DNA of 64,000 bases, from assembly GCF_022045235.1 (NCBI RefSeq), contig NW_027266297.1, positions 40,362,001 to 40,426,000 on the forward strand, given 5' to 3'. Both the position numbers and the translations under genes were made by a program. This DNA comes from Haliotis cracherodii. Taxonomy: Eukaryota. Below the pieces are notes generated by a model that saw nothing but the letters and a program-made list of their open reading frames with translations, did not search any database and was not told the DNA's origin. Positions within the stretch are counted from its first letter, which is position 1, and the number at the start of each line of letters is the position of its first letter. Positions 1 to 64,000 of this stretch are shown here, piece by piece.

Positions 1-925
1 GATCAGTGGGTTGGCTTTACCTGATCAGTGGGTTGGTTTTACCTGATCAGTGGGTTGGCTTTACCTGATCAGTGGGTTGGCTTTACCTGATCAGTGGGTT
101 GGTTTTACCTGATCAGTGGGTTGGATTTACCTGATCAGTGGGTTGGCTTTACCTGATCAGTGGGTTGGTTTTACCTGATCAGTGGGTTAAGATTTACCTG
201 ATCAGTGGGTTGGTTTTACCTGATCAGTGGGTTGGCTTTACCTGATCAGTGGGTTGGTTTTACCTGATCAGTGGGTTGGTTTTACCTGATCAGTGGGTTA
301 AGATTTACCTGATCAGTGGGTTGGTTTTACCTGATCAGTGGGTTGGCTTTACCTGATCAGTGGGTTGGCTTTACCTGATCAGTGGGCTGGCTTTACCTGA
401 TCAGTGGGTTGGATTTACCTGATCAGTGGGTTGGCTTTACCTGATCAGTGGGTTGGTTTTACCTGATCAGTGGGTTAAGATTTACCTGATCAGTGGGTTG
501 GTTTTACCTGATCAGTGGGCTGGCTTTACCTGATCAGTGGGTTGGTTTTACCTGATCAGTGGGTTGGCTTTACCTGATCAGTGGGTTGGTTTTACCTGAT
601 CAGTGGGTTGGTTTTACCTGATCTGTGGGTTGGATTTACCTGATCAGTGGGTTGGCTTTACCTGATCAGTGGGTTGGTTTTACCTGATCAGTGGGCTGGC
701 TTTACCTGATCAGTGGGTTGGTTTTCCCTGATCAGTGGGCTGGCTTTACCTGATCAGTGGGTTGGTTTTACCTGATCAGTGGGTTGGTTTTACCTGATCA
801 GTGGGTTGGTTTTACCTGATCAGTGGGTTGGCTTTACCTGATCAGTGGGCTGACTTTACCTGATCAGTGGGTTGGATTTACCTGATCAGTGGGTTGGATT
901 TACCTGATCAGAGAGTTGGATTTAG
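1..925. repeat. 22-bp minisatellite (~42 copies in window); each unit reads CAG|GTAAA on the gene strand
   Basis: Unit gatcagtgggttgg(c/t/a)tttacct repeated from position 1. Confidence 0.97.
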
Positions 926-1203
926 GCTGCTTCCATACTTCAGCAATATTGCATACAACATTAGACTTCCAGTACCTGTCTTCGATATTATGAACATGAC
1001 AGATTGACTATGTCATCACGACACTGCATGTACCTAATGTGCAGAGAATAAAGGTCATACACTCACTGAGGAGTTGATGAGATAGACAGGACACTGTTCT
1101 GTGACATTCATCCATCTCAGTTGGGCTAAGAAGCTGAATTACCTGTATGATAGGTTTGCTTAATAGTACTTCCTGAATCATGTGGTAAAGACTCTTCACT
1201 TAC

Positions 1204-1255
1204 TTGAGCTGCTGGCTTTTCTGGGGGAGACTTGATTCTCCTGACTCTTCGTGGA
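1204..1255 (-). CDS. CPLANE1: CPLANE1 coding exon 22 (52 nt)
   Basis: SPRRVRRIKSPPEKPAAQ; ttccacag| ... CAA|gtaagt; phase 2-0. Confidence 0.65.
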
Positions 1256-4200
1256 CTGTGGAATAACAGAATGCATAAGTGTGAGTGAGTGAGTTTGGTT
1301 TAATGCCACTTCGAACAGTATTTAAGTTATATCCCTGCGTACCAGCTTCATGTTAGAAGAGTGATGGAGGTATAGATGTTACAACATTGCTAAATCCCAC
1401 AGCAACTGGCATGATGCCGAGATATCAAGAAACATAATCAGGGCGAATCTGGGATTCCAACCAGTCATAGATTTCACAACTCGACACAGCAAACTGCAGC
1501 ACCTTGCCGGACTTGCGACCAGTGGTCCCGAACTTCTGTTTTACATCTTTGAAGACTATTTCTTACCAGCATGCAATAATGTCCAGCTATTCACTTCCAT
1601 CTCTGTGCTGACATGGTAAAATAACTAAGTGAGTATGGTTCAGTGCTAACAGTCTTTCAGTAATGTAAGTCATCTTCATGTAGGAGTTCAACAGGTCGTA
1701 GACATTTACCACTTTTGTGGAACCCATGATCATGTTCTTTGTGCTGAGAATCACACCTTGGGCTAATCTGGGAGTTCCAACTAATGGTCACTGCACAACT
1801 AACGGAAGCAACTCCACAAAGCCAATTGCAGAACCACAGACCACTTGGCGACCCTTGCCCCTATGGTTGAAAGACACACAAAATGTTACCTCAATAATGT
1901 CAAAAGCATAGCAACAAACCATGAAAAACGGTTTCTGTTTAAAGTTTGAAAGCAGTACCATTTATAATATTGCAACCATTTTTCTAAATCTTTACCTTTT
2001 CTTAATTCCATAGCTCTCCTGTACTCTCTGAGTCTTCACACTGAGAAGCTGCTGGCCGAACCGCTGCTTGTCCATCTCCGTCTGCTCCTTGACATACTGT
2101 CTATGAAATTCCTCTAGGTGGCGCTGCTTTTCCAGCTCCCTCTGGTGGACCTCCTGGTGGTGACCGATCACATACTCCGGTGGGACCAAGCGGCCAAATC
2201 CTGGTGGTTGTCCGATGTTCAGGAAGGCTGACTCTTGCTTGGGCATTTTCAGCAACGGCATCCCAAGGTGGCCATCTTGAGATGATGAGAACTGATTGGA
2301 CGGACTGTGGTCATATGGCGGGGGATGGATGGGGAACTGCCCCGGAGTTGTCTTATGGAAGAAATTGGACGGAGCCTGATTGAGATGAAGTAACGGCATT
2401 TCGGGAACTCCCTTCCCTTGCTGTTGGGTCGGATCATTCCATGCTGAGACAGGGATGTGAGGTAGTTTGAAGCCATCGTTCATATCTCTTCCTGCTGGTA
2501 TTCGTAGGAATTTGGGGAAGGGAGAATCAGCAGGATGTCTCAAGTCAGAGATACCAAGTGGCAGAGAGTTCTCTTTCCCTGGTGAAAGGCCATGCTGGAG
2601 ATTGGAGTGTTCTGTTGTTGTTCTTAAGTTCCGCATCTCTCTCAGCACCCCTCTTATTGGGGGCTGATGTGAGCGGTTAAGGTCATCCACGGTCATTGAC
2701 CTGTCCTGACCTCTATAGGATGGAGCTTGTTGTTGAGGTGTGATAGGATAACTCTCAACATCGGGACCATCAATAGCACCCATCATCGCCATCAAGCTCT
2801 TGTGTTGAACCTGGCAGGAAAAGTCAGTTTTATTCATCAGTCATCAGGTGTAGAATATATATTAAAACTTTCCCAAATCATAGTACTATCTTAAACAATA
2901 ACAATGTGAATTTTTTGTACAGCGCCAAATCCATCCCTAAACATGCTCAAACATCATTATTTGAGTCAATGGTTCAGTGTGCACTCAATTTTCATCTTCA
3001 CTCAACCCAAGCTGCCTGGTGAGGTGCTATCACATTGCCATCTAATCCTCCCAGGTAACCATTTACCATTGAGTGAACAGAGGCATATTTCAAACAAAGA
3101 CACTTGCTCAGGGAGACACCACAAGTGCTACATGTGCCTCAGGGCAGGGCAGGACAGACGCCCTGGAAACTCTCAGGAGTCAAGCCCCCAAACTTGATCA
3201 CCCATCCAACTACTAACCACGACCAATGTTCCTTAGCTTCACCTGATTTGTGACTGGGCGCTGTGCACAGGACCACGTGCCACCACAACATGCCTCCAAA
3301 TATTGCTGTTTAGAATAACTAAGACTAAACTGACTGAAACAGAAACAGAGTCAGTCATCTAGTAGGCAGCCTTCTTAAAACATAACCCTCAAAACTCTAC
3401 ATACCTTGCCAGTGCCAGTCCATGATAATTTTGCCTGGACACTAGGGCTGGGACGAGTACAAATTTACTACCCGGGTACCCACCACCTTATTAACCGACC
3501 CTACCCGGATACCTGCTGTTGATATTTAGAGATAGGTACAAACTGTCCGATATGGAAAAGTTTGAAAGTTTGACCTTATTCTTGGCAAAATGTATTTAGA
3601 TATATGTGTAAAACGATCTGGTCATGCATACACTGAAGTTTTATCTTTATTCAAACATATAAAAGTCAGACGGAATGGGTGCATTGTCAGAAAGAAAAGG
3701 GAACATTAGTGACTAGATAAATTTTGTCATTAAACAATATATCAAGTGTATAACCACCCGTCCGGGTAGTCCTGTGGGTACCCGGGTCCTAGTGAGGACC
3801 CACCTGACCCGAGTATCCGAGTTACCCGTCCCAGCCTTACTGGACATCTACACGGATTTTAAACATGCCAATAATCGCATTAAAAATTGATTATCTGTTT
3901 GAGAATAGGTAATTCTGTGCAACAGACATCGGGACCCTCCACACTGACCTCCATAATCCTCCTCATCTCCGAGCGCACAATGTTCTGCAGCTGTGACGCC
4001 AGATCTCCACCAACAGCTGACCCTCCGCTTTGCCGTGCATTCTCCGACTGGTGTATCGACTCCCTCAATGAAGGGCTTGGAGACCGGACTTTCCGACTCC
4101 TGGTGGTGCTGTTCGGGCTCAGACGTGGACTCCTGGAGTTACCTCCCCTGCGTGAGCCCCTGGAAGAGGAGGTCTTGGGGAGGGAGGAGTTGAGAGGCTG

Positions 4201-7200
4201 TTGTATGGCTTCTGCGGGCAACTGGACGGTTCTGTTCAGCAGGGACACACTACCTTGTCTCTGGGGGCTACCAGTGCTGAAAGAGAGCAGGCATGCATTA
4301 TCAAAAGTCTTAACAGTTTTATGTTTGTTTGTTGTTTAACAGCACAACTCCATTATTCCAGCTATATGACGGCGTTGGTAAATAATTGAGTCTGGATCAG
4401 ACAAGTCATCGATTGACATCATGAGTATCGATCTGCACCCTTGTGATACAATACCATTTGATCCCGGAGTAATTATGGTAACAATGTCATGTTCTTTGAT
4501 CATATAATTATTGTCATAGTTATTATAATTAGCATGACAAATCACCTACCCCCTGATGATGGAGAGTTGTCCTCCATCCAGTTCATCACTAGCCAGTGAA
4601 CTCACATCAATAGAACTGCTGTCATCGCGACTGTTGATGGATGGAATGAACGACATCGTGAAAATAAAACTGGACATGGGCACTAGAGTTCATCTCAATC
4701 TATGATAATTATTTAGTGCCTAAAATCTAAATACCATAATACATACAAATAATCAGGATAATGTTGAAACTTGTTTAATAATATTACTATCATCACATTC
4801 TTAGTCAGCATACAGAATTTTATATATTTATTTTCAATCCACACTTGATGCACATTTGATTTGACACAATAATTACCAATAAAAATTTTCCATATATTTT
4901 TTTTTTCCTTTTCTAAAATAGATTTGATTTTAGTTAAAATCAAATATAAAACTGATCACAATCTATCAAGCGATTCTTAAGACATAAAATGCATTAATAC
5001 TCTGTCTAAAATGGCTGTAGTTGATTGCCAACAATGACACTTAGTAATGGTCACATTGGTCATGAAGCATTTGGACATTAATACAAAACTCACCTATCAA
5101 GGACTTGCTTGTATATTTCATTCATATTCTCAACATCCAGAACTGCTGATGACTTCAACTCTATATCCCGACCTTGAGGGGACCGACTCAATGTCCTCAC
5201 CCCTAGGGATTCGTGGGAGGGGCTTTTCCCCCGGGGTGAGAGAGATGACCTTGTCATGCCCCCCGGGGGACTGGAAGCATTGTTGTTAAATGCAACATAG
5301 TCCGCTAGGCGGCGTCTGCTCCTGGACCTCCGACCTCCAGCCTTTGCATCCTCCACTTCTGAAAGGTGCAGCGGTTGTTTGTTCCCAGTGTATTTGTTCT
5401 CTAGGAGCCACAGAGACAGCAGGATGAGGTGGGCGGGGATCGATATCTTCATCGTGGGTCTCAGATCAAACTGATGCTCCTTCTTCCCGAGGCCCAGCGA
5501 GTGAGGCTTCCTGCTCCAATTCTCGAGCCATTCTAACTGATTCTTCAGAGGTGTATACCGACGGCCAAAGTTGACATTCAGGGTCCAGAAATGATCGTTA
5601 TCTTCCTGAGGATACAATGCCTCTTCAGACTGATAAAACCTTGATGCCAGCTCTGACAGGTTCTGTTGGCTGCCTTGTCTTGATGATCGAGCAGGTGTTC
5701 CTACCAACTCATTAATGCCATTCTCACTTTCATACCTCCGAACTGGAGAAGAAGGTTTATCTGAAGATCCCATTTCAACCACACTCTTACTTCGGAAGAG
5801 ACCCTTAGCTTTCATCAGCCGCATATGGTCGCTGTCTCCCACAGAACCCTGTCTCCGGAAAACTGAACTGTCCTTCCCTCTGGGCAGAGTCTCAACAGAT
5901 CCATCTCTTGGTGTCAGTACAACCAGAGAATGTTTTCTGTTTCCGTGAGATGATCTTTCAAGAAAAGTTGTCATTTCCCTGTTCATGATAACTTCCGCCC
6001 ACGGCAATAATACAGGGTATCTCTTTTGAATATGTCTCTCTAATTCTGATTCAATCAGACGGCCAAAACTGACAGAACAGAAAGTGTCCATAAATTCAAT
6101 GAAATATCTCTTCGTCTCATATGGCCTGGAACCAATATTGAGATCTGGAGGGTCTTTTGATGAATTTGCAAAAACAAATTCGTCATAATTCCCGAAACAG
6201 ATTCTCCTTTTCTTCAAAACTTTTCCAGCAACTTGACACTGCTTGTGAAAATAAACAGACAGCGACTTTCCACGAGGAGATGCTTTAAAGAATGTGACTG
6301 ATTTCCGTCCACCTGTTGGATCATCATCATCGTCTACATCAGCATCTACTTTAGCTGACCTCCCATCATCCTCAGGCTGGACAATGACCGTCTGCCACTC
6401 GTGCAGGATCTTGTCCACCTTCTCCTGGACCTCTGCGTCGAGGTTCTCCATGTCGTAGAAATACTCCGCCAAGATGTCTGCTGTGTCTTCAGACGGGGGT
6501 AGCTCCAGCAGGAGAGAGAGGACGACCTTGTACACACAACCCTCGTCTGGCAAGAAGCGGCTGAACGCCAGAAGGTGGACAGCCCACTGGAGGTTGGTGA
6601 AACACTCCTGTAGCCATCGCTCAGACCCGTTCTCCTACAAGTAGATGTCATGTATGCAAACAGTGAGATCGTCACGCATATATTAGTATTTCTCATGAAA
6701 TCAATTCCATAATTTTCCAAATGTTACTGTTGAGAAGTATTCACATCAATAATCTTTACTAATTTAATCACTGTTTGCTTGTTTTTAGGAAACATGTTTT
6801 CCTCAGCATGAATACACAGAGATAATCCAGCTTATGTTTTCTTCATTTCATCAATTTTATAATAAATTCACTTTCACTGCCCTGTTTCTAAATTGAATGG
6901 CAATAATATAATTTTCATCAATTTTAGCTTGTTTGTTTACACAACATTAATTAAAAGACATACAAAGTGTATTCTCTTTAATAGTATTTAGCAGTATATT
7001 ACATTTATTCCAAATTGCAATTATTGTTATGCACTTTTGCCTACACCTTACCACATAAGTAGTGCTTACATCAGACCATCTTTGGATTTCAGTGAACAAT
7101 TTGTTCATTGTTACTCTTGGACATAAAACTACCAATATGGCCTCGTATGAACAAACAACAATGATTAAGTCTTCCTCTTTCCAACCTTCATGGAAGCACA

Positions 7201-10200
7201 ACTGGTCCTGCTACCTTTGTCTCTTACAAAACAAGATGGGCTTACACCAGACAACTTTTGGTGTGAATGAATTCGAGATTCCTTTAGGGTAAAAAGCAAA
7301 CAAAATCAGCTTGTATGAAAATAAGACAATGCCCTGTTCCCACTGACCTTGCCCTGTCTGTGGAAGCTGAGCTGGTCAAGGTACTTCTGTCTCTGCCGCA
7401 GACACAGGGAGAGTTTGTCTCGGGCGTGGAGCATCCACACCACACAGCAGACGTCACGGAAAGCTGACAGCACCAGCTGCACGGACTCCCCATCCTCATG
7501 TTCTGCCAGGCTCAAGTCCGATGCCAAGTGGTCCATCAGTCCACTGAGGAACTTCGGCAGCTCTGTACAGGGTCCTTCAGTGTTGGCCTGAGGAAGTCAA
7601 CCTTAGATCACATCTATACCTGGTGCTTGTATTCATATGCGTGGGATAAGCTACGCCTTAAACTGTACTTCAGTTATACCATGTCAGGCTGAAGGAAAGT
7701 ACAATACAGTCTGTGGACACACTATCACTGTATGGTCCTGACAGACCAAGGATCATAATCACGTCAAGTCTGAGAGTCAAACCATCTTCGGATCCTGCTA
7801 TGCGTAAAAGTCACAACTTTATAATAAAATCCAATTTACATGAGGTTCTAAAGTGTTGATCACTTTAGAACCCCTTTATTCATTATAACTTGCTACAAAG
7901 CATTTTCCACATCAAAGTGATCCCATATCAATTGTCTGGGTGCATGCATGTTGCTTCCCTCTGACAATAAGCAAATAAACATTAGTGGACTTTTATTTTT
8001 ATCACAACCATATCATTTCCAACTTTAAAATAATTCCACAAAGCCCGAAACTCAATCCATGAATATGAATGGCTTCACTCAGAATAATCTCCCTAGTACA
8101 CCTAATCAACGCTGACCCTACACTGACCTTGAACTGTGTGGCCTTGTGCTGTGCCTGCAGGAGTCGGGTCACATACCAGTGCGTGACGTGCAGGGAGAGG
8201 TGACTGGCCTGCAGGAAACTCAGCATCAGCTGGATCAGAGATGCCGCCTTCCTCCGCAGCTGCATCTCCATCCCCACTGCGGATCTCACCGACTCCTGTG
8301 GGCAACAACGTCATCAGCAAACAGCAGAATCGTGACATACAACAGTGGGCGTTCCCAGGCCCTATCAGCAAACAGCACCATCTTCACATACAACAGTGGG
8401 CGTTCCCAGGCCCTATCAGCAAACAGCACCATCTTCACATACAACAGTGTTCCCAGGCTCAAACACACCTGGGACATCATGACTCTCAAAATATACTGTT
8501 AAAGAAATTTGCGATCCAGTCTGCATTTGTGATGTAATTGCAACTTTTGTGGAGTAAAAGCAGCTCTGGTTGATGAGGCGAGGTGAAATGGGGTTTAACG
8601 TTGTGTCCAAGATTATTGCACTTATATAGCGACATACATGCACGTGTGTGTGTGTGGCTGCTTGTACTAGTCAGGACTGAAGCCGATTTAAAATGCTATC
8701 TCACTGACATACTATGCCGCAATTTAACATGAATACCCCCTCAAACACAGTATACTGACTCCGAGCCGACCAGTCCTTGTTTTAGCCCTTAATGCAGAGC
8801 GACAGACAGGGTAACAAGTACCATCATTTAACGTCTTTTGGTATGACGCAGCCAGGGATCGAACCCTGGACCTTCCGCTCTCCGGGCAGTCGCTCTACCA
8901 CTAGACCAGTGAGGCGGTCCTCTAGTCGATGACATATCACGGCTTCCCACACCTTTTAACCATCTGGGTCATTGAGACTCACAAGCAATTGTCTTATCAA
9001 ACAAATCAAATGTTTGTGAGTCTGGGTTTGCTTCACAATGTGACTAGAGAGCCTTGTTAACTCTGTCAGATATACCAGCTGTATCTCTTACAAATAATAC
9101 AGAGCTCTCCAATCTCAAAATTATCAGTCTCATTGCGACACAAATATGTTGTCAGTTTGTTTTGTAGTGCTGTGATTGGTTTGTGAAATGGGACCATGAC
9201 TGTGACTAACAAGTGAGCAATTTTCATACTGTACTGTTGCATAAATATGGACTTTATACACTTTTTGCACAGACTATCACAAAAATATTCATGGAATATG
9301 TACATTCACAAGTTTGAGTGAGTGAGTATGGTTTTACGCCACTTTTAGCAATATTCCAGCAATATCACGGCAGGGGACACCAGAATTGGGCTTCACACAT
9401 TGTAGCCATGTTGGGAATCAAACCCGGGTCTTCGGCGTGACGAGTGAACGCTTTAACCACTAGGCTACCCGACCGCCCCTGCACAAGTTTGAAGGACAGA
9501 ATAGGAATTAGTGTGATTCAACAACATCTTGCTGCCACAACAAACTATAGTATGTCCACAGTGGTCTTAGCTACAATTGTCATAAGTCTACGCAAGAGTG
9601 ACAGTGGCTCAAGAGATGCATGAATGGGACAGGGTAGAGATCTGGCCTGCAACTGGGGGAAAGGGGTAGAAATCTTTGGGGACAAGGGGAGGCAACTCTG
9701 ACACAACAGTCTTCAGTTAAGACTCACCTGGCTTGTAGCTGAAGGCTGGGGGCAGTAGAGGGGAGGGGCAGGTAGGTAGAAGTCCTTGGGGACAAGGGGA
9801 GGCAACTCTGACACAAAAGCCTTCAGTTAAGACTCACCTGGCTTGTAGCTGAAGGCTGGGGGCAGTAGAGGGGAGCGAAGGGGTATGAGTCCTTGGGGAC
9901 AAGGGGAGGCAACTCTGACACAACAGTCTTCAGTTAAGACTCAATTGGCTTGTAGCTGAAGGCTGGGGGCAGTAGAGGGGAGCGAAGGGGTAGAAGTCCT
10001 TGGGGACAAGGGGAGGCAACTCTGACACAACAGTCTTCAGTTAAGACTCACCTTGCTTGTAGCTGAAGGCTGGGGGCAGTAGAGGGGAGCGAAGGGGTAG
10101 AAGTCCTTGGGGACAAGGGGAGGCAACTCTGACACAACAGTCTTCAGTTAAGACTCAATTGGCTTGTAGCTGAAGGCTGGGGGCAGTAGAGGGGAGCGAA

Positions 10201-13200
10201 GGGGTAGAAGTCCTTGGGGACAAGGGGAGGCAACTCTGACACAACAGTCTTCAGTTAAGACTCACCTTGCTTGTAGCTGAAGGCTGGGGGCAGTAGAGGG
10301 GAGCGAAGGGGTAGAAGTCCTTGGGGACAAGGGGAGGCAACTCTGACACAACAGTCTTCAGTTAAGACTCACCTGGCTTGTAGCTGAAGGCTGGGGCCAG
10401 TAGAAGGGAGCGAAGGGGTAAAAGTCCTTGGGGACAAGGGGAGGCAACTCTGACACAAAAGCCTTCAGTTAAGACTCACCTGGCTTGTAGCTGAAGGCTG
10501 GGGGCAGTAGAGGGGAGCGAAGGGGTATGAGTCCTTGGGGACAAGGGGAGGCAACTCTGACACAACAGTCTTCAGTTAAGACTCACCTGGCTTGTAGCTG
10601 AAGGCTGGGGACAGTAGAGGGGCGCGAAGGGGTAGAAGTCCTTGGGGACAAGGGGAGGCAACTCTGACACAACAGTCTTCAGTTAAGACTCACCTTGCTT
10701 GTAGCTGAAGGCTGGGGGCAGTAGAGGGGAGGGGCAGGTAGGTAGAAATCCTTTGGGACAAGGGGAGGCAACTCTGATACAACAGTCTTCAGTTTCTCTA
10801 CCAGAGTCTTCAGTAACCCTGGCAACACATCAACCCTCCCAACCATGGCACCTGTCAGGATATCCTCCAGGGTCTTCGTCAAGACTTTCATATTCGTGTC
10901 CTCGTCAATAGCAATGTAGTCTGGAAAAAACAGGTCCATTCACATCAATCCATCATCCCTGCAGTGTTAACCCAAATATCTGTCATCCCAAACATTGGTC
11001 CACTCGTTGATAGCTGCAAATGGACATACCTTGAGTGAGCTGTCGAGACTTGCTCAGTGCCTCACTTGACGTCTCTCCCAGAAGCATGCCAAGCTTCCTC
11101 TGTAATATGTTGCCCGGCAACAGGGAATCAGGAAGTGTCAGCGGTTTCCTCTTTCTATATAGAAAATATTCAGGAAATTATATACGCCCATCAAAGTCAA
11201 AGGATTCACAATGTCAAACTATCCTATTGTTCATATCATCCTCGCACAATTAGAATAGAATCAATCTTTAACATTGTACCTAAATTGTGGGATAGCCTAC
11301 TGATTAGAATATTTGCTCATCACACAGGAGTTCTGGGTTTGATTCCACACATGGTACAATGTATGATCCCATCCTTTATATCCCCCTTGATATTGACATG
11401 GCAGGAATATTGATAATAGCAGCGTAAAAGTCACCTAGCTCACTCACAATTATGCATATTTGAGATGTATGTCATCAATTCAAGTAGAAATGCATGTACA
11501 GTCAAGTCTTGTTAATCTGACACTCGTTAATCTGACAATCAGCTTTATCCGGAACAAATGATGGGAACCAATTAAATCAGTGCTATTTTCACCCAGTTAA
11601 TCCGACAGTCTCGCAAAATCTGACACACCTAATTTGCAATGAATTACCAACAATCTCGTTAATCCGACACAGTGATCAGCACACTCAGTTGTCATCTGAC
11701 CGCTTGTACACATACTTAGATTACCTCAATCTCATTAAAATCAGATACAAGTTCTTGCTACGCTGAGAACATCTCATTACAGGTCAAGTCTGAACAACCT
11801 TTCGCGAACTTTGACTGACCAATGAAATGACTAACAGGAAGTCGACATTAGCCACTAAGAAAGCAGCTTTCTTGATCTTTGTGGCACTAGTTTCAAACTG
11901 GCGACTACCATTCCAAACTATGCTTTTTTTTAAGTATTTTGAATCAGTCTTACAGTCCGAAACTGTTGTTTTGTGTTAAGCTTCAGAGGTTGCATGACCA
12001 GAAAACATATCCCACTAACAATAAAACATAACAATATGAATATTTCATTTTTCATTTTTTAATTACAATGTGTTTGTATCGTTATCTATCGTGAAGTTGG
12101 CCAATTTTCGACCACAAATGTTGATACTACTAAGTTTTGTTTATCCGACATCCTCATTAATCCAACATAATCATATGCAACCAACCATGTTGGATTAACG
12201 GGACTTGACCGTATGTACTATGTACCTACTTCTCATAGACTTTGGGGGCTGTGAAATGGTGCTGAACACAACCCACAGCCATCAGGAAAGCAGCCTTCCA
12301 GTCGCCCATCTTGTCGGCGAACCACGTGGCCTCACAAGCCAGGCCACTGAGCAGTAGATACTCCAGAGTGCGCTCCACGGTCCACACACTGCCCAGCTTG
12401 TGCTGTCGGATCACGCCCGTGATGTCCTCGTGGTACTGAGGAATGATCCGATTGTCTGAAAAACAATTGGCAATTAATTTGGTGTTATTTGTTGTGCATT
12501 TTAAGCTTATCTACTATACTTTACATACAATTGATATGAATATTGTAAGGGCTTTATCTACTTATGATTTAGGCTTAACTGATACACTGTACATTTCCAT
12601 GATAATTGATAAGATTATTGTGAGGGTTCTACTTACTGTACACTTTAGGATATATGTACAGAACATTATTGGTATATTTACAGTACACTTTTGTCTCTAT
12701 AGTATGAACAGTTTAGGCTCTAAATAATGTATACTCTAGACTTCATATTTGTGGCTCCATGAAAAGTACATTTTAGGCTCAACATATATACTTTAGGCTC
12801 TTTTTATAACTTAGGCTCTAAATAATGTATATTTTAGGCTTTATATAACCTCCCATTTGGGTTTATACCTGAAAAGTTTGATGTATTATTTATACCAGTC
12901 ACATGGTGGATCTCGCATGAACAAGTTTCTCTTATAATATGTAAAATAATTGGTAAAACAAGATATCACAACTTTGAGTTTATTAGATAACCCTAATAAG
13001 TACATAGAGCCCAAAATGTACATTTTATCATCACAAGGGGACATCCTATTTTTTCAACCATTTTGAACACTCGATTTCCGGTGACATACTGTGACAGAAA
13101 TTACGACAGTGTATGTAGATTCCACCTTTATTCCACTGAAACACTGCACGACAATAGGTGAAACCACATGACAGTAGCTTAAACTGCACAACAATAGCTT

Positions 13201-16200
13201 TAACTGCATAATAGGTGCATCAGGTTAAACAACATGACAGTAAGTTGAACTGTATGACATGAGATTAAACTGCACAAGAATAGGTGAAACTGCATGACAA
13301 TATATTAAAATGGACATTAGGTTGAATTGCATGACAACAAGTTAACTGCATGACAACATATTAAACTGCACAACAATAAGTCAAACTGCATGACAAGAGG
13401 TTAGCGCAAGTCAAACAAACAAGCCTAACAAACACTATAATGGTTGTGTGTACATACTGACAACAGCTGCTTCGAAATGGATGGCGGGGAGAGGTTGTGG
13501 GTTGTGGGGAGGGAAGACGTAGACTGTCTGGTTGGAGAAGTACGCTGCCATGAATCGTGCCATGGTCTGAACCAGCTGTCGGATACTCTTGTCTCGGATA
13601 CAAGGAACCATGTCCGGGCTGTCAAATGCCTGCAAAGTAAAACAAACAGTTTTACTCTTTCATCTAAACATGGAAATCCTCCCAAAAATATACCAACCAA
13701 TGTATGATTCTAACTGTACATCCATCCCTCAAACTATAGGATAAAGCACATAAACCTATTTCAAAAGCATCGTGAGGAAAAACACAAGCCTAATGTACAC
13801 ATGTGGAGAGCTAGAGTGACTACAAAGGACTAGAGATCGTAACATTTGTGAGTAACTTTCTGATTTTGGAAATTGAATTTGACACTCATTTTACAATATT
13901 AGAATGATACACACTCAGGTAATAGTTTCCTACTCTTGGTATTAGTTGTATTTTCAATCATCAGAACCATGTCAAAAACTGCTGTGGTGAAATAATCCTA
14001 ACACTTGCGCTTTGTGTGAGTGAGTGATGACGTAAGCATCATGGTCATATCACATATGCAGCCCAGAGTTATTTCCCTTACACAACAATAACTACATATC
14101 TGACCTACCAGTGTCTTGAGTGTACTGGCCACTATGCTGCCCAGAGTTGTCTCCCCTACACAACAATAACTTCACTTCTGACCTACCAGTGTCTTCAGAG
14201 ACATGTCACAATGCCACCCAGAGTTATCTCCCCTACACAACAATAGCTACATCTCTGACCTACCAGTGTCTTCACGCCACTATGACGTTCAGAGTTATCT
14301 CCCTTACACAACAATAGCTACATCTCTGACCTACCAGTGTCTTGAGAGTACTGGCCACTATGACGCCCAGAGTTATCTCCCCTACACAACAATAACTACA
14401 AATCTGACCTACCAGTGTCTTCACGCCACTATGACACTCAGAGTTATCTCCCCTACACAACAATAGCTACATCTCTATCCTACCAGTGTCTTGAGAGTAC
14501 TGGCCACGATGACGCCCAGAGTTATCTCCCCTACACAACAATAGCTACATCTCTGACCTACCAGTGTCTTCACGCCACTATGACGTTCAGAGCTATCTCC
14601 CCTACACAACAATAGCTACATCTCTGACCTACCAGTGTCTTGAGAGTACTGGCCACTATGATGCCCAGAGTTATCTCCCCTACACAACAATAACTACATC
14701 TCTGACCTACCACTGTCTTGAGAGTACTGGCCACTATGACGTCCAGAGTTATCTCCCCTACACAACAATAACTACATCTATGACCTACCAGTGTCTTGAG
14801 AGTACTGGCCACTATGACGCCCAGAGTTATCTCCCCTACACAACAATAACTACATCTCTAACCTACCAGTGTCTTCACGCCACTATGACGTCCAGAGTTA
14901 TCTCCCCTACACAACAATAACTACATATCTGTTCTACCAGTGTCTTGAGAGTACTGGCCACTATGACGTCCAGAGTTATCTCCCCTACACAACAATAACT
15001 ACATATCTGACCTACCAGTGTCTTGAGAGTACTGCCCACTATGACGCCCAGAGTTATCTCCCCTACACAACAATAACTACATCTATGACCTACCAGTGTC
15101 TTGAGAGTACTGGCCACCATGACGCTCAGAGTTATCTCCCCTACACAACAATAGCTACATCTCTGACCTACCAGTGTCTTGAGAGTACTGGCCACTATGA
15201 CGCCCAGAGTTATCTCCCCTACACAACAATAACTACATCTCTGACCTACCAGTGTCTTCACGCCACTATGACGTCCAGAGTTATCTCCCCTACACAACAA
15301 TAACTACATATCTGTTCTACCAGTGTCTTGAGAGTACTGGCCTCGATGACGCCAATAGTTATCTCCCCTACACAACAATAACTACATATCTGACCTACCA
15401 GTGTCTTGAGAGTACTGGCCACTATGGTCATCAGGGGTAGTCGACTGTCCGAGGATGTTGTCCTGTTCAAGTGCTCGGGGTCCACCCCTACTGGGACGTT
15501 GGCTCTCAGAATGAGGCTGTCCACAAAGTCAACGGCAGTGAGCAGTTCCCCTCGTATGAGGTACGTGTACAGCAGGGAGTGTAACAGTCGGGCGGCCTTG
15601 TTACTGTCCTCCTTGGCTGAACAACAGGAGCATATCAACATCCACTTGAAACTTCATCATTTTAACTACAGTCCGTTTGACTCCAAATGAGAACAATGAA
15701 TTGCAAAATAACTCGAAATCCATTGTCCACGGTTTGTCCCCCCTATGTGTCATGTACACATTTACATATATACAAAATTACATGATAGTTTCTTAAAGAA
15801 CTTCGTCCGTCATGGGTCTTAAAAAAACCAAAATTCATATTTTGTTGGGTACAGGGTATTCATGGTCAAGTACCGTATTGATGTTTCATACACTTTCTGG
15901 ATTTCGAGTTATTTTGCAATTCATTGTTCTTATTTGGAGTCAAACGGACTGTACACATCTATTCCCAATGAAGCATGTGTTCCCGATGGTATTCTCTATG
16001 ATAGAGTTAACTTCATTATGCTGTCAATGCGATGTTTCGATACAGATTATCAAGCAAACTGTGAATAGCTTGATAAAGGTACTAGCATCTGTACCGATCA
16101 CATTGAAAGAACATCACAGTTGAATCCGTAAGTCCACTCTATCTTCACTGATACAACAGCTTCAACAATGCCTGCCTATTGCAAACAGCTTGTGAACCTT

Positions 16201-19200
16201 ATCTTGCCAATAAAACATTGACAATGGTGAAATGGAATTTTATTATGAACTTTTTCTCAAATTCTAAAGCTTACAAATACTTTTTCTTGATGATAAATAG
16301 AAATCACAACCTTGTTTTAAAACTAATCATCAAGTACTAGCCACCAACCTGACAAATACTAGTGAATAAACCATGTTTGAGATCAAATAAAGACAGTTGA
16401 GTTGGATAGTCTATGTAGGCTATCTACGGTACATATTATGGGAGATAAACCCTGCTCTCAAAGCACACCTCGCACTCACCTCCAATAGCCTTGAGCTGCT
16501 TGCTCCATGCATTCACAGCCTGTGTGTGGTGGCCGTCAAGGCTGTGTCTGTCACCTGCAACAATACAACACCAGCATAACAGAACAACATCAACTGCATC
16601 ACAGGATCAAGGAACACACTAGTTTCAGGTATCCTGTTCAATAACTTGGCTGGAATTCATATGCTGGAGTGCTGTCAGGAGGATACCCATTAGGATTTAG
16701 CTTCAGCTCACCCAAGACCAACTTTCAGGTTTAATTGTCCGACCCACCATGGCTGATCCTGGGAGACAGCTAGTGCTGTATGGATGTAAGACTCACCATG
16801 GCTGATCCTGGGAGACACCTGCTGGGGTAAGGGTGACTCACCATGGCTGATCCTGGAAGACATCTAGTGCTGTATGGATGTAAGACTCACCATGGCTGAT
16901 CCTGGGAAACAGCTAGTGCTGTATGGATGTAAGACTCACCATGGCTGATCCTGGGAGACACCTGCTGGGGTAAGGGTGACTCACCATGGCTGATCCTGGA
17001 AGACATCTAGTGCTGTATGGATGTAAGACTCACCATGGCTGATCCTGGGAAACAGCTAGTGCTGTATGGATGTAAGACTCACCATGGCTGATCTTGGGAG
17101 ACAGCTAGTGCTGTATGGATGTAAGACTCACCATGGCTGATCCTGGGAGACAGCTACTGCTGTATGGATGTAAGACTCACCATGGCTGATCCTGGGAGAC
17201 AGCTACTGCTGTATGGATGTAAGACTCACCATGGCTGATCCTGGGAGACACCTGCTGGGGTAAGGGTGACTCACCATGGCTGATCCTGGGAGACAGCTAC
17301 TGCTGTATGGATGTAAGACTCACCATGGCTGATCCTGGGAGACACCTGCTGCTGTATGGATGTAAGACTCACCATGGCTGATCCTGGGAGACAGCTACTG
17401 CTGTATGGATGTAAGACTCACCATGGCTGATCCTGGGAGACAGCTACTGCTGTATGGATGTAAGACTCACCATGGCTGATCCTGGGAGACAGCTACTGCT
17501 GTATGGATGTAAGACTCACCATGGCTGATCCTGGGAAACAGCTACAGCTGTATGGATGTAAGACTCACCATGGCTGATCCTGGGAGACAGCTACTGCTGT
17601 ATGGATGTAAGACTCACCATGACTGATCCTTGGAGAAAGGTACTGCTGTATGGATGTAAGACTCACCATGGCTGATCCTGGGAGACATCTAGTGCTGTAT
17701 GGATGTAAGTCTCACCATGGCTGATCCTGGGAGACACCTGCTGCTGTATGGATGTAAGACTCACCATGGCTGATCCTAGGAGACATCTAGTGCTGTATGG
17801 ATGTAAGTCTCACCATGGCTGATCCGGGAGACAGCTAGTGCTGTATGGATGTAAGACTCACCATGGCTGATCCTGGGAGACATCTGCTGGGGTAAGGGTG
17901 ACTCACCATGGCTGATCCTGGGAGACAGCTACTGCTGTATGGATGTAAGACTCACCATGGCTGATCCTGGGAGACACCTGCTGCTGTATGGATGTAAGAC
18001 TCACCATGGCTGATCCTGGGAGACAGCTACTGCTGTATGGATGTAAGACTCACCATGGCTGATCCTGGGAGACAGCTACTACTGTATGGATGTAAGACTC
18101 ACCATGGCTGATCCTGGGAGACAGCTACTGCTGTATGGATGTAAGACTCACCATGGCTGATCCTGGGAGACATCTAGTGCTGTATGGATGTAAGACTCAC
18201 CATGGCTGATCCTGGGAAACAGCTACAGCTGTATGGATGTAAGACTCACCATGGCTGATCCTGGGAGACAGCTACTGCTGTATGGATGTAAGACTCACCA
18301 TGACTGATCCTTGGAGAAAGGTACTGCTGTATGGATGTAAGACCCACCATGGCTGATCCTGGGAGACATCTAGTGCTGTATGGATGTAAGTCTCACCATG
18401 GCTGATCCTGGGAGACACCTGCTGCAGTATGGATGTAAGACTCACCATGGCTGATCCTAGGAGACATCTAGTGCTGTATGGATGTAAGTCTCACCATGGC
18501 TGATCCGGGAGACAGCTAGTGCTGTATGGATGTAAGACTCACCATGGCTGATCCTGGGAGACAGCTAGTGCTGTATGGACGTAAGACTCACCATGGCTGA
18601 TCCTGGGAGACAGCTACTGCTGTATGGATGTAAGACTCACCATGGCTGATCCTAGGAGACATCTAGTGCTGAATGGATGTAAGACTCACCATGGCTGATC
18701 CTAGGAGACATCTAGTGCTGAATGGATGTAAGACTCGCCATGGCTGATCCTAGGAGACACCTGCTGGGGTAAGGGTGACTCACCATGGCTGATCCTGGGA
18801 GGCAGCTACTGCTGTATGGATGTAAGACTCACCATGGCTGATCCTGCAAGACAGCTACTGCTGTATGGATGTAAGACTCACCATGGCTGATCCTGGGAGA
18901 CAGCTACTGCTGTATGGATGTAAGACTCACCATGGCTGATCCTGCGAGACAGCTACTGCTGTATGGATGTAAGACTCACCATGGCTGATCCTGGGAGACA
19001 GCTACTGCTGTATGGATGTAAGACTCACCATGGCTGATCCTGGGAGACAGCTAGTACTGTATGGATGTAAGACTCACCATGGCTGATCCTGGGAGACGCC
19101 TGCTGGGGTATGGGTGTCTCCATATGCTGCATGGTCTCCTGGATTTGACACATGAGGTTCTGGGCCTGTCTGTATTCAGCCTCACTCTGACACTGGTGGG

Positions 19201-22200
19201 TCTGGAAGTGCACCAGGTTCTTGTACAGCATCATCCAGGTTGCCGACAGTCTGGAACAACAATACATAGCAAGTCACTAGACACCAGTACTGAATGACAA
19301 GCCAAAACACGATGCTGAATGAGGAGATGTTGATTTAATGTGCATCAACTTGGATGCTGACAGTGATACATCTCTAACCATGGCAACAAAAAAAGTCGTC
19401 ACAATGCTGAACATAAAAAAACTTTTCAAATTACAAATACAGTAAACTTTGGTAACTACGAACTCAAAGGGACCACTACGTTTAGTTTATAATAACCACA
19501 GTTCATTATAGTGAGTGAGTGAGTGAGCATGGTCTTATGCTGCTTTTAGCAATATTCCTGTATTATCACGGCGGGGGACACCAAAAATGGGCTTCACACA
19601 TTGTATCTATGTCGGAAATCGAACCCGGCTCTTCGGCATGACTAGAGAACGCTTTAACCACTAGGCTACCTGTGTGCCCCACAGTTCATTATTATAAAAG
19701 CATATATACGGCATATATAGAGTAAATGGCCGGGACCCCCCCCCAAAAGTTCATTATATCCGTCCGTTCATAGTTTACTGTACATGATTTTCCTTCACAT
19801 TGTAAAATTGTGAAGTGGCTCTGTAAACAACGATAGAACCCAAGGGCCTCACCTCTTGGACAGCAGCTGGGATGCTGCCGTGTTGTCCACCCCATCAATC
19901 CGCCCCTGCTGGTACTGATCAGCCCCTCCCAGCCCTGACCGCGGAGTGAAGGGCTTGGAGGACACCGACTTGGGAAGCCACACATACGTCTTGTTGAACG
20001 TCTTCTCCGAAAACCTAAGCAGCGTGTAACATCCAGACAACGTCTTCAGTCTAGGGTCGAGCTGGTCTAGACCCGGGCTGTCCAGGACAAGCTTGGCCGT
20101 GTGGTGCATGAGCTGGAGTGAGACCGGAGTCAGGTGCTGGTGAAGCACGTCAAACTGCAACAGGTCCAGCATCTGCCGATACATCGTCATCACCTGGAAC
20201 AGGCCGCTGTTCTGGATGGCCGGAGACTGGACGGACGGATTTATCATTTCACTGACCGGCGGACAGTTCAGGATGAGGGAAAACATCTTAACCATGTTCT
20301 GTGCGATCGACTTAGCTACACGGTCCAGAGCAGATGTCCAAATGTCGCTGTGTGATGCTGCCAGCTTCCATGACATGAAAAGAGCAACTTTTGCTGCCTG
20401 CATCCGTTTAGCTACAGCCTCCTGTTCCGCCATGCTGAGATAGGAAGAGTCCACAGTGGCCATCATCATCTCCGGCTCACCAAACATAATCTTCCCTGAG
20501 CTGAGGTTCTGCATAGCACCAAACTGACCGAAGCCGTCGTCCAACACAGCACTCACTTCGCTGTCCTGAGTGTCATTCAAAGATCCTGTCAAATCTTCAA
20601 AACTGTACCGTAAATTTTTCAACCTTTGAGGTTTTGATCTGGACTCTGCTAACATTCTCTCCCTCTTCCGATTCGCCATTCTGTCGTGTTCGGCTTTGTC
20701 CACCGGCAAGTTGTATGGACTTGCTAGAGTCATATCAATTCCTTCTTGGTCCTGTATCCACTTTAGATGTTTTGACGACTCAAAGACAAGGTCGCGCATG
20801 AAGGCCATGCATCTTGTGTCACATGGCAGTTGGACCACGGTCACCATGTAGCCATCAGAGAAGAGGATGATGGGAAGGGAGGGGTGTGTGGACACGGAGA
20901 ATATCTGCTGTAGGGGGTCATCTCCGTGTTCATCCAAGACTGGCTCAGTTTCACCTTCTTGTCTAAAACAGAAGGATTTTTAAGAAATAACTACACCATA
21001 ACATATTGTATAATAATAACAGAAGCATTCTTACATGTATTCATATCTCCAAATCTCAACATGCCAAAGGTGGACTGTCCCCTCAATCTAGGGCCTGAAT
21101 AAATCTACAAAAAGCCTTGTGCACCTATTTACAGTCTAAGTCTACAAGAAGAGGTGAGGTGAGATGAAATTGGGTTTAACGGTGTGCACTAGTCCGGACT
21201 CATGCCGATTTATAGTGCTAGCTCACTGAGATACCATGCCACAGTTTAACATGAATACCCCACTCAGATAAAGTATACTGACTCCGAGCAGTCCAGTCCT
21301 AGTTTTAGCCCCTAATGCTGAGCGCCAGACAGGGTAACAACAAGTACCATCTTTTAACGTCTTTTGGTATGGCGCGGCCGAGGATCAAACCCCGGACCTT
21401 CCGCTCTCTGGGCGGACGCTCTACCACAAGACCACAGAGGCGGTTTCTACAAGAAGAAGCTTGAGTACTTTCTAGGTCTTCAGTAAGAGCATTCTGAGTT
21501 TGAATACAGTCTAGGTCACAACAGCCCTGAATACCCGAACAGATTTAAAGAGAAAAGAACAAAAACACAAAAACAATCAAAAATTATAAACATCTTTTCT
21601 CTCATTTCAAGAAAGCACTTACTGAACTCTAATGACGGGGTGTATTGGGATGAAGCGAGATGGACCAAGGTCAATAGAGCAGCCCGACGTCTGAATGCTG
21701 ATTGGCTCCCCAAGCCGGGACACCAAACAAATGGAACCGTTCCGTAGAATACATGCCAGAAACAGATTGTCACAGGTCCAGGACATCGAGGACACCCAGT
21801 AGCAACTGAAATTGTATCATGTATCAGTATGTATTAAAATGTATCACAATGTAAGTTGTAACAATATGTATCATTATATGATTATGTACCAGTATGTAGA
21901 AGTACGAGTCAATATGTATCAGCATGTATCAATATGTTTGTTTGTTGTTTAATGCCGCACTCATCAATATTCCAGCTATGTGACAGCAGTCTGTAAATAA
22001 TCGAATCTGGACCAGACAATCCAGTGATTGACATCATAAACATCGACCCTCGCAATTGGGATACGATGATATGCATCAACCAAGTCAGCGAGCCTGACCA
22101 CCCGATCCCGTTAGTCGCCTCTTATGAAAGGATAGTCAACTTTTACGGCAAGCATGGGATGCTGAAGACCTATTCTGACCCGGATCTTTACATCGATCAA

Positions 22201-25200
22201 TATGTATCAGGATGAGTCAATATTTACTACATATGAACAACGTTCAGCTTATAAGTCCTGTATATCCCACAAGTGACAAATGTATTGAATTTGTCATTAC
22301 TAGTTGACAACTTACAAAGACATAAATACAGTGAAATATTTGCCTGTGACAATTAAATCTATCTCAGGACCACCAAGGGACTTTCAGTATGGTAACCATG
22401 GTGACTCAAAGTGCAACGAGAAACATTAAGACATGATAAGCAAGTGTATCATCCATACAGCCCAGCCAGTCAATTTGTATGGCTTTATCAAACAGTTAGC
22501 CAGATTCTTTAACAAGTAACAAATTTTCGTTGTGTTCATTGAAATTCCTGCATTCTGATTAGCTGAAATGGTCACGTGTTATTGCATTCATTTCTTAATG
22601 AATGTAAAAAAAATTTACAAACCCGTAGAGGTTATGAATTCTCTGATGAAATCCTCCTTGGGGCACTTATTGCATTTTCCTTGCTCAAGAAAATCTACAT
22701 GACAAAGTTGTAACCATTTTCCTTAATAAAAAATGTTACCACACAAAAAACTTTGTTTTTGTATGATATACGACCACCCTTACGGGGCCTCACCACCAAC
22801 GGCGCCTCACGCCAGGGGGAGCAACTCTCACCCAAATCACTTTCCATATGTCAAATGCTGACGGAATGTGGGGAGGTGGGTGGCCGTGCCCCAAGGAGGA
22901 TTTCATCAGAGAATTCATAACCTCTACAGGTTTGTAAAATTCTCTTTCTGATTAAATCCTCCTTGGGGCACTTATTGCATCAGGACAGACTCCCAAAGAT
23001 AATCTAGGAAGTGGCATCCGTCAGCAACAGGCGTAAATAAATACATCGTATTTGATTATTCAACAGAATAAAATATTGAGTTCAATAAATGGAACCAACC
23101 TTATCGTGAGGCACCACCGTCGAAAGGCGGGGGCTAGAGACAGGGCGTGGTCGACCATATATTATGATAAAGCCTGTTTTTGCGGCTTGTCATAAGTTGA
23201 GAACTCGAAACACCTCCCACCCCCACACTTTTTTTGAACAAGTGATATAGGGGCGTAGATCACGAGAGACCATAACCAGCGCTGAGCTAGGCCAGAGGGT
23301 CCCCGAGGACTGAAGGAGCGCGTGCGCAAAATACGAGTATTATCGAGTAGTACGGACTGATATTTATCGACCGCAGAAGATAAAATCCGGACCATTACCG
23401 AGCAGTATAACCGGAGGACTGTCTAAAATCTCGAATGCTCAATCGGCTAGAGATTAGAACTTTGCCCCGTTCGGAGAACTGACTGACCAAACCGAGTACG
23501 CTCGCTTGAGTGTTTGTTGAGTTGGTAAGGTTTGATGAATCGTGCTCGGCTGGCTCCAAATAGCCGCGGAGCAGATCTGCTCAATGTGCAGAGCCGCGGC
23601 GTACGCTTTTGACGCAGCCACTGCTCTAACCTAATGAGCCTTCAACCTGGTAGGGGGGTCCCTGCCTGTAAGCGTATACGCTGTACAAATGGTTGAAACT
23701 ATCCACCTCAAGATAGATTGTTTACTCGCAGGTGAGCCAACCTTCCTACCGCGGTAACAGCAAAATAGTTGGTTATCCTTACGGACACCAATATTTCTGC
23801 TGATATAGGCCTTGAGAGTCGTGCGGACATCCAAGACATGAGCATGTCTTGCAGTGGTCCCCGACGAGGAAGGCTGTGAAAGAGCAGGTAGCAGGAGCCG
23901 TTCACGTGGAAGCGTGTGCGACCCTTTGACGGTAAGAGTCCGGTAGTCGAAAACTGACTCTGTCCCGGTGATATTTATCGACCGCATGGAAGACAGTTAT
24001 TTCGGGATCGGCTGACATAACACGAATGTCGCCTACCCGTCTGCCGGACGTTACCACCACAAGGAACGCCGTCTCCCAGCTCAACAGCTGAAGAGAGAGA
24101 GACGACAGATCCCGAAAGGAAGGACCGGACAGCCAATCGAGAATGATTGACAAGTCCCAAGGGGGACTGATCCGCCGGACTGGCGGTCGGATCCTGTCCA
24201 CACCTGCTAAAAAGCGCTGCACTAATGGGTGTGCACCCAGAAGTGCCCCGTCGACAGTGACGTGAAAAGCTGCGATAGCTGTAGAGTACCCCCGGACTGT
24301 TGATGCGTCCAGGCCGTCATCTAGTCGCGACTGGAGAAACTCAAGCACAGATACGAGATCTGCAGAAAAAAAGATCTGCAATCCCTCTATCGACACACCA
24401 GGGCGCATAGCAGGCCTATCTATCGTACTGACCGTTTGTCGAATCTCTCCGCGAAGCCAGTATTGTGTCTGCAACTCGTGCAGGAATACCGCTCTTCTGG
24501 AGGCGATTCCTGACAGTGGCCAAGCCACCCATTGAATCCTGGGATTCGGGTGGAGGGCCCCGTTCTGGGATAGGAGGTCCGGTCATAAAGGTAATATAAC
24601 AGGAGGCTGAGCCAGAAACCTGAGTATTACTTGAAACCCACTCTGCGCCGACTAAAGAGGTGCCAGGAGCACAATTAGTCGTGCAGGCTGAGTGCTTAGC
24701 TGAGACAGGACCTTGGAAATCAAAGGTACTGGGGGGAATGCCCACAGAATTCTGTCCGTCCAATCTAGCTGGAAGCCGTCCGGTGCCACCGACCTCGGGT
24801 CGTGGACTTGGGAGCAGAACGTTGGTGTCTGGTGATTCATCACAGACGCAAACAGATCCACCTGTAACGGCCTGTATAACAGGGAGAAAATCCCGAATAT
24901 CCCCGGGTCGAGCCTCCACTCGTGAGGAGCGAGGATCTGGCGAGACAGAGCGTCCGTACGGACGTTGTCCACCCCCGGGAGATAAACAGGTAGCACCCTG
25001 ATATCATGAGAGTCGCACTATAGTAGGAACTGCCACGTCTTTCGTCGAAGCGACGGAGACGCCGTTCCCCCCTGCTTCCGGATGTAAGTCATCGCCGTTT
25101 GGTTGTCCATCTCTAGACGAACCACTTGGCCACGAAGCAGACCCGGGAAGCGTTGGAACACCAACCTGACCGCTCTCAGTTCTAGCACATTGATATGCAG

Positions 25201-28200
25201 TTTGATCTCCTGCTGGGACCATAGTCCCGAGGCAGTGTGATCATTCAGAACGCCTCCCCAGCCGGAGAGTGACGTGTCTGTTTGAACTGTGAGAGACGGA
25301 ACGGGAGTGTCGAGGTGGAGCCCCCGGGACAGATTCCCGACCTCGGTCCACCACTGGAGGTGTGTAATGAGCCACTACGGAGTCTCGAGCACAGTCTCGA
25401 GATCTTCCGAGTTCGCCCAAAGTCGACAGAGTGCTTGTTGAATGGGACTCATTCTCAAGCGCCCCGCCAGACCAAATCCACTGTCGCCGCCATGTTGTCC
25501 AGTAACTGGAGCTATGTACGAGCAGTGTGACTTGCGCTTAAGGGACTTGATATCTTGTGACAGAGATACACGTCCTCTCACCATGTTGAAATTAGCCACT
25601 AGGAAGACTAGATTCTGAGTGGGGCTCAGATCTGACTTCTTGAGACTGACCATCCACCCTAGAGTGATCAGAATATCTATCACTTGTTGTGTAGCTATCT
25701 GACTCAGGGATTGCGATAGAGCTCTTAGTAACCAGTCGTCGAGGTACGGATGGCAGAACCGACCTTTTGACCTGGCCACTTGGGCGGGAATCAACATCAG
25801 CTTGGTGAACACCCTCGGGGCCGTGAAGATCCCGAATGGTAGAACCCTGAACTGATAACACCTCCCGTCGAAAGAAAACCTCAGGTATTTCTTGAACTCG
25901 GGGTGTATTGGTATGTGGAGATAGGCGTATTTAAGTCTATTGACGTTAGCCATTCTCCTGTCTCAACAGGTGAGATCACTGTTTGGTGACTAGGAAACAA
26001 GTCGAGTAGAAGCCCTCGCTTTCCTGTCCCCGGTTCGATTGCAGCTTTCATAAGTGCGTCGACCTCGGCACGGAGGAATTCCGCCTTCTCTCGGGTAGCA
26101 GGCACCGGAGTGTGCTTTATCCCGGAGAAGGGGAGGGGCGGATGATGTTTCCACCGAGGCAAATGGCCATCCCTTAAAATGGACGGGGTCCGGGGATTGT
26201 GATGTAACTGTCTCCGATTCCTTCAGGAATAGAGCCAGTCGGCCGCCTACGGGGACATCCGGCTGGAGGCAGTGGACCCCGGCTGTTGGCAGTTCGATAA
26301 CTTGCGACTGTGGGTTCACCCGGGGCTCTTCGGGCGCTAATGGGAACCCATCGTTCCCAGCCCCGCGAATAAGCTGTTGGTCTCGACCAGCTGCCTTGCC
26401 CCGGCCCGTGCCTCTCTTGCTCCTCCCGGCGCCCTTATACCTGAAGGAAGCGGCGGCTTCCAAGCAGGTGTGGACGTCTGACCCGTGCGTTAGCGTAGGA
26501 GGGGACAATTGGAGAGGCCCGCTTACGCGGTTTTAACGCTTGGTACCTCCAACATGGCCTCATGAGTCTTTGATGGAAGTATACAATTGAGCGGCCTCTC
26601 GGACCACCTGCTGAGCCCCAGGGAAGAGGGTGGCACCCTCTTATACGGCAAAGCAAGTAAGTCTTGGCGTGTGTAAGTCGAGTATTTAGATACCGACATC
26701 CACCGCCTGCGCATGCCCATAACAGCGCACATCATCTGCGAGGCACAGCTACGAATAGCGTCCCGTGTAAGATAACTGAACTTCCGTTAGTTGCGCGGCC
26801 AGCTCCGAAGAGTCGACCGGCCCCTCTCCCGCTAACTCCCTCTGTACAGCCGACAGATACACGGAGTGTACGGACACACGGAGCTGTTGGCATGCATTAT
26901 GATATTGCTCCTCGAAGCATATGTAAGCAGCCTTCAACTCCGCACCGCACGCGGGAAAGTGGGGGCAACAGCCGGCCCTGCTTGACCTTAGTCAAGTTGG
27001 GTGTCTCCGACTCTGGCATGGGCGCAGCCACCTGAGGCAGTATCTGGACAATCCTGTCCCGCACGTGCCTCTGCACCCGGCCCGATGCCGAGGTGCCGGA
27101 GGTTCAAGGGAACCCACCTGGCACCGGGCTAGGTATCCACTAGTGGAAGCCTCGGCCTCGGAAGAGGCGTCTGGCTCCGCTAGGGAAAATTGTGCGTCGG
27201 TAGTGCACGGGCCGAGCCGGCGCCCGCCACCACTACGCTGAGGATCGACCGCGAGCCAGAGCCGAAGCTCGGTCTTGGATCGTCCCCGAGACAAAGGGAA
27301 CCAACCTTGCTCCGGGGCAGGTATCCACTAGTGGAAGCCTCGGCCTCGGAAGAGGCGTCTGGCTTCGCTAGGGAAAATTGTGCGTCGGTGGTGCACGGGC
27401 CGGCGCCCGCCACCACTACGCTTGGGAGCGACCTCGAGCCGGAGCCGAAGCTCGGTCTCGGATCGTCCCCAAGACAAAGGGAACCCCCCTGGCTCCGTGC
27501 TACGAATCCACTAGTGAAAGCCTCGGCCTCGGAAGAGGAGTCTGGCTCCGCTAGGGAAAATTGTGCGTCAGTAGTGCACGGGCCGGTGCCCGCCACCCCT
27601 CCGCTGGGGAGCGACCTCGAGCCAGAGCCGAAGCCCGGTCTCGGATCGTCCCCGAGATCAAGTGGCCTGCCTCGGCCGACGCCGGGCATAACACAGATCT
27701 CGAAGCCGCGTCCGGCGCCGACAACGGGGAAGGCTCAGCCCGTAGCTCCTGCCGGAGCCGAGACTTCACCTCCTCCATCATCGACGCCATCGGCGACTTA
27801 AGTAACGCAGAACAGTCTGCCAAAGACAGTGCAGGAGAGGGTGCAGTGCTTACTACGGGGACCCTCTAGCCTTCTCCCCCGGTCCCCGGAGAGGGAGCGG
27901 GGGGAGACAATCTCGGCAGCTTTTTTACCCTTTTTAGATAGGGAGGGGGGGGGGATGTCTTAGTAGATCTGATATCTACCCCCGCCTTTATAGACCTCTT
28001 TAAAGTGGAACAAGTCAACTTGTCTCTTTTGGGGGGTAAAGGCAATGTCCTCCGCCAGACATATCAGGCAGCATTCGTGCCTGTCTTAGAACAACCCGTA
28101 CACAGTTTGAAGGTCTTTGTAAACAAGACCGTAATTTCTGAGGTGGGCGGGAAGGGTATTAACGTGTATCAGTGCGATATAAAGATTGGAAAGATACGTG

Positions 28201-31200
28201 CTTAAATTGTGAAACTAGAAGCAAAGGCGTAATGTAGAATGCGATTTGTAACGCGATACTAATAGCCAATGTCGTAGTTTAATTATAACACCAAAGGGGC
28301 GTGTTACGCGCTAAGGTGTAAAACCCGTAAAAAAGGTAAGTGTAGTTTATAAATTAACACACCACCTTGGGTTTTGTAAAGGAAAAAATTGTAGACCAAT
28401 GCTGTATGATATAACAAAACCCCAAGCCGTTTCTTAATGGCCTTGGTGTTACATGTATCAGCCCGTGGAACTACAATATGGACGCCATTACGGCCATTTG
28501 AATTCAAAGGTACCGTGCACGTGGCGTCAAACAATGCGAGGTATTACGCCTTTGCAATGAAAGAAATGTACCATACATACAGTTTGGTCAGCCATGGTTC
28601 TTGTCGAACGATAGATTTCTCTTATTTTGTCTTGTGTGAAAAATCAACACATCTGTCTCTTACAGATGACATAAGGAAAGTGATTTGGGTGAGAGTTGCT
28701 CCCCCTGGCGTGAGGCGCCGTTGGTGGTGAGGCCCCGTAAGGATGGTCGTAAATCATACAAAAACGAAGTTTTTTGTGTGGTAACATTTTTTATTAAGGA
28801 AAATGGTTACAACTTTGTCATGTAGATTTTCTTGAGCAAGGAAAATGCAATAAGTGCCCCAAGGAGGATTTAATCAGAAAGAGAATAAGCTATGCCCACC
28901 GAAGCGGACTACATTTATTACTACGTATGTATGCAGCATTAAATAACTAATTATTTTCCTTATAACCTTTATCACAACCTGCAACATGGCATCTAACACG
29001 TACCTGCCAAACTTCCGGTCAGCGTTCTGGATGCCACAGTCCTTCATTTCTGACACAAGGACAGTCTCAGTCAGTGGTGACAAGAACAGAAGACTTGTGT
29101 CAGACGGACGCTTCTGATTGGCTGCTACAGCTATCACCTGACCATCATGAGAGTAGCATGCGACATAGGCTCCCTTCGTGTTGATTGGCTGACAGCCAGT
29201 GCTGATGTTCTGTACAGGGTACTCAATGCAGCTCCACTCTGTGTGATAACTTGGAACACTGTGGACAGAATGGTAATGGTGAATTCACACATGGCCAACT
29301 GATAAACGAATAAGATAATACTCAGCATATAGGCTAAAACACACACCCTTGGTTCTGAAGCACCTGTCACCCTACAATTCTGTTTGATAAACAGGGGGAT
29401 AACCCAATATCCAAGGATGGTAACCATGGAGCTGCTATTGTAACTGGGGGCGGTCGGGTAGCCTAGTGGTTAAAGAGTTCACTCGTCACGCTGAAGACCA
29501 GGGTTCGATTCCCGACATGGGTACAATCTGTGAAGCCCATTTTGTGTCCCCCGCCGTGATATTGCTTGAATATTGCTAAAAGCGGCATAAAACCATACTC
29601 ACTCACTCACTATTGTAACTGTGGCGCCTGATGATGCGGCACCTGGTGGAGCGCCAAAGGTGAGGGGCTTGGAGATAAGCCTAGAGACTTAAGATCGACA
29701 GACACAATGGAATGAGGCAGATTTTGCCGATAAGCATCGGTGTCTGATGACAGTAGTCATGGTGACGTCATTGCCGAAGCGGTGCCATCATAGTACTCGT
29801 CGTACAGGGTCATGAGCAGACTGATGATCAGGGTGATGACCAGGGTGTGAGGCACTCCGCCCACATAGTGGGTGTCAGAGGGGACAAAGTGGGAGTGGTA
29901 ACCCTGAGGGCTCACCCACAAGATGACTGCATGCAGGTGTTCCTGAGGGTTGGGGGAGGCGACAGTCACAGGCTTGCGAGGAGGGCACAAAGCCTGGCAC
30001 TGGAGTTGTTGATGAGTCCTTTTGCGTAGTTTGGCTAGGTAGACGGTGAAGAGACAAGTGAGCACACTCGGTGCAACTCTAGACTAAGGCCCAGGGGACC
30101 CTGCAGTCAGGGCATAGACCATAGATCCTGGGCTGATGTCCTCCCATGACAGTCCATGCACTTGCAGAGAGGGCACAAGAGGTCATCATCGACCCCAGAC
30201 ACTGGCTCAGAGATGACCACCGCGTCCATAATTTCTCAATATCAAAACAGATCAGTGATCCCAAACAACAAACAAAGCCTATTCCAATCAAAATTTGAGA
30301 GCGTAGTAAAACATGTCCATCCAATACGGGTGATGAAGGAAACAGTGACAAGTAATACAGGAGCATGCTGGGAGCGAGGTGGTCTGAGGGTGTGTTCGGG
30401 TGAATGTTTTACATTGTTCTACACTATTATATGATCGCAGCAAGAAGGAAAATTGCTACTGTTGAGGAGGGATAAGTTAAAAATGAAAGGATTTCTTTCT
30501 TTTGCCTTACTTGAAACTTTAAAAGATGACAGTAACTCTATAATAGCTTCTGGCTGACCTGGTCAGTCTATGTGATGCTAGCATTACATCTTACCTGTCC
30601 TTGTATATGTTGTGGAACTCTGAGAATCTCAATAAGACTGTCGTCACACACAGCTTGTCTGCATTGTTGAAGGTCAGGGAGCACTGACAGCATTCACCAA
30701 GAACCTACACAGAGAGGTGTACTCATAGAAAACAGTCACATCAGTAAGTTTGGTCACCAAGAACCTACACAGAGAGGTGTACTCATAGAAAACAGTCACA
30801 TCCGTCAGTTTGGTCACCAAAAACCTACACAGAGGGGTGTACTCATAGAAAACAGTCACACCAGTCAGTTTGGTCACCAAGTGAGTGAATGACTGAGTAT
30901 GGTTTTATGCCGTTTTAGCAATATTACAGCAACATCACAGCGGGGGACACCATAAAATGGGCTTCAGACATTGTACCCATGTTGGGAATCGAACCCGGGT
31001 CTTCGGCGTGACGAGCGAACACTTTAACCACTAGGCTACCCGACCACCCTTTGGTCACCAAGAACCTTCACAGAGAGGTGTACTCATAGAAAACAGTCAC
31101 ATCCATCAGTTTGGTCACCAAGAACCTACACAGAGAGGTGTACTCATAGAAAACAGTCACATCCGTCAGTTTGGTCTCCAAGAACCTACACAGAGAGGTG

Positions 31201-34200
31201 TACTCATAGAAAACAGTCACATCCGTCAGTTTGGTCACCAAGAACCTACCAAGAGAGGTGTACTCATAGAAAACAGTCACATCAGTCAGTTTGGTCTCCA
31301 AGAACCTACACAGAGAGGTGTACTCATAGAAAACAGTCACATCAGTAAGTTTGGTCACCAAGAACCTACACAGAGAGGTGTACTCATAGAAAACAGTCAC
31401 ATCAGTCAGTTTGGTCACCAAGAGTGAGTGAGTGAGTATGGTTTTACGCCGCTTTTAGCAATATTCCAGCAATATCACGGCGGGGGACACCAGAAATGGG
31501 CTGGTCACCAAGAACCTACACAGAGAGGTGTACTCATAGAAAACAGTCACACCAGTCAGTTTGGTCACCAAGAACCTACACAGAGAGGTGTACTCACAGA
31601 AAACAGTCACACCAGTAAGTTTGGTCACCAAGAACCTACACAGAGAGGTGTACTCATAGAAAACAGTCACATCAGTCTGTTTGGTCACCAAGAACCTACA
31701 CAGAGAGGTGTACTCATAGAAAACAGTCACACCAGTCAGTTTGGTCACCAAGTGAGTGAATGACTGAGTATGGTTTTATGCCGTTTTAGCAATATTACAG
31801 CAACATCACAGCGGGGGACACCATAAAATGGGTTTCAGACATTGTACCCATGTTGGGAATCGAACCCGGGTCTTCGGCGTGACGAGCGAACACTTTAACC
31901 ACTAGGCTACCCGACCACCCCTTGGTCACCAAGAACCTACACAGAGAGGTGTACTCATAGAAAACAGTCACATCAGTCAGTTTGGTCATGGTCCCATTTA
32001 CAGTGAGAGAATTGAGAACATTTCAGTTGTGGCATGGTGTGTCAGCTTAATGAGGGTGAAAAACTGAAGAATTCACCTTGTAGACATTTCCTCTCAGTTG
32101 AAGGAACCCATAAACATTAGAACATTGTAACATTTTCCTGGATATCGGGGAGAAACAAGTGTTTCTTATCTAAAGATCTATGAAGAAATCTCTGATACAA
32201 TCAGTTTTTATTGTAAGTAATAGCTGTAGCATTAAGCTATTCAAATGTCCATTCACAAATCTTGGATAGCTTTAGTTTTGTATATCTTGTTCTATGAGGA
32301 TTAAAAAAATGAAAGAATCGGTTCTCAGGCAATGGCTTTCGAAAATATAGTGCGAGCGGAGGGGCAGTGTTTTGGGGGGGCTTGTTCAAACTAGTACGTA
32401 ACCAAATAAACAGTTGTGTGCCATCAAACTCCTATAGCTGCCATGACCATAACACGAGTTGTGCAGTAAAGCAGCGCGCCAAGCTCCTCACAGCGATAAT
32501 CCGTTCGCGGAGCTCTCTATACTATCGCTGCCACCAGTCAAAACTCCCCACTGTGAATAGGTGGCCACAACCATGCTTGGAGTTGAACTCGCAACCGACT
32601 GACCGTTATGTTTACAAACAATTGACGACTGTCGTGACACTTATGGCTGCTAAATTACTTTCTTCGTTTGTCAATTTGAATTTCTGTTTCATTAAAACTA
32701 TCATGTTATTGATATAGTAAGAATGTAAGGGAGAAGTTGGTTGATTTTCCGTTAGTCTGTTAGTCTCGAACCAATCTGATTATCAAAACAACCAAGTAAA
32801 TTCATCTTGAAAACATGGTCAGTCATAAACCTTTTCAAAATGAAATATAATGGCATTCCCAAAGACATAAACAAAAGTAAAAACTTTACTACATATGGGG
32901 TTAGAGGGCAAATTTCAAGATTCTTGTAATGGCTGCGCCCACACTGGTGACAGCGATGTTACCGAGAGTGTAACGAAGGTGTCACGCGCTGGGAAGGAGC
33001 CTGGCAGTGCGCATGTAAAGGGAAGTAACTGTGTGTCATATTGGATCTCACTGTTTTTAAGCATTAGAATTTTTTTTAAATGCGGACTGTGCCTAAGATC
33101 ATGGTGTCAATGTTTGTAGGTCAGCAAGATGTGTGGCAGGTTCCATCACACTCACCTGGCTGGAGTAGAAGATGGCAGCCACACTGGTCTCCCGGCACTC
33201 TGGTGATGCCAGGGGAATCTTGTTGGGGATGTTCACCCGTGTCCATGCCCCTGCCAGTGTAGCTGATTTAGTGGACCCGAAACTATCGTTTGGGTCTTGT
33301 TGCCAGAGGAAGATCTGAGACCAGTTGATGACAACCAGGGCCCGGGAGCAGTCATCTGCTACAACCAACTTGCTGGTGCCTGAAACAAAGGAGTGTGAGT
33401 GAGTGAGTGAGTTGGGTTTAACGCCGCTTTTAACAGTATTCCAGTTATATCGCTGTGTGTCAGCATGGGTATGGTGCTAACAAACCTAGAAACATAATCG
33501 AGGTGAACCGGGATTCGAACCAACTATCATAGGTTCCTGGAGTGCCCAAGGGATCCAACTCTGCACAGAGAATCGCGGAGCTTAAGACAACTGGGCCACC
33601 CGTGCCCCCATAAAGCAAAGGAAGAATGTGTACATATGGAATATTATAGCAGAAATTTACTGTTGACAAGATTCACCTCATTTAAAATCAGGTCTGAGCT
33701 AATCCAGTCACAATCTCATGGAAGGAGATAGCATCAATGTTTTTTGTTCTGGCTCTTGGTCATTTCACAAATATTTTTTCTGATATCAAACATTGTTTAA
33801 CAATAAAGTCAGCACTTCCACCAGAAAACACCAGAAATGCAGGACAGACGTAGGATGTTACCTGGTTTGAGTTTGTCTATGGAGACATGGTTCACGAGTC
33901 CTGTCACCATCTTCAGGCTGTCCCTGTCTTTGTGCCACACAAACAGATCTCCAGACCGCATCAGACCCACCAGGAACAGACCTGCAAGTGGGTGAGGAAA
34001 ACAAAGGTGAAAACGGATTTTCATGTGTTTCTCTTAATCTGTGTTGTGTTTTCTGAGAGAAATGTTTCCCCTGCACACTCATATTAACAGATGCTTAAAC
34101 AAAACATATTATTTAATTTAATCTAACATTGATTGATTGATTGATTGAGTATGGTTTTATGCCACTTTTAGCAATGATCCAACAATATCACAGTGGGGGA

Positions 34201-36495
34201 CACCAGAAACGGGGCTCACACATTGTACCCATGTGGGGAATCAAATCCTAGCTTTCGGCGTGACTAGTGAACGCCCTAACCACTAGGCTACCCTACCGCC
34301 CCTGTAATCTACCATGTCTTCATGATCATTCTTAAGCTTGGTGCAATCGACCATTCTGTCTGTTCTCAATTTTATCAAATATCACAGAAACATCTTGTTC
34401 AGAATATTCTTACACTCTGATGAAGAAACCCAATCCATGCAAGAGAAAACATTCTACTCAACTGTCGCCATGTTAATGCTTACCATTCTTTGTATGTGTG
34501 AGATGGACTGCTTCCCCAACAAGGGGAGATAATGCTGGAACCTTCCTCTTTGTCTTGCCTGACGGCACGTACAGCACACTGATCCGCCCGATGTCAAGGA
34601 GGAACAAGCTCTCCTTCTCCTGGAACAAGGCACTCTCAGAATTACGGCAGACACAGGTACAGAATAGTTCAATATATTCTGTAAACAGTTACCATATTTT
34701 CTTGAGTATAGTGTGCACCAATGTATAATGCGCACCCCCCTCTAGCGGATTCAGTATTTTGGGGAAAAAATAGATTCGCTTATCAAACGCAGAAAAAAAT
34801 TACACCATACCCCTTCAGCAAAGTCCGGTACGAACGGGTGATGAGAAACTTGGTCAGTACAAATTCTAAATTTGAGATAAAAAAATCACCAGACATGTTG
34901 ATTTACTGTTTAATTTGTATTTTTTGTTCTGCTAGGCATTGTTTTCCATCCAGGGATTAAGATTACCTTGTGTATCAGCAATCAGCTGTACACACGTTTT
35001 CTTGGAATCTACCGGTGATTCAGTCAAGACACACCCAATGATATAAATTTACAGGATTTTAATGCAAGGATCGCAAAAATTGTATCTGAAACTATTTTTT
35101 TTATCAGGAATAATATATTCCCTGGTAATCATTGTTTCCGACTGCCACAGTCAGATCATTTTGTGCTATTGCAGCTGGTGTCTTTCCTTAAAGTATTGGG
35201 TGAGTTTGCTAATATGTAAGCCAACAACTTAAAATTATTTGGTATCAAGTTTTCAGCTGGTTGCTATATACATTTCTAAATGAGATTTGTGCACATTGAA
35301 TACTGATAACTCAACAATATATGTTTAGTAGCCAAGGAAGTGATGATCACCTTTCTGCATATTTATGGCATTGCATATTTGTCCACAGAATCATCTCTTA
35401 TTAGTTACTAAACTGTGTTGCGTACACCAATCTCATTAAAATCAGATCTTAGTTCTAACTACCACCAACCAAAGATCTTAGCACATCCCATTACGGGTCA
35501 TGTTAGAACTACCTTTCATCTGACCAATCAGAGCATCGCTTACCAGATCAGGAAGTTACAGCCAGAATGTGTTTTCTAATCATGCAACCTTGAAAAGTTT
35601 AAAATGGTGTATTCCGAAAGACAGTTATGACTGTACGACCGATTCCATCAAAATCATTGTCTATTTCTTGTTCAGTGGGATAAACATTTGAATGGAAGAG
35701 ACTTTGCATTGCCTTTTGGAAGTACTGCCATACAATCTCGGCCATCTATTAGACATTCCAGTATGTTCTTTTGTTTTCACATTTTTAATCAAGAACATTG
35801 TCAACATATTTTTCAAGCATAATCTGAAATGGAAGTCGAAAGTTTAAAACTAGTGCCATAAAGCTTGAGTGAGTGAGTGAGTGAGTATGGTTGCAGCCAC
35901 TTTTAGCAATATTCCAGCAATATCACGGCGGGGGACACCACAAATCGGCTTCACACATTGTACCCATGTTAGGAATCGAACCCGGGTCTTCGGCGTGACA
36001 AGCGAATGCTTTAACCACGAGGCTACCCGACTGCCCCCCATAAAGCTCGAGAAAGCTGATTTCAGATTGGCTGATGTCAACTTCTTGTTAGTCATTTCAT
36101 TGGGTGGTCAAAGTTTGTGAAAGGTCGTTGTGACGTGACCTGTAATTGGATGTCCTCAGATCTTTACTTAGCAGAAGTGAGAACAAAAGATCTTAATGCA
36201 GTTGTGAATGCGCTGAACAAGGGAATTCCATTGAGACATGTCGATGACACAAGACACTGACAGTGTGGAAGCCTTTTACTTGTGCTGCATGATGACCATT
36301 AATATGTTTGGCACAAATATAAACATGATAATTAGGATAATAATTAGGGCCATTGTACATTGCATGTCTTCAAGTATGATGCTAGCTGTACAAGATGCTG
36401 ATGTATCCACTCACCTGCCCTGCCCAGACAATCTGTGGCCATGGCTTCCTGCGCTTGATGCTGGTAGAGGCCAACACATCGATGTCCAGCTTCAT
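1204..36495 (-). CDS. CPLANE1: CPLANE1 (ciliogenesis and planar polarity effector 1 / C5orf42 / JBTS17) ortholog; span of 22 traced coding exons, 3' end lies beyond the left edge
   Basis: Spliced translation starts MKLDIDVLASTSIKRRKPWPQIVWAGQ-EKESLFLLD..., which I recognise as the CPLANE1 N-terminus. Later motifs also match: YWVSSMSWTCDNLFLACIL, FSVSTHPSLPIILFSDGY, MARFMAAYF, WTVERTLEYLLLSGL..GDWK, YLPAPPLYCPQP. All junctions are GT-AG and phase-compatible. Confidence 0.93.
1996..2810 (-). CDS. CPLANE1: CPLANE1 coding exon 21 (815 nt)
   Basis: In frame with ORF 1992..2837 (VQHKSLMAMM..., PLLHL and PLLKM motifs); tgccag| ... AG|gtaaag. Confidence 0.8.
3443..3839. mobile_element. hAT-type MITE
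   Basis: TIR tagggctgggacg / cgtcccagcctta; 8-bp TSD ctggacac/ctggacat; subterminal acccgggt motifs. Confidence 0.85.
3949..4276 (-). CDS. CPLANE1: CPLANE1 coding exon 20 (328 nt)
   Basis: In frame with ORF 3880..4248 (LQNIVRSEMRRIME); tttcag| ... GAG|gtcagt. Confidence 0.8.
4550..4630 (-). CDS. CPLANE1: CPLANE1 coding exon 19 (81 nt)
   Basis: SRDDSSSIDVSSLASDELDGGQLSIIR; caacag| ... GG|gtaggt; phase 2-2. Confidence 0.65.
5094..6634 (-). CDS. CPLANE1: CPLANE1 coding exon 18 (1541 nt)
   Basis: Extends ORF 5090..6553 (CFTNLQWAVHLLAFSRF..VLSLLLELPP..ILAEYF); ttgtag| ... AG|gtgagt. Confidence 0.88.
7348..7587 (-). CDS. CPLANE1: CPLANE1 coding exon 17 (240 nt)
   Basis: ...LSAFRDVCCVVWMLHARDKLSLCLRQRQ; cctcag| ... 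AAG|gtcagt. Confidence 0.88.
8128..8295 (-). CDS. CPLANE1: CPLANE1 coding exon 16 (168 nt)
   Basis: ESVRSAVGMEMQLRRKAASLIQLMLSFLQASHLSLHVTHWYVTRL; ccacag| ... AAG|gtcagt. Confidence 0.85.
8310..8460. repeat. 51-bp tandem repeat (~3 copies) just upstream of the exon 16 acceptor
   Basis: tcagcaaacagcaccatcttcacatacaacagtgggcgttcccaggcccta repeated. Confidence 0.85.
8574..8920 (-). mobile_element. tRNA-headed SINE family 2 (~330 bp; core resembles Meta-type SINEs, tentative)
   Basis: A/B boxes at the head; approximate TSD; homologous to 21150-21444 and 37282-37540. Confidence 0.8.
9316..9479 (-). mobile_element. tRNA-derived SINE family 1 (~165 bp, (ACTC)n tail)
   Basis: A box TAGCCTAGTGG, B box GGTT(C/T)GATTCC, GTC anticodon-like loop; TSD cacaagtttga. 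Confidence 0.9.
9650..10693. repeat. ~107-bp tandem array (~9-10 copies) of the 3' end of exon 15 plus its splice donor
   Basis: Gene-strand unit: gtgagtcttaactgaag + 90 nt encoding TVVSELPPLVPKDFYPFAPLYCPQPSATSK. Confidence 0.95.
10694..10920 (-). CDS. CPLANE1: CPLANE1 coding exon 15 (227 nt)
   Basis: ...LVPKDFYLPAPPLYCPQPSATSK; ttccag| ... AAG|gtgagt. Confidence 0.9.
11030..11154 (-). CDS. CPLANE1: CPLANE1 coding exon 14 (125 nt)
   Basis: KRKPLTLPDSLLPGNILQRKLGMLLG; atatag| ... G|gtatgt; phase 2-1. Confidence 0.8.
11499..12211. mobile_element. Tc1/mariner-pogo-type MITE
   Basis: TA|cagtcaagtcttgttaatc ... gattaacgggacttgaccg|TA. Confidence 0.8.
12230..12455 (-). CDS. CPLANE1: CPLANE1 coding exon 13 (226 nt)
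   Basis: RIIPQYHEDITGVIRQHKLGSVWTVERTLEYLLLSGLACEATWFADKMGDWK; tttcag| ... AA|gtaggt. Confidence 0.9.
13130..13400. repeat. Degenerate ~20-bp minisatellite
   Basis: Recurring aaactgcatgacaata..tt units. Confidence 0.7.
13458..13629 (-). CDS. CPLANE1: CPLANE1 coding exon 12 (172 nt)
   Basis: LVQTMARFMAAYFSNQTVYVFPPH motif; ttgcag| ... A|gtatgt. Confidence 0.92.
14060..15398. repeat. 78/71-bp tandem array (~18 copies) of the end of exon 11 plus its splice donor
   Basis: Unit ends ...ATAGTGGCCAGTACTCTCAAGACACTG|gtaggtcag, matching the exon 11 junction. Confidence 0.95.
15399..15616 (-). CDS. CPLANE1: CPLANE1 coding exon 11 (218 nt)
   Basis: AKEDSNKAARLLHSLLYTYLIRGELLTAVDFVD...LKTL; gttcag| ... 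CTG|gtaggt; phase 1-0. Confidence 0.82.
16480..16554 (-). CDS. CPLANE1: CPLANE1 coding exon 10 (75 nt)
   Basis: GDRHSLDGHHTQAVNAWSKQLKAIG; ttgcag| ... G|gtgagt; phase 1-1. Confidence 0.75.
16741..19077. repeat. 49-bp (45-bp variant) tandem array (~48 copies) of the end of exon 9 plus its splice donor
   Basis: Plus-strand unit gactcaccatggctgatcctgggagacagctactgctgtatggatgtaa = TCTCCCAGGATCAGCCATG|gtgagtc on the gene strand. Confidence 0.97.
19078..19250 (-). CDS. CPLANE1: CPLANE1 coding exon 9 (173 nt)
   Basis: RLSATWMMLYKNLVHFQ...SPRISH; ttccag| ... ATG|gtgagt; phase 2-1. Confidence 0.82.
19440..19780. mobile_element. pogo/Tigger-type MITE containing a SINE
   Basis: TA|cagtaaact ... agtttactg|TA; related to 42674-42849. 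Confidence 0.78.
19511..19680 (-). mobile_element. SINE family 1, nested in a MITE
   Basis: Same consensus; TSD acagttcatta. Confidence 0.88.
19853..20962 (-). CDS. CPLANE1: CPLANE1 coding exon 8 (1110 nt)
   Basis: Contains ORF 19849..20937 (DPLQQIFSVSTHPSLPIILFSDGYMVTV); ttttag| ... AG|gtgagg. Confidence 0.9.
21150..21444 (-). mobile_element. SINE family 2
   Basis: Homologous to 8574-8920; TSD tctacaagaaga. Confidence 0.82.
21623..21805 (-). CDS. CPLANE1: CPLANE1 coding exon 7 (183 nt)
   Basis: CYWVSSMSWTCDNLFLACILRNGSICLVSRLGEPISIQTSGCSIDLGPSRFIPIHP; tttcag| ... CA|gtaagt. Confidence 0.92.
21935..22192 (-). mobile_element. SINE family 3 (V-domain-like core, (AAAC)n tail); other pieces at 4322-4465, 41480-41785, 46198-46290, 47490-47575
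   Basis: Shared ctgtaaataatcgagtctggaccagacaatccagtgattgac and CCCATGCTTG.CGTAA.AGGCGACTAA motifs. Confidence 0.75.
22649..22853. repeat. DIRS 3' inverted terminal repeat (with terminal extension 22612-22648)
   Basis: Reverse complement of 28667-28871, 4 mismatches by my alignment. Confidence 0.95.
22886..22980. other. DIRS internal complementary region (ICR)
   Basis: First half is the reverse complement of 22612-22666; second half is the reverse complement of 28847-28886; the halves join at ...gtaaaATTctcttt. Confidence 0.93.
23500..24560 (-). pseudogene. DIRS tyrosine recombinase (frameshifts, in-frame stop)
   Basis: VLEFLQ..STVRGYSTAIAAFH..HPLVQRFLAG..PPWDL..TAFLVVVTSGRRVGDI; H-x-x-R motif read as KAH*VRAVAAS with TAG at 23631. 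Confidence 0.9.
24560..25340 (-). pseudogene. DIRS RNase H plus N6-adenine-methyltransferase-like domain
   Basis: TDTSLSGWGG..HINVLELRAV..DNQTAMTYIRKQGG..YLPGVDNVRTDALSR, then VDLFAS...DGFQLDW...WAFPP..LI.KVL. Confidence 0.88.
25375..26260 (-). pseudogene. DIRS reverse transcriptase (frameshifted, apparent N-terminal deletion)
   Basis: WLTSIDL / AYLHIPIHPEFKKYLRF..YQFRVLPFG..APRVFTKLM..HPYLDDWL, split across frames. Confidence 0.92.
26300..28170 (-). pseudogene. DIRS gag-like ORF1 region with ~185-bp internal triplication (27110-27660)
   Basis: GC-rich low-complexity coding-like region upstream of RT; gctagggaaaattgtgcgtc recurs three times. Confidence 0.6.
28667..28886. repeat. DIRS 5' inverted terminal repeat
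   Basis: Reverse complement of 22649-22853; its outer end is complementary to the second half of the ICR. Confidence 0.95.
29004..29258 (-). CDS. CPLANE1: CPLANE1 coding exon 6 (255 nt)
   Basis: SVPSYHTEW...GAYVACYSHDGQVIAVAANQKRP...; ccacag| ... AG|gtacgt. Confidence 0.88.
29446..29609 (+). mobile_element. SINE family 1
   Basis: Same consensus; TSD ctattgtaactg. Confidence 0.9.
30595..30704 (-). CDS. CPLANE1: CPLANE1 coding exon 5 (110 nt)
   Basis: VLGECCQCSLTFNNADKLCVTTVLLRF; gtgtag| ... AG|gtaaga. Confidence 0.88.
30881..31049 (-). mobile_element. SINE family 1 inside the 60-bp array
   Basis: Same consensus; flanked by ttggtcaccaa. Confidence 0.9.
31751..31921 (-). mobile_element. SINE family 1 inside the 60-bp array (near-identical to 30881-31049); a partial copy lies at 31422-31500
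   Basis: Shares private variants (gaatgactgag, attacagc, cataaaatgg, aacacttt) with 30881-31049. Confidence 0.9.
33156..33379 (-). CDS. CPLANE1: CPLANE1 coding exon 4 (224 nt)
   Basis: GTSKLVVADDCSRALVVINWSQIFLW...GAWTRV...FYSSQ; tttcag| ... CAG|gtgagt. Confidence 0.9.
33392..33609 (-). mobile_element. SINE family 4 (extended tRNA-like head, (ACTC)n tail)
   Basis: Homologous to 46485-46760 (+) and probably 1280-1530 (-). Confidence 0.65.
33862..33981 (-). CDS. CPLANE1: CPLANE1 coding exon 3 (120 nt)
   Basis: GLFLVGLMRSGDLFVWHKDRDSLKMV...; ttgcag| ... G|gtaaca; phase 1-1. Confidence 0.9.
34147..34302 (-). mobile_element. SINE family 1
   Basis: Same consensus, diverged. Confidence 0.85.
34484..34619 (-). 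CDS. CPLANE1: CPLANE1 coding exon 2 (136 nt)
   Basis: EKESLFLLDIGRISVLYVPSGKTKRKVPALSPLV...; ttccag| ... G|gtaagc. Confidence 0.92.
35867..36038 (-). mobile_element. SINE family 1
   Basis: Same consensus; TSD ataaagct. Confidence 0.9.
36415..36495 (-). CDS. CPLANE1: CPLANE1 coding exon 1 (81 nt)
   Basis: MKLDIDVLASTSIKRRKPWPQIVWAGQ; acceptor ctgcag 2 nt before the ATG; donor CAG|gtgagt. Confidence 0.92.
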
Positions 36496-36743
36496 GGCTG
36501 CAGGACAGAAGTGACCCTCGGCTTTACTGACCTACACCATCTGAAAGGTGCACATGCCCTGTACAGGAAACTCACACAAAAATATGACTGTAACATAGAA
36601 GTGTTGCGTTATTGACGACATACTTGTGTTTCACTACATTATCTAATGAAACTTCTGCCTGTGCAAAAATGTGCAAAAAGCTAATTCTATCTCACAGTTA
36701 ATTGTCAGCGGGAGACTAGACTCAGACAATTGGTAGTCTTAGC

Positions 36744-37237
36744 TAGGGGTGTCACGATAAATCGAAATATCGATATATTGCTATTAGTAAGCACTTAACG
36801 TCAATAAATCTACTGTTAAATCAGTTTCCGATCATAGTATCAATTTCAGTTATGAGTATCGATAGTTTCGATTGTAGTTACCATATCAATAAAATACATG
36901 AGATGCTGTTCAAATTTGTTTTTCTATTGATCATGAGTGGTAGTGATTTACACATGGTAATGTGGAAGTTTCTTTTTCCTAAATTATTTGGGTAAAGAAA
37001 AAAACAAATCAGTCATATCTCGAACTTTACTTTTTATTTGTTGTTATGGTTATCACATTCAAACGAAACTTCAGTTTGAAGGTTTAATTCAACTCTAAAA
37101 TCCATCTAAAATGATACACTGAAAACTATCGATATTTATCGCAATAGTTGCTTGCAATATTAATAGTTATCGCAATAGTTTCTTTGAACATCAATAGTTA
37201 TCGCAGTAGTGATTTCCAGATCAATAGCCATCCCTTA
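36744..37237. mobile_element. hAT-type MITE
   Basis: taggggtg...catccctta ends; tcttagc duplicated on both sides; subterminal tatcg repeats. Confidence 0.65.
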
Positions 37238-37281
37238 TCTTAGCAAAATATTTATGCAAATCATTCAAACATCACTTTATG

Positions 37282-37540
37282 TGCCTCCATGGTCCAGTGG
37301 ATGTGGTGTCTGCCTGGAGAGCGGACAGTCGGTGGTCTAATCCCCGGAATATCATGCCAAAAGATGTTAAGAGTAGAATGAGTGGAGTATCCATGTTAAA
37401 ACTGTGGCATGGTACCTCAGTGGGCTACCACTATAACATTATACTATACCATTAGTCAGGACCAGGACAACTAGCCACACACACGTCGCTATGTAAGTGC
37501 AATAATCTTGAACATAGCCTTAAACCCCATTTTACCTCAC
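37282..37540 (+). mobile_element. SINE family 2, internally deleted
   Basis: Head, core and taaaccccattttacctcacc tail match the other copies. Confidence 0.65.
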
Positions 37541-37799
37541 CTTGCTTGTGTGTTTGCTACCAAAATGAGTATGACTATGACACATAACACTCTAACTATT
37601 AATAATTACCATAATTACATGGAGACAATGTCTAATTTCATACATGACATTATTACAATGTTAACACTAAGACAGAAATGGGCTCTAGATTGTGGTGCAG
37701 TCTCCCATTAAATCCATCCCAGGTTCTATATATGGGTACGATGATGCATTAATGTCATCATATATACTAGTGTAGGTACTTGAAATGTGCTAAGTAATT

Positions 37800-38085
37800 A
37801 GCATGTGCAAGATTCCATATCTCAGACCAAAGGAAATGTTCAACAGTCAGAGACTTTGTACGGAATATCACAGACCACCGTGAAGATGCCGATCCCCTGT
37901 GAGCAAACTGAGGAAGAGGGTCAGAGGTGTCCCTCTTGGACAAGTACAAGACACCTGGTTGGACACCATGGATGAGTCACCTGAAGTTCCCCGTGCTGAG
38001 GGCTTCAATGACTATATGGTGATGAACTGTGACTATTCAGAAACATTCAATTCAATTAATCAGTGCTACTACCAGTGCTAATAAA
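37800..38085 (+). mobile_element. Possible MULE-type transposase fragment
   Basis: VPLGQVQDTWLDTMDESPEVPRAEGFNDYMVMN resembles the region after the MULE catalytic domain; short and disrupted. Confidence 0.35.
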
Positions 38086-38762
38086 GAATTTTAATTAATA
38101 TATTTATAACATCTGTCTTAGTGTGCATAATCTTCCCATAAATTAAGTACCAAGTATATTTTTCGGCAGTATTTTATCTATATCTTTAATTAAGTATATA
38201 AAGTACATAAAGTACATAAAGTACAAGATTACTTTTCTACTTTTCTTGGATCACTCCATTCTAATTCTTAGGTAACATACCGTAGGGTAGACCAGTCAGT
38301 GTCTTCAGCCATGACCTATGTTGTTTCAAGTGTGTGACAAATGGGACGTGTAACTAATGGGAAGGTACTCTCAGACCATTGCAGTCAATCTTGCATTATT
38401 TCATCAGTTGGTCATGACCACACCCAGAATTATTTTGAACAATGTGTGTACCCATTTTTGATACCTTATTTGTCATTGTATACATGGTATATGGGACTGT
38501 TACACACATGAAAACAAATATCATATTCAGTCTAGGTGGAATAGTATGACTCAATATTATCGGGGGCTCTAAATTATTGTGGTATCAGCAAATCTTGTAA
38601 TCCACATCCCGTCGACTGTTTACTTATGCAAATCTAAGCAAGATATTTCATCTCTTGATTGAAAACGGGACTTGATGCGGTATGTCATAAAAACTCGTAA
38701 GTTTACACGTTAACTTTTTTATGATAGTTTCTGGAATGTTTTTGAAGTGGAATTGCCCTTAC

Positions 38763-38880
38763 CTCCATTTGAAATTGGTCAGAAAAGAACCCATTTGGTA
38801 AGACGAAGTCCCTTGACCCAGCCTAGGTAGTATGCATACTGTGTATGTAAATCCAAAACAGGAAGTGATGTAAACCACAT
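38763..38880 (-). promoter_or_regulatory. Candidate CPLANE1 non-coding first exon / promoter
   Basis: Coding exon 1 has an acceptor just before the ATG, so a 5'UTR exon is needed. There is a strong donor GAG|gtaagg at ~38762 and an ETS-type caggaagtg at ~38859. Confidence 0.35.
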
Positions 38881-40313
38881 AATACACACATATCACACCA
38901 CAAAATAGCCATACCACGATAATATAGAGTTGCCTGCCCTTGAGTCACTAATGATAGATACCATTGTTTACCAAACTTGGTAAAGAAAATCAGCATGGAT
39001 CAATCCTAACTGACGGATCATAAAAGTTATAAAGAAATGAAACATTTTGCTTAAGACATATTTAATAGGTCAGTAAGCGTGCACCAATACGTTCCATTAT
39101 AAATTAACTACGTCGATAATATAGCGTACCATCCTCCATGCAATTCCTTCACTCTGGAGTTTGGGTATTTCTCATAGAAGCAGGTAGTGTAATGTTCTGT
39201 GGGCAGTGATCTTTTTCAAACCAGGTTTTAGCACAAAAACTCTTATTGGCAATAAATATATTGTCAAAATGGATCTCCAACATTGCTGGACAGCATACTA
39301 CACAAATTTAAGCACAGTGTCTTAAGTATGACTGCTTCGAATGCTGCTATAGTAGGAGCACCAAACAAACATACACATCAACCCAACCATATACACTACA
39401 GTGGGTAAACAGCAACCTATCCTTGCATGTTGAGGGGCGGTGATGTAAGCACTTCTTTATTATTTATTATTGCCTGTCACACCAAACAACGCTACTTTTA
39501 TGACATTGTAACAATATGCTAACGTGGAATTGATGATTACATTTGAATACCCGGAGGTTAATCATATTTCAGCCTTGAAATCCAAAGTGATGATAGGACA
39601 TTCAGGCAATTTACTTGAGATAATTACATTTCGTGGATTGTTGTCAATGCTAGATCTGCTACTGTCTGGGAATGCAGGGCTATTAAATAACTGCACATAG
39701 GCGATCCACTTAAAGAAACTTTGTATAATTACACTAACCGACAAAATAGACATCAAATTATAAATACCTTCACTTTTGGAAACAACAAGTGTCTTCTTAA
39801 TTAGTAATTATATAATTCGACATGTGTAAATCATGTCAAATCCTGTTCTAAGAGGCCGCCATGAGAAATATCTATACCAGAATGCATCACTGTAAACAAA
39901 AGGGGAGTCACTCTAAAGAGCCTTGTGCTAAGCGAGTTTGTTGGTAAAGTAACCGTCGTAGACCCATACAAACATTCACATGACTTTTTTGTACTTTGGG
40001 GAATATCAAAAAGATATTTCAAAATGTCAAGATAAGTGGTATTTATTGCGAATGCTTGCAATAACAAAGTATTAACATAAAAGAAATTCAATTTAGAGAT
40101 TTAAGTTAATACTTTTCACTTAATTCATTCATTAATGTTTCTGATGACGAATATAATATTTCGTTGCGTTGTTATATTGAAGTCATTCATCTGATATTAA
40201 CAGGGAGTATAACAACAGCAAGACATTATGGATTGTCTTTTTAGGGTTCAAGTTTGTTTGTAGGTTAAGAAGTGCCGTGCAAAATATATTTTCTCTGAGA
40301 CGTCCCCAACATC

Positions 40314-40424
40314 CTAGGCCAGGTTGGTAGCTATGGACTTATGGAACATTGAGATTGCGTCATTATTCCCGGACATAACAACCATATAAAGTTCGAAGAG
40401 TTCTGTAAACGGCGTGTCGACTGT
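40314..40424 (-). CDS. Putative terminal exon D of an unidentified gene
   Basis: TVDTPFTELFELYMVVMSGNNDAISMFHKSIATNLA*; tttcag|; minus-strand AATAAA at ~40042-40047. Confidence 0.48.
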   Translation of the reverse strand, partial: TVDTPFTELFELYMVVMSGNNDAISMFHKSIATNLA

Positions 40425-40653
40425 CTGAAACTAAAGCATAAGGAAGCATACTGAAAACATTTGAAACAAATACCGAATTTGATATAAAACTGTATTGTTC
40501 GACAATATCCCAATACGCAAAATAACATTTATTTATTTGTAACTTTTAAAGGCTTATATGCTAATCATGACATTTTCTCACTGTATGTATTCCTTTACAA
40601 GTATATCTAATTCAGTATAAGATTGATCAATCATACCATCATAAATGACTCAC

Positions 40654-40700
40654 CTTGCATACTTGCTGAGCGGAATTTTTTAATTCTTGTTCATTTATTT
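40654..40700 (-). CDS. Putative exon C of an unidentified gene
   Basis: EINEQELKNSAQQVCK; atcag| ... AAG|gtgagt; phase 1-0. Confidence 0.5.
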
Positions 40701-40986
40701 CTGATCCGTCACAGAGAAGCAAGGTAATACGGGTTCCAACACTGACTCTATTTCTATCATCATTATTATTATCACGAGGATCACAAATCTAGAAAGAGCA
40801 GATTGGCGTGGGTTTCGTACTTTCAAAAGCGACGCTGTTCAACTGTTCTGAATGTATTGGTATCTTAATCATTCTTAGTTAGAATATAGCACCTTAGAAT
40901 AAGCAGATAGTGTCACTTCAGGAACAAGGAGTATCAGTTTCTATCAGCAGTGATGACAAGTGGTCAAGCGTTATCTCGCCACTGAC

Positions 40987-41107
40987 CACGCGGTGCCGGG
41001 GAACTGGACAGCCGCCTGTGGGATGTCGGTGATGTCTCTGTCAGCTGCAGCAGCCCCGTAAACCTCAGATCCATCAACCGCCAGGTGGCGTTCCAAGGCC
41101 CTGGGCG
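40987..41107 (-). CDS. Putative exon B of an unidentified gene
   Basis: GC-rich island; RPGPWNATWRLMDLRFTGLLQLTETSPTSHRRLSSSPAPR; ttttgattcag| ... G|gtcagt; phase 0-1. Confidence 0.5.
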
Positions 41108-41124
41108 CTGAATCAAAAAATCAA

Positions 41125-41480
41125 AACTACTACTGCTGCCACTACCATTGCCAATAATAATGATAACGATAATACTGCTGATGATGTTACTACTGCTTCT
41201 CCACATCCCCCTACTACTATTGCTTTTGCTACTCGTACTTCTATTTATATGTCTACACCTACTGCTACTGCTACTGCTACTGCTACTGCTACTCCTAAGG
41301 TTATTGCTATTGTTATTGTTAATATTAATATTGCTACAGTTCCAGCTATCACTGAACTTCAACTGCTGCTACTGCTATAAATTACAGGGTGTTCAGCATT
41401 TTAGAAAGTTCGAACAAAGTGTCTGCCACTGCGGCTACCACTACCACTACCACTACCACTACCACTACCACTACCACTAT
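41125..41480. repeat. Compound (CTA/CTG)n and (CTACCA)n microsatellite
   Basis: Direct inspection. Confidence 0.9.
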
Positions 41481-41785
41481 CCGGGGCAGAATAGGTCTTC
41501 AGCAACCCATGCTTGCCGTAAAAGGCGACTACGCTTGTCATAAGAGGCGACTAACTTTTGTTTGTTAATGCCGCACTCAGCAATATTCTAGCAACATGAC
41601 AGCGGTCTGTAAATAATCGAGTCTGGACCAGACAATCCAATGATTGACATTATGAGCATCGATCTACGCAACTGGGATACGATGACATGCATCAACCAAG
41701 TCAGCGAGTCTGACCACCCAATCCCGTTAGTCGCCTCGCCTTTTATATGTGGTGCTTAAGACCTATTCTAACCTGGATCTTCACC
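41480..41785. mobile_element. SINE family 3 copy plus an inverted 5' fragment
   Basis: 41480-41555 is forward and 41556-41785 is reverse. Confidence 0.7.
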
Positions 41786-41971
41786 GAGTTGTAGGGTTGA
41801 CACCCTAAACGCAGTTACGACAATACACATTCCAAGGTTATGATTATGAAAGTCTGAATAGCGGTCTTGACTTCTGTGAAACATACGGTGATTACATGAT
41901 AATATTCCGTGTTTCTGTGTAATCCAACACATGGTTTCTATTATACATAACACACACACTAGCAGGCCAAC

Positions 41972-42135
41972 CATCGCGTCTCTGACAATCGCAGCATTCA
42001 ACGTGATAAACATCTTGACCATCGTTCCAGGCAGAAAGCATTCCTTGTAATGGCGATACGCCGCGGTATCAGCGGAGAAATGTCTCTGATATGGCTCATT
42101 TCCATCTTCTGACAAATACAGAGATGGGCGCTGGT
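41972..42135 (-). CDS. Putative exon A of an unidentified gene
   Basis: DQRPSLYLSEDGNEPYQRHFSADTAAYRHYKECFLPGTMVKMFITLNAAIVRDAM; tatcag| ... ATG|gttggc; phase 1-0. Confidence 0.45.
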
Positions 42136-42606
42136 CTGATAATATCAGTGTTGATGGCTGGCTGAAAACAGGCCTCGGTTGAACCAGCATTATGTAACAT
42201 GTCAGGCGTCCTGCCGGCGCGTCATATGGTTTTGCACGCACCGATTATTACGCACTGGGGTGGGTCTTACTTGTTTGAATATGAAGTATTTTACGATAAT
42301 GTTGTTGAAATGGATTTTGAAACTAATTTGTGTAATTGTAGTGTTGACCAGTCAATATACTGTATGACTATGATTACCGCCTCTAAACAGAGTATGTACA
42401 GTACTAGTATTACACCGCATAAATACAGTGTGTATAATTTTACCCCGTGTTACCATGGTTACTACAGTATTTATTATTTAAACACAGTATATATAATAAT
42501 ACCTCGTTTAAACATTTACGACATCGGGTACTTTTAAAACAAATGTAGAAATTCTTTGATATGAAATAGAGAGAGGGGTTTAACGATATATATATTAGAA
42601 GCAGTG

Positions 42607-42673
<67 letters not shown>

Positions 42674-42677
<4 letters not shown>

Positions 42678-42849
42678 TAAACTACGTTTATAACGAACAC
42701 GCTTATAACGAACTGACCGATATAACGAACTTATTTTTTAGTCCAGGCCATATGTTGTATATATGCTGAATATACGCTCATATCGAACTACGGTTATTAC
42801 GAACTAAAATTAGTGGTCCCTTTGAGTTCGTTATAACCGTAGTTTACCG
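42674..42849. mobile_element. pogo/Tigger-type MITE next to a (TA)n microsatellite (42606-42673)
   Basis: cagtaaactacgtttataacgaac ... gttcgttataaccgtagtttaccg|TA. Confidence 0.8.
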
Positions 42850-42967
42850 TAATCGCATATCTTACTATATGTTCAAAACACATTACCCATAGGGGGAAAA
42901 CATTACCGCCCGCCCGCACGCCCGCACGCCCGCACAAACGTATGTTAGAGGCAGTGTATATGACTAA

Positions 42968-43205
42968 AGTGCCGGGCAAAAGAAAGTATACACCCATGTT
43001 TGATGGTGGTCAAGAATGAAACAAACAGGAAATGTTTATTCGATGGTAATGTATTTGATACTCCTGTCATAGATGTGTTTTGGGCCTTACGTTTTCATTG
43101 CATTGTTTTGGTGGCAGTTGTCGTCCTCGTAACGTTTTGATACCGTTCGATCGTTATTTTTTGGTCAAGTTTCAAGTACGTCTATCTCTCTTTTGCCCGG
43201 CAGTT
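42968..43205. mobile_element. Tc1-like MITE
   Basis: TIR tgccgggcaaaaga / tcttttgcccggca; same family at 53248-53470 and ~58200-58350. Confidence 0.7.
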
Positions 43206-43781
43206 TAAATAAAACTCTACAGACTAACATATACATCTAGTCTGAATTATTTTTATTACACAACACATTTCTCTCCTCCAAAGAACATTTTTTCCCGACG
43301 CTACCCCCATGTGGAATAGAGCTGCCTAGACTTGCTTTTTTATAATCTTAGATTGGTTTTGGTTTCATAAAATATATATATTCCTTACTGATGGTGCAGG
43401 ACCTGAAACAAATATATCCAATAAGCCCATGCAAGTCTAGAATACTGAAGAAAGTCCCTGGGCTCCTTTTTATTATGTATAAATTTAACTGTGTTTTTCT
43501 GTAAAATATGTTCATTTCAGAGACTAGATGTTACTCTAGACTGAAGACTTTGCTCCAAGAAGGACGGTGGGTAGGATAGTGGCTACTGGTCAAATCGTTG
43601 GCTCACCACACCGAACAGCCGTGATCATTTCGATAAGTACAGTCTTTGAAGTCTGTTCTTGGCATTCCCGGTCGTATTAGAAGCAGTGTAAAACCATTCT
43701 CACTCACTCATAAAAGCTATCAGAACCTCACACGGTATGCTTTGAAGAGGGGTCTACTCTGCGAAACTGTGACTCTGTCCG

Positions 43782-43838
<57 letters not shown>
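43782..43838. repeat. (GTT)n microsatellite
   Basis: Direct inspection. Confidence 0.97.
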
Positions 43839-44459
43839 CTTAAGTGTTTATAAAGGTCGTGTGTGTACAAATAGGGAAGGCTACTATTTGGGGTTTTTTA
43901 AAGAAGGGGGTCATATATAGATGTCACTGAGCTACACCAAAGCTATGTGTGTACCAGAATCCCTGGTGTGTGCAATTACAAAAAGGGTTGCAGATAGGAA
44001 TCCCGAGTTCCCTGTGAACAATAAAGAAGATGAAGCCGAGGGGGAACTATTCAAGATAAGTGGCACATTTACAATGCGATAACGGTCTGCTATATCTCAC
44101 TGTATAGATAATCACACACAGTCGAGCGTGTGTGTACCCACGTGGTACATTTATTACGAAACACCCTTGTCACGCATGCGCACTAATCACATCAACAATG
44201 ATGGAGTAATTAGCGTAATTTCCAAGGTCACGACCGAAAATCACAAATCTTGTCCAAAGTACAGAAATTAAAAGATTTTTTTGTGAATTCCATACAACCT
44301 CTTATAAGTCCTTCAGACACTTTTGTCTAGGTCAAAATGAATGAATGAGTGAGTGTTGTTTACCGCCGCCGTATTTAGCAACGTTTCTGTATACAGCCTG
44401 TGAACGATCTACGCCAGGGTAAGGGGGATAGTCAATGCTAGCAATCAGTCAAGTCCTTA

Positions 44460-44910
44460 TAACATGCATTTGTTCCTCGTGTTTTGCATCCTCGTGTTTT
44501 TCATACAATATCTACATCTGTTCCTTGTGTTTTTCATAAGATATGCATCTGTTGCTCGTGTTTTTCATAAGATATGCATCTGTTCCTCGTGTTTTGCATA
44601 AGATATGCATCCGTTCCTCGTGTTTTGCATAAGATATGCATCTGTTCCTCGTGTTTTGCATAAGATATGCATCTGTTCCTCGTGTTTTGCATAAGATATC
44701 CATCTGTTCCTCGTGTTTTGCATAAGATATGCATCTGTTCCCCGTGTTTTGCATAAGATATGCATCTGTTCCTCGTATTTTGCATAAGATATGCATCCGT
44801 TCCTCGTGTTTTGCATAAGATATGCATCTGCTCCTCGGGTTTTGCATAAGATATGCATCTGTTCCTCTCGTTTTGCATAAGATATGCATCTGTTCCTCGT
44901 GTTTTGCTTA
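44460..44910. repeat. 31-bp minisatellite (~14 copies), with 2-3 more copies at 45378-45458
   Basis: ataagatatgcatctgttcctcgtgttttgc. Confidence 0.95.
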
Positions 44911-46484
44911 ACTATATCTGAAAGTAACCACCGCAATAGAACAGTGCAAAGCAGTTACGAGGCTAAGACTCAGTGCTAACGACCTTCAAATTGACCGAGG
45001 AAGATACTTTAAAACTCAAACAGAAGAAAGAATATATGTACCTTTTGTAATATTAATTAAATAGAAGACGAGGAACACTTCCTCTCTACAAAGATCTGAG
45101 ACAGGAACTAAATTCATCACCCGCCTTTGCTATGCACCCAATATCACTGAAAATACTACTAAATCCACCAGTGCCTTTTGCAAACATTATCTCTCATTTC
45201 ATTTACAAAATGGTCATGCAAAGAAAATCTGCATCTCCTCTCTAGACCTTAATCATAGCAATATTTGTATTCCATTGTGTACATCGATGTTTATAACTTT
45301 TCATTACAACAAGTCATGTTCATGTTTTGTACCCTGCCCCCTGTGGGTGTTTATGTACAATACATTTTCTTCTTCTTCTCTGTTCCTCGCTTTTTGCATA
45401 AGATATGCATCTGTTCCTTGTGCTTTGCATAAGATATGCACCTGTTCCTTATGTTTTATATATAGGGGTTATATATTTTAGTTACTAACCAGTAACGAGT
45501 TCCTGTGATTCGTACGGGTCAGGGTGATAATTTTAGATTTCATAAACTACGCGAACCCAATTTAGAAGGAAACATACACAATTACATAAAATACATGTAA
45601 CCCTGATCATAACATCATCAACAATTAACGTGTGTATAATGTCCCGGCACATGTGTTTCGGAGTATGAGAATTTCCGCTCTACAGCCAATGACAAATTCT
45701 TTATGTCAAGTGATTCAGTTCTCACTGAAGTAGCGCTTGTCATCAAGACCACATGTGTTGGTCAAGATCTGCTGACCGCTCGCATCGTGATGTCGACCCC
45801 TGCTTATAGCCATGAGCGTAGGGTCATTAGAGGGCGTGAGTGATAAGATGTCAGTGGTCAGCCGTTTAGGCAGCATCTTAACAGATGCGCCCGTCGTACG
45901 AAGCTGACCACTCGACCCATGAAGTCGCCTCATACGGCCAACTTAGCTTGCTGGGGACCTATTCTAACCCGGAATCGCCATTGGGGATATCTCAGCCCTA
46001 GACCAACTTGAGATCACCCATTTATCCCAGTAGAATGACTTGAGACTACACCTATATCTCTGTCGACTGACTCGATATCACCCATATTTCTTAGTCGACT
46101 AACTTGAGATCGTCCATGTTCCGCAGTTGCGACTTGAAATCACCACGTATCCCACCTCTCATCCTTCCTAGTCTCCGTAAGGACGTTAAAATATTACTTT
46201 TGTTTGTTGCTAAACGCCGCACTCATATTCCACCTATATGACGACATTCTGTAAATAATCGAACCTGGACCAGACAATCCAGTGATTGTACATGTACATG
46301 TATATGTATCTGCAGATTTCGGATCTCGACTACATATTGTACAGCTGTCTTCCCTTGTACAAATACGTCATACGTTGTACACCCCTTATATGCAGAAAAG
46401 ACACCAACATAAAAAGTGAACTATATAATAGATAAACTGAAACAGGTAACTGGTTAATTGTATACCCAAGTATGGATGGAGATG

Positions 46485-46760
46485 GCCCGGGTAGACCCGT
46501 CGACTAAGGCGCCGCAATTCGCTGTGCAGAGTTGCGTCCCTTTGACCCCTTGGGAACGCCTGAAACAAATGATCGTGGGTTCGAATCCCGGTCCGCCCCG
46601 ATTCTAGGTTTGTAAGAACCATATACCCGTGCTCGTGGGTTTCACCAAAATCGTAAACGTCTAAGACTTTCATCACTTCGAGCTTTCCTCCTAAATTAAG
46701 CAGACACGCCGTATGACTGGAATACTGTTCGAAGCTGCGTTAACCCCAACTCACTCACTC
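46485..46760 (+). mobile_element. SINE family 4
   Basis: GGGTAGACCCGTCG head, GGTTCGAATCCC B box, gcgttaaccccaactcactcactc tail. Confidence 0.65.
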
Positions 46761-48539
46761 ATTACTAGGCCTGTAGCTGCATAATCTCAATTTGAAACAG
46801 AGATACTGAGCTGTTTCATACTTTTTCAATGTTCTCAGTTACCAATATATTGTACATGAATATCCTTATCAAACGTTGAGTAGTATAGCCTCCTACATTT
46901 GCCGCTGGACAAGTAGACTGTATGAGCACCTACAAGACGCAGTGTATGGCTTGGTGGCAGCATGTGAGCACCTACAAGACGTAGTGTATGGCTTGATGGC
47001 AGCAACACAGCAGTCATAGTGTTAATATGGGCACAGACCGGGAATGATGCGTTTTCGCGTGATTTACGATCTCGCGTGAACACGGCTGGAGTGACAACGC
47101 GAGAGTTCAGCGGGAGTAAATCGGGCACACGTGGTCTCGGTTGCATGCTACTTATTAAACCCTTTTCTCCTCCGATGGTAGGGCGTACTTACAACGTAAC
47201 TGCAACAACATATGGCCATGTTATATGCTAATAGTTCTGTTTCACAATTCATAGAAATGTAAAGGTGAAGCATAAAATACTTCGGTGTTGGTATTCCCAT
47301 AATAACGCAAAGAGCGGAGTTCACATCTTTCAAATATTTGAACATAATTAAGCGATTCTCGAATCTGATTGACAATGTAATTTGGACAGTCAAATAATTC
47401 ATTATTGATATAATTAATAACTATATATATATATATATGCTATCTGAAGCATAGTACGAATTCAGTGAAGTTTCTTAAAATTACAGAAGTCAGGCTCGCT
47501 AACTTGGTTGATACATGTCATCGTATCCCAATTGCGTCGTGAAAGCTAGAATATTGCTGAATGCAGCGTTGAACAACGTATAATAATCGAACCGTGTTCT
47601 TAGAGTAATTAGTGTTTCATTCGTAAAGTGGCAATGAGTGAAAGAAGGAGAAGAAGAACGCCCACTCGGACAGAGTGCATAAATATTACAATATTACCTA
47701 TAATATATATATATATATATATATCACATTTAATAACATCGGAAAATATACATAACTTTATGACATATTACGAAACTATATTAAAAATTTGTAAAATTAC
47801 AATTTCTATAGTAAAATTGTCAAAGAGTCTCTGGTATGGTCCAGGGCACACTTACGGAATGACTTGTCATACTTGCATGTGTTGCCTCATCAATTGAGGT
47901 CAACATGTTTGACAATGTCTATTACTTCAAAAAGTGGTGTTAAACTTACTACAAACAACATGTAAATAATAAATAAGAAGTTTTCACAAATAATATCCAA
48001 GGCTGAAAATACCAACGATAATATTTCTTAAAAAATAGTGCATAGCAATTGTCGTTTTGATAAATCGCACAATCGTTTCGGAAATATGTCATATTGCACT
48101 TTGTATTGTACATAATTCTGATTGATGAAGGAGAAGTTTCAAAATTAATCATAATGACAAAAAGCCACGAGATAAAGCGAATGAGTTTGCTTTTGTTACG
48201 CTTTTAGCGATAGTCTAGCCATGTGTAGGTCACCAATGATGGGCATCACTCGCTGTACCTATGTGTGAGAATCGAACCCGGTCTTGGGTGTAACGAGACA
48301 ACCATTCACATGGCTACCCTACAGACCCTTCTATTGAACAGCAGCACCACGTCACAATTTCCACAGCTGGTATTTCACTGTTGCAAAGCAGGTTTTCTCA
48401 AATGTACTTCTGTTTCAAAGTTAAGGTGAGGAAATTGTGCCTAATTTGCGTTCTTTTTCACCTGCGCGACCAGATTTAAATCCAATTTAACGCCGGGCAG
48501 ATTCCAGGGGAAGCAGCTCTACCTTGAAAACAGCACAAC

Positions 48540-49130
48540 GTGTTCTCCTCAACTAACGCACATGGAGTTTTCTCTCCTCAACATACACACGTGGAGTTTT
48601 CTCTCCTCAACATACACACGTGGAGTTTTCTCCCCTCAACACAAGCACGTGATGTTTCTCTCAACATATACGCCCGTGGCGTTTCTCTCCTCAACATATG
48701 AAGGTGGAGTTTTCTCTCATCAACATGTACGCACGTGGAATTTTCTTTCCTCAACATATGCACGTGGTGTTTCTCTCCTCAACATATGAAGGTGGAGTCT
48801 TCTCTCATCAACATGTACGCACGTGGAGTTTTCTTTCCTCAACATATGCACGTGGTGTTTCTCTCCTCAACATATGAAGGTGGAGTTTTCTCTCATCAAC
48901 ATGTACGCACGTGGAGTTTTCTTTCCTCAACATATGCACGTGGTGTTTCTCTCCTCAACATATGAAGGTGGAGTTTTCTCTCATCAACATGTACGCACGT
49001 GGAATTTTCTTTCCTCAACATATGCACGTGGTGTTTCTCTCCTCAACATATGCAGGTGGAGTTTTCTCTCCTCAACATTTGCACTTGGTGTTTCTCTCGA
49101 CATGTGGTGTTTTCTTTCCTCAACATTTGG
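48540..49130. repeat. ~29-30-bp minisatellite with an 88-bp higher-order unit, rich in CACGTG/CATATG
   Basis: gtggagttttctctcctcaacatat/gcac variants in triplets. Confidence 0.92.
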
Positions 49131-50336
49131 ACAGGAATATTTATTTCTGATTAAAACAATTAAATAGCATGTGTTATTTTATTATCAAAACCCCATCTAC
49201 ATTGTACCAAAACTATGGATAGATGTGCTTAATTTGTTTCAGAATCATAAAAGCGGAAATAGGGTTAATTTAATGACAATGCCATCATTTATTGTCACTT
49301 CTTGATAACCTGTATCTTTATAACGTTACATTTAGCCCGCCTATTGCACTGACACTTAAGTTTCAAACGGTCATTTATAAGAAGTATTTGTCCTGTTAAG
49401 CCTGACCTCTTTGTTCACAAAAGCGTTCTTGGAATCTAATTTAGATCCGCCGTGTTTATATTGGCGTTCATTCCCATTTGAGTATAATCTTGAAACGTCC
49501 AAAACCATGACGGTCAAGGGTGGCCAGCTTGTAACAGGTGCCCGTTGAATGGTGACCAGAGGTCAGTGTGTCCATATTGTAACCCTAACATATATTTACC
49601 CATCCGACGGTATCATTAATACTTCGTCACGCCAACCTACATCACTTCAGGTTAATTAGGTCTTTAAAGTATCATTCAAAGGGAGATAACCGATGTCAGT
49701 TTGTTGTCTTTACCTATCTGTCTCATTGACAACAACTGAAATTGGTTGCAATAAAACAATTGACACGAGTTTGCTAGACGCTGGGTTTAACAGCGTGTCT
49801 GTGGTAGAACTGAATCCCACGTTGGCTGGGAGATGTGACAGACAATTGGCGACGTCTCTCGTGGGGGTTTAATTAAGATTTATTGCTGATTCATTCTGCT
49901 AAAGTTACAATATGTCAAATCCTGTTTCTTTTGTTTTCGCGATTTATAACCATTCCTCTTTCATGCTGTAAAATAAATATACCTGTCATAGCATTAGACA
50001 CTTTTTTTTGAAAAACCGTTTGAAAATGAATGAGCAAATATGTTTAAATTGTCAAATCAGAAGTATCTCTCCTTTAGGCGTTGAAAAAGCGGTGAAAATA
50101 CCGTGGCAAAGTAGGTCCCTTGAACCTATGCTAATCTCTGGAGTCAATTAAAATTGGAATCTGATGTTTACAATGGTTACCTGGCTAATTGTATGCAATC
50201 ATAACATGGTGATGTAGGGCATGGCGATGTACTATCTCAACAACCGTATACAGAGGCCTAGACTCGATGAACCAGTCGTTGTATACATAGAAAAGTGCTG
50301 GTTGCGACGGAAAACAACATTAAGGTTAACCTCTTT

Positions 50337-50502
50337 GAGTGAGTGAGCGAGTATGGTTTTACGCCGCTTTTAGCAATATTCCAGCAATATCACGGCGGGT
50401 GACACCAGAAATGAATTCACACATTGTACCTATGTCGGGAATGGAACCCGGGTCTTCGGCTTGACGAGCGAACGCTTTAACCACTTGGCTACCCGATCGC
50501 CT
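50337..50502 (-). mobile_element. SINE family 1
   Basis: Same consensus. Confidence 0.88.
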
Positions 50503-50827
50503 AACTTCTAGTTCATCCGAGGTCGATAGATTTGCGTCCTTTGTGCCGTGACATTACTCACTGACGTAGGTTCGAATCCTAAGTTGTGATCCTCGGCCAA
50601 TTAGTATCATAGACCCACTCTCGCCATCTTGAAACGCAGTAAACGTATACGTCGGACCTGCATTATTGCGGGGACTTTCCTCCCACTTTAAGCGGACACG
50701 TCAAAGCTGCGTTAAACCGAAACCATTCAGTCACACAGCCATCCAAAGTAAAAGATATAACAACAACAAAAACTTAACCCTTTAATCAACCAAACAAACA
50801 GTAACAGAGATCGTCAGACTTTTAGGT

Positions 50828-50968
50828 NNNNNNNNNNNNNNNNNNNNNNNNNNNNNNNNNNNNNNNNNNNNNNNNNNNNNNNNNNNNNNNNNNNNNNNNN
50901 NNNNNNNNNNNNNNNNNNNNNNNNNNNNNNNNNNNNNNNNNNNNNNNNNNNNNNNNNNNNNNNNNNNN
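50828..50968. other. Assembly gap (N run)
   Basis: About 140 N. Confidence 0.99.
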
Positions 50969-51900
50969 TTTATTTTTTACTTCTTTAGGGTTTTAGCATT
51001 GTATAGAATGATTTTGTAGTTTAATAGATGCGGCGGCCTAGTAGGCAATGCCTAATGCCTTGAAATTTTGTAGGTTGTTTAGTGAGTTTAGAAGTGTTGC
51101 CAGAGACATTTGTTTGTTACAGTTTATTGTGGATTTGGGGGTTGTTCTGTGTTGTTGGTGGTGTGTGCAGTGTAATAGTGCGTGTTCAGGTGTTTCTATG
51201 TGGTTACAGTGAGGGCATTAACTGTTTGGTGATTTCTGATTCTGTGCAGGTGAGAGTTTAGTTTAGTGTGCCCTGTCTTTAATTTGATTATTGCCCTGTC
51301 GATATTTCTGGATTTATGAAGAACTTTTTTTAGTGGCTTTTAGAGCACCTGTTTTAGTTTACAGTTTGATTTCTGTTATTGGTTTTGCCACTTTTGGAGG
51401 ATTTTACTCAAAGTGATACTTTTAATCTCGTTTTAAAATATTGGTAGGTTGATACTTATTTCTTCTAATTTTAGTAATGCTTCTTTGGCTGCTTTGTCGG
51501 CGTGTTCTTACCAAACACTCGGACGGGATCCATACGAATTCTATTTCTTTACCTAGATTGTGGAGCTTGTTGGAGCTTTTGAGTATCTGTTGAATTAATT
51601 TTGGTCGATTTTTTGTGTTTTTGTTTTTGTTAGCTTGGAGTCCACTTAGTGAGTTAGTAAGGATTAGGGTTTTTTGGTGTGTGTTTTTTTAATCTAGGGG
51701 TTATGTAGAGCTGTGGCTACCGAGTTAGTTCTTACACCCACTGTACACACACTGTTAGTTCGGCCGTGAAAATTGATTGATTATTTGGAAGCCTTTAGCA
51801 TTTGGTTTCTTTTGTGGGGTGGTATACATGGATGCTGAATCCTCAGTCAGGTGTATATCGGCGGGAGTATGTATATATCTGGTTGTAAAGGGGGAGCTTA
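50969..51900 (-). mobile_element. Decayed non-LTR retrotransposon 3' part (RNase H + CCHC knuckle, I-group-like)
   Basis: Minus-strand remnants IEFVWIPS...ADKAAKEALL and IIKLKTGHTKLNSHLHRI...CPHCNHIETPEHALLHC. Confidence 0.75.
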
Positions 51901-53247
51901 TTATGGTCGGAAAGTGTCATTTTAATCAAATTGCCCAGTAGTATCGATAACAAAATCAACAAACTGCACAGAACTTCAGCATGAGACTAAACCCCTTCAG
52001 CTGTTATGAGTAAATGGGCAAATCGCGAAAGCAACAAACATAGTAATTCCACACAGCACGAGCGGTGTTTTCCGGTATAGAGCCGGCGCCATGTTTGTTT
52101 CTGCACGTGAAAGCCCGGAACAGCCACCTGTCTAGGCAAACAAGTCATAAAACTGCCGTCACTGGCGACCCATAAACTGACATGTTTGTTTTGATTTTCG
52201 ATGACGATACAGACAGACGCATAGATTGATATATATATATTATGCTGATAGTGTTTATCAAACATGTCAGGAATTACTGACCTGTTAAAACAGAAGTCGT
52301 ATTCTTCACTTACAAAATGTTGTTTCAACCAAAGAAAACATGTTCACGCCGTAAACATATCATGGAAAATAATACTTTGGTGTTTAATGTTTTCTAACTT
52401 TTAAGTTTCTTGTCTAATGTTGATGAATCGTAACGTAACGAACATAATAAAGCGAGTAAAACAAAAGTGACATTGAAAAGTCGATGTGATGAATAAGGGG
52501 GATAATTCAATGAATATACAACTTCTTTATAGCAGTGCTTGATAAGGGTGTTTGTCTCTTCATCGAAACGTCGTATTCATTGTAATAACGAAGTTGCATA
52601 TTCATAGAACTATCCCCTCGTTCGAGAAATACATTAAGAATTGCTGGTGTACATTGTACAAGATTTAACGAGCGCTTCTCGTTAATACTGTAACAGCACA
52701 CTGTCGTATCCCTTGTGTCATGTCATGATATAATGAATGATTACAATATGGGTGCCTTGGCATTAATAACTTTAATGGAAGTTACGTATGAAATATCTGA
52801 GTTATGTCAAAATTGATGAATATATTTCCCAAGTTGGAAAATAATCATTTTTTATGTGATGCTTAAAATGATTATAAAAGTGGGCTTACGGCGATGCTGC
52901 ATTAAAGCCGAAAAATGATACACCTTGTGTGAAAAAAGAGTATGGAGAGAGATTAAAACGCTACGCATACAAGCACGCTCGCGTCTTACTATATCATCGC
53001 AACGTGTCAGTATTTAAAATATTGCCGATAGCTGGTATCATATATTCCCCGCGACAGAACATGTCGGATATGTATAAGTCTGGGTATATCTTTCTAATTC
53101 AGTGAAGCTGTTAAGGCAATGTTGTCGTTTTTCAGTGAATGTTCTATTGGAAAATACAACATATTGAAAAGTCTTGAGCCACGCAGAATCGTCAAGACTG
53201 AAATAAGAAAAACACAAACCAGGTTTATTTTTTAAACTATTAGACTA

Positions 53248-53470
53248 AACTCCCGGGCAAAAGAAAGTATACACTTGAAAATATAATTTGACCAAACATT
53301 TAGAACCGTTATGAAAACGTTTCTGGGCTGTAAACAGGCACCAAAACACTGTAAACGGAAAATCCAAAACATAACTATGATACCGGTATCAACATCGAAT
53401 AACTATTGTTGTTGATTTCGTTTTTAGACACCATCAAACATGAACGTATACTTTCTTTTGTCCGGCAGTG
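53248..53470. mobile_element. Tc1-like MITE
   Basis: ccgggcaaaagaaagtatac ... gtatactttcttttgtccggcagtg|TA. Confidence 0.75.
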
Positions 53471-54464
53471 TATATTCAAAGATTCTGTATGAAAGTTCTG
53501 TTCGGAATATATATTTACGCCCAAACTATTATCACTTTGTTAAAATGTACTTTATCACATCTTGTCTTGCTTTTTGTACATATACATAATTATTTATTGT
53601 AATATGCTCTTGTATCCCCTTTTGTGTTTTTTTAGAATAAACTGAGACTGATTCTGACAACAACAAGCCAAGTTGTTTTAAAGGCAGTAAAGCATTATTA
53701 CATAAACGTGTGCACAATATCCCACCTTATCTTATGTTGCCCGATATTCAATAAACTGCTTTCCTACCTACACATTAATGGATTTGTATTCTTTAGCCTA
53801 ATAAGATAACATTCGTCAGCTAACATGTCTGACGTTTTTGTTTTGTCATCTCCACATCTGATTCAACAACATCCTCCTCTTCACGTAAATCTGTCTCATC
53901 ACCAACACAGATAGAAATCGTTTGGCGGCATAAAATATTTACTCTTGAGAGTGGTACATACAAGTTAATGAACTTGTGTATATGTGACTTAATTTGACAA
54001 ATATTGACACCGGCATTGTGGGAAAGTATCTTTGAAGTTGGTAACACATTTTGCTTATTCCCGCCATCACACTAGTATACAAGGTGTGAGACAGCGAGTA
54101 AATATTAACTTTGACGACAAGGAGATGGGAACGTCTGCTCACTCATACCCAAACATCCGACCACGCCGCCTTTGATATTCACACCCTGGTTCATAACAAT
54201 TAACCATTTCTATTCATCTCATAAGTAAAACCTACATGCCAAAAATACACTGACGATTGGACCAATTTCTTATTGTTCTTTCTTTCACACTTTTCACACA
54301 TGAGAGTCAGTGACGCGAGACAGTAGCGAAACAATTGAAAACGCCCGGTAATTTGATTTAATACCTAATCCCAATCTTTCAACTCAAATGGTGCGCAACG
54401 GCGAGTAAAAACAGCCGCATTGTCCAGCAATGACAACTGGGCCCAACGGAATACGATTCTCACA

Positions 54465-54562
54465 GTTAATTGGTTGAGGGCGGCACGTGACCATGTCAAT
54501 CAACGAGCCCTGCCCCCTGGGAAAGGGCTAAATCAGTGTTGCAACACGTGGGAAATATAAGC
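54465..54562 (+). promoter_or_regulatory. Candidate Pol II promoter
   Basis: Reverse CCAAT, GGGCGG, two CACGTG E-boxes (54484, 54545) and TATAA (54556). Confidence 0.45.
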
Positions 54563-54656
54563 TTACAAACATTAGAGGGATTTGGATGGAGTCAGTGCGA
54601 GGGGAAACCTTGAGAGGGGATATAGTTACAAAACACTGGAACATACGGAAATATAA

Positions 54657-54679
54657 ATGGATTTATACACTACTGTCAG
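54657..54679 (+). CDS. Putative first coding exon of a secreted/membrane protein gene
   Basis: ATG GAT TTA TAC ACT ACT GTC AG|gtaagc, about 100 nt downstream of a TATAA. Confidence 0.55.
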
Positions 54680-55331
54680 GTAAGCAAATCACGTTCGCTT
54701 CCTCAACGTGTTTTATTCATCTATCATACTTGTTTTGACCATGAGTGAAAACATTAGCATCAGCTGATGGGCACGTTAATGACCAAGTACTTTCTATACA
54801 TATGAAATGAACTCCTTGGTCATGACAATTCTGTTTATTGGAATATATGTAAATAACTTACGTTTATAAAAAAAATGTTATTATTCGCGACAGTAATGTT
54901 AATTACTGTAAGTTACAGACCCACTGGAAGTGGAGATAATATACATGAACTCTATACACATTTGTTATAGTCGAACGGTTTTCTGTATTTAACTAGTAGT
55001 GCGAATATTGTATATTAATATTTCCCACGTTATTAGACAGGTCAGAAAAAGGGCACTGTGTACCTATTTGTTCGTTCTATCTTTGTTGACATCAAAGAGT
55101 TGGTCACGAATGACCATCATCTGTCAAATGTCATTTACTTGTCAACGTGCAGAATCGAGCATGACACCTCACACGGCCGAGACAGAATGCAATTTGAATA
55201 GAAATAGTTTTATATCCGAGTTGTTTTATTCATCAGAGTATAAGCTTCTCAACGTTTGATGGGGATAGTCGAATATTTCTCATATCTAATATAATACCTT
55301 AAGTGTACCACAATTGAATGATGGTTTTCAG

Positions 55332-55387
55332 ATACCTGTGCACCCTTCTGATTTGGATTATGTATACTACAGAAACGATGTCACAAA
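55332..55387 (+). CDS. Putative second exon (signal-peptide-like)
   Basis: ttttcag| ... A|gtaagt; spliced product MDLYTTVRYLCTLLIWIMYTTETMSQ, followed by a phase-1 intron. Confidence 0.55.
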
Positions 55388-58300
55388 GTAAGTAATATGT
55401 TTTTATTTTGTCTATATATTTTTTGTGCGACTCGCTGCAGGGAAAAGGAACATTAACCGTATGTTGAACTGCGTTCGTGTGAAGCGTGACAACAGGGGAC
55501 TTCTAGCCAACACATCACAACACATATCTATATATACCAGCGTCACCGATGGATAACGCTTTAGAAGCGTTGCCATGGGAATCAACGAATTCTTTCTCCA
55601 ACTGTTTCTTCCCATGGTACTGCGTTACGCTAAAGTATAGTGCATTGTGAGATGGAGGGATGGTTACAGCATCGCCGATAGCTATACACTAGGGGTTGTT
55701 ATGACGCAATCTTCCCTATTGGGGGACCAGTGGTAATGATACCACACAGAGGGTTATGGTGGTGGGGAGAGCTCGCGTATCAATATTATACCCACTGTGG
55801 GTCCTAATTACATAGGATTACAAGGGTGTGGGTTTGATGGGAGAACACCATCTTGTGCTGCATCCAACTGCCGTGTGTTGACATAATGTTGCTAGGGATG
55901 GATAGACGCAAGTTGCATTATGCAAAAGGAATACCTAAACAGCCTTTTGGCTGTCACTAATAGTTAATTGTGGAGGACAAAATTGAATGTTTCCTTATTA
56001 ACATGTAGCAAGCGAGTATAACCTTAACGCTGACACAATATTTGCCATTTTATGCATCCATATCACAATCTTTTCAAAATGCATTATTTTGCTCAAAATG
56101 ATTTTCTGGGTATATATCCTTCCCTTACATCTCGGCCACGTACCACCAAGACCAATTAAATTTTCACTCGTAACATTGCCTTCCGACAGTTTCTCTTCAG
56201 CATCTTCGTCGAACGGGTACCAGTAACAATTTTGATCAGTTCGTAGTAATACCATATTAGCTCAGCGGTAATAGCAGGTTTACTTTGGAATGTGGATGGT
56301 ATCCATGTACCCCACATGGTATTATGTCCCACGACCTAAGGATCAGACCATTGGTAATATACACAGCTTAACTTCATACTATATTAATCCCCATTATAGT
56401 ATATAAAGATTGTTAACAATATTAAGTCCAGCTTCTAACGCAACACCGTCCCTTATTGCTTTAGCAGAAAACTCTGTAAGAAAACATGTCATAAGCTCTG
56501 GTCAGCAGGTGCCTGTCAGACCTAAACTCCTCGAGTGACTAGCCGTTTTGTCGCCCTCCGCTGACACTGGCCACAGTCCGGTCCAGTACATTGTCCTCAC
56601 GCCCCCGGGGTGTCTTAATTACGATTGACACTTATATATGCCTCTGACTCAAAATCAGATAAATTTCATTCCATTTAATCCGGCTCTGTCGTCAGTAACA
56701 GGTGCGTCTTCCTAGAGGGCCTATTTGTATAAGATCTGAGATGTGGTCCGTCCTGTTTAGCACTGTCCCCCGGCATGCACTGAGAACAATCTTGCGAACA
56801 ATCTTTATTTAAATTTATGTAAGATTAAATTAACGTGGCAACAAATGTTATTTTACCAGACCCATTCTATCCGTCCCGTGATTAGCATACATTTACATTA
56901 AGTAAATATTTTACCTGTACCACAGGCGGAAAAACTGGTATTACGTATTACGGTTAGCGAAATAAGGATCTTGACTAAATTACAAAACAAAATGTGTTGA
57001 CTGAGTCTATAACTACAACTCACAACAATCTTTTTATGGGTCTACACATTCAACCACGTATACAATATTCTCGTATGAGTAAATGTGTAATAGTGAATCC
57101 AAAATGAAAGAAATGTTGTTCCCAATAACTCAGGGTCGATAGGGTCCAGCGTATCACGCTAGTCTTAGATATCGCGACAGCATCAGGTTGATGTATGAAT
57201 TACCCCATACGTCAGACATAATATAGTCCATGAAATCTTATATTATATCTCCTTTTTCTTAAACGTTTTTCCCCTGATGTTCATTTCATATGTGGAATGG
57301 AGCTGGCTAAACATTTTCTTGGTTTCGGTCTTCTAAAAGACATGTTTTCCAGGGATGGAATCAGACAATACTCGGAAGTGTGAAAGACACTGGCACTCTG
57401 TGATATACCTGCTTCTAAGGGAGTATGTGGGATACATTAGCACCTACCGCTACTGTTACAACTCGCACTTCTGTTACTTCACTTATGACCTCAAAGAGAG
57501 TTTATTATCCGTGAACTCTCGCAGGTTCCTTGGTGGGTCAAACTGACCCCGTATGTAGGTAGAAGCAGCGCGTTACTTCCAGTTCACGGACAATGTAGCA
57601 TCTTCGTCCCCCATTAGGTGCATCTGCAAGCGGCTTGTTTGAACCACTCGCCCTCTGAGTAGGCGTATCGTTATTGAGACGAAGAAACGCGGCGGTTGTA
57701 AACAAGGCGATGGTCGTTATCTTGGGTTTTATCGCCTGTCAATCTGACGTGTTATCATCGTTTTTGATGGATGTCCATCCATATTGGGGAGGGTAGAGTA
57801 GCTATCTATTTGCCTCGTTATAGCGCGGGAAGAATTTTGATTACTTTGAATAGCTGCCCGGGTCAAGCGATTGGTGTTATAGCAGGGTATAAACTTTAAC
57901 AATGCTTATCTGATTGAACACAAGACTACATCAAAGCGCACAGAGCGGATATTGTTTTATACGTTTTTTTAATTTCATTCCTTGGCATTTGTTCTTTGTC
58001 TTTCATAGAAAAATTGAGATAGGTGCTATAGATAAGATTCGCCGATCAAGATACATGGAGCATTGTCACACCTCAACACAAAAAGCAGAAAAAAACACTT
58101 AAATTTTAAGGTTAGGTTTACCTTGCTTCACGATTGTTGACGTCAGACACGTGGAGCAACGTCAAAAGAACCGTCCCGAGAACGTATTCACCAATGTTTG
58201 ATGGGGGCTAGAATTAAACAAATACACAGTTTTGTTTTGGACCTTGATTTTGCAGTGTTTCGGCGATTTTGTTATCAGCCTGGTAACGTTTTGATAACGT

Positions 58301-59102
58301 TTGCAATTTTGGGGTTAAATCCAGTTTATACTTCTTTTGCCCGGCAGTGCATACGAGATGGTGGCTCTATCATAATACAAACGTCAACTGTATATGGTCT
58401 CTAGTGTTAAGGATTAAATTTGGGTCAAAGAAAGCATAACGTTACTTTATGGTAAAATATAAGGTGCATTAAAACTATCACTCCTATGCACTCTTTTTTT
58501 TTACTGTTTCGACACATTAACCCCTTTACTTGCCACAATACTTGAGCCCAACACAAGCCCGGTACTATCAGTTACAATCACTGCTCGTGCTTTTAATTAT
58601 CTGATAATAAAAACATTTGTCCCCAATTATTATGTTAAAATCCCCTGAGGTACCATCCTCCCCATCATTATGTTCCCCCTCAGCGTTTGAAGTTACCCGC
58701 TGTCTTGGAAGTCCGAACTAAGCATGAGAGCATCGCAATGCGCGATAAACGTAGTTCTAATTGACCCTTGTGTCCCGCGAGAAAGTTTATAGTGCCTGTT
58801 ACCAGCGGGAACCAGGTCCGACGTATTGCGCTATCTGTAACGGACTACTGTCCATTTATCCCCGCATCTCCGGCCCTCCCATCTGGTCAAGGGGTTATGT
58901 TTGCATGCTGGGGCTGACGCTGCGAATGACCAGCAACAGCTGTAGATGTTGTAGTTGCAACTGTCACTGAAAATATGTCAGGGACGCCGTGCTTAATACG
59001 GTGAAGCCGTTTGAAGAACTGCAGGCATCATTTTAAACATATGGTGGGTACATGTTGAACATGGACGATGATAACAGGCTTTTCATTTACAAGTCTTCGT
59101 AC

Positions 59103-59877
59103 CCTGGGCCCCGTTTCACAAAACAATCTTTGCGCTACGATATTTGTAAGTATATGTAAAAACATGGGAGTAACGATCGTCCTTGCACTACGAGTTTCGT
59201 AAGTTTATGTTTAAGTATGGGAGTTAGATCGTCTTAGCGCTACGATATTTGTAAGCATATGTGAAAACATGAGAGTAACGATCGTCTTAACACTACGAGT
59301 TTCGTAAGTTTATGTTAAAGTATGGGAGTTAGATCGTCTTAGCGCTACGATATTTGTAAGCATATGTGAAAACATGGGAGTAACGATCGTCTTAACACTA
59401 CGAGTTTCGTAAGTTTATGTTAAAGTATGGGAGTAAGATCGTCTTAGCGCTACGATATTTGTAAGTATATGTAAAAACATGGGAGTAACGATCGTCTTAA
59501 CACTACGAGTTTCGTAAGTTTATGTTAAAGTATGGGAGTTAGTAGATCGTCTTAGCGCTACGATATTTGTAAGTATATGTAAAAGCATGGGAGTTACGAT
59601 CGTCTTAGCACTACGAGTTTCGTAAGTTTATGTTAAAGTATGGGAGTTACGATCGTCTTAACACTACGAGTTTCGCAAGTTTATGTTAAAGTATGGGAGT
59701 TACGACCGTCTTAGCACTACGAGTTTCGTAAGTTTATGTAAAAGCATGGGAGTTACGATCGTCTAAGCGTTGCAGTATGGGGGTTATGGTAGTTCTACGA
59801 TTGTCTTATGTCTTTGTTAAAGTATAGTAGTTATGATAGTCTTAATGCTAAGGTCGCTTTGTTGAACGGGACCCAGG
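59103..59877. mobile_element. MITE (PIF/Harbinger-like termini) filled with a ~42-bp tandem repeat
   Basis: TIR ctgggccccgtttcacaaa / tttgttgaacgggacccag; internal gggagt(t/a)acgatcgtcttagc(a/g)ctacga..gtaag units in alternating variants. Confidence 0.8.
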
Positions 59878-61794
59878 TAAGTCTCAAATCAGATTAAAAT
59901 CATTTATCGGTTTAACAAGCTCACAATTAGAGAGAATTCGTAAAGCAACGATTTCAACCTGATTTTCGGCAAAGAGATCTAAATGAGAAAACTCATTCGT
60001 TTTGAAGTCAATGAATTAATGCGACTATATACAAGTAGTACTATTAAACAGGTTCTAGTTTCTAGTTAACAATGATAGGAGAACACAACGTCAATCAGAC
60101 ATTTCCTTGAACACGATAAGTCGATTGCGATGCTTCTTACACCTTAGCTCCATGCTGCACCAAACCCATCCCACTCCCACAAGAACAAAGATATATATCC
60201 GGTCGTTGAACCTGACCTTGTAGTTGTGGACACAGCATGAAAACAAGCGTAGGTATAGTAAATAGTGGCTGCTGCACGCTGTTAATAGCGTACTTATCAG
60301 AGATACCTCAAAACTGAGGGTACAGTGACCCTTAAGCACAGAGTTCATTCCGTTACTGTCTTATCAGTGTTTGTGCGACTTGGTAAACACCAGAATCGTG
60401 CTAATTGTTCCGTGATTATCCTATAAAGGTTACGTCCTTATGGTGTACTGCCATGGTGAAAGAAGTCGGTGTTTTGACGTAAACGCGACTCAAAGCGACG
60501 TGAACGTTAACAAGTCCTAAACGTGTACTGCGACATAAGATAAAAACACGTTCACAGAAATTGCCGGTTTAATTACATATGAAACACTGACGCTGACGAA
60601 ACGGAACGAATAATAACTGAAATAAGTATTTAGTAGGCAATTATTTACATTGCACGTCTTGTGATACTACACTGCTATTTACAGGTTAGTCAGGGTATCC
60701 ATGATCCTTGATACAGAGCCATAACGTTTACCCATAGTACTCGCAGTTGCCCGGGCTTTGAAAATATTTTTTCAAGCAAAATCATCGTACTAAGCTGACA
60801 CCTGTTGTATCGTTTCGTTTTGTGTCAGTTGTCTTACGGATTTCAGTTTCTACAATCAGTGCAACGCGATTACTTGATAAAGGTATTAGCACCCATACCG
60901 AATCCTCCAACTCCAGTTGTCTTCCATAGAGGAATCTTCAAATCAGTTAGAATAATAATAAATCGTTTTCAGCTTGTTGCGCGAACCCATAACAGGGCAT
61001 ATGTTTCACATTAAACGAAGTGGTCTCTCCAAGCCTTCCGTCTAACCTCACCACCTCCCCAGCAAGCCAGTGGTCATAAACGTCCATTCACGAGTACCTC
61101 AAACGAGGGCGACGTCATGCGCCGCCAGCCGGGAGGACATGATTTATTTACGGTTGATAGTTTTGCACTGAATCTCTCCTTGAACCCAGTCATGATAAAG
61201 TAGAGCAATTTACCTTTGGTAAAGGCATAATTGCACATGATGCATGTAAGTAGTAGAATTTTCTTTGAACTTTACGACTGTTCAAGCGCATTTTGCACTC
61301 TTAAGAGTGTGCCATGTATACATAGCACCAACAGCTGGATGGTCATTTCCTGTTTCTGCAGAGTTTAACGGTATAGCAATAGACATGGTAGATGCAGTGC
61401 ATGACACGCGTTACACATTATACTTACATACCACATCGCGTAATGGGTAATAATACAAGGCTACACGCAAAGGGGGCTGCGTGTCACGTTTGGTAGAGCT
61501 AAATAACCATGCATTAAGATTGCATTCAATACGTTGAGTCCGTAAATATATACGTGGGCTGTATAAATGCAATGCTGGGAAAACTCGTTAATATCGCAAA
61601 AATCCGAAGTTCGGATCTATGCCTCAGTAGGGTGTTTGATATCAAAAGAGGCATACACTTTTATAGTATTTAGATCTTACGTCTTCGATATCGTTACACA
61701 CACTTGATTTGACCGGAAATTTACGAACGTTATCGAAACGTTACTAGGCTGAAAACACTCGCTGAAACACTGCATATGTAAGGTCCAATACATC

Positions 61795-61958
61795 AGGGCG
61801 CGGTCGGGTGGCCCAGTGGGTAAAACATTCGCTCGTCACGCCGAAGACCCGGGTTCGATTCCCGACATGGGTACAATGTGTGAGGCTCATTTCTGGTGTC
61901 CCCCGCCGTGATATTGCTGGAATATTGCTAAAAGCGGCGAAGAATCAAACTCACTCAC
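61795..61958 (+). mobile_element. SINE family 1
   Basis: Same consensus, forward orientation. Confidence 0.88.
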
Positions 61959-62262
61959 CATCGAATAACCCTTACTTGTTTGTTTCATTTTTAGCCAGCA
62001 TCAAACATGGGTGTATACTTTAACGCTGCAGATTACGTATAAGACGATATAACCTCATGGTCTATATCGACACCATCCTTATCTCGAAGTACGAAACACT
62101 AGACTCATCTTCCATGGGCTCGAGTACGGTTTTGCCGTGTATGCAGTGCACAATAAACCAGAATAACCCATAAAACGTTTAATTCGGATTAATAAAAATC
62201 TGACGTAGACACTCCGTGCTGTGTATGGGAGATAATCATCTCACTCTGTGGAACTGCGTCCG

Positions 62263-62405
62263 TGGGGTAGCCTTGTGGGTAAAGCGTTCGCTCGCCACGC
62301 CAAAGACCAGGGTTGGATTCCCCACATGGGAAGCCCATTTCTGGTGTCCCCTGCCGTGATATTGCTGGAAAATTGCTTAATACGGCGTAAAACCATCACT
62401 CACTC
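62263..62405 (+). mobile_element. SINE family 1 (diverged); other decayed copies near 11280-11447, 43563-43710 and 48180-48330
   Basis: Same consensus with an internal deletion. Confidence 0.8.
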
Positions 62406-64000
62406 TGTGGAACTAGGATACCGAAAGACACTGAAACATAATCCCGAGGACGGTGCATAGTTGACGGTCTGATGGAGTTTTTGCATCACCTGCCGTTGAG
62501 CGTGTATTCATAAACCTGTCCAAGTACTTGCAATTTTAAGAAAAGTAACCACCCCAGGTCAAACTGATATGAAATCAATCACACGGAACGGATACATATC
62601 TCCAGTGAAGCAGAAACCTAATATTAACGTACGTCAACTGTGGACGTCAGTCCTACACTGGGTGATAAATGAACACCAGCAAGCATTGTCCGAGGAAGCG
62701 ATGTCCGGCGGCATGACATATAGGTAAATTGTAGGCCTGAGCGGACACCCTATACTTGGTATTCATATCATGTCCACGGTCAGTATCCCTGACCTCGCTG
62801 ACCGGGGTCACGGGAGATAACCCCGTGTCGGATAGCGCTGTGGAAGGTTCTGTGTGTCAGGCTGTTTGTTATGGTAGTCCACGGAACGCTCTTTGTTTAT
62901 TTACACTTGTGAATATCCCACATTTTACTGTTCTGGTGACTAATATTTAGCTTAACGTCGCAGGTCATGTTTATGTGGTGTGAAAGTGTACATGCCTTTC
63001 CATATTGAACGTAAATAGTAAATGTGACCTATTCTCACGACCCTAATCTGACGATGACGTCAATATATTTTCTTTAAATTATTCTCTGCTTCATCTGAAC
63101 CATTTCAAAGAAGATGTACGGCTTAAATGGAGTCAGCGTTATATGCATGCGATAGGGAGTCTGGGTTCTAATCCACAAGAACACCCTAACAAGTGAGCCG
63201 TATTTTCGTCATTTTACCACTAATTTAGTCGACAAAAGAGGGTTGGAAAAATCAAGAAATATCTTTTCAGCAGCCGCAACCATGTGACAGTTTTAACACA
63301 TGACATAATGTATATATTCAATGTTGTTTGGACCAGACAAACCAACTAGTAGGTCAACGACGTATGACTTGACGAAACACAACGAACTCATTCATGACAC
63401 ATGTTAGCCTAATATGCTTTCCTTAATTAGGTTGTTCTGTTTTAATCACGAATAACCAGTTCTGGAAAAGTTACGATTACAAGTGCTTTTATACTACAAG
63501 TGGCTCAAGCCAGTAAAAGTCGATGCCATATCCTTCTTTACGGTCCTTACCACTCAACTTCAAGTAGTTCTGCCGAGAGAAAAAGTTACCCTAATGATGC
63601 TAATTGTTCGTCGCCACTAACGGGCGGTACTCTCGAAGCCCAAACCCTCTCTCATTAATCCTCGCACGCCAGTTAAAGGATTAACTCGGATCACAAGGTT
63701 ACGGGTTTAACGCTCAATCTGTTGTGAGGTTAATCCGTTAACACGCCGCTCTGATTGTTTGAGCCAAGTGGTTGTCCGGGTGAAGGGAGAAATGAAAGAG
63801 ATGCGATAACGAGGCTACTAAGAGCCAGGTAGATACCAACGATAGCATCTCCTTGCTAAGTGAATGAAATTGTGCGAAATATCTTCAGGAGAGATACATT
63901 ACATGGATTTAGTCTCGGGAAGATCGTAAATGATAAAGTTTTGCAAATATTCCAGTGGTTACTTAGGTTGAGAGGGCAATTCGCGAGTCTGCCGTGTACA

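What the first reader, a model, noticed from the sequence alone, without database searches (positions are those of the whole stretch)
1..31990. Recurrent splice-junction-anchored tandem arrays: introns of one gene built from repeated copies of their own splice sites
Seen: four unrelated minisatellites (units 107, 78/71, 49/45 and 60 bp) each begin exactly at a CPLANE1 exon boundary, and each unit is a copy of that junction (three donors, one acceptor). A fifth array (22 bp, window edge) also carries CAG|GTAAA on the gene strand. These are all the large arrays inside the gene, so splice-site anchoring looks systematic rather than random. Established: tandem duplication across an AG|GT junction is a recognised model for intron gain or expansion. 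Inference: this lineage has either (a) a transcription- or splicing-coupled mutational process that seeds arrays at junctions, tolerated because exon definition picks the innermost copy, or (b) arrays that act as decoy or alternative sites tuning productive versus NMD-targeted isoforms by copy number, a VNTR-based splicing rheostat.
Basis: partly seen in the sequence, partly recalled or inferred. Interest (0 to 1): 0.85.

Follow-up and report, generated by a model that had tools for sequence, protein, structure and literature searches.

The report
Splice-junction minisatellites in abalone CPLANE1
Several introns of an abalone cilia gene consist largely of head-to-tail copies of the gene's own exon-intron junctions; this is real, but it is an already described kind of repeat ("mirage" minisatellite), so it is a dense new example and not a new principle.

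Summary
The core observation holds. The window carries a CPLANE1-like gene on the minus strand, 93% identical to Haliotis asinina XP_067677557. Exon ends fixed by that ortholog show that the 107-, 78-, 49- and 60-bp arrays each start inside an exon. Each unit copies that junction (three donors, one acceptor).

The 22-bp array carries a donor-like motif but copies no junction. The gene also runs far beyond the stated span (window 36495 to about -25695). Over the whole gene, 8 of 19 arrays are junction copies. Random placement of units in the array-free introns predicts 2.9 (P=0.0016).

About 106 decoy donors score at least as high as their authentic site. Use of essentially any decoy gives a premature stop. 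The decoy motifs are neither specially conserved nor specially decayed.

In 200 kb of random chromosome, 10% is minisatellite, but donor-like units are no commoner than chance.

Best reading: these are "mirage" minisatellites, known from amphioxus and human F7 intron 7, tolerated because the exon-proximal copy is used. A mild pull towards junctions is likely. The rheostat idea has no support.

This scan has already reported the same thing at eight or more other loci of this genome. No RNA evidence could be obtained.

The parts
1..36495 (-). In-window part of the CPLANE1-like gene. Exon 1 starts at 36495. The gene continues left of the window to about -25695, which is G000:C34:40336305.
   Evidence: tblastn of P0001, P0120 and mollusc orthologs. 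Names and Pfam Joubert domain. Genome placement.
9661..10794 (-). 107-bp array, 10.5 copies. Each unit is the last 96 nt of exon 15 plus the first 11 nt of the intron. The authentic donor is at 10694|10693. Seven decoys score at least as high as the authentic site; two copies have lost the GT.
10694..10921 (-). Exon 15 (228 nt, phase 0 at the donor). The coded segment is conserved as a single copy in orthologs.
14061..15426 (-). 78-bp array (with 71-bp variants; higher orders 149 and 305 bp), 18 copies. Each unit is the last 28 nt of exon 11 plus 50 nt of intron. The authentic donor is at 15399|15398. Thirteen decoys are identical to the authentic 9-mer.
15399..15644 (-). Exon 11
16741..19097 (-). 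49-bp array with 45-bp variant units, 48.6 copies. It fills 2337 of the 2513 nt of intron 9. The authentic donor is at 19078|19077. Forty-one decoys carry the identical 9-mer ATG|GTGAGT.
19078..19261 (-). Exon 9
30694..31990 (-). 60-bp acceptor array in blocks (30694-30881, 31050-31423, 31502-31752, one copy near 31950). Each unit is 49 nt of intron tail plus the first 11 nt of exon 5. The authentic acceptor is the last copy, and the exon starts at 30704.
30595..30704 (-). Exon 5, 100% identical in protein to H. asinina isoform X2 residues 188-223
30893..31062 (-). SINE-like dispersed element inside the acceptor array. Its twin at 31764-31933 is 99% identical, so one insertion was co-amplified with the array (period 871 bp).
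31764..31933 (-). Second co-amplified copy of the same SINE-like element
1..924 (-). 22-bp array (full extent -248..924, 53 copies) in intron 21. It has a donor-like motif on the gene strand but is not a junction copy.
8313..8449 (-). 51-bp x2.7 array ending 17 nt upstream of the exon-16 acceptor (exon starts at 8295). It touches the polypyrimidine region but does not include the AG.
21819..21937 (-). Weak 10-bp array ending 11 nt upstream of the exon-7 acceptor
13143..13396 (-). Weak 20-bp array 61 nt downstream of the exon-12 donor

Best explanation
These are 'mirage' minisatellites: ordinary, locally born tandem amplifications whose founding unit happened to span an exon-intron junction of the CPLANE1-like gene.

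Shown: each array is built from the neighbouring exon edge plus its splice site. Each is unique to this locus. One end unit is the authentic junction.

Inferred: the productive mRNA uses the exon-proximal copy, that is, the first donor or the last acceptor. All other copies are removed as part of the intron, so the arrays simply lengthen pre-existing introns of typical size. They are neutral or slightly harmful passengers and not regulators. They are frequent here because this genome makes minisatellites at a very high rate (about 10% of random sequence, 41% of this gene's intron DNA) and its introns are short, so many founding duplications touch a junction. On top of that there is a moderate, unexplained excess of arrays at and near intron ends.
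For: Arrays and their periods.

Exon ends from H. asinina RefSeq models and distant orthologs coincide with the first unit of each array. Junction-to-unit alignments cross the splice site with z = 7 to 58 for eight arrays.

The queried units (49-, 69- and 22-bp arrays) match essentially only their own locus, one weak 72% hit on contig C8 aside.

Ortholog proteins hold the repeated coding segment once only.

Reading through any authentic donor meets a stop within 12 to 138 nt, and upstream acceptor copies bring in stops. The protein therefore requires the exon-proximal copy.

Array-bearing introns minus their arrays (68-1536 nt) resemble the array-free introns of the same gene (104-1786 nt).

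Edge units are closest to the authentic or ancestral state while inner units are homogenised, as described for amphioxus mirages.

In the human F7 intron-7 minisatellite, the 5'-most of identical donors is chosen and the functional pseudo-sites stay silent: PMC1557585.

Minisatellites make up 19.7 kb of 200 kb of random chromosome.

An intronic minisatellite in another abalone gene varies in length between individuals: PMC6905558.
Against: No RNA evidence from this species. Use of the exon-proximal copy rests on colinearity with a gene model from another Haliotis species and on analogy with F7.

The excess over the geometric null (8 against 2.87, P=0.0016) and the end-of-intron bias of the other arrays (P=0.002) say that plain random birth is not the whole story.

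Seven of the nine arrays with units of 45 bp or more are junction copies. A purely passive model does not predict this.
Confidence: 0.7

Rival explanations
1. Splice junctions and intron ends are preferred birthplaces of minisatellites in this lineage. A process coupled to transcription or splicing (for example stalled polymerase or R-loops at splice sites, repaired by template switching) seeds duplications there. The anchoring is then mutational and not accidental.
For: Straddlers are 2.8 times the geometric expectation (P=0.0016). Seven of nine long-unit arrays are junction copies (P=0.0008). Non-straddling arrays lie at a mean relative position of 0.25 against 0.5 (P=0.002). Earlier notes of this scan report the same pattern in other genes of this genome; these are unchecked leads.
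Against: The window part was picked because it looked this way. The held-out 26 kb alone gives 4 against 1.88 (P=0.078). Unit ends fall at varied distances from the splice site (exon share from 3 or fewer up to 96 nt), so nothing points to a cut at the junction itself. In 200 kb of random chromosome, only 2 of 28 arrays have a strong donor-like 9-mer against 1.7 expected, and neither of those two abuts an open frame. No mechanism is shown.
Confidence: 0.25
2. The arrays act as a copy-number-dependent splicing rheostat. Inner donors or acceptors are used at a rate set by copy number and divert transcripts to nonsense-mediated decay.
For: About 106 decoy donors score at least as high as their authentic site. 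Almost every decoy choice gives a premature stop, so decoy use would lower output.
Against: Splice motifs inside the units are not more conserved than the rest of the unit in any of seven arrays. Two 107-bp units lost the GT without consequence for the array. In the one system tested experimentally (F7), identical downstream pseudo-sites do not compete. Eleven other arrays in the same gene have no junction content.
Confidence: 0.05
3. The introns were created by the arrays: intron gain by tandem duplication of an exonic AG|GT proto-splice site (Rogers model).
For: Some arrays make up nearly the whole intron (2337 of 2513 nt in intron 9; all but 68 nt of the intron before the 59-bp acceptor array).
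Against: In every case the far end of the intron is unique sequence (68-1228 nt), and the exon beyond it is not part of the unit. Without their arrays, these introns have the same size range as array-free introns of the gene.
Confidence: 0.04
4. The arrays are assembly artefacts.
For: None specific. Repeats are where assemblies fail, and no reads could be laid.
Against: The arrays are 0.1-2.4 kb long within a 73-Mb contig. They carry structured internal variation: 149- and 305-bp higher orders, 45- and 49-bp unit types, and a co-amplified SINE. Intronic minisatellites that vary between individuals were shown by PCR and cloning in another abalone.
Confidence: 0.03

Closest known systems
'Mirage' minisatellites of amphioxus (Adh3; globin genes BflGb6 and BflGb9)
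   Same: Tandem duplications that span an exon-intron boundary, at either the 5' or the 3' end of an exon. Many copies keep AG/GT signals. Regular splicing is reported as undisturbed. Inner units are homogenised and boundary units are not (PMC3087553).
   Different: Here the host is a mollusc and the density is much higher: eight such arrays in one gene, with up to about 48 copies and over 100 full-strength decoy donors. Splicing and instability were not tested here. The amphioxus authors call the generating mechanism unclear, and it remains so.
Human F7 intron 7 37-bp VNTR
   Same: The first unit spans the exon 7-intron 7 boundary, so the authentic donor is followed by identical pseudo-sites. 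The most upstream site is selected by a 5'-to-3' scanning-type process and the pseudo-sites stay silent (PMC1557585).
   Different: F7 has a handful of repeats at a single junction. It offers no acceptor-side analogue. Its experimental proof exists for mammalian cells only.
Intron gain or remodelling by tandem duplication of proto-splice sites (Rogers model; Drosophila cases in PMC2891723; human tandem-array introns of Zhuo et al. 2007, whose content is cited from my own knowledge, the title being seen only in reference lists)
   Same: Tandem copies of AG|GT-bearing sequence provide extra splice sites inside genes.
   Different: In those cases the duplication makes a new intron or a new alternative intron between two copies. 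Here a pre-existing intron is lengthened, and only one end of it is repeat-derived.
Polymorphic intronic minisatellite of Haliotis discus hannai TSSK1-like (27-bp unit, intron 3)
   Same: An abalone intron carrying a long minisatellite whose copy number differs between individuals (PMC6905558).
   Different: It is not reported to contain a splice junction.

Membership tests
Mirage minisatellite (junction-spanning tandem array) | Head-to-tail array of minisatellite-size units inside a gene | tested here: met
   TRF: 107, 78, 49 and 60 bp in the window. The 47-, 60-, 59- and 12-bp arrays lie left of it.
Mirage minisatellite (junction-spanning tandem array) | The unit spans an exon-intron boundary and one end unit is the authentic junction | tested here: met
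   Exon ends from ortholog tblastn. Junction-to-unit alignments cross the splice site, z 6.8 to 58. The sequence was read directly.
Mirage minisatellite (junction-spanning tandem array) | Copies keep GT or AG splice signals | tested here: met
   218 decoy GT sites score at or above the weakest true donor of the gene, and 106 score at or above their own authentic site. About 14 and about 24 acceptor copies.
Mirage minisatellite (junction-spanning tandem array) | Normal mRNA is spliced at the authentic copy | not testable with these tools
Indirect evidence only: the H. asinina protein is colinear with single copies, and decoy use gives stops.
Mirage minisatellite (junction-spanning tandem array) | Concerted evolution of inner units, with boundary units left out | tested here: met
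   In the 107-bp array the inner units are 94-100% alike but 87-92% identical to the authentic unit. The next-to-last unit matches the orthologs as well as the authentic one does.
Mirage minisatellite (junction-spanning tandem array) | Length instability between alleles or individuals | not testable with these tools
   Only one assembly was available.
[quoted passage not shown] | Both intron ends derive from copies of the same duplicated exonic segment | tested here: not met
   The far junction shows no similarity to the unit (z below 2.5), and unique spacers of 68-1228 nt remain.
Transposon-derived dispersed satellite | The unit recurs at many other loci of the genome | tested here: not met
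   Own-genome DNA searches with the 49-, 69- and 22-bp arrays return only the array itself, plus one weak 72% hit. By contrast, the SINE inside the 60-bp array has 3784 or more first-look candidates.
Regulated decoy-site / NMD switch | Decoy splice motifs under purifying selection relative to the rest of the unit | tested here: inconclusive
   The minor-allele fraction in motif columns against the rest differs in neither direction beyond circular-shift controls in seven arrays.

The most novel reading that the evidence does not exclude
In abalone, exon-intron junctions and intron ends are true mutational hot spots for minisatellite birth. Introns then grow largely by amplifying their own splice sites. 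This would be a lineage-wide process, possibly coupled to transcription or splicing, that also gives a natural genome-scale test of how the spliceosome picks one site among dozens of identical ones.
Probability: 0.25. Interest if true: 0.65.

Novelty: new member of a known kind. Interest (0 to 1): 0.35.

Why it matters
The gene offers an unusually rich natural experiment on splice-site choice. Five donors are each followed by 7 to about 70 consensus-strength copies, and two acceptors are each preceded by 14 to 24 copies. Almost every wrong choice is punishable by a premature stop. If RNA data confirm silent decoys, the 5'-most-donor rule shown for human F7 would extend to molluscs, and a matching last-acceptor rule would be documented. 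The arrays also show how introns can triple in length within a lineage. For annotation, they warn that gene predictors and read aligners face many equally good junctions here. The principle itself is already in the literature, and this scan has reported it repeatedly for this genome.

Tried and rejected

Only the first 20 positions (1.2-16.1 Mb of contig C34) were analysed.

Pfam on single exons found nothing. The family was shown on the full ortholog instead.

ARAGORN finds no tRNA in the SINE-like element.

Motif-conservation test for or against selection on decoys was inconclusive.

The only AG between one unit's donor and the next unit's coding part lies 17 nt after the GT, too short for an intron, and it lacks a pyrimidine tract.

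Microhomology at array edges was looked at by eye only, and nothing convincing was seen.

The donor-motif scan of random arrays gave no enrichment (2 against 1.7 expected). The two hits do not abut open frames.

Exons were searched one by one by reference. The N run at 50828-50968 was left untouched.
Full report
WHAT IS THERE

TRF on the window lists large arrays at 1-924 (22 bp), 9661-10794 (107 bp), 14061-15426 (78 bp), 16741-19097 (49 bp) and 30694-31752 (60 bp, in three blocks). It also lists smaller ones.

An HMMER search with the 514-residue open stretch at 5093-6634 (minus strand) found a 2972-residue protein that is 93% identical. NCBI names it 'ciliogenesis and planar polarity effector 1-like isoform X1 [Haliotis asinina]', and its cluster mate is isoform X2. 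Both that protein and a mussel ortholog carry the Pfam Joubert domain. The window therefore comes from a Haliotis species other than H. asinina, and the gene lies on the minus strand.

tblastn of these models and of five more distant mollusc orthologs defines the exons. Exon 1 starts at 36495, not at 31990. The gene also runs off the left edge. A search of the window's own genome places the last exon 25.7 kb to the left, at G000:C34:40336305. I fetched those 30 kb.

I built no joined spliced model. Exons were handled one by one by reference.

THE FOUR ARRAYS

Reading the minus strand shows four junction copies:
- The 107-bp unit is the last 96 nt of exon 15 plus the first 11 nt of the intron.
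- The 78-bp unit is the last 28 nt of exon 11 plus 50 intron nt.
- The 49-bp unit, with a 45-bp variant, holds the end of exon 9 plus the donor.
- The 60-bp unit is 49 nt of intron tail plus the first 11 nt of exon 5.

The ortholog alignments end exactly at the first donor (10694, 15399, 19078) and start exactly at the last acceptor (30704; exon 5 is 100% identical to H. asinina residues 188-223). Alignment of each junction against the unit consensus crosses the splice site with z between 35 and 58 relative to shuffles.

The 22-bp array really spans -248..924. It lies 279 nt from the exon-21 donor. It lies 49 nt from the acceptor of an exon at -298..-488 that only a low-stringency search revealed. 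It carries CAG|GTAAA but does not resemble either junction.

THE REST OF THE GENE AS A HELD-OUT TEST

Four of them are junction copies:
- a 47-bp array starting at the GT of the donor at -1057;
- a 60-bp array made of donor-like sub-repeats starting at the donor at -2779;
- a weak 12-bp GTGAGT-type array at the next donor;
- a 59-bp array whose unit is an acceptor plus 21 exon nt, at -8618.

The other eight are not junction copies (units of 15, 19, 19, 22, 30, 30, 35 and 69 bp).

Over the whole gene, 19 non-transposon arrays sit in 17 of 38 introns. They make up about 21 kb of 52 kb of intron. Eight of the 19 are junction copies.

IS THAT MORE THAN CHANCE?

Arrays fill most of their introns, so closeness to a junction is partly forced. 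I therefore removed all arrays (and about 5 kb of retroelement) from each intron and asked how often a unit of the observed length, placed at random so that it overlaps the remaining intron, would straddle a junction.
- Whole gene: 2.87 expected, 8 observed (P=0.0016).
- Held-out part: 1.88 expected, 4 observed (P=0.078).
- Arrays with units of 45 bp or more: 7 of 9 straddle, against 2.35 expected (P=0.0008).
- The eleven non-straddlers also lie close to intron ends, with a mean relative position of 0.25 where 0.5 is expected (P=0.002).

There is thus a real but moderate pull towards junctions in this gene. The only unbiased subset does not reach significance on its own.

BACKGROUND

I fetched 200 kb at seeded random positions of the same chromosome.

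This sample holds 28 arrays covering 19.7 kb, about 10%. Minisatellites are therefore very common in this genome, and CPLANE1 is about three to four times richer still.

Only 2 of the 28 consensus units hold a donor-strength 9-mer on either strand, against 1.7 expected from length-matched control segments. Neither of those two abuts an open frame. Junction copies are thus not the bulk of the genome's minisatellites. Acceptor copies could not be scored without annotation.

LOCAL ORIGIN

Own-genome searches with the 49-bp, 69-bp and 22-bp arrays return only the arrays themselves, apart from one weak 72% hit on contig C8 for the 22-bp query.

By contrast, the 157-nt element inside the 60-bp array has at least 3784 first-look candidates at 91-94% identity. 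Its two copies in the array are 99% alike and 871 bp apart. One SINE insertion was therefore co-amplified with the array.

WHAT THE DECOYS LOOK LIKE

I built a position weight matrix from 26 donors of this gene that are not in arrays. With it, 218 GT sites inside the five donor arrays score at or above the weakest true donor. Of these, 106 score at or above their own authentic site: 7, 13, 41, 0 and 45 for the 107-, 78-, 49-, 47- and 60-bp arrays.

Reading past each authentic donor in frame meets a stop after 12, 138, 50, 24 and 20 nt. Upstream acceptor copies also bring in stops. Only the weak second copy of the 78-bp array would give an in-frame 26-residue insertion.

A functional protein therefore needs the exon-proximal copy. 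This is also what the H. asinina models imply.

Within units, the splice motif is neither less nor more variable than other columns once circular-shift controls are applied. I see no signature of selection to keep the decoys or to kill them.

In the 107-bp array, the inner units are 94-100% alike but 87-92% identical to the authentic unit. The next-to-last unit matches the orthologs as well as the authentic one does.

COMPARISON WITH WHAT IS KNOWN

Earlier notes of this scan gave me the term 'mirage'. I checked the source.

Ebner et al. [quoted passage not shown] They refer to the Adh3 locus, where the term was coined. They report AG/GT signals in many units, apparently normal splicing, concerted evolution that spares the boundary units, and an unclear mechanism.

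Borensztajn et al. 2006 (PMC1557585) show for the human F7 intron-7 37-bp minisatellite that the identical downstream pseudo-sites are functional. They never compete, because the most upstream donor is chosen by a 5'-to-3' scanning-type process.

A Pacific abalone gene has an intronic 27-bp minisatellite whose copy number differs between individuals (PMC6905558).

The arrays here meet every defining feature of mirages that I could test. They fail the test for Rogers-type intron gain, because the far intron end is unique. They also fail the test for transposon-derived satellites.

VERDICT

The claim that all large arrays are anchored is a window effect.

The rheostat reading is unsupported.

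The thing is a new, very dense example, in a mollusc, of a known kind of repeat. This scan has already reported the same pattern at eight or more other loci of the same genome. I did not check those notes.

Noticed in passing
window 23500-27800 (minus strand), inside intron 6: GC-rich (up to 0.61) retroelement remnant. It has reverse-transcriptase (PF00078) and weak RNase H-like matches, spread over several broken frames. It also holds a 183-bp x3 internal tandem repeat at 27106-27657. It lies in the same orientation as the gene. I only described it.
   Followed up: partly
window 30893-31062 and 31764-31933; 5'-truncated copy near 31440-31500: SINE-like element of about 157 nt with a tRNA-like box B and a (TCAC)n-type tail. 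It has at least 3784 first-look candidates genome-wide at 91-94% identity. ARAGORN calls no tRNA in it.
   Followed up: partly
window 59127-59769; L010:8788-9082; L007:4247-4468: Tandem arrays of about 52-74 bp at three unrelated places seem, by eye, to share a core around ACGATCG...TTAGCGCTA. This suggests a dispersed, probably transposon-borne satellite family, unlike the locus-specific arrays of the gene.
   Followed up: no
window 44489-44911 (31 bp x13.6) and 48544-49098 (29/88 bp): Two more minisatellites lie to the right of the gene. I found no exon evidence there (no long conserved frames), so they could not be placed relative to splice sites.
   Followed up: no
window 50828-50968: Run of 141 N (gap or masked); left untouched.
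   Followed up: no
L004-L023 (20 random 10-kb pieces of contig C34): Minisatellites (period 10 bp or more, length 100 nt or more) cover 19.7 kb of 200 kb, an unusually high share for an animal genome. Unit lengths are mostly 18-90 bp.
   Followed up: partly
window 14061-15426: The 78-bp units are open in the exon's frame and would code a Cys-rich 26-residue repeat. The 71-bp variant units break the frame and bring the first stop 138 nt past the donor.
   Followed up: partly
window -298..-488 (L003:9512-9702): A Glu-rich low-complexity exon (H. asinina residues 1917-1978) was missed by the standard tblastn and found only at low stringency. It differs from the ortholog by small in-frame indels.
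   Followed up: partly
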